Virus record (IMG/VR): IMGVR_UViG_3300008255_000131
Direction: 5' to 3' (one strand)
DNA: 20,000 nucleotides
Source: an uncultured virus (IMG/VR IMGVR_UViG_3300008255_000131)
Lineage: Duplodnaviria > Heunggongvirae > Uroviricota > Caudoviricetes
The stretch's first letter is position 1. Each line of letters begins with the position of its first letter. The position numbers were made by a program, and so were the translations under genes. Under the pieces are notes generated by a model, which was not told where the DNA came from, searched no databases, and was given only the letters and a program-made list of their open reading frames with translations. Of this stretch, positions 1 to 20,000 are shown piece by piece.

Positions 1-394
1 AGAGAAGCGTGCCAGGCTGCCAGACATGCTCATGGAGCGGCACGGAGACTCCTGGGATAATGTCCATGGCGACAAAGTGAGGGTAGCGTTCACGGAGAGC
101 CCAAATTTGATCAAGCGATGAAAGATAGTTTACGTCGGTATAGTGATGACACCCAGTTGTTCCCCTTCGATCATATTTTTTACGTGGCCCAAAATAAAAA
201 GCTTCTCGCGCTCCAAATGCGTTAGAATTGCGAACAAGTGTGCTAAAATTAAAGTCTCCTTTAATCTGCATCATGATTGGAGCAAAAGGTAGCGTACGTT
301 CTTGAATTTTGCTTTTGATTTCTTCTACAGGCATTCCTTTGAATTCATCAAGAACATTGCCAAAATTTCCTAAATTTCCTGTATTTTCGTTCAT
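1..394 (-). CDS. TrmH/SpoU (SPOUT) family RNA 2'-O-methyltransferase, 3' end runs off the window
   Basis: Not in the ORF track. Manual translation from ATG 394: MNENTGNLGNFGNVLDEFKGMPVEEIKSKIQERTLPFAPIMMQIKGDFNFSTLVRNSNAFGAREAFYFGPRKKYDRRGTTGCHHYTDV...HVWQPGTLL. DFNFSTLVRNSNAFG matches SpoU motif 1 (N.G.I.R...AFG). The G.E..G motif would lie just beyond the edge. Confidence 0.8.
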   Translation of the reverse strand, partial: MNENTGNLGNFGNVLDEFKGMPVEEIKSKIQERTLPFAPIMMQIKGDFNFSTLVRNSNAFGAREAFYFGPRKKYDRRGTTGCHHYTDVNYLSSLDQIWALRERYPHFVAMDIIPGVSVPLHEHVWQPGTLL

Positions 395-435
395 ATTTCT
401 TTCAGATAAATCGATTATTCAAAAACATTGGATCG

Positions 436-639
436 TCAGAGTTTTTCGTCGATATTTGTTTGAATAGGAAGCTCATGTGCAAATTTCTTTCCGGCCATAA
501 AAACATCACAGGCTACACCGAAAAACCAGCCGACCACAAAAAGTGGAAGTGCCCAAAGTCGAGAAATGACTCCAATAGCAAGTACTGCATAGTAAGTGAT
601 TACTAACCTTTTGGGAGGAGTTACTTTTTTGTATGGCAT
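436..639 (-). CDS. small membrane protein (67 aa)
   Basis: Long hydrophobic stretch (about 2 TM). ATG lies 6 nt after a -10 box. Confidence 0.7.
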   Translation of the reverse strand: MPYKKVTPPKRLVITYYAVLAIGVISRLWALPLFVVGWFFGVACDVFMAGKKFAHELPIQTNIDEKL

Positions 640-645
640 GTCTTC

Positions 646-673
646 ACTATAAGGCCCAAATTAATGATGTCAA
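646..673 (-). promoter_or_regulatory. sigma70-type promoter, leaderless
   Basis: TTGACA-16-TATAGT-6 nt-ATG(639). Confidence 0.8.
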
Positions 674-720
674 GGCTTGTCGTCGATTGAACTCCACATT
701 TTCAAAATGATGATGTGTTT

Positions 721-1278
721 TTATTTTCTTAAATTTTTGATCATCTTGTTTATAAGAGATTTTCGAATTGTTTCTTTTTTTGTTATAAATTTGTTGTCTG
801 CCGAATAAAGAAGACCAGCCCAGACAGACTCAAATGAATAGTTTTCTTCTTTTATAATTGAATAAATCTCTTCTAAACGAAAGTCTTTATCAAAGGATAA
901 AGACTGAGAAAAAAAGTCAAACATCTCGTATCGGTCCTTGGCGCTTTTCAGCATTGAATATACATAAACTTCAAATGCCATAAAAAGCCCTTCGTCTTCA
1001 ATGATATTGGTAAATGCATGAACTGCTTCATGAACTGCGAAAGGTCCAATTTTTCCATTTTGGCAATAAATTTTTCTGTCCTTAAGAAGATGGGCAGCGT
1101 CTGGGTCAGGTGCGTGACCAACTCTAGTTTTTGGATCCACACGATCTTTGCTCGATTTTGCCACGATCTCACAACCCAGCGCCTTAACGAGTTCGGCTTT
1201 GCTTTTGAATAATCGAGGACTTTTTTCAAAGAATTTTTCGATTGTTTCTGTGACTTTATTTTTACTTGTTTTTGGCAT
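721..1278 (-). CDS. hypothetical protein with HEXXH motif (putative zincin-like metalloprotein)
   Basis: VHEAVHA motif. Start moved to ATG 1278 (MPKTSKNK), which forms a TAATG overlap with the upstream stop. Confidence 0.65.
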   Translation of the reverse strand: MPKTSKNKVTETIEKFFEKSPRLFKSKAELVKALGCEIVAKSSKDRVDPKTRVGHAPDPDAAHLLKDRKIYCQNGKIGPFAVHEAVHAFTNIIEDEGLFMAFEVYVYSMLKSAKDRYEMFDFFSQSLSFDKDFRLEEIYSIIKEENYSFESVWAGLLYSADNKFITKKETIRKSLINKMIKNLRK

Positions 1279-1627
1279 TACAATGTCCTCGTTATTGTTG
1301 GCTGCTTGCAAGCAGCTTCATAAATGTCTTGATAAACAAAGGCCCATCTATCTCCATGCTTTTCTTCGTAGCCACAAATAGCATGAGCAAGTTCATGTGC
1401 TAAAATGTCTAATGTTCCACTTACTCCTCTTCGTAATGATGAGCTTATTTGGATTTGTGGAATTCCACTTTCTGGAAAGTATGTTTCGCCTTTCGGCGAT
1501 CTAAGCTTGAAAATGTCGATTCTGCTTCTCATATCTTTTGGATGTACAAATTTAATTGTGGCACTAACTTTGTACTTTTTGAAACAAAAGAAAGAATCCT
1601 TTCAAAAGGATCTTCAAAAGCAATCAT
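1278..1627 (-). pseudogene. HEXXH (SprT-like) metallopeptidase gene with a -1 frameshift at an A5 run (1576-1580)
   Basis: ATG 1627 reads MIAFEDPFERILSFVSK. Adding one A joins it to KYKVSATIKFVHPKDMRSRID...ILAHELAHAICGYEEKHGDRW (ORF 1278..1532). Confidence 0.6.
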
Positions 1628-1787
1628 TGGTTTCCCCCGCTTCAAATGCAGCTTCTAATGCTTCTTTCAAAAGCCATACGGGTTGCGTGCTAAAATCGAG
1701 AGAATCAGAGCTTCTAGTCTCAAGGGTTTTTAATCCCAAAACTTTTTTTGCAATTTTTTCAATTTTTATATCTTTATTGGTTGGCAT
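1614..1787 (-). CDS. DUF6900-like small protein (57 aa)
   Basis: Not in the ORF track. MPTNKDIKIEKIAKKVLGLKTLETRSSDSLDFSTQPVWLLKEALEAAFEAGETNDCF. The pattern IA...LG..TLETR.SDSLDF....VW....ALEAA(F/Y)EAG is recalled from a phage/plasmid family. Confidence 0.75.
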   Translation of the reverse strand: MPTNKDIKIEKIAKKVLGLKTLETRSSDSLDFSTQPVWLLKEALEAAFEAGETNDCF

Positions 1788-1959
1788 CTTTTACCTCATA
1801 AGAAATAAGAATTTCTCTTTTAAATTTTGCTTGGTTGGCTGCTTCCATCGCCAACTCTTTTGTTTCAAACATCGGAATCCCTGGAGGGTCTGATTCCGAA
1901 ACCTCAACAAATTCATAGAAGATATGCCCTTCATGAACGATGGCTGTATATGTGTACAT
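1774..1959 (-). CDS. hypothetical protein (61 aa)
   Basis: ORF directly behind a promoter; overlaps the next gene. Confidence 0.65.
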   Translation of the reverse strand: MYTYTAIVHEGHIFYEFVEVSESDPPGIPMFETKELAMEAANQAKFKREILISYEVKDANQ

Positions 1960-1965
1960 GAGCCT

Positions 1966-1993
1966 AATATAAATCCGTTAAGTTGTATGTCAA
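1966..1993 (-). promoter_or_regulatory. sigma70-type promoter, leaderless
   Basis: TTGACA-16-TATATT-6 nt-ATG(1959). Confidence 0.8.
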
Positions 1994-1996
1994 GGC

Positions 1997-2215
1997 TTAT
2001 TCTCTGCCCTGAACGAGCTTATATTCAAAAATTGGAGGAAATTCGGAAATAGTAGATGAATCTTCAAAATCTTCAATATCGTATTTGTTATCGCCAATTA
2101 TGACATATGTCCTATGTCCATAAAATTCGATGCGCACTCCATTTTTGTGCATGGCATCCATTGCCTTTTCAAATTTCTTTTTGTCAGGATGATTATCTTT
2201 TAGTATTTGTGCCAT
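1997..2215 (-). CDS. hypothetical protein (72 aa)
   Basis: The track start (2236) lies inside the tRNA. The next ATG, 2215 (MAQILKDN), is just downstream of the tRNA. Confidence 0.65.
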   Translation of the reverse strand: MAQILKDNHPDKKKFEKAMDAMHKNGVRIEFYGHRTYVIIGDNKYDIEDFEDSSTISEFPPIFEYKLVQGRE

Positions 2216-2224
2216 AAAATCTCT

Positions 2225-2300
2225 TAGTCCGCCCATCCAGATTTGAACTGGTTTTCATGCTTTATAAGAACATTGAGGAAACCGATTCCTCCCTGGGCGG
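2225..2300 (-). tRNA. tRNA-Ile(UAU), non-canonical, copy 1
   Basis: CCGCCCA GG GAGGAA TCGGT TTCCTC A ATGTT CT-TAT-AA AGCAT GAAAA CCAG TTCAAAT CTGG A TGGGCGG A CTA. Perfect 7-bp acceptor stem, 7-nt anticodon loop, TTC T-loop. Confidence 0.85.
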
Positions 2301-2305
2301 TTGAT

Positions 2306-2800
2306 TCAGAATTGGTTTTTTGAAATTCCAAAATCTATAAGCTTGTAGTGTCCTCTTGAATTTTTTCCCCAATGCCTGTTTTCATATACATCCCCATATA
2401 GATTTAACTTTTTAATTATGGCATTTATTTCTTTATTTAAAGGCATTCCTTTGGTTGGGTGAATATACTCAACTTCAATCCATTTCGTAAGTCGGTTTTT
2501 TGTATCCCAATCATAAATATCGGGCAAAAATTTATGATCATTATTCAGCCAGGTTCTTACTTCTTTTCTATTTTGAGCAATGTAATTGTATTTTTCTGGC
2601 TGCCATTCAATCTTTAAAACAAAAGGTTCGTAACCTTCAAGGTTTATAAGATAAGCTTTGCGAGTACATCCCCATCCAAGGTATGTTGCATAATTGTCAA
2701 GAAACATTGAAGCATCTTGGCAGTTTCCATTTTCAATAGCCCTTAAAAGCTTTGAATAAGAATTTCTGTTTATTTGCCTTGGATGGGGATGTGCTTTCAT
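2306..2800 (-). CDS. minimal protein-kinase-like protein (164 aa)
   Basis: Ordered PKL motifs: YLGWGCTRKAY (Gly loop), FVLKI (Lys), QNRKE (helix C Glu), GDVYENRHWG (catalytic loop), LIDFG. Confidence 0.75.
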   Translation of the reverse strand: MKAHPHPRQINRNSYSKLLRAIENGNCQDASMFLDNYATYLGWGCTRKAYLINLEGYEPFVLKIEWQPEKYNYIAQNRKEVRTWLNNDHKFLPDIYDWDTKNRLTKWIEVEYIHPTKGMPLNKEINAIIKKLNLYGDVYENRHWGKNSRGHYKLIDFGISKNQF

Positions 2801-2813
2801 ATCCTATTTTCCT

Positions 2814-3131
2814 TTACTTGTTTTTTTTGGCCATTTCTTTGGCATGGATCTTTTCTAGCCGATCCAAAAAGGTAAATGGGACAGTTTTCCCAAGGCATAA
2901 ATCTCCAAGATTGCCATATAAGGTGTTGTATGCCATGCTTGCAAAATACTTGTCCTTCTTTTGCATATAAGAAACAAATCCTGGCCGCCTTTTTTGACTT
3001 TTGTTCTTTTTAGGATTATTCCTTACAAGCGGATCGATTGGAGATAAGTCAAATCCCAAATCTTTGCCCATTTCGAGGATAAGCTTTTTGTTTTTAGGGG
3101 AGCCGGTTCGTGAAAATGATAGGTTATTCAT
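2814..3131 (-). CDS. basic hypothetical protein (105 aa)
   Basis: ORF in the co-oriented gene run. Confidence 0.6.
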   Translation of the reverse strand: MNNLSFSRTGSPKNKKLILEMGKDLGFDLSPIDPLVRNNPKKNKSQKRRPGFVSYMQKKDKYFASMAYNTLYGNLGDLCLGKTVPFTFLDRLEKIHAKEMAKKNK

Positions 3132-3211
3132 TGTTGTGTTTTCTTTCTTTCTTTTTTTTTACCAATGTTTTGGTAAAACTTTTCTTTTTCCAAAGAATCT
3201 TAGAATTTTTG

Positions 3212-3397
3212 TTAAAAGGCTAATCTCAAAGCGTTTGCAGTTTCCTTCTGGATTTGAGTCTCTGCACGTGCGAAACGATATTGGTCCGCCCCAAGAATTT
3301 GCTCAGAAATTTTCTGGGTGGCTACATCTAAATGCAGCTTGTTGACCCGGATACTCAGCACGAAAAACCTCATGCTTACACCATGGGCAATACGCAT
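3212..3397 (-). CDS. hypothetical protein (61 aa; start uncertain)
   Basis: Co-oriented ORF; no motif recognised. Confidence 0.4.
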   Translation of the reverse strand: MRIAHGVSMRFFVLSIRVNKLHLDVATQKISEQILGADQYRFARAETQIQKETANALRLAF

Positions 3398-3437
3398 TTA
3401 TTACATTTAGTGACACTTTGTCATCTGGCATAATAAA

Positions 3438-3959
3438 CTATTTCTTTACCGTGAATGCCGCAGCTTCTTTGCGGAAGAGTGATGCAATTGCAAGATCTCC
3501 AATCTCTTCTGCGCTGTCAGCCATTACAAGCATATTATCAATTTCGGACTTTGGCAGCGTCTGAGTCCAATTTGGCAAACGTTGAAAATCAACATCCTCG
3601 CTATAATAACCATTTGACTCACCCAGCCAACGGATTGTTACATAGCCCTTTGCTGTAGCAAATTTGTAAAAAGTCCATGTATATGACGAATGTTCTAGTT
3701 TGGGACCTTCTGAGTTGCTAATTTCTTCAGCCATCATAAATGGAGAATCTACAAGATCATCAAGGTCACCAATGATTTCTTCAATTTCGACATTTTCGCA
3801 ACAATCTTGCCGATGAAAAAACTTATAAGCCGTACCATCCGACAAATGAATTAGTAATTCATCACCATGGTTTTCAATATTGACTGCCTTTCTTCCAATT
3901 AGGATCGAAATATCTGCGTCGTTATAATAATCGTAAGGTTTATGTGGCAAAATATTCAT
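3438..3959 (-). CDS. conserved phage protein (QDCCE family, possibly DUF7448)
   Basis: H.QDCCE.V.IE.I.GDL.DL..SP...AEE, SYTWTFYKFAT.KGYVTIRWLGESNGYYSE.V: widespread phage hypothetical family (recalled). Confidence 0.8.
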   Translation of the reverse strand: MNILPHKPYDYYNDADISILIGRKAVNIENHGDELLIHLSDGTAYKFFHRQDCCENVEIEEIIGDLDDLVDSPFMMAEEISNSEGPKLEHSSYTWTFYKFATAKGYVTIRWLGESNGYYSEDVDFQRLPNWTQTLPKSEIDNMLVMADSAEEIGDLAIASLFRKEAAAFTVKK

Positions 3960-4036
3960 GGCTATAAGAATTGAGTAAGTGCATTATGTTGTGTGCAAAT
4001 TGTCATAGAATTCGACATCACGCACAAGAAACTTTA

Positions 4037-4108
4037 TAGGGCCACCAGGATTCGAACCTGGAATATGGGTTTAGAAGACCCGTGTGATATCCCTTTCACC
4101 ATGACCCC
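4037..4108 (-). tRNA. tRNA-Arg(UCU)
   Basis: GGGGTCA TG GTGA AAGGGATA TCAC A CGGGT CT-TCT-AA ACCCA TATT CCAGG TTCGAAT CCTGG TGGCCCT A. Canonical cloverleaf; no encoded CCA. Confidence 0.92.
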
Positions 4109-4113
4109 GTATT

Positions 4114-4266
4114 TTACTTTTTAGGATTGCATCTCAAGCAAGTCGCATATTCGGTTGTTGGTGAAGTAGGCACAAGATGATGAACACCTCTAAGAACAAG
4201 ACCACAGCGGGTACGTGGCTCTAAAGGCCCGATGGGCTTTCTTGTATCTGGTTGGTGAGTCTTCAT
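4114..4266 (-). CDS. Cys/His microprotein (50 aa), putative Zn finger
   Basis: Not in the ORF track. MKTHQPDTRKPIGPLEPRTRCGLVLRGVHHLVPTSPTTEYATCLRCNPKK. GAGG Shine-Dalgarno and its own promoter upstream. Confidence 0.6.
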   Translation of the reverse strand: MKTHQPDTRKPIGPLEPRTRCGLVLRGVHHLVPTSPTTEYATCLRCNPKK

Positions 4267-4286
4267 CTCTTTGCCTCTTCTCTTTT

Positions 4287-4314
4287 AGTATACCCACCAA
4301 AGGAAGAATGTCAA
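4287..4314 (-). promoter_or_regulatory. sigma70-type promoter (microprotein + tRNA-Arg)
   Basis: TTGACA-16-TATACT, 20 nt before ATG 4266. Confidence 0.75.
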
Positions 4315-4320
4315 GAGATT

Positions 4321-4975
4321 TTAGAGCCACTTCGAGCCAGGAGTTTCCATTTCGATCAAAATCTGAACAATGTTTTCTGCAAAATCTGTCAAAAACTTAT
4401 CGCTGGCCTTGGAACTTGCATAAAGCCTCATAGCATGATTTATGATTTGATACAGAATAAAATTGTCATAATTACTATAACTAATAGCATTAAAAATAGA
4501 TCGGCCTATAGAAACGATGTGAGTATTTGCGCAAGACCAGCTAAAATTGCTAGAATGACAAATTGTAAGGGCCGCCTTTTTGGCTTCATTAGTGGTTTTT
4601 GCATTTTTGCACTCTTCGGCACATTCGGTCATTTGAGCGGCCAGGAGTAATGGCGGCAAAACTTTGTTAGTCGCCATTAGTATAACGCGTTTCACAAAGT
4701 CTTTATCATCGAAATCCTCTACGGTTCCCAATTGGGCCACAGCAAGCCGGCGCAATCCAGCCGCACGAGCCTGTGAGCTGCTCCAGAGTTCATCTTTTTA
4801 GTCGACAAACGGACGAAGAAACACACTGTGGATTGTCGCTATGGGGCAAATTGAGCGCGTAGCAAACAGCGGCTTCAACGCACATCTTACCAGGAATGGG
4901 CTTTCCGAGCCCAGGAACAAGACCAGCATCAACGGTTTCGTAAATCTTTGAGACGAGATCTTGGTTGATTTCCAT
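4321..4975 (-). pseudogene. conserved phage hypothetical gene split by a frameshift near 4790-4797
   Basis: ORF 4790..4975 (...GKMCVEAAVCYALNLPHSDNPQCVSSSVCRLK) continues in a shifted frame as DELWSSSQARAAGLRRLAVAQLGT... into ORF 4321..4755, whose only track start is a TTG with no obvious RBS. Confidence 0.65.
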
Positions 4976-4981
4976 GAGAAG

Positions 4982-5010
4982 AATGTAGGTCCGACTAAGG
5001 CAACTGTCAA
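4982..5010 (-). promoter_or_regulatory. sigma70-type promoter, leaderless
   Basis: TTGACA-17-TACATT-6 nt-ATG(4975). Confidence 0.75.
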
Positions 5011-5011
5011 G

Positions 5012-5239
5012 CTAGACTTTCTTAAATCTTTCAGGAAAGAATGATCCAGCTCTCACCTTTCCTTGATCGTCTTTAATTACAAGAAGATTGGTGTTTAGAC
5101 TTGAAACCACTTTTACAACTTCAAAAATTGAATTTTTTGTGATGATGGCGTGGAACGGCGGATGCATGCATTCAATTAATGTTCCAGGATTTCCTAAAAG
5201 TTTAGTTGCAATTCTATTGCATATTTTTTCTAGTTTCAT
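5012..5239 (-). CDS. paralog family member 1 (MxLxxIC...PG..EC...RFxK; putative SH3-like)
   Basis: MKLEKICNRIATKLLGNPGTLIECM...FFPERFKKV. Confidence 0.85.
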   Translation of the reverse strand: MKLEKICNRIATKLLGNPGTLIECMHPPFHAIITKNSIFEVVKVVSSLNTNLLVIKDDQGKVRAGSFFPERFKKV

Positions 5240-5241
5240 TT

Positions 5242-5472
5242 TTAGATCTTTATAAATCTTTCGGGCAAAAAATTTCCTATCAATTTTCCATCCATTGCAA
5301 CTTGAAGAAGATGTGTATTTTCTTCTTTAAGTGTTTTTATTACATTAAATATGCAATTTTTTGATCCTTTTCCATTGGGCATTGCAAGAGAAGGATGAAT
5401 GCATCTGACGCGCGTTCCCGGATTTCCTAAAATTTCAGCCCCAATTTTATTGCATATTGTTTCTAAATCCAT
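5242..5472 (-). CDS. paralog family member 2
   Basis: MDLETICNKIGAEILGNPGTRVRCI...FLPERFIKI. Confidence 0.85.
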   Translation of the reverse strand: MDLETICNKIGAEILGNPGTRVRCIHPSLAMPNGKGSKNCIFNVIKTLKEENTHLLQVAMDGKLIGNFLPERFIKI

Positions 5473-5542
5473 TTTGTTATTCCTATCATTTGTGACGCTT
5501 TATTCTAATTGATCTAGACGCCAATTTATTCCGTCTTTATTT

Positions 5543-6055
5543 TCATTTGATTTTAAATCCCATTTCAATCATTGACAATAATGCTTCGGCATTGCCTTTT
5601 GCATCGTCTACAGGATGGTGAGTATGTTTTGTTTTGCGTAAATGTTTGAAGTTTTTTCTCATATCCTTGACGAATCCTTTGTATAGGCTTCCAAGATTTG
5701 TGCTCGAATGGCCAAAAGGATTTGTTCCGCAAAACTTATGAAAATAGTAATTGAAAAATTGCCAATCAAACCCATTATTATCCGATATGAATCGGGGATT
5801 AGGAAACATTGAAACCCAGCTATAAAAATCTTTCATTGTTTCTTCCGGCATTAGAAAATTCATGCACTCGTCACGAGAAAAACCAGAAACACTAAGCGCT
5901 TCTGGAACCCAGTTATCTGAAATTGGACGACATTTTCCATAAAAAGTATGATCAAGCTTTGGTTCTACAACGACAGCACCAAAACTTGTCATACTATAAA
6001 GGCCAGGACAAGGCCCATCAGTTTCTGCATCTGTCATAATCCATGTTATATTCAT
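5543..6055 (-). CDS. DEDDh 3'-5' exonuclease (RNase AS/Rv2179c-like)
   Basis: ExoI DAETDG, ExoII NNGFD, ExoIII HHPVDDA. Start set at ATG 6055 (MNITWIM), just after the upstream stop. Confidence 0.85.
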   Translation of the reverse strand: MNITWIMTDAETDGPCPGLYSMTSFGAVVVEPKLDHTFYGKCRPISDNWVPEALSVSGFSRDECMNFLMPEETMKDFYSWVSMFPNPRFISDNNGFDWQFFNYYFHKFCGTNPFGHSSTNLGSLYKGFVKDMRKNFKHLRKTKHTHHPVDDAKGNAEALLSMIEMGFKIK

Positions 6056-6059
6056 TTTA

Positions 6060-6473
6060 TTACTCTTCCTCTTCTTCCTGCATTTCGATCCAAGGACCAA
6101 GTATTTCTTTTATTGCTTCACTTGCTTCACTTGCTTCTTTTTCGATTCGTTCTTTTCCTTTTTTATCATAAGAAAAGGCAATGTGTGCATTTGAAAGAAA
6201 ATTCAACAAGGTATCTTTTAAATCATAAAGAGATTCGGCATCATTAATTCCTTCAATGAGAACATCAATTGAATCTTTTGCATTTTCTAAATCTTCTTCA
6301 TTACATGCCTCTTTTTCAATAAGGTCGCTTAGCTTAAAGCCCATATTCTTAATTTTGATTGCTGTGCCAAAGTTGCCATCAGAAGATTCATAAACTTCAG
6401 AAAAAGAAGTAAATAAATCTTCTAGGTTGTCAGATGCGATGGCATTTTCAATTTCTTTGATTTGATTGTTCAT
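6060..6473 (-). CDS. highly acidic hypothetical protein (137 aa)
   Basis: Co-oriented ORF, D/E-rich, ending EEEEE. Confidence 0.7.
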   Translation of the reverse strand: MNNQIKEIENAIASDNLEDLFTSFSEVYESSDGNFGTAIKIKNMGFKLSDLIEKEACNEEDLENAKDSIDVLIEGINDAESLYDLKDTLLNFLSNAHIAFSYDKKGKERIEKEASEASEAIKEILGPWIEMQEEEEE

Positions 6474-6616
6474 TTTCTCTGCTTTGTTTCATTTAATAAT
6501 TTTTCAAGCCTGGCTTTGCATAACAAATATTCAATTTGCCATCTAAATAAAGGCTCATGGTCACCATAATCAGTAAGACGATGCTCAAGCTCGGATACGT
6601 TATTGGGCTTGGCCAT
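6470..6616 (-). CDS. hypothetical microprotein (48 aa)
   Basis: Not in the ORF track. MAKPNNVSELEHRLTDYGDHEPLFRWQIEYLLCKARLEKLLNETKQRK. Fills the gap; ATGA overlap with the next gene. Confidence 0.55.
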   Translation of the reverse strand: MAKPNNVSELEHRLTDYGDHEPLFRWQIEYLLCKARLEKLLNETKQRK

Positions 6617-6622
6617 GATCTT

Positions 6623-6994
6623 TTATTTTGTCTGAGAAATTTCTTTTTTAAGGCATGAACTTGGATATGCTTGATCTTCTAAGCATCTAGTAGCAACACG
6701 TGCCTCAATAAGTTCACATTTGTCAAGCCCAAGTGACTCAACGCAAGATAGCCAAGCATCTTCGTAGATTATATGTTGCTGCCGTGCGTCTTCTTCCTTT
6801 TTTTGTTTGTTTTTATGACAATAAGGAATGGTGGCAACGATTCCAAAGATAGTCACCAAAGCAAAAGCAAGCAAACTAAACCCTTTAAAAAAGAGACCAA
6901 TCAAATGCCTTCTTTCTCTTTTGTCTCTTTCTTTTGATTCTTTTTGCAGTTTTTGCCATTCGCCAACTTCTTTGATAATATCTTCGTCATTCAT
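6623..6994 (-). CDS. single-TM membrane protein with Cys-containing C-terminal domain
   Basis: Hydrophobic segment FSLLAFALVTIFGIVATIP followed by several Cys. Confidence 0.7.
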   Translation of the reverse strand: MNDEDIIKEVGEWQKLQKESKERDKRERRHLIGLFFKGFSLLAFALVTIFGIVATIPYCHKNKQKKEEDARQQHIIYEDAWLSCVESLGLDKCELIEARVATRCLEDQAYPSSCLKKEISQTK

Positions 6995-6997
6995 ATT

Positions 6998-7330
6998 TTA
7001 TTCGTCCCATTTTTCTGGAAGTTGAGAATTTTGCAACAAGCACCATAATGCAGCAATCCACTGTGTAGAAAAGCCGCCAAATGTCGTTCCGCCACCAAAA
7101 AAGTAATATCTAGAGTTCCAAGAATTTTCATTTGGAACAAATTCCAACCTTCCGATCAATTTGTCATCAATGTTTCTGTAAATTAGAAACCAATCTGCCA
7201 AATAAGCATATCCATCAGGTTCTTGCTTTTCAAGTCTAAATCCGTGCTCGATCACTTTGGAACTAAAATGATCTTTTCCATAGCATTTGTAATGATCGCT
7301 AATCTCTGTTAGAATTTTTGAAGTATCCAT
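6998..7330 (-). CDS. hypothetical protein (110 aa)
   Basis: Co-oriented ORF with 2-3 nt spacing to its neighbours. Confidence 0.7.
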   Translation of the reverse strand: MDTSKILTEISDHYKCYGKDHFSSKVIEHGFRLEKQEPDGYAYLADWFLIYRNIDDKLIGRLEFVPNENSWNSRYYFFGGGTTFGGFSTQWIAALWCLLQNSQLPEKWDE

Positions 7331-7332
7331 TT

Positions 7333-8046
7333 TTACTTTTTTAGCACTTCTCGTGCCTCTTGTGTGGTTGAAAAAGTTGAAAATTCATCTTTCCATGAAA
7401 TATCACATAATTTTGCGGATTCGCCCTTGGTAAGTCCAAGCTCGTCAGCAATGGTATCAATAATTGCATCTCGCAAATAATCAATAACTGGCATGGGTGT
7501 AGGATGATCATCAAACAAAATTTCTGAGATCCTGTCCTTTACATATGATGTAAGTTCAAGGCATTCATCTTCTTCTAGTGGCTCAAGAACCATGTCATGG
7601 CCACAGTGTTCGCAATAAGGAATCCCTTCGTCTTCGTTGTCAGTTTGGTTGTAATAGGATGGGCTTGAAATGTCTTCGTCGCAAATGCATGAGGTCGACC
7701 ATTTGGTGGCAAGGCCACGAATTTTTTCAAAGTTAATGTTTTCTTCGATAGAGATTTCTCCGCGCGTTTTGGCAGCAGAAATTTCTCGTTCTTTCCATTC
7801 TTTATATGGCTCTGCCGAAATATCCATGATTGTTTCGGTAATTTTCCGTTCGGCACGAATACAGTCAATTTTATCTTTTGCATACATCCCATAAATAAAG
7901 CCTCGACCTTCGGCCTTAGCTTCATTGCTACAACAAAACCAATGAGGAGCGCCAGAATATCCCCTTTCTGCGGACATTGTTTTAATGGCTTCATGAGCAA
8001 AAAAGTTAAAAGGAGTGAGTTCGGATGGATCATACACAGTCTTCAT
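7333..8046 (-). CDS. hypothetical protein (237 aa) with CxC...CxxC putative Zn ribbon
   Basis: CICDE...PYCEHCGHDM. Confidence 0.75.
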   Translation of the reverse strand: MKTVYDPSELTPFNFFAHEAIKTMSAERGYSGAPHWFCCSNEAKAEGRGFIYGMYAKDKIDCIRAERKITETIMDISAEPYKEWKEREISAAKTRGEISIEENINFEKIRGLATKWSTSCICDEDISSPSYYNQTDNEDEGIPYCEHCGHDMVLEPLEEDECLELTSYVKDRISEILFDDHPTPMPVIDYLRDAIIDTIADELGLTKGESAKLCDISWKDEFSTFSTTQEAREVLKK

Positions 8047-8047
8047 A

Positions 8048-8428
8048 TTATTCCCAGCTTTCTTTATTATAAGCCTCCCATGGAACAGAACCGCTTAAAG
8101 TTTCTTCAAAATCTTTAATTTCTTCGTAAGGAGCTTCTTCCTCTTCGTATTTTGTAATAGCAGATCTTGAAGCTATAGCTTTTACTTTGATTTGCTGAAT
8201 GTCATTGACGACACCAGGGAAGTAAAAGTCGCTATCATTGATAAAAGATAAATCTGCCACCTCATCTTCGCAGATGATAACACGAACTTCCGCTGAAAGT
8301 CCAGCATAATCATCTTCTCGCGTTGAAAAGCAGACAATTACATCATAAATGTAGTATGGACGATATTCGTCAGGTCTTGAAAATAGAAATGTTTCAGTTG
8401 CTAAGTAAAAAATATCGTTGTTATCCAT
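8048..8428 (-). CDS. acidic hypothetical protein (126 aa)
   Basis: AAGGA Shine-Dalgarno upstream; tight spacing. Confidence 0.7.
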   Translation of the reverse strand: MDNNDIFYLATETFLFSRPDEYRPYYIYDVIVCFSTREDDYAGLSAEVRVIICEDEVADLSFINDSDFYFPGVVNDIQQIKVKAIASRSAITKYEEEEAPYEEIKDFEETLSGSVPWEAYNKESWE

Positions 8429-8445
8429 TTTATTCCTTTTTATTT

Positions 8446-8622
8446 TTATTTTATAACAATTTTAAGATCATCGCTGGTAAGCCGCTCAAGATCCTTGGTT
8501 CCTTCGGTAACCGCTTTTCTCCACTCTTCAGATTCTTTCCAAATTTTTTTCAAATCTTCTTCTGTAAGAATTTGTGGTGGCGGCAAGTTTCTTGCTACCT
8601 TGATTGGCCTTGGCTTTTTCAT
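8446..8622 (-). CDS. hypothetical protein (58 aa)
   Basis: Not in the ORF track. MKKPRPIKVARNLPPPQILTEEDLKKIWKESEEWRKAVTEGTKDLERLTSDDLKIVIK. Fills the gap. Confidence 0.6.
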   Translation of the reverse strand: MKKPRPIKVARNLPPPQILTEEDLKKIWKESEEWRKAVTEGTKDLERLTSDDLKIVIK

Positions 8623-8650
8623 TAAAATAGCAACTTAGATGCAGAGCAAT

Positions 8651-9520
8651 TTATTCTTTTCCGAAGACACCTTTTTGAACGTGCTCGTGGATTGATCCCG
8701 CATAAGGACCATTGACACGTCGAGTTCCATCTTCTGGAATGGGTCCCTTACCCTTTGTCCAAGCAAGAATGTCTTCAACGGTAACCCAACCTGAACGATT
8801 ATTATATTGATCGTATGTGTTTAGCCAGAACCAAATTGGAAATACCGTAATATCATCTTTCTTTCCATAATGAAAGCGAGGAGAAAGAGCAAAATATTTA
8901 CAATTGGCATCCTTTAGACGCTTTTCAAGATTGAGCTTTTTTTCAATTTCTTGATATTCAAGATGAAGACGAAGTGACTCTTCGTCAGATCGATGCATTT
9001 CTTGGAGTCCATCCTCTAGACATTCAGAAATGATTGCGAGCACAAGCCCAGCACTTTCAAAAACTCCGCCACCACCAAGCCAGATTGCTGCGTCTCCGGT
9101 AATAAAGGCATCATAAAGGAGTTCAAGGTTTTTTTGATTTTCTTTGGAGTTTGGTGCGTCAGAATAAACTCGGATTGCAAAATCTTCACCAGACCAGGCC
9201 GAGTAAAGTTGTTCTTTTGAAGGAGAGCCACGAAAAGAATAACTTTCAAGTTCTTGGCTATTATTCCAGCCAGAATACCGAGAATAAACAAGCGTCCAAT
9301 GCTTTTTTTCTTTCAAAAGATTGAAATATTCCGAACTTGGAAAAGTTCGTGCTCGCCTACGATTAATTCCAAAAATTCCTTTGTCGCTTGAAATGTTGAA
9401 TGCTCGCTTAATCCCGTCAATTCCCCATTCATGCTCAGCACAAGCCCCAGAACCAAGGCTGAATCCACAAAATTTTCCGTTTTTGTTCTTTAGGGCTTCG
9501 GTTTTGTATCCTCGTTGCAT
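8651..9520 (-). CDS. conserved large-phage hypothetical protein (289 aa)
   Basis: Long ORF with AAGGA SD. Motifs CAEHEWGI, FALSP, WLN..Q....GW.T..D...W..G.GP recalled from large-phage hypotheticals. Confidence 0.8.
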   Translation of the reverse strand: MQRGYKTEALKNKNGKFCGFSLGSGACAEHEWGIDGIKRAFNISSDKGIFGINRRRARTFPSSEYFNLLKEKKHWTLVYSRYSGWNNSQELESYSFRGSPSKEQLYSAWSGEDFAIRVYSDAPNSKENQKNLELLYDAFITGDAAIWLGGGGVFESAGLVLAIISECLEDGLQEMHRSDEESLRLHLEYQEIEKKLNLEKRLKDANCKYFALSPRFHYGKKDDITVFPIWFWLNTYDQYNNRSGWVTVEDILAWTKGKGPIPEDGTRRVNGPYAGSIHEHVQKGVFGKE

Positions 9521-9564
9521 TTTTGTTTCCTTTGGGTTAAAGGTCGAGATTAGACTTCATCTCC

Positions 9565-9592
9565 ACTATAAGCCCTTTCAAATAGGTGTCAA
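9565..9592 (-). promoter_or_regulatory. sigma70-type promoter
   Basis: TTGACA-16-TATAGT, followed by a 7-codon mini-ORF (MKSNLDL) and then SD/ATG 9520. Confidence 0.75.
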
Positions 9593-9602
9593 GTGGCAAG
9601 GA

Positions 9603-10082
9603 TTATCTATTGTACCAGCAAATGTGCGTGGCATCTTTTGGAATTGAGTCTACTGATGAAGGATATATTTTTATGGAAGGATTTATTTTACCATTTTTCA
9701 CAGGGTTTCCATAGCCATCATAATCTATTAATCCCCCTGCTTTTACGTCATTTAAAAATTCTTCTATTGTAAGAAGACAATCATCTTCCGAAACTTCTTC
9801 AGAATAAGGAGACATATTCATTTCAACAATTTTAATAATTTCTTCTTCTTTATATCCTTGTTCTTTTAGAATTCTTTCAAGTTTTGGACTTTTTGATTTA
9901 ATCAGTTCGATATTAATATTTTCTTCACCCCAAATCCCAATAATATTTGAAATATAATCCAAAACATCTCTTGAAGAACGGTTTATTTCTGGATTTGTAG
10001 GATTAAAACCATCTGCTACAATATCTGGATGAGCGCTTACTTTGAAAGCAATTGTCCATATATAATAATTTCTTTTTGCCAT
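9603..10082 (-). CDS. hypothetical protein with C-terminal phage IDYDG...THxxWxN domain
   Basis: TIEEF...GGLIDYDGYG...IYPS...P..ATHICWYNR; TAATG-coupled to the upstream paralog. Confidence 0.7.
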   Translation of the reverse strand: MAKRNYYIWTIAFKVSAHPDIVADGFNPTNPEINRSSRDVLDYISNIIGIWGEENINIELIKSKSPKLERILKEQGYKEEEIIKIVEMNMSPYSEEVSEDDCLLTIEEFLNDVKAGGLIDYDGYGNPVKNGKINPSIKIYPSSVDSIPKDATHICWYNR

Positions 10083-10318
10083 TATTTTTCTATCTTTCTA
10101 AATCTTCTTGGAAAGAATCTATAGTTTACAATCTTAGAATCTTTTTTAATTGTTGTCAGCATGTTTCCAAAAGGTCCATGCTCTTGAGAAATTACTTCAA
10201 AAATTTCCCCTTCTTCTATATTTGTACCATAAATTTCTTTATTATCCATGCATTCGACCAAATCTCCTGGTTTCAGGAGACTTGCTGCCAACTGGTCACA
10301 TATATAATCAAGTTTCAT
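10082..10318 (-). CDS. paralog family member 3
   Basis: MKLDYICDQLAASLLKPGDLVECM...FFPRRFRKI. Confidence 0.85.
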   Translation of the reverse strand: MKLDYICDQLAASLLKPGDLVECMDNKEIYGTNIEEGEIFEVISQEHGPFGNMLTTIKKDSKIVNYRFFPRRFRKIEK

Positions 10319-10550
10319 TGTTTACTTTTCTAAATCTTGTAGAATAAAAACTAGAATTCACAATAGTTTTTCCATTTAATTCCTTAACAAGAAGAGTACC
10401 TGGCATGTAATTTTGTACAATCTCATATAGGTTTCCTTTTGAAAGAAACCCACCCTCACTTAAGTCGCAATCTGGATTCATACATTCAACAATTGTTCCA
10501 GGTATAAAGATTTTATTTGTAACATAATTGCATATATATTGAAGATTCAT
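10308..10550 (-). CDS. paralog family member 4
   Basis: MNLQYICNYVTNKIFIPGTIVECM...FYSTRFRKV. Confidence 0.85.
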   Translation of the reverse strand: MNLQYICNYVTNKIFIPGTIVECMNPDCDLSEGGFLSKGNLYEIVQNYMPGTLLVKELNGKTIVNSSFYSTRFRKVNNET

Positions 10551-10777
10551 TATGAGTCTACTTTTCTAAATCTGGTTGCAGCATAGCTGAAATTTTTAAT
10601 ACCTTCAAGGAATATTTCTATAGGAATATTTCCTACTATTCTATGTTTTGAAATTGTATAAACCTTTCCTTTGACCAAGTTTTTAAGCATGTCTGCTTCA
10701 TTATTCATGCATTCCACAGTATCTCCTGGTTTTAGGACTTTCGCTGCAATGTCATAACATATATCTTGAAGATTCAC
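10550..10777 (-). CDS. paralog family member 5 (GTG start)
   Basis: MNLQDICYDIAAKVLKPGDTVECM...YAATRFRKV; GTGA overlap. Confidence 0.85.
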   Translation of the reverse strand: MNLQDICYDIAAKVLKPGDTVECMNNEADMLKNLVKGKVYTISKHRIVGNIPIEIFLEGIKNFSYAATRFRKVDS

Positions 10778-10983
10778 AGATCTGCTTTCCTGAATCTGGT
10801 TGGAAAAAATGTATTTGGATATCCTTTAATCATAATTCTGTCACTTAAATGGAAAGATTTAATCTTATATAAAACACTTTTTTTCAGAATGTGGGAACGA
10901 TAGTCGGCGTTCATGCACTCTACGATCATCCCAGGCATTAATGCTTTTGCTGCAACTTTATAACATATTTCTTGAAGTTTCAT
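10774..10983 (-). CDS. paralog family member 6
   Basis: MKLQEICYKVAAKALMPGMIVECM...FFPTRFRKADL. Confidence 0.85.
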   Translation of the reverse strand: MKLQEICYKVAAKALMPGMIVECMNADYRSHILKKSVLYKIKSFHLSDRIMIKGYPNTFFPTRFRKADL

Positions 10984-11222
10984 GGGTCAACCTTTCTAAA
11001 TCTACTGGGACTAAAAGTATAGTTGATTTTATAATCTTCTTTTTTAATCTTAAGAAGGCAGTTTCCAAATAGGCCAAGTTCCTGAGATACTATTTTAAAT
11101 ATTTCTCCTTTTTTTATACCTGGGCATCTGTTATTCAAGAATTTGTCATCCATGCATTCAACCTTGACGCCAGGTTTAAGAATGTTGCATATAACCTTTT
11201 CACATATATAATTTAAATTCAT
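10980..11222 (-). CDS. paralog family member 7
   Basis: MNLNYICEKVICNILKPGVKVECM...FSPSRFRKV. Confidence 0.85.
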   Translation of the reverse strand: MNLNYICEKVICNILKPGVKVECMDDKFLNNRCPGIKKGEIFKIVSQELGLFGNCLLKIKKEDYKINYTFSPSRFRKVDP

Positions 11223-11460
11223 AAATCTGCTTTTCTAAATCTTGTTGGGAAAAAACTTCTTTTCATTTCGTTATTATTTAATTCTAATTCCTCAACAAAG
11301 GAACTGTCAAAAACACATGAACCTTTTCTGTGATTTGGTAAATATATCCTTTTTTTAAGACTGATTCATGACCGCAATTGTCCATACATTCGACCATATC
11401 GCCCACCTTAAATGCTTTTGAAGCAATGTTAAGGCAAATATTTCGGAGTGTTTTTTTCAT
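11219..11460 (-). pseudogene. paralog family member 8, frameshifted near 11305-11320
   Basis: Not in the ORF track. MKKTLRNICLNIASKAFKVGDMVECMDNCGHESVLKKGYIYQITEKVHVF, then in the -1 frame DSSFVEELELNNNEMKRSFFPTRFRKADL*. ATGA overlaps at both ends. Confidence 0.8.
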
Positions 11461-12797
11461 TTCATCAAATTCCTAGATACGATCTCTGATAGAATGCGAA
11501 GCTGATTGTTTTCATGCTCATTGTCGCCATCTCCACCGTACTTATGCGCAACTTCATGAACAAGCGTTTGAATCAATTCGGTTTTGTTGGTCAAGACTTT
11601 TCTTGCGATATTGATTTGGAAATCAGAAATACTTTTCTTTGCGCTTCCCTTAATTGTTTCTCCAACAAAATCAACAATTGATACAATGTCTAAACTCAAC
11701 CATTTTTCAACGGATTGAACAAGGCAAAAGGCTTGATTTAGGTTGGTTTTTTCTTCGGCTGTAAGATCAGGCCAACCATAAATTTCTTTAATGATGAGCG
11801 CGGTTTCATTTAGGCGTTCATCAAGTTTTCCTGCATGCTTTTCAATAATATTTTGAACGGCCTTGCTGACAGTTATTCCCTTTTTACCAAAATGCTCAAC
11901 GCGTTGACTGTCTCCAATTGAAGTAACCGGAATGGCAGTTTCTCCATATTTCTTGATGAAGTTTTCCGAGATAAGTTTATGGAAGTTTCCATTATACCCA
12001 TAAAAGGCCGAATATTGAAATGCGCGAGATTCGCCCGAAGCTTCGTTTTCAAGAACAGAAAGAACCTCCTCAACTCCAAAAAGGCTTTTTTCCGTTGCTT
12101 CCATAATAAGGTTCTGGACGGTGCTCTGTAGAACCCAAGGGTTCGCTACTTCACGATCTCGATTAAGTTCAATGTTTAGATTATATCCAAAATTGTAGTT
12201 GTCAGGCATTTGACAAACATAAATGCCTTTGACAAACAAATTGTTTTGATATTTTGGATCCAAAAGAATTGTTCCACTATTCAAAGAAATTCGCTTGTCG
12301 GTTTTGTCTCCAAAAAACAGCAGCCTTTCCTGGTAAGACTTCCAATCTTCTGGCGTTACTCCTTTGACTTCGACAATAAAGTCATTAATGGCTTTTGGCT
12401 GTTGGCGAATGTCAATTACTAAAACTTCCAAGCCGCTATCGTTGGTAACATGCTTGGCAATCCAAGTCTCAGATCCTGTTCGAATCCATACTTCATGTCC
12501 AAAATTGAGCAAAGCGTTGATACCAACGACCAACCCCTCGCCATGCTGACCACGGGCGCTGGCGTCATTGCGCTTGCTGGAGAAGCCAAGAACAAGCGCG
12601 TCACGTGAGAGCGTAACTCCTTCATTCTTTACACGGAGAGCCCAATCCGCGGCCTTCTTATGTTCTACGGTCATATAGTGGCCTTTGTCATGGCCATCAA
12701 GAGCGTTTTGAAGAATCTCACGAATACCTGACCAGGCTGAATTAAACCCGGCAGTCAAGGCATATTCTTTTGCAATGTTTGTTTGGTAAATGGTCAT
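11457..12797 (-). CDS. GHKL (HSP90/MORC-like) ATPase fused to a C-terminal HEXXH zincin-like domain (446 aa)
   Basis: N box REILQNALD, G1-like VKNEG, G2 GFSSK..RGQHGEGL..G; C-terminal LVHEVAHKYGGDGDNEH. Confidence 0.85.
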   Translation of the reverse strand: MTIYQTNIAKEYALTAGFNSAWSGIREILQNALDGHDKGHYMTVEHKKAADWALRVKNEGVTLSRDALVLGFSSKRNDASARGQHGEGLVVGINALLNFGHEVWIRTGSETWIAKHVTNDSGLEVLVIDIRQQPKAINDFIVEVKGVTPEDWKSYQERLLFFGDKTDKRISLNSGTILLDPKYQNNLFVKGIYVCQMPDNYNFGYNLNIELNRDREVANPWVLQSTVQNLIMEATEKSLFGVEEVLSVLENEASGESRAFQYSAFYGYNGNFHKLISENFIKKYGETAIPVTSIGDSQRVEHFGKKGITVSKAVQNIIEKHAGKLDERLNETALIIKEIYGWPDLTAEEKTNLNQAFCLVQSVEKWLSLDIVSIVDFVGETIKGSAKKSISDFQINIARKVLTNKTELIQTLVHEVAHKYGGDGDNEHENNQLRILSEIVSRNLMK

Positions 12798-12806
12798 TAC
12801 AAAGGG

Positions 12807-12835
12807 AGGCTAGCATGAAGAGATAGCTTATGCAA
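12807..12835 (-). promoter_or_regulatory. sigma70-type promoter (extended -10)
   Basis: TTGCAT-17-TAGCCT with TGn; 9 nt to ATG 12797; no SD. Confidence 0.5.
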
Positions 12836-12841
12836 GCTTTT

Positions 12842-13081
12842 TTATTCGCAGAATTTTTTAAATTTTGAAAGTCCAAGGGGCAGAAGCTCGATCTCCTGAT
12901 TATTTAAATCGGCTTTAATAAGAACTGTGCCAATGTCCCCAATAGCCCTGAAAGATTTAGCTCTGAATAAATTTCCTATTTTAAAAAGTCCAAGATTAGA
13001 TCTTTCTATGCATTGAATAATTGTTCCTGGTTCTTTCAATGCATTAAAATGGAGTTTGTCGCATATATTTTGTAATTTCAT
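12842..13081 (-). CDS. paralog family member 9
   Basis: MKLQNICDKLHFNALKEPGTIIQCI...SKFKKF. Confidence 0.8.
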   Translation of the reverse strand: MKLQNICDKLHFNALKEPGTIIQCIERSNLGLFKIGNLFRAKSFRAIGDIGTVLIKADLNNQEIELLPLGLSKFKKFCE

Positions 13082-13082
13082 T

Positions 13083-13274
13083 TTAATATTTTTCCAATTT
13101 CATAAAATTAGAAACACCTTCTTCTTTGAATATTTGAAGAGTCTCAGTGAGAAACCTCGTATTATCGTCAGAAGAAGTAACTTCATAAATTTCTCCAATT
13201 CCAACATTGAATAACAGTCCAAGAGCTTTCAATGCGTTGAAGTGCAAATTGTCACATATTTCTTGAAGTTTCAT
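13083..13274 (-). pseudogene. paralog family member 10, degenerate (local frameshift plus deletion, divergent C-terminus)
   Basis: MKLQEICDNLHFNALK is intact. The family motif TVIQC is present out of frame (ACT GTT ATT CAA TGT), and there is no RFxK end. Confidence 0.65.
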
Positions 13275-13509
13275 ATGTTTGTTTCTTGCAATAAATTAAA
13301 AGAGCAGATTCTTCACTTTTTGCTCGAATTCGAAGCCATTCGTTCCATTCCAAAAGTTCAAGCATTTTATTTAGCTTCCTCGCGCCAGGATCCTCAATAA
13401 CGCAAAAGTCTTCATTGCAAAGATGAAAAACAATGTAATTGCTTCCTTCTGCAATCATTTGATCGTGTTCTGCGCCGGATAGTCCCGTGAAAAATGGTTG
13501 CTCGTCCAT
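13252..13509 (-). CDS. hypothetical protein (85 aa)
   Basis: ORF starting 6 nt after a -10 box. Confidence 0.65.
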   Translation of the reverse strand: MDEQPFFTGLSGAEHDQMIAEGSNYIVFHLCNEDFCVIEDPGARKLNKMLELLEWNEWLRIRAKSEESALLIYCKKQTYETSRNM

Positions 13510-13515
13510 TATGTA

Positions 13516-13544
13516 AGCTTAATCACCTGAAGACTGGTTGTCAA
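13516..13544 (-). promoter_or_regulatory. sigma70-type promoter, leaderless
   Basis: TTGACA-17-TAAGCT-6 nt-ATG(13509). Confidence 0.75.
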
Positions 13545-13753
13545 CCTACTTTTTTAAATCTCGTTGGAATAAAACTAAATCCTCCAAATCCTTTTATAAA
13601 GATTTCTTTAGCGGTAGAATTTTTTGATGTAATTTCATAAAAATCACCTTCTTTTATGGTAGATGCAGAAAATTTGGAAAATATACACTCTACTACATCT
13701 CCTGGTTTTAGCGCGTCAAATGCGATATTCTGACATATTTCAGAAAGTTTCAT
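13541..13753 (-). CDS. paralog family member 11
   Basis: MKLSEICQNIAFDALKPGDVVECI...FIPTRFKKV. Confidence 0.85.
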   Translation of the reverse strand: MKLSEICQNIAFDALKPGDVVECIFSKFSASTIKEGDFYEITSKNSTAKEIFIKGFGGFSFIPTRFKKVG

Positions 13754-13986
13754 TTTTGTCCTCGTGTTGCAATTTTAAATCTTTCAGCAAAAAATCCGCC
13801 ATGAAACTTTGTGCCGTCTTCACATTTTATTTCTAAATATTTGCCGGCACTGTTTTTTATTTCTCCCAAAACTTCATAAATTTTTCCTTTGTCAAAAGAA
13901 AAATAATCCTCGACACTCTCAATCAATAATCCGGGCTTGCTCAATGCATTATGATGCAATGAATCGCATATTTGTTGAAGTTTCAT
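13750..13986 (-). CDS. paralog family member 12
   Basis: MKLQQICDSLHHNALSKPGLLIESV...FFAERFKIA. Confidence 0.85.
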   Translation of the reverse strand: MKLQQICDSLHHNALSKPGLLIESVEDYFSFDKGKIYEVLGEIKNSAGKYLEIKCEDGTKFHGGFFAERFKIATRGQK

Positions 13987-14213
13987 TTGTCGCCTGCTAT
14001 TTTAAATCTTGAAGGGAAAAATCCACCAAAATGCCCCCAACCAATCTCATTTTTGTTTTTTAAATATATAAATGTATTGTTTGAAAAGGCAACTTCGTAA
14101 ACCTTATTCTTTTCTAAAGAATTAGCAAATGGGTCGATGCACTCAACCAAAGTCCCGGATTTCGATATTGTATTAATATGTAGTTTGTGACATATACCAA
14201 ATAAACTTGCCAT
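13983..14213 (-). CDS. paralog family member 13
   Basis: Start corrected to ATG 14213: MASLFGICHKLHINTISKSGTLVECI...FFPSRFKIA. Confidence 0.8.
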   Translation of the reverse strand: MASLFGICHKLHINTISKSGTLVECIDPFANSLEKNKVYEVAFSNNTFIYLKNKNEIGWGHFGGFFPSRFKIAGDK

Positions 14214-14220
14214 ACAAGAT

Positions 14221-14249
14221 ATAATGCCATAAAAAGAGACAGGTGTCAA
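14221..14249 (-). promoter_or_regulatory. sigma70-type promoter, leaderless
   Basis: TTGACA-17-CATTAT (TGn extended)-7 nt-ATG(14213). Confidence 0.55.
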
Positions 14250-14250
14250 G

Positions 14251-14292
14251 AAAAATGCCCGCCAATAGGGCACGAATGCCGAAGGGCGGGCA
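14251..14292 (-). terminator. intrinsic terminator-like hairpin with internal loop
   Basis: TGCCCGCC-cttc-GGCA-TTCG-TGCC-ctatt-GGCGGGCA-TTTTT. Confidence 0.6.
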
Positions 14293-14410
14293 GGATTGAT
14301 CTTTTTCAAGATCGATGGCCAAATTTGGCCGGATTAAACATTTGCTGGTTCTGGAGCTTCTTAAATATTTTCAAAAACTAGAAAATCTGAAGACAATGCA
14401 TAAATATTGA

Positions 14411-14542
14411 TTAGTATTTTGGAGAACCCAAAGCTCCCAAAGCTGCAAGAAAATAAATGGCTCTCAAACGACTAGAATTCTTTCCAAGTGAGCGTTGCTC
14501 CCTCTTTTTTTCTTCTTCTTCCACCTTCTTTTCAGGAGTCAT
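14411..14542 (-). CDS. microprotein (43 aa) with hydrophobic C-terminus
   Basis: Not in the ORF track. MTPEKKVEEEEKKREQRSLGKNSSRLRAIYFLAALGALGSPKY; ATGA-coupled to the upstream gene. Confidence 0.5.
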   Translation of the reverse strand: MTPEKKVEEEEKKREQRSLGKNSSRLRAIYFLAALGALGSPKY

Positions 14543-14706
14543 TTGTTCAAATTTTTTTCAAGAGCAATTTTCTCTTTTTCGATGCAAGAATGACAACGCC
14601 ACCCTTTTGATTCTCGCTTCCATCCCTGGCCAAGCGCAACATTTCCGCGACTTGGGCCGTTGGATTCGCATTTGTGGCATTTGGCTGGAATCTTTGACTG
14701 TCCCAT
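14539..14706 (-). CDS. Zn-ribbon microprotein (55 aa)
   Basis: Not in the ORF track. MGQSKIPAKCHKCESNGPSRGNVALGQGWKRESKGWRCHSCIEKEKIALEKNLNK (CxxC...GW...W.CxxC). ATG lies 6 nt after a perfect TATAAT. Confidence 0.75.
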   Translation of the reverse strand: MGQSKIPAKCHKCESNGPSRGNVALGQGWKRESKGWRCHSCIEKEKIALEKNLNK

Positions 14707-14712
14707 GAATGC

Positions 14713-14740
14713 ATTATAGCCATGTTCCCGTTGCTGTCAA
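14713..14740 (-). promoter_or_regulatory. perfect-consensus sigma70 promoter, leaderless
   Basis: TTGACA-16-TATAAT-6 nt-ATG(14706). Confidence 0.85.
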
Positions 14741-14769
14741 GTTCAAAAGCCAAGATTGAGACCGATTAA

Positions 14770-15003
14770 TTATCCTTGAGCTATTCTAAATCTTGTTGCT
14801 TTAAAACGTCTTCTTTCGCCACAATCATTCCTGACTACAATGCAACCTGTTGGTTTATCCTTTCCAATAACCTTGTAGAATTTTCCTTCACTAATCGTTT
14901 TAGATGGATAAGAATCTTTGTTGTTCATACATTCAACAATCGTCTCGTCTTCACCAAGATGATCAGACGCAATTTTTTCACATATTTCAAATAGATATCT
15001 CAT
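14770..15003 (-). CDS. paralog family member 14
   Basis: MRYLFEICEKIASDHLGEDETIVECM...EGKFYKV...FKATRFRIA. Confidence 0.85.
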   Translation of the reverse strand: MRYLFEICEKIASDHLGEDETIVECMNNKDSYPSKTISEGKFYKVIGKDKPTGCIVVRNDCGERRRFKATRFRIAQG

Positions 15004-15008
15004 AAGCT

Positions 15009-15203
15009 CTAAACCTTGAGAAAAACATGGATTATGTTCAAAACTATGCTTGTCATTGTAAATAATATAATCCCTAAAACCATTGATACTCTGGCTACAA
15101 AAGGAAATCCCTTTGCACCAGGCTTCAAATTAAAGGCAGAAATTGCTATAAGCATTGAACAAGCACAGATCATTAATAAAGTTGCCCATGTGATAAGTCC
15201 CAT
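15009..15203 (-). CDS. small two-TM membrane protein (64 aa)
   Basis: Two hydrophobic helices separated by KPGAKG. Confidence 0.7.
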   Translation of the reverse strand: MGLITWATLLMICACSMLIAISAFNLKPGAKGFPFVARVSMVLGIILFTMTSIVLNIIHVFLKV

Positions 15204-15211
15204 ACAAAACC

Positions 15212-15240
15212 ATGGTAGACAATTTTGGCTTGCATTGCAA
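15212..15240 (-). promoter_or_regulatory. sigma70-type promoter, near-leaderless
   Basis: TTGCAA-17-TACCAT-8 nt-ATG(15203). Confidence 0.55.
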
Positions 15241-15245
15241 GAAGA

Positions 15246-15647
15246 CTATTCATAGTGATCAGAAAATTTACTATCTTTTGAAAAGAAATCGTCGTTTTGT
15301 TCTCCTTCAATGTTTGAGCCTTTTCTCCATGTTTGATGATTTTCTGAAATCCATTCTTTTATGTAACATTCTATATAATATTCAATGTCGTCAGGAACCT
15401 CGACGACATGAACTCCACTTGATGATATTTTTTCTCCAAGCTCATCAAAAACCTGCAATAAGATTTCATCATTTCTAGGAACATCATGGTGAACAAAAAA
15501 ATTTTTATCCAAATTAAATTCTTTATATTCTGGATCGTTAATGGGCATAAATTCTTCAGAAGCCCAGCTTGCTCCAAGTTCTCTAGCTCGCAAAACGGCA
15601 GCTCGTGTCAAAGAGAGATTGTAAAATCCTGAAATTAAAAGGCGCAT
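15246..15647 (-). CDS. conserved phage hypothetical protein (133 aa)
   Basis: PRND..L.QV..ELG...S......VVEVPDDIEYYI....EWI.E.H.TW, a pattern recalled from a common phage family. Confidence 0.75.
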   Translation of the reverse strand: MRLLISGFYNLSLTRAAVLRARELGASWASEEFMPINDPEYKEFNLDKNFFVHHDVPRNDEILLQVFDELGEKISSSGVHVVEVPDDIEYYIECYIKEWISENHQTWRKGSNIEGEQNDDFFSKDSKFSDHYE

Positions 15648-15711
15648 GATTTATGCAATTGACCACAAAATCTTTGTTCTGTCAAGGGTTGAAAAATTTA
15701 TGGCTAGCATA

Positions 15712-15740
15712 TTGACTTATATTAGCTTTCGTCCTATACT
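15712..15740 (+). promoter_or_regulatory. sigma70-type promoter, leaderless, divergent
   Basis: TTGACT-17-TATACT-7 nt-ATG(15748). Confidence 0.75.
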
Positions 15741-15747
15741 TAGGTCT

Positions 15748-15921
15748 ATGTCTAAGAACAAGCCAATGAACGCTGAGCGACGCATCAGGGCTCGCTCCAA
15801 GCCAACTAAAGTCCGCGACCTGAATGCTCTTGCACTCATTTTGAGCCGCAAGGGCGGCCATCATGGTGATAAGAAGAAGGAGCAAGCTAGGAAATCTTGC
15901 CGGGAAGGGTGGCCGTCATGA
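15748..15921 (+). CDS. small basic protein (57 aa)
   Basis: Start corrected to ATG 15748: MSKNKPMNAERRIRARSKPTKVRDLNALALILSRKGGHHGDKKKEQARKSCREGWPS. Has its own promoter and terminator. Confidence 0.7.
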   Translation: MSKNKPMNAERRIRARSKPTKVRDLNALALILSRKGGHHGDKKKEQARKSCREGWPS

Positions 15922-16011
15922 GCGACGATCTGGTGGCACGATGGTTTTTCAAGTGCATGGACAAGAAAATATTCAGCGGCGACTTATTAACTAATAACTC
16001 ATAGATTCAAG

Positions 16012-16040
16012 AAAAAAGGGCGGATTAACCGCCCTTTTTT
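16012..16040. terminator. bidirectional intrinsic terminator
   Basis: AAAAAAGGGCGG-attaa-CCGCCCTTTTTT between convergent genes. Confidence 0.9.
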
Positions 16041-16698
16041 AGTTTAGATCATCACAAGACAAAGGCAGCTCGGTTGGGAGGGTGCCATCGATTTTGATTG
16101 CTGCAAAAGTTGCAAAAATCGGATCAAAATCGGATGGGCTTGGACTTTCCATGACATTGGTTACGAATCCCCAAGAACTAGAGCCGCAAAATGAAGATAG
16201 CTGAAAACTTCCATCAAGAATTATTGCAAGAAGAAGATCCGATCCATCAACAGGGTTTGACTTTCCTGCAATTGTCACAACTCCAGTTTCGTCTCCTGGG
16301 TTCAAGGTAAATTCTCCATTCACATGAGGAATATTACTATAAACCCAAGGATCTCCAATCAAAGTTCGAGGAGAAGTGATTGAACCTACATCAAGAGCAA
16401 GTGGCTGGAACGAGAAACTAACAAAATCTTCGTCCATACTCACGCTTACAATAAATTGCACCGGAAGTTCTGGGTCTAGATCTGCGGATTCTTGATATGG
16501 ATCAACAACTTCCATTGACAAGGTTAGGAGATAGTCTCCATCATGGAAATTAAAATCTCCGTCACCGTCACCGGCGGTTTCGCTTTCGTCAGAAGTGGAG
16601 GTTGAAGTATCATCGCCATCAACGCCAGGGCTTGCATCGTCAGCGCAAGCAAGGGACATGAGGAGGATTGCAGGGAGAAACTTGATTGCGTTCTTCAT
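16039..16698 (-). CDS. myxobacterial-type lipoprotein (219 aa)
   Basis: Signal peptide with lipobox (MSLA-C), S/T/D linker ending GDGDGD, then a beta-rich domain with two Cys. Confidence 0.8.
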   Translation of the reverse strand: MKNAIKFLPAILLMSLACADDASPGVDGDDTSTSTSDESETAGDGDGDFNFHDGDYLLTLSMEVVDPYQESADLDPELPVQFIVSVSMDEDFVSFSFQPLALDVGSITSPRTLIGDPWVYSNIPHVNGEFTLNPGDETGVVTIAGKSNPVDGSDLLLAIILDGSFQLSSFCGSSSWGFVTNVMESPSPSDFDPIFATFAAIKIDGTLPTELPLSCDDLN

Positions 16699-16704
16699 GG
16701 TTTC

Positions 16705-16732
16705 ATTATAAGGCCGTCATCAAAGATGGCAA
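16705..16732 (-). promoter_or_regulatory. sigma70-type promoter, leaderless
   Basis: TTGCCA-16-TATAAT-6 nt-ATG(16698). Confidence 0.8.
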
Positions 16733-16775
16733 CCCTTCTTTCGATCTTTTTTTTGTCGTTGCCCTGCAAGATTAT

Positions 16776-17015
16776 TCAATCATAATCATTTTTAAGAATG
16801 GCAATATATTCTTCTTTTGGAATGGCATGAATTCTTGCCGTCACCTTGTCTTTTGGAATCTCATCATACATTTTATTGAGCGCATCACCATACCTTTCAT
16901 AAGTAATTGCATCATCAATATTTTCTGACCAATCCGATCCATTCCAAAATTTTTGATTTGGAGGTTGTGCGCAAAGAAGAACTAAGATAAAATTTTGTTG
17001 TTCAAAAGTTTTCAT
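16776..17015 (-). CDS. hypothetical protein (79 aa)
   Basis: Co-oriented ORF; FWNGSDWSENIDDA motif. Confidence 0.7.
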   Translation of the reverse strand: MKTFEQQNFILVLLCAQPPNQKFWNGSDWSENIDDAITYERYGDALNKMYDEIPKDKVTARIHAIPKEEYIAILKNDYD

Positions 17016-17018
17016 TTA

Positions 17019-17462
17019 TTACCCGTGAGCATTTACCGCAGCAACAATTTCATAACTTAGTTTTGGAATATCGAAATCTTCATCTTGTTCTTTTTGTTCA
17101 GTTACAGCATCAAGCAGCTCTGAGCCCATCCAAGTTGCAAGATCGTGCCAAGCAACAAGCTTGTGAGAACAAGGATCTTCAATAAGTGTTACCGAACTTT
17201 CGATCCAATGATGGCCAACGCGAACAATAATATTTGCATAAAATCCATTTGAAATATTTCCGTCGTCGTCGTCAACATCTCCAGTTCCAAGATATTTTAC
17301 ACTTAAAACATGGACGTTTTGATTAGCAATTTCTTGGGCTTCGTCGGCAGGAATCCATTTCCCATCAACCCAGCAAAAGAGAGAGCCATCTTGACCAACG
17401 TCAAATGCTCCCATTGCGCACGAGAAAGAAATTTTTTCAAGATTTTTGATATTAATATTCAT
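17019..17462 (-). CDS. acidic hypothetical protein (147 aa)
   Basis: AAGGAG SD upstream. Confidence 0.75.
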   Translation of the reverse strand: MNINIKNLEKISFSCAMGAFDVGQDGSLFCWVDGKWIPADEAQEIANQNVHVLSVKYLGTGDVDDDDGNISNGFYANIIVRVGHHWIESSVTLIEDPCSHKLVAWHDLATWMGSELLDAVTEQKEQDEDFDIPKLSYEIVAAVNAHG

Positions 17463-17504
17463 TTTGTAATAACTCCTTATAAGGCGATAGTTGGTCGTTC
17501 CGGC

Positions 17505-17819
17505 TCAGGCAAATCCAAGCTTGGGTGCATTTTTATTTATATTGGTCTTTAGTTTTAATCCCAAAATGCAACAATTTTTATCTAGGGCAAGACTTGAAAG
17601 GGCACATGGAGTGTCCCTTGACGTAATATATGTGATCTCGGCTTCTAGTTCTTCTCCGGTGTACTTTCCAAGAAAAGGATCGTATTCACGCAATTTGACA
17701 ATTTCTCCAACGCAGAAATTCCGATCGCTCATGTCACGAAGATCATAAGGCTTGGTTCCATTTTTTATTGCTTGAAAAAAGACAGGCCAGCTTTTCAATT
17801 CATTTTTTATATTTTTCAT
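17505..17819 (-). CDS. DUF3850 / ASCH-like (PUA-fold) protein
   Basis: ELKSWP.FFQAI..G.K.YDLR...DRNF.VG....LRE......YTG......ITYI. Confidence 0.85.
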   Translation of the reverse strand: MKNIKNELKSWPVFFQAIKNGTKPYDLRDMSDRNFCVGEIVKLREYDPFLGKYTGEELEAEITYITSRDTPCALSSLALDKNCCILGLKLKTNINKNAPKLGFA

Positions 17820-17967
17820 TTTGTTGTGTTCTTTTTATATAGTTTTCATATTCTTCTTCTACTATCTTTTCAAGAATTGATCGATTATCATATTTTTTAT
17901 CCGCTGCCAAGACAATAATAAAGAATGTTAATGCAAATCCGGTTAGAAACCCAAATAAAAATGTCAT
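17800..17967 (-). CDS. small N-anchored membrane protein (55 aa)
   Basis: Not in the ORF track. MTFLFGFLTGFALTFFIIVLAADKKYDNRSILEKIVEEEYENYIKRTQQNEKYKK. ATG is 1 nt after the tRNA's CTA end. Confidence 0.6.
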   Translation of the reverse strand: MTFLFGFLTGFALTFFIIVLAADKKYDNRSILEKIVEEEYENYIKRTQQNEKYKK

Positions 17968-17968
17968 T

Positions 17969-18044
17969 TAGTCCGCCCATCCAGAATTGAACTGGTTTTC
18001 ATGCTTTATAAGAACATTGAGGAGACCGCCTCCTCCCTAGGCGG
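17969..18044 (-). tRNA. tRNA-Ile(UAU), non-canonical, copy 2
   Basis: CCGCCTA GG GAGGAG GCGGT CTCCTC A ATGTT CT-TAT-AA AGCAT GAAAA CCAG TTCAATT CTGG A TGGGCGG A CTA; 71/76 identical to copy 1. Confidence 0.85.
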
Positions 18045-18052
18045 GGAAACTA

Positions 18053-18829
18053 TTATCGTCCGCTTGATTCCATAATCACAAGCTTTCCATCTTGCTCGGA
18101 ACATGGGACGCAAGCAATCTGGGCGGAACTCTTGGCTCGGCAAATCTGCTTGCAGTGAGGACAACGCCACTTCTCATAGCCAACAGTAACCGCTGGCTTC
18201 GCGGTTGCAAGCCCCAAGAAAGGAAGTTTAAGCTCTTCGGGAAGAGTCTTGATAACTTGGGCAAAGTTTCCATCTTCCATAATTGAATGATGCATGGACA
18301 TTCCTGTCATCTTCGATGGGTTTTTGTTGTTGATGGGCTTCAACCCAACCGCGAGCATCTTGTCTGCCCACTCTTTGTTGTGGTAACCGCGCTTTCCGGG
18401 GTTACCATGGAGATCCTGCCAAAAGTGACAAAGCTCATGAACAAACGTGGCCATCGTCTCCTCAAATCCATACTTTGCCATTTTGGATGGATTCATTGAA
18501 ATCTCGGCCTTTTGCTCGGTTCCGCCTTGTTCGATCCAGGCTCCCTTATTTTCTGCAAGGAATCCCATGTAAAAGCCGAGAGTGCTCCGGCCAGCCGAGC
18601 GGCTACAGTTGAGGATTACTCGATTACGGTCGAGGTTGCCGAACAGATTTTCATTGAAGAAGTCAAAGAGACCATGCCAGGCGCCCCACAACTTCTCTGA
18701 TGCGCTTTGACTGTTGTCGGTATCTTCTCCAACAAGCTCATTATATGGAGGCAAAATATTTTCGGAGATTTCCGCAAAAGATCCTCCGTCGTCGGCCCAC
18801 AAGTCCAGTGCTTCGTTCATGTCGTTCAT
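18053..18829 (-). CDS. SprT-like zinc metalloprotease with C-terminal Zn ribbon
   Basis: F..FN..LF, EISMNP, TFVHELCHFWQ...G.P...GYHNKEWADKM..VGL.P, CPHC...CVPC. Confidence 0.88.
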   Translation of the reverse strand: MNDMNEALDLWADDGGSFAEISENILPPYNELVGEDTDNSQSASEKLWGAWHGLFDFFNENLFGNLDRNRVILNCSRSAGRSTLGFYMGFLAENKGAWIEQGGTEQKAEISMNPSKMAKYGFEETMATFVHELCHFWQDLHGNPGKRGYHNKEWADKMLAVGLKPINNKNPSKMTGMSMHHSIMEDGNFAQVIKTLPEELKLPFLGLATAKPAVTVGYEKWRCPHCKQICRAKSSAQIACVPCSEQDGKLVIMESSGR

Positions 18830-18849
18830 TGTGTTTCCCTTTCCCTTTC

Positions 18850-18878
18850 AGCTTAAGGCATCTTGAGTCCGAGCGCAA
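18850..18878 (-). promoter_or_regulatory. sigma70-type promoter
   Basis: TTGCGC-17-TAAGCT, then a purine-rich 20-nt leader to ATG 18829. Confidence 0.5.
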
Positions 18879-18901
18879 CCCCTAAAGGCGATTTAAATTG
18901 G

Positions 18902-19168
18902 TTACATGGCTGGGATGCAAACAGGCTCAGAAGCACCAGCAGGACAGTGAAGATTCAGACAACAAGCAGAATCGCCTGGATCGCAAGACTCACCAGCGCC
19001 AAGGCAAGATTCAGGAAGATCATTTTCAATTGAAGATCCTGTTTCGGTGGATGTTGCCGATTCTGTTGTCTCAGTTGTCTCGTTCCCTAAATTGGAAATA
19101 TCATCAGAACATCCGAGTCCAAAAATAACAAAGGCGAATGTAATAAACATTTTTGATAAATTATTCAT
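18902..19168 (-). CDS. small lipoprotein with C-terminal six-Cys knottin-like domain (88 aa)
   Basis: Start corrected to ATG 19168. Lipobox GLG-C, T/S/E linker, C-x6-C-x6-CC-x4-C-x8-C. Confidence 0.8.
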   Translation of the reverse strand: MNNLSKMFITFAFVIFGLGCSDDISNLGNETTETTESATSTETGSSIENDLPESCLGAGESCDPGDSACCLNLHCPAGASEPVCIPAM

Positions 19169-19174
19169 GTTTGC

Positions 19175-19203
19175 ATGATACAGGTTCTTGCTTGACAAGT
19201 CAA
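19175..19203 (-). promoter_or_regulatory. sigma70-type promoter, leaderless
   Basis: TTGACT-17-TATCAT-6 nt-ATG(19168). Confidence 0.75.
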
Positions 19204-19284
19204 GCAAAAAATTATTTACTAAATTCTTGCATGTCCTTTTTATTTACAAATAAAATCTGCATATTTATATGTCAGGAATATGAT

Positions 19285-19767
19285 ATGTTTTTAGTTGAAA
19301 AAGTTATTAGTAAATTATTGCTTATTGAAACCAGGAAACAATTATTGAAGTATTTACAATCAAAAATGCCAAATACGCCAAAGTATATTGTTCAGGATTT
19401 CTTTTATAAGAATTCAAAAGATCTTTCACAACAAGATATAGAAGAATTTGTGAAACAATATTCAAATATTAGATGGCAGTTGAAAAAAAACTTTTTTATA
19501 AGTTATGAAATCTTTGATGATGATACAAATAGAAGAATCAAAGAAAGAAGTGGTGGCGAAAAGAATCCTTTTGGAGTACCAAACGACAAGGAAAGACATG
19601 AAAAACAAAAAGAATTAATAAAAAAAGCAATGCCACAAGAACCAATTATTTTAATGCAAAATGGAAATAAACTTGAATTGGTCGAAGGTTGGCATAGAAC
19701 AATTCAATTACTAAACTTATATCCAGAAGGCTATAGGTATCCTAATGTATACATTGGAACGAAATAA
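19285..19767 (+). CDS. ParB/Sulfiredoxin-like domain protein (about 160 aa)
   Basis: EPIIL.....ELVEGWHR matches the ParB/Srx PI.v....l.dG.HR motif. Likely start is ATG 19285, with AGGA upstream. Confidence 0.7.
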   Translation: MFLVEKVISKLLLIETRKQLLKYLQSKMPNTPKYIVQDFFYKNSKDLSQQDIEEFVKQYSNIRWQLKKNFFISYEIFDDDTNRRIKERSGGEKNPFGVPNDKERHEKQKELIKKAMPQEPIILMQNGNKLELVEGWHRTIQLLNLYPEGYRYPNVYIGTK

Positions 19768-19793
19768 AAGAGCGCAATGTGCGCTCTTTTATT
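19763..19793. terminator. bidirectional intrinsic terminator
   Basis: AATAAAAGAGCGCA-atg-TGCGCTCTTTTATT. Confidence 0.88.
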
Positions 19794-19877
19794 TTATCCT
19801 GCAATGGGCAGTTCCTCAATCGGGACTTCGCTGGTCATTGGAGTAATAAAATGGTATTTTGCTTAGTTCTTTCATAT

Positions 19878-20000
19878 TTACTCCAATTTCCATCCATTTT
19901 CAATAAGATTTCGCTTAAGATCTTCGATAGCTTCATTCTTGAGATCCTCATAATATCCCATTTCTTGACGGAAAAACTTTTCTTTTGAAGCATCAGTATC
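19878..20000 (-). CDS. 3' end of a hypothetical protein entering from the right edge
   Basis: ...DTDASKEKFFRQEMGYYEDLKNEAIEDLKRNLIENGWKLE*. Confidence 0.5.
   Translation of the reverse strand, partial: DTDASKEKFFRQEMGYYEDLKNEAIEDLKRNLIENGWKLE

Follow-up and report, generated by a model that had tools for sequence, protein, structure and literature searches.

Copies of an atypical tRNA-Ile(UAU) with a predicted tRNA-Sec-like D-arm in a jumbo-phage lineage

A core built on U8-A14-A21 and R15-Y48 is near-universal in tRNAs. In tRNA-Sec, as described in a review (PMC7609411), the core is open, with positions 8 and 9 free of tertiary contacts, the D-arm consists of a 6-bp stem and a 4-base loop, and the canonical contacts between the variable arm and the D-arm are absent; the word "phage" does not occur in that text. 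Two clostridial tRNA-Sec genes carry A8 and a 6-bp D-stem around UGGU, a 4-nt loop. Other natural non-standard cloverleaves, likewise missed or under-scored by standard finders, are the metagenomic allo-tRNAs of bacteria and phages, which have an 8/4 or 9/3 acceptor/T branch and long variable arms (PMC5389517). Reading of AUA through a UAU anticodon without lysidine has been described for the tRNA-Ile(UAU) of the TilS-less Mycoplasma mobile and for a G34U suppressor tRNA-Ile1 of Bacillus subtilis lacking tilS; according to these papers, U34 is unmodified in both cases and misreading of AUG is low in B. subtilis (PMC3575796, PMC3919564). Both of these tRNAs are cellular, and that of M. mobile is served by an adapted IleRS. 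In the figures of those studies, they are reportedly ordinary cloverleaves. Here, we describe a tRNA-Ile(UAU) that is, in contrast, phage-borne and atypical in its core, and that is most likely a working AUA decoder with a predicted tRNA-Sec-like D-arm, from one phage lineage. No phage tRNA of this architecture was found in the literature searched, which does not prove that none has been published.

The window, that is, the whole stretch of 20,000 nt analyzed (IMG/VR IMGVR_UViG_3300008255_000131), represents part of a jumbo phage genome of roughly 320 kb. Of 12 window proteins, seven matched PHROG families, and a 446-aa protein is 67% identical to a protein of the 322,518-bp IMG/VR contig IMGVR_UViG_3300015050_001523 (hereafter G001), the nearest relative of the window; megablast of the window against GenBank phages gave no match. 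Two tRNA units of 76 nt each lie on the minus strand, copy 1 at 2225..2300 (read 2300->2225) and copy 2 at 17969..18044 (read 18044->17969). They constitute the single repeat family reported by a repeat finder in the window (2224-2300 and 17968-18044, 77 nt, 94% identity); the similarity ends at the tRNA borders, and the flanks differ. When the window was scanned with a degenerate 41-nt pattern of the unit, two matches were obtained, compared with 0.00 expected from 200 shuffles. The copies differ at 5 of 76 positions (6 C/T, 15 A/G, 16 T/G, 21 T/C, and 59 A/T), and their D-arms read GAGGAA-TCGGT-TTCCTC in copy 1 and GAGGAG-GCGGT-CTCCTC in copy 2 (GAGGAA-UCGGU-UUCCUC and GAGGAG-GCGGU-CUCCUC as RNA). 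Both have G8 and G9, the anticodon loop CTTATAA, a T-loop of TTCAAAT or TTCAATT, a T-stem of four pairs plus an A49.A65 mismatch, C4-G69, and A73 followed by CTA, which in copy 1 is a trailer to a body of 73 nt. The two copies and their five differences, G8, the predicted 6-bp D-arm, the T-stem with its A.A mismatch, and the CTA were all confirmed as an earlier sequence-only reading had described them.

Both units are tightly set among same-strand genes. Copy 1 follows the stop codon of a 164-aa phage gene of unassigned function (2306..2800, minus strand; phrog_4301) at a distance of 5 nt, and copy 2 follows that of a SprT-like zinc-protease-family gene (18053..18829, minus strand; Pfam SprT-like, E 6.4e-09; phrog_6361) at 8 nt; the ATG of a 55-aa ORF without a family match (17800..17967, minus strand) follows the CTA of copy 2 by 2 nt. 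The sole other tRNA of the window is a canonical tRNA-Arg(UCU) (4037..4108, minus strand; ARAGORN; RF00005 57 bits). Counts of promoters and terminators in the window were not above those of shuffles, and the "terminator" matches were the D-arm hairpin itself. An integrated element bounded by the tRNA repeats was considered but discarded, because each copy is complete in length, inspection of 27 ORFs revealed no integrase, and homologues of genes between and outside the copies occur in one and the same phage relative.

Both copies exceed the gathering score of the Rfam tRNA model RF00005 (29 bits), copy 1 reaching 42.1 bits and copy 2 36.1 bits in scans of short regions, and RF00005 rather than RF01852 was the best match of each within the clan. 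Neither was reported by a whole-window Rfam scan with default filters, and copy 2 was also missing from a 171-nt scan around it, which was ascribed to the speed filters. ARAGORN called copy 1 as tRNA-Ile(tat) at 2227-2300 and left copy 2 uncalled. Detection of these units by standard tools is uneven. The covariance model R1 gave 105.8 bits for copy 1 and 106.8 bits for copy 2. With the third variant described below, ARAGORN passes over two of three variants and the default Rfam filters over all three; because these tools miss most copies, tRNA counts for huge phages are likely too low.

The minimum-free-energy folds of the two copies (-26.8 and -26.0 kcal/mol) are cloverleaves with a predicted 6-bp D-stem, a 5-nt D-loop, a variable loop of 4-5 nt, and the 49.65 mismatch; a 7-bp acceptor stem, a 5-bp anticodon stem, a 7-nt anticodon loop, a UUCRANY T-loop, and G18G19 are present. 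Where class I tRNAs have U8/A14/A21 and R15-Y48, we found G8, A14, U21, and R15 opposite A48. Position 8 is U in 80, A in 4, and G in none of 84 other phage tRNAs checked. The earlier description of tRNA-like genes in which the anticodon is UAU and the core departs from the norm is supported. G8 stands in place of U8 and U21 in place of A21, positions 14-21 and 15-20a are able to pair, and the usual tertiary contacts 8-14 and 15-48 would be lost. In the fold model, the two additional D-stem pairs (14-22 and 15-21, equivalent to 14-21 and 15-20a) have probabilities of 0.81-0.98, and they may form in the folded molecule.

The predicted 6-bp D-stem, the short loop ending in GGU, and the non-U at position 8 recall tRNA-Sec (RF01852). 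However, in tRNA-Sec the acceptor/T branch spans 13 bp (8/5 in bacteria), the variable arm is long, and the anticodon is UCA, whereas the atypical tRNA has a 7/5 branch with one mismatch, a variable loop of 4-5 nt, UAU, and a 5-nt D-loop; it is not a member of tRNA-Sec. Compared with the allo-tRNAs, its acceptor/T branch is standard, and it is the D-arm and the core that are altered.

It is conceivable, although we judge it rather unlikely, that this is a functional tRNA-Ile(UAU) whose 6-bp D-stem is a prediction artefact, the real D-arm having 4 bp and a 9-nt loop (A14 R15 K16 C17 G18 G19 U20 Y20a U21) with G8 and U21 tolerated. The Rfam scores given above were obtained with the standard 4-bp D-stem alignment, G18G19 would fall in their normal places, and for 4 of 37 evaluable G001 tRNAs a D-stem with two additional pairs is possible on paper as well. 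Yet three of these four have a 3-of-4 stem match, and the fourth would retain a loop of 3 nt. In addition, U21, G8, and A48 opposite R15 would jointly abolish the 8-14-21 and 15-48 contacts, a loss of stability that the additional pairs would restore, and the high pair probabilities also argue for the longer stem.

Sequence variation bears on this question as well. A third variant (var3) lies on a related phage contig (G002 19923-19998, identical to L035 4976-5051), where it belongs to an array that comprises a tmRNA and 14-15 tRNAs; an HNH endonuclease gene (phrog_35854, E 7.9e-32) immediately precedes var3. Eight positions vary among the three variants, and all eight are compatible with the cloverleaf. 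Pair 6-67 is C-G, U.G, or U-A (the acceptor change from C6 to T retains pairing in copy 2 as a U6.G67 wobble, as had been noted before), pair 2-71 is C-G or U.G, positions 16 and 59 are in loops, and position 49 is within the mismatch; the one double change, from A-U to G-C, affects pair 15-21 (15-20a), the sixth of the D-stem. Across the three variants, 66 of 69 cells were paired, and when random substitutions were simulated on copy 1, all 22 pairs stayed intact in 4.1% of cases with five changes and in 0.6% with eight. The anticodon loop CUUAUAA, with U33, A37, and A38, is invariant in all three, and the T-loop UUCAAWU, G18G19, and A73 are intact. The change of R15 from A to G is accompanied by U to C at 20a with A48 constant, which fits a 15-20a pair rather than 15-48 and thus speaks against a 4-bp D-stem; on the other side, this is the only double change, and pair 14-21 does not vary. 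Support for the earlier designation of the D-stem as covarying is weak: it comes from a single event, and the covariation measures, taken on a three-row alignment of near-identical sequences from one lineage, were reached by shuffles in 121 of 500 trials. The D-arm changes at positions 15, 16, and 21, all within 7 nt, could instead of stepwise selection reflect one mutational event in a hairpin.

The same variation argues against pseudo-tRNAs, that is, decaying and functionless duplicates of a phage tRNA gene. The low covariance-model scores, the lowest among full-length tRNAs of the phage group, the escape from ARAGORN and Rfam filters, the non-canonical position 8, the T-stem mismatch, and the lack of a copy in the closest complete relative would agree with decay. 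Nevertheless, three copies at three loci with unrelated flanks are 93-97% alike, none of the eight variable positions breaks a pair, for which the simulated chance is the 0.6% given above, the functional loops are invariant, and one copy has been retained in a dense tRNA array; we regard decay as very improbable, the least probable of the explanations considered here.

The searched data contained three variants, all from one phage lineage. Pattern scans of IMG/VR viral contigs gave no member beyond this lineage, a scan of metagenome contigs gave three stretches, one of them the DNA of the window itself and the other two var3, and a scan of 185,579 species genomes gave seven stretches, all chance matches without a tRNA. 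Model R1 found no further variant in the whole of G001, in G002 or L035, or in four tRNA arrays that are more distant. Copy 2 has an identical match in the metagenome locus L036. Sequencing run X1 contains a 4,669-nt contig ending in a var3-like stretch, and run X3 a 339-nt contig carrying var3. These contigs hint that var3 and the window may come from the same phage; the X1 contig is not independent evidence, because X1 may be the source of the window.

G001 offers a comparison with 38 tRNAs above the RF00005 cut-off, which score 30-74 bits, mostly above 50. Among them are two canonical tRNA-Ile(UAU) genes (99614-99688 and 115379-115451; 65.3 and 71.9 bits), indicating that AUA decoders are kept in multiple copies by this phage group. 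These genes resemble the atypical tRNA in the CUUAUAA loop, A73, the C-rich acceptor stem (CCTCCTA/A73, with CCGCCYA/A73 in the atypical tRNA and CCAACCA/A73 in the tRNA-Ile(GAU) of G001), and the unencoded CCA, and they too occur more than once in a genome, dispersed between same-strand phage genes. In contrast to the U8, A14, A21, 4-bp D-stem, 5-nt variable loop, fully paired T-stem, and 65-72 bits of the canonical genes, the atypical tRNA has G8, U21, two more predicted D-stem pairs, a variable loop of 4-5 nt, the 49.65 mismatch, and 36-42 bits, and the two kinds show no similarity at the BLAST level. For this phage group, an anticodon UAU and an absent CCA are thus ordinary, whereas the core is not. 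Of the features singled out in the sequence-only reading, CTA does replace CCA but is not special, as 0 of 38 G001 tRNAs encode CCA; UAU anticodons are rare in cells but not in this group; and AUA decoding without TilS does not set a class apart, because any UAU tRNA would have this property. Neither a TilS-type (PF01171) nor a CCA-enzyme (PF01743) domain was found in G001. The atypical tRNA itself was missing from G001 (model R1 over the whole contig; BLAST), and, because this closest complete relative is without a copy, it is dispensable in the group. The G001 homologues of the SprT-like gene (70% identical) and the 164-aa gene (41% identical) have no tRNA-like sequence downstream.

We consider the copies to be, probably, working phage elongator tRNA-Ile(UAU) genes within a large jumbo-phage tRNA set. 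Among the Ile codons of 38 minus-strand ORFs of the window, 76 of 383 are ATA, and among their Arg codons 59 of 182 are AGA, which matches the two tRNA species of the window. The atypical tRNA would be transcribed together with the adjoining minus-strand genes, excised by host tRNA-processing enzymes, provided with CCA by the host, since CCA is unencoded, and charged by IleRS, and it would then read AUA, one fifth of the Ile codons of the window, without lysidine or TilS. Phage tRNAs for A-ending codons are well known, and the function proposed here is thus ordinary. The bacterial Ile identity set beyond the anticodon was reportedly defined for E. coli by Nureki et al. in 1994 as A73, C4-G69, U12-A23, and C29-G41. 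The identity elements claimed in the earlier reading, A73, C4-G69, and A37/A38, are present, but pairs 12-23 and 29-41 are both G-C; the set is that of E. coli, and charging would depend on the IleRS of the phage's own host.

A chiefly non-decoding, tRNA-like element, acting as a nuclease decoy or substitute substrate, as a polycistronic processing signal, or as the target or passenger of a homing endonuclease, seems distinctly improbable to us. It would suit the tight packing between genes, the occurrence of the unit at three unrelated sites with exact borders, and the position of var3 directly behind an HNH endonuclease gene, and a published study (PMC11555353) describes phage tRNAs acting against tRNA-cleaving defences. 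The evasion of anticodon nucleases suggested in the earlier reading finds no support in the present results. On the other hand, a decoder would need its anticodon loop, T-loop, discriminator, and acceptor stem in the very form preserved here, the window makes good use of AUA codons, and G001 meets the same need with two canonical genes. Moreover, tight intergenic packing is usual for phage tRNAs, and no nuclease is known to target tRNA-Ile(UAU).

An extension of the decoder reading, improbable but slightly less so than a non-decoding element, is that an elongator tRNA has exchanged its core for a long D-stem of the tRNA-Sec type and that the jumbo phage holds up to three copies since this core differs from those of host tRNAs. 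Such a tRNA might go unseen by those enzymes or defence nucleases of the host that recognize the U8/D-loop core, or be served by a phage factor, and would represent a naturally orthogonal AUA decoder.

It is unusual for a class I elongator tRNA to lack U8, to have a predicted tRNA-Sec-like 6-bp D-stem, and to be maintained in several copies under apparent structural constraint. If charged and used, it would be a test case for what IleRS, EF-Tu, the ribosome, and processing enzymes need from the tRNA core, and also for a scaffold for engineered tRNAs.

The two tRNA-Ile(UAU) units were both read on the minus strand (copy 1, 2300→2225; copy 2, 18044→17969); the sequence-only reading had described the pair correctly as 76-nt units differing at 5 of 76 positions but had not placed them on that strand. 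The differences fell at positions 6 (C/T), 15 (A/G), 16 (T/G), 21 (T/C), and 59 (A/T). The repeat finder recovered the two copies as a single 77-nt family at 94% identity, with similarity that stopped at the tRNA borders, and a 41-nt degenerate pattern of the unit matched twice in the window, against 0.00 matches expected from 200 shuffles. For both copies, the minimum-free-energy fold was a cloverleaf, in which an acceptor stem of 7 bp is followed by G8 and G9, a predicted 6-bp D-stem with a 5-nt loop containing GG, an anticodon stem of 5 bp closing the loop CUUAUAA, a short variable loop, and a T-arm with the loop UUCAAWU, whose stem has four pairs and one A49·A65 mismatch; the 3' end consists of A73 and then CTA. 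The pair probabilities of the two extra D-stem pairs were 0.81–0.98.

Standard tools detected these genes unevenly. Tool scores (tRNAscan-SE, ARAGORN, or Infernal) had been suggested as a check, and both copies passed the RF00005 cut-off in short-region scans (gathering score 29; copy 1, 42.1 bits; copy 2, 36.1 bits), but ARAGORN called only copy 1, as tRNA-Ile(tat), and missed copy 2 in the window. When the entire window was scanned permissively with Rfam, neither copy was reported, and a 171-nt scan around copy 2 gave no match, which we attributed to speed filters. Thus, given their RF00005 scores, both copies are tRNAs by the curated model, although they are low-scoring and easy to overlook.

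A D-arm pattern search of IMG/VR yielded one true relative, a third variant on a 23-kb contig (G002, 19923-19998; CheckV completeness 7%). In one scan of metagenome contigs, three stretches were recovered: this variant on the 23-kb contig, an identical copy on a 33-kb contig (L035, 4976-5051), and a stretch of the window's own DNA (L036, 100% identical over 4,793 nt). The last is a 5.5-kb contig identical to window 15208-20000, and its positions 1-699, a contig end at which short segments of window 19827-19972 recur in inverted or duplicated form, look like an assembly artefact. Three substitutions separate the third variant from copy 2: C2→T makes a U·G pair, A49→G leaves position 49 mismatched, and G67→A converts U6·G67 to U6-A67. 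The variant was missed by ARAGORN and by the Rfam gathering scan. It is part of an array that holds 14-15 tRNAs and a tmRNA, and an HNH endonuclease gene directly precedes it. The four bases after A73, CTAA, are identical in copy 1, copy 2, and the third variant in otherwise unlike flanks, and might either signal 3' processing or be left over from duplication of the unit. The phage-encoded tmRNA (L035 5830-6189, likewise on G002; Rfam 132.8 bits) carries the tag peptide ANDSVYGGEVLALAA according to ARAGORN. The HNH gene (L038 1569-2120, which is G002 19991-20542 on the minus strand, and L047 16361-17011) matched phrog_35854 (E 7.9e-32) and sits inside the array; next to its 77% identical homologue in the related jumbo phage contig G001, tRNA-Gln(ctg) and tRNA-Met(cat) follow instead, a difference that may be relevant to the exchange of tRNA genes in these arrays. 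Since the G002 proteins were 29-79% identical to those of the G001 tRNA-array region, G002 belongs to the same phage group. No further member was found in one more scan of IMG/VR viral contigs or when the covariance model was run without filters on four more distant tRNA-array loci of phages, and all 7 stretches from one genome of each of 185,579 species were chance matches without a tRNA. Three variants, all from a single phage lineage, make up the known family.

We addressed the phage background through G001 (IMGVR_UViG_3300015050_001523; 322,518 bp; CheckV completeness 93%). The window had no match among GenBank phages; nearly all of its long ORFs lie on the minus strand, Pfam named 5 of 27 ORFs, and 7 of 12 proteins matched PHROG families. 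A 446-aa window protein was 67% identical to a G001 protein, and homologues of four window genes kept their order on G001; the window is thus a piece of a jumbo phage. This 446-aa protein (11457-12797, minus strand; phrog_6077, E 7.3e-49) gave two weak matches, to a GHKL ATPase-like domain at the N-terminus (HATPase_c, E 5.8e-4) and to a SprT-like zinc motif at the C-terminus (E 1.4e-3); the gene at 18053-18829 is also SprT-like, and more clearly so. The window further holds at least a dozen paralogous ORFs of ~70-80 aa, frequently adjacent to one another (minus strand 5012-5472, 10082-11222, 12842-14309, and 14770-15003). An M-x-L-x-x-I-C motif at the N-terminus and an RF+K motif at the C-terminus are common to them, and they are visible as DNA repeat families D1-D7 and D9; the one member compared with Pfam and the two compared with PHROGs gave no match. 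The two genes that precede the tRNA copies have homologues in G001, and the syntenic stretch between these is ~9 kb shorter there. No counterpart of the unusual tRNA was present downstream of these homologues, and neither BLAST nor a covariance model built from this tRNA found it in G001.

The G001 tRNAs, 38 of which exceeded the Rfam cut-off, allowed us to distinguish the ordinary features of the copies from the unusual ones. ARAGORN listed 37, including two tRNA-Ile(tat), one tRNA-Ile(gat), and two tRNA-Arg(tct), and both tRNA-Ile(UAU) genes are canonical (65.3 and 71.9 bits). ARAGORN also named a tRNA-Ile(aat) at 43575-43647 on the plus strand (anticodon AAT; RF00005, 56.1 bits); A34 is an unusual anticodon base for a bacterial tRNA-Ile. 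Two features previously singled out lost their significance in this comparison. CTA in place of CCA is not special, as CCA followed none of the 38 G001 tRNAs, and the absence of an encoded CCA is ordinary for this phage group; no PF01743 CCA-enzyme domain was found in G001. Likewise, the UAU anticodon, considered rare, occurred in the two G001 genes and in one gene of another phage array (44.5 bits) and is ordinary for the phages compared; no TilS-type domain was found in G001. By contrast, the claim that G8 in place of U8 is atypical was borne out: U8 was counted in 35 of the 38 G001 tRNAs and A8 in the other 3, and another 46 full-length phage tRNAs (one partial match left out) comprised 45 with U8 and one with A8; neither set contained G8. 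The D-stem could not be extended in 32 of 37 evaluable G001 tRNAs; one was extendable by one pair and four by two. Of these four, three depended on a 3-of-4 match of the stem, and one would keep a loop of 3 nt. The predicted extension in the two window copies is unusual.

Such D-arms recall tRNA-Sec. D-stems are described as mostly 3-5 bp, and positions 8 and 9 of tRNA-Sec as lacking tertiary contacts (PMC7609411). Two clostridial tRNA-Sec genes showed an acceptor stem of 8 bp, A8, and a 6-bp D-stem with the loop UGGU. The phage tRNA is predicted to have a D-arm of this style, with a loop of 5 nt instead of 4 nt, but differs in its 7/5 acceptor/T branch, short variable loop, and UAU anticodon, and because of these differences it is not a tRNA-Sec.

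Conservation of pairing was examined on the three-row alignment, in which 66 of 69 cells pair, 49·65 being the sole unpaired position, and two pairs, 6-67 and 15-21 by unit position, changed on both sides. When random substitutions were simulated on copy 1, the share of trials in which all 22 pairs survived was 4.1% for 5 changes and 0.6% for 8; together with the kept pairing, this speaks reasonably well for constraint on the cloverleaf, although these counts are not a covariation test of the D-stem. It is improbable that the copies, low-scoring as they are, are pseudogenes. The covarying D-stem of the sequence-only reading was weakly supported: pair 15-21 does change on both sides, but shuffles reached the observed covariation measures in 121 of 500 trials, and pair 14-21 in tRNA numbering is invariant across the variants. 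Moreover, a single event could account for the three D-arm changes, which lie no more than 7 nt apart. Position 48 is the usual partner of position 15, and the joint change of R15 and Y20a (unit position 21) with A48 constant speaks for the sixth pair. Regarding structure only, a standard 4-bp D-arm that merely tolerates G8 is a possible but less favored account, and we put the reality of the 6-bp D-stem at somewhat better than an even chance.

Regarding function, ATA accounted for 76 of 383 Ile codons and AGA for 59 of 182 Arg codons in 38 minus-strand window ORFs, and this codon use agrees with the tRNAs present in the window. An unmodified UAU anticodon is reported to read AUA in Mycoplasma mobile and in Bacillus subtilis lacking tilS (PMC3575796, PMC3919564). 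The Ile identity elements named earlier, A73, C4-G69, A37, and A38, are present, but 12-23 and 29-41 are G-C pairs, so that the Ile set reportedly given by Nureki et al. 1994 is partly matched. A tRNA-like element with a non-decoding role is unlikely, and the suggested evasion of host anticodon nucleases found no support. We consider the copies to be probably working phage AUA decoders, which would be processed out of read-through transcripts, receive CCA from the host, and be charged by IleRS. Two odd UAU-anticodon tRNAs were also observed in other phage tRNA arrays. The 44.5-bit gene mentioned above (L074 1182-1270; RF00005) combines U8 with a long variable arm and encodes its CCA; the other has A8, scored just 19.5 bits, against tRNA-Sec, and was called tRNA-Ile(tat) by ARAGORN (L073 4974-5052). 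The AUA decoders of tRNA-rich phages may be structurally diverse.

Follow-up and report, generated by a model that had tools for sequence, protein, structure and literature searches.

The Gene Family and Its Members

The window, i.e., the entire stretch of 20,000 nucleotides analyzed here, stems from a large, uncultivated groundwater phage. Between positions 5012 and 15003, it carries 14 related genes, all on the minus strand and grouped into five clusters, a layout that agrees with the one proposed in the initial annotation of this DNA. The genes form tightly packed same-strand runs in which stop and start codons often overlap by 1-4 nt. The features relevant to this study are as follows.

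2227..2300, minus strand: tRNA-Ile(UAU), which reads ATA; possibly linked to the codon use of the family
4037..4108, minus strand: tRNA-Arg(UCU), which reads AGA; likewise possibly linked to the codon use of the family
5012..5239, minus strand: intact family member, 75 aa, GNPG..HP subfamily (profile, E 5e-30)
5242..5472, minus strand: intact family member, 76 aa, GNPG..HP subfamily, tandem duplicate partner of the 5012 gene (alignment, profile, tree)
10082..10318, minus strand: intact family member, 78 aa, modeled as a helix (residues 3-14) plus five strands (profile, E 2e-31)
10308..10550, minus strand: intact family member, 80 aa (alignment, profile)
10550..10777, minus strand: intact family member, 75 aa, GTG start (alignment, profile)
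10774..10983, minus strand: intact family member, 69 aa (profile; close outside counterpart P0021, tree support 98)
10980..11222, minus strand: intact family member, 80 aa (alignment, profile)
11219..11460, minus strand: frameshifted family member (profile, E 4e-12 for the N-terminal and 2e-4 for the C-terminal part)
12842..13081, minus strand: intact family member, 79 aa, LHxNxL subfamily (profile; model with pLDDT 91.9)
13083..13274, minus strand: internally deleted family member with a 63-aa open frame (profile, E 6e-9)
13541..13753, minus strand: intact family member, 70 aa (alignment, profile)
13750..13986, minus strand: intact family member, 78 aa, LHxNxL subfamily (alignment, profile)
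13983..14213, minus strand: intact family member, 76 aa, LHxNxL subfamily (profile; counterpart P0013)
14221..14249, minus strand: sequence resembling a sigma-70 promoter (TTGACA-17-CATTAT with TG) by consensus alone, immediately upstream of the 13983-14213 gene
14770..15003, minus strand: intact family member, 77 aa, solitary (alignment, profile)

That the 14 genes constitute one family, as the initial annotation had claimed, is borne out by their alignment (A1), in which all of them can be placed, with M1, L3, I6, C7, and F72 invariant and a mean column identity of 38%. The GNPG..HP (5012/5242) and LHxNxL (12842, 13083, 13750, 13983) subfamilies are likewise visible there. The genes lie where they had been positioned, but those at 11219, 13083, and 13983 require correction; 12 of the 14 copies are intact. 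The gene at 11219-11460 is frameshifted at or near a T5 run (11309-11313): its N-terminal part (11284-11460) runs into a stop after 58 aa, and its C-terminal part continues in another frame, ending at 11219 with the sequence RFRKADL. The start of this gene overlaps the stop of a GHKL-SprT gene by 4 nt (11457-11460). In comparison with its intact 76-aa counterpart P0151, the 13083-13274 gene has lost about 13 residues, among them the PGxxVEC strand. For the 13983 gene, the true start is 14213 (MASLFGIC) and not 14309.

We built the family profile that had been called for from the 12 intact members, which score with it at E 1e-23 to 2e-31; it also finds the frameshifted and the deleted copies at 4e-12 and 6e-9, respectively. 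No other sequence in the window reaches a value below E 0.66, apart from the C-terminal fragment of that frameshifted copy (2e-4). The resemblance is not due to chance: a search of 1.84 billion representatives with this profile recovered 278 proteins at E<=1e-3, and the profile also detects 12 ORFs in the unrelated metagenomic phage contig L003. Promoter-like sites are not enriched in the window over shuffled sequences (55 vs. 56, sd 7.4).

A Conserved Scaffold With Variable Loops

An SH3-like barrel behind an N-terminal helix had been anticipated for these proteins, and AF2 models of two members (pLDDT 83.8 and 91.9) agree with this view: they are only 25% identical, yet both possess the same topology, a helix followed by a five-stranded barrel. 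Judged by DSSP, these predicted, not solved, structures display the features by which SH3-like small beta-barrels are recognized, namely five antiparallel strands, with a long loop following strand 1 and a short 3-10/helical turn preceding strand 5. The fold search suggested in the initial annotation returned SH3, Tudor, KOW, CPH, PetP, and NdhS domains as top matches at Z 6-7.9, where values below 8 denote a common arrangement by the tool's own rating; L24, the RecD2/Pif1 SH3 domain, and PWWP-ssDNA are further fold neighbors. Foldseek reported the integron cassette protein VCH_CASS4 (PDB 3g1j) as the best match for both models (E 0.02-0.03, TM 0.54). VCH_CASS4 and the generic SH3/Tudor/KOW/CPH barrels share the five-stranded small barrel with the phage family but are only 11-16% identical to it, with E > 0.001. 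Proteins with an Sm/Hfq-like fold combine an N-terminal helix with a bent five-stranded sheet and form rings. The topology of the two models is compatible with this fold, and no Sm/Hfq chain is among the fold matches listed.

The notion of a fixed scaffold interrupted by variable segments also held up. Column entropy exceeds 2.5 bits at residues 25-33, 43-54, and 59-67, where indels occur as well, and the conserved positions comprise L3, I6, C7, I10, A11, L15, PG.xVEC(M), G37, Y40, V42, L55, and RF(R)K. The N-terminal 15-25 residues represent the best-conserved stretch. Within the helix, the conserved positions 3, 6, 7, 10, 11, and 15 make up a single hydrophobic face, and the other positions vary freely. 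This cap-like pattern speaks against the proposal that the helix is a common, exposed docking tag and suggests instead that it may be a structural cap packed onto the barrel. Both models show a single compact domain in which the helix is predicted at high confidence.

In the conserved columns the amino acid is kept and the synonymous codons are mixed (CTT/CTA/TTA for Leu, four codons each for Pro and Val, TGT/TGC for Cys). Because residues are retained over such scrambled codons, selection acts on the protein. The mean pS of 0.66 is near saturation; dN/dS amounts to about 0.3-0.6 for the closest pairs, with dS too saturated for a per-site selection test. Composition-matched shuffles of the four genes tested were stop-free in only 0.05-0.15% of the trials. 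Protein-level selection keeps the scaffold, and the three loop regions are free to change and to accept indels. Variable loops around a conserved core are the pattern of any old family and are no proof of diversifying selection. Since two of the 14 copies are damaged, some decay is under way.

Relatives, Genomic Context, and Codon Use

At least 65 relatives are proteins of about 70 aa with the same helix, and the N-terminal motif is present in 65 of the 67 short matches from outside the window; these outside sequences fall into at least 65 distinct clusters at 50% identity. Many other relatives are long proteins with 2-17 barrel repeats, which do not possess the N-terminal MKLxxICxxxAxxxL helix and whose matches begin at profile position 13-21. 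Contig L003 carries its 12 copies within 8.5 kb; the closest relative (G001), a 322-kb T4-type phage genome of 93% completeness with a Gp23 capsid gene, gives only three matches and has only two to three copies. A tblastn search of 50,697 phage records yielded no match to the family in any cultured relative. In the phylogenetic tree, the window members fall into at least five subclades interleaved with outside sequences, and 5012/5242 form a local pair (support 97); judged from this tree, the repertoire is partly old and partly local.

The Pfam, NCBIfam, and PADLOC models do not match the window family, and none of our searches gave a functional annotation for it. The initial annotation had called the barrel DUF6501-like. 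Taking the Pfam gathering score of 23.8 bits as the measure of membership in DUF6501 (PF20111), none of the 14 window proteins belongs to it, and none of the 79 single-domain, helix-bearing family members matches even at E<=1; six of the 22 long repeat relatives pass the cut-off. One repeat protein, P0038, provides the connection: the family profile aligns with its residues 139-197 (i-E 7.5e-7), and its residues 144-195 match positions 15-65 of the 67 positions of DUF6501 (protein score 51.2 bits). Because this segment matches both profiles, the family barrel is a distant relative of DUF6501, not a member; the suggested likeness is correct as transitive homology of the barrel and incorrect as membership.

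PHROG profiles match only two of the 14 window members, over the first half of the barrel (E 3e-4 to 5e-3). Phrog_4927 recognizes 19 of 21 long or helix-less relatives and, weakly, one window member; phrog_14634, labeled "DNA binding protein", recognizes 18 of these 21 at E<=1e-3 and, weakly, two window members (E 4e-3 to 5e-3). DUF6501 and PHROGs 4927, 7571, and 14634 have the barrel pattern (K)PGDxVxC ... GxxYxV ... RFxKV in common with the window family, whose N-terminal helix is absent from the repeat proteins. Hence, the barrel represents a remote branch of a small-barrel domain that is widespread in phages (phrog_4927-like, DUF6501-like) and also occurs helix-less, either alone or as 2-17 tandem repeats.

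The family runs lie between genes that are conserved in, and collinear with, the 322-kb T4-type phage. L001 has the SprT-like, GHKL-SprT, and kinase-like genes in collinear order; they span 16.5 kb in the window vs. 7.2 kb in L001. Relatives of the GHKL gene occur in 104 large-phage records. Genes of DNA/RNA metabolism and small genes of unknown function surround the family; there is no head module among them. In L003, a family member and the start of an HExxH protein share positions 10837-10840, and in P0038 the barrels are fused to an HExxH domain.

The family genes differ from their neighbors in GC content (31.9 vs. 38.6%) and contain an excess of ATA and AGA, which the two tRNA genes of the window read. 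ATA accounts for 39 of the 93 family Ile codons vs. 36 of 286 in 24 other genes and is invariant at Ile6; AGA provides 78% of the family Arg codons. The A:T shift at the third base is specific for Ile (OR 4.5, p 2e-7) and absent from seven other codon boxes. In L003 the Ile6 codon is a mixture of ATT and ATA, and no tRNA was found in the 16 kb of this contig that were covered. The correlation of family codon use with the tRNA genes, seen within one 20-kb window, suggests that translation of the family leans on the phage tRNA-Ile(UAU) and tRNA-Arg(UCU).

Discussion

The genes described here constitute a phage-specific multigene family of cytoplasmic proteins of about 75 residues, in which an amphipathic N-terminal helix precedes an SH3-like barrel. 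The initial annotation knew of no comparable system. The family is indeed unnamed in every library that we searched, but a small-domain expansion in a large phage is a kind already described: according to Iyer et al. (2021; PMC7824862), Bacillus phage G carries about 35 zinc-ribbon copies as a lineage-specific expansion, with many paralogs in one large phage and few or none in its relatives. Measured against that account, the window family differs in its domain, an SH3-like barrel with a helix, and in that at least two distant phage lineages, the window and L003, share the expansion.

Small proteins of large phages are the source of most known host-takeover and counter-defense factors, and in SH3-type domains the ligand face is made up of the RT, n-Src, and distal loops. 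We tentatively favor, while regarding it as somewhat short of probable, that the array provides diversified small binders or inhibitors for host takeover or counter-defense. The three variable regions would be the counterparts of these three SH3 loops, and because the loops make up the ligand face, each paralog would most likely bind its own, different partner. The phage would thus produce a set of binders or inhibitors inside the cell, whose members would be gained and lost quickly between related phages. A bolder version, which we hold to be quite unlikely, envisions an arms-race repertoire in which the paralogs are specificity modules, each capturing a different host defense or housekeeping protein, which it would either inhibit directly or, as an adaptor, pass on to the neighboring HExxH (SprT-like) proteins. 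Here, the six-gene run would be translationally coupled to the GHKL-SprT gene via the 4-nt overlap, and the two phage tRNAs would gate production by way of the ATA that is invariant at codon 6 and of the AGA in RF(R)K.

Nucleic acids, rather than host proteins, could be the ligands of these barrels. Small Tudor/KOW/Sso7d-style barrels might regulate specific genes, act as RNA chaperones, or coat DNA, touching DNA or RNA with RF(R)K and the barrel face and differing among paralogs in sequence or structure preference. We judge this to be unlikely; it is nevertheless a live alternative because most members are mildly basic (pI 8.6-9.8 in nine of 12), the basic C-terminal RF(R)K motif is conserved, and phrog_14634 bears a DNA-binding label. 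KOW, L24, Tudor, RecD2/Pif1 SH3, and PWWP-ssDNA are among the fold neighbors, and the zinc-ribbon proteins of phage G have likewise been proposed as transcription factors or DNA-binding proteins (PMC7824862). However, three members are neutral or acidic (pI 5.8, 6.1, and 7.8), the proteins carry a modest net charge, the PHROG label stems from annotation rather than from an assay, and no known nucleic-acid-binding family matched in Pfam, NCBIfam, or the PDB sequences.

Packaging into the virion and injection, with the N-terminus as a capsid-targeting sequence and the variable bodies as inhibitors of host nucleases, would be modeled on the internal proteins of phage T4. IPI, IPII, and IPIII of T4 carry a capsid targeting sequence, and IPI* is an injected nuclease inhibitor (PMC3012670). 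These proteins resemble the window family in being small (about 76 aa), diverse, and encoded by T4-type phages, with a conserved N-terminus in common; they differ in sharing the tag alone, whereas the window family is homologous over the whole body, has a helix that looks structural, and possesses no conserved cleavage motif. The Gp23-bearing T4-type phage as nearest relative, the N-terminal 15-25 residues as the best-conserved part, and the nearby tRNA genes fit such an origin. The ip genes of T4 also have tRNA genes close by, and in the T4 proteins a targeting sequence of about 10 residues is directly followed by a prohead-protease motif ending in Glu. No conserved Glu-ended motif follows the helix of the window proteins, positions 4-5 and 8-14 of which are variable, and cleavage at their only conserved Glu (VEC, position 22) would destroy the barrel because this residue resides in strand 1. 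Moreover, the single hydrophobic face of the helix is that expected of a packed cap, both models are compact single domains, and the genes lie outside a head module; we therefore consider injection highly improbable. The remaining view, that these are decaying or selfish duplicates without present function carried in a plastic genome region, might draw on the two damaged copies, the low GC content, and copy numbers that differ strongly between relatives. It is already disfavored, and to our minds scarcely credible, since open frames of 69-80 codons have survived in 12 copies with synonymous divergence close to saturation, residues are retained over mixed codons, and the same subfamilies persist in other phages; at least 65 distinct clusters exist elsewhere.

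The family is unnamed yet well defined: it has a clear profile and a fold predicted with confidence, comprises at least 65 clusters, and forms arrays in two phage lineages. It also offers a tractable single-domain form of the widespread DUF6501/phrog_4927 barrel. Through the link between particular codons and tRNAs, the question of why tRNA-Ile(UAU) and tRNA-Arg(UCU) are carried by phages can be put to a concrete test. If the arms-race version were true, the array would be the phage counterpart of substrate-receptor families, with its expression timed by tRNAs. Multi-copy families with fast turnover are a natural hunting ground for new takeover and counter-defense factors, and the proteins of this family are short enough for synthesis and screening.

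A single family of fourteen paralogous genes

Our whole-length alignment and profile searches bear out the view that fourteen genes on the minus strand of the window constitute a single protein family. The 20-kb window (mean GC near 37%) is densely coded with small genes on this strand, which carries, between positions 5012 and 15003, five clusters that hold 2, 6, 2, 3 and 1 family genes, respectively. The alignment contains the invariant residues M1, L3, I6, C7 and F72 and yields the consensus MKLxxICxxxAxxxLxKPGxxVECM...KGxIYEV...FxPxRFxK. A family profile built from the 12 intact members recognizes each of them with E values from 1e-23 to 2e-31, and the two damaged copies with 4e-12 and 6e-9; a match at 2e-4 in the window represents the C-terminal piece of a frameshifted gene, and the next-best other open reading frame (ORF) scores 0.66. 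Neighboring family genes lie close together, their stops and starts overlapping by 1-4 nt or, in one case, by 11 nt. The start of member 13983 lies at 14213, which corrects the initial annotation.

Genes 11219 and 13083 indeed belong to the family, as had been proposed, but neither of them is intact. Gene 11219 is disrupted by a frameshift at or near a run of five T residues (11309-11313), which leaves it in two parts:

11284-11460, minus strand: N-terminal part of the frameshifted member, with a stop after 58 codons
ending at 11219, minus strand: C-terminal part in a different frame, terminating with FFPTRFRKADL

Compared with its intact 76-residue counterpart P0151, a relative from outside the window, the second gene (13083-13274) is shorter by about 13 residues, and the PGxxVEC strand is among those lost.

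At another locus with a family member (L002), an 81-aa ORF (596-841, minus strand) is found two genes downstream of this member, with one 182-aa gene in between. It starts with MNLNQACRNIIENL and ends with RTRFRK as in the family; its middle part has no profile match (E 0.17) and does not look barrel-like. This ORF may be a family member with a replaced core.

Predicted fold and the N-terminal helix

AlphaFold2 models were generated for member 10082 with an alignment of the 12 window paralogs only (pLDDT 83.8; pTM 0.73), and with 74 family sequences for member 12842 (pLDDT 91.9; pTM 0.75), which is the member least like 10082 in the alignment (25% identity). In both models, a helix formed by residues 2-15 precedes five strands; strand 1 is followed by a long loop, and a short helical turn leads into strand 5. 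This common topology substantiates the SH3-like barrel behind an N-terminal helix that the initial annotation had envisaged. When either model was searched against the PDB with Foldseek, no structure reached E<=0.001. In both cases the integron cassette protein VCH_CASS4 ranked first (3g1j; E 0.02-0.03, TM 0.54), and SAWADEE, PetP, PsaE, SH3, Tudor and KOW domains were the runners-up. A Foldseek-independent structure search reached top Z values of 7.1 and 7.9 for the two models (values below 8 denote a common arrangement by the tool's own rating), with HERC2/PARC CPH, L24, PetP, the SH3 domains of RecD2 and Pif1, NdhS, KOW, CarD and FeoA as neighbors. Only uncharacterized phage proteins were retrieved from BFVD (best E 1.6e-3), and the ESM Atlas contributed unnamed phage clusters only, plus DUF4314, NifZ and DUF4926 as structural leads. 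Since these searches return only generic matches with Z values below 8, we regard the modeled fold as a small SH3-like barrel of a generic kind, preceded by an N-terminal helix; this predicted fold by itself carries no functional message. A homodimer prediction with two copies (score 0.02; mark 0.42) provides evidence neither way.

In the 12 window genes together with 67 sequences from outside, the conserved helix positions 3, 6, 7, 10, 11 and 15 are all hydrophobic or Cys, and they share one face of the α-helix; for positions 2, 4, 5, 8, 9 and 12-14, the same set gives entropies of 1.9-3.5 bits. Helix and barrel form one compact domain with high confidence in both models. A single conserved hydrophobic face in combination with compact models is what a packed cap would show, and it speaks against the suggestion that the helix serves as an exposed, shared docking tag; we infer from this pattern that the helix packs on the barrel as such a cap. 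The Cys residues C7 and C23 can each be replaced independently, as P0080 lacks C7 and P0066 and other relatives have VER instead of VEC, which makes it less likely that the two form an obligate disulfide or metal pair.

Relatives and the connection to DUF6501

The family has neither a name nor a description in Pfam (best E for any of the 14 proteins 0.038), in NCBIfam and PADLOC (none of the tested members matched) or among PDB sequences (best E 0.32 with the family profile), and only weak PHROG matches were recorded for 2 of the 14 members (phrog_4927, 7571, 14634 and 4317; E 3e-4 to 5e-3). No description of it was found in the literature that we searched. A profile search of 1.84 billion representatives retrieved 278 proteins at E<=1e-3, 46 of them at E<=1e-10. 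Among 152 relatives examined, 78 do not exceed 100 residues, and 11 of these are the window's own. All 67 short outside relatives, except P0109 and P0140, carry by eye the N-terminal motif M(K/N)LxxIC...L(G)xPGTxVECM. The remaining 74 relatives are long proteins with 2-17 matched stretches each; these matches begin at profile position 13-21, so that they correspond to barrels without the helix.

DUF6501 is detected at E<=0.01 in 13 of the 22 long proteins scanned, with 6 of the 13 passing its cut-off, and phrog_4927 matches 19 of 21 long or helix-less relatives. Over one and the same stretch, residues 139-197, the relative P0038 matches both the family profile and DUF6501, but no match to DUF6501 is seen for any of 79 helix-bearing members at a threshold as permissive as E<=1. 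The earlier label "DUF6501-like" therefore holds in the sense of a distant kinship and fails in the sense of membership. The family barrel belongs to a known superfamily without an assigned function; the term "DUF6501" occurs in no paper of the literature searched.

Genomic context, distribution and phylogeny

The family genes are accompanied by the following features:

1278-1532 and 18053-18829: two further SprT-like genes
5543-6100, minus strand: DEDDh (RNase T-type) exonuclease gene, directly upstream of the 5012/5242 pair
11457-12797, minus strand: gene for a 446-aa GHKL-SprT protein with N-terminal GHKL-type ATPase and C-terminal HExxH (SprT-like) matches, both below Pfam cut-offs
16039-16698 and 18902-19207, minus strand: genes for two candidate lipoproteins with the N-termini …LMSLAC and …FGLGC (by eye)

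The stop of the GHKL-SprT gene overlaps the start of the first gene of the six-gene run by 4 nt, and its product matches phrog_6077 (E 7e-49). The exonuclease matches the PADLOC model PDLC00753 "Effector exonuclease" (E 3e-33). In the two candidate lipoproteins, which have no family match, the lipoprotein-like N-terminus is followed by acidic Asp/Thr/Ser-rich stretches. On L003, a second metagenomic phage contig with an array, a 4-nt overlap joins the stop of a family member to the start of a gene for a 158-aa protein with an HEFSH motif (10837-11313, plus strand); this protein has no Pfam or PHROG match. In P0038, barrel repeats are fused to an HExxH domain (phrog_1233, E 1.5e-19). A general fusion of barrels to HExxH peptidases was discarded, as the motif is present in 1 of 74 long relatives versus 0.7 expected by chance.

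The proteins of the window are recorded on a contig of 73 kb. Neither tblastn with member 10082 (E<=1) nor megablast with the whole window found a match in cultured phages. In IMG/VR, an exact 43-mer of the window and the motif PGT.VECM(D/N) each had 0 hits, and member 10082 had 0 confirmed loci. Scanning 185,579 GTDB species genomes for a single motif turned up 26 stretches but no family member among them; the best score (E 6e-4) belongs to unrelated long proteins of about 415-580 aa. Contigs of four runs, none of them listed as an RNA run, contain short pieces identical to the window; the runs come from three studies labeled aquifer, groundwater and hot spring, and one run is probably the source. 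Among the contigs compared, those of the other runs do not extend over the T run of the frameshift.

The GHKL-type ATPase gene has distant relatives, all hypothetical, in 104 phage records, mostly of 113-177 kb. A counterpart with 67% identity resides on G001, an IMG/VR record of 322 kb with a completeness rating of 93%; this record possesses a T4-type Gp23 capsid gene (E 6e-60). The SprT-like, GHKL-SprT and kinase-like genes are collinear in the two phages, spanning 16.5 kb in the window versus 7.2 kb in G001, and 12 of the 14 family genes reside within the extra DNA of the window. The whole of G001 has only three, dispersed profile matches (E 1e-16, 3e-8 and 7e-3), the one at 7e-3 containing a stop. 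On the 36-kb contig L003, a region of 8.5 kb accommodates 12 family ORFs (E<=5e-4), all on one strand, and this contig has no other gene in common with the window at E<1e-5.

Our tree (81 sequences, 77 columns) is poorly resolved, with 6 of 78 inner branches starred; it excludes the two damaged members, the helix-less P0109 and P0140, two other short relatives (P0085 and the 48-aa fragment P0096) and those L003 ORFs that score more weakly. Even so, the window members are distributed over at least five groups that also contain sequences from outside. The LHxNxL group comprises 16 rows, three of them from the window; member 12842 clusters with four outside rows (95, starred), member 10774 pairs with the outside relative P0021 (98, starred), and 5012/5242 form a local pair (97, starred). 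The repertoire therefore appears to be partly older than this phage and partly the result of local duplication. Large phages in which one small domain has expanded in a lineage-specific manner are a known kind: the available text of PMC7824862 presents the zinc ribbons of phage G as such an expansion.

Codon usage, tRNA genes and promoter-like sites

The window carries two tRNA genes:

2227-2300, minus strand: tRNA-Ile(UAU)
4037-4108, minus strand: tRNA-Arg(UCU)

ATA accounts for 39 of the 93 Ile codons of the family (42%) versus 36 of 286 (13%) in 24 other window genes (Fisher p 7e-9), and AGA for 29 of 37 Arg codons (78%) versus 35 of 146 (24%; Fisher p 2e-9). These over-used codons are exactly those of the two tRNA genes. 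The shift between A- and T-ending codons affects Ile (odds ratio 4.5, p 2e-7) but none of seven other codon boxes (odds ratios 0.5-1.7, not significant); because it is confined to the Ile box, the lower GC content of the family (31.9% vs. 38.6%) does not explain it. Ile6 is encoded by ATA in 13 of 13 in-frame members, with ATA making up 33% of the family's other Ile codons, and the Arg of the RF(R)K tail by AGA in 11 of 11; in L003, ATT and ATA are mixed at the position equivalent to Ile6. The over-use of ATA and AGA together with the matching tRNA genes suggests that expression of the family may lean on the phage's own tRNAs, a correlation within one window. An out-of-frame ATG arising from ATA-TGY at codons 6-7 was dismissed, as no frame is conserved and a stop follows after 1-3 codons in members read by eye. 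A 77-nt stretch (17968-18044) shares 94% identity with the tRNA-Ile(UAU) gene region; it is not recognized as a tRNA by ARAGORN or Rfam and may be a degenerate duplicate of this gene.

Promoter-like sites are not enriched overall in the window (55 vs. 56 in shuffles, sd 7.4). The strongest ones are:

673, 1993, 4314, 9592, 11310, 14740 and 16732, minus strand: starts of the first hexamer of sites with 11-12 of 12 consensus positions

The location of all seven on the coding strand provides a weak hint of host-type transcription. The promoter-like match TTGACA-18-TAGAAT (11/12; 11281-11310, minus strand) coincides with the frameshift site of the broken member and would face five downstream family genes.

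Selection and possible function

In the conserved columns, the amino acid is constant and synonymous codons are mixed: Leu3 is encoded by CTT, CTA and TTA, both Cys positions by TGT and TGC, and Pro, Val and Leu15 by four or five codons each. The 66 member pairs average 0.48 for pN and 0.66 for pS (near saturation), a divergence too high for per-site dN/dS values; pairwise, the closest pairs have dN/dS ratios of about 0.31 (10082/10980), 0.56 (5012/5242) and 0.61 (10308/10550). Same-composition shuffles of four genes were stop-free in only 0.05-0.15% of trials. Neutral dN/dS had been named in the initial annotation as the mark of decaying duplicates; the residues kept over mixed codons, the dN/dS ratios of the closest pairs and the open frames, so rarely stop-free in shuffles, therefore argue against neutral decay of the 12 genes that are intact. 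Decay is seen in two copies; that the family copies are functionless duplicates altogether is very improbable.

The variable stretches 25-33, 43-54 and 59-67 would be the counterparts of the RT, n-Src and distal loops in SH3-type barrels, the usual ligand face of such domains. In view of these loops, the array layout, copy numbers that differ strongly among related phages and a location flanked by conserved genes, we tentatively favor, at a likelihood somewhat short of even, a family of diversified intracellular binders or inhibitors that would serve host takeover or counter-defence. Binding of nucleic acids, to which the basic character of most members, their RF(R)K tail, the KOW and Tudor domains among the fold neighbors and the label "DNA binding" of one related PHROG point, is unlikely, yet to be taken seriously. 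We deem it improbable that the proteins are packaged into the virion with a T4-like targeting sequence. The nearest relative is T4-type, and T-even internal proteins are, in the available text of PMC3012670, diverse proteins whose only common feature is a capsid targeting sequence; in contrast, the bodies of the family proteins are homologous throughout, the helix looks structural, and a conserved cleavage motif is absent. No function can be assigned to the family from any result of this analysis. Its members constitute a practical candidate set for functional screening.
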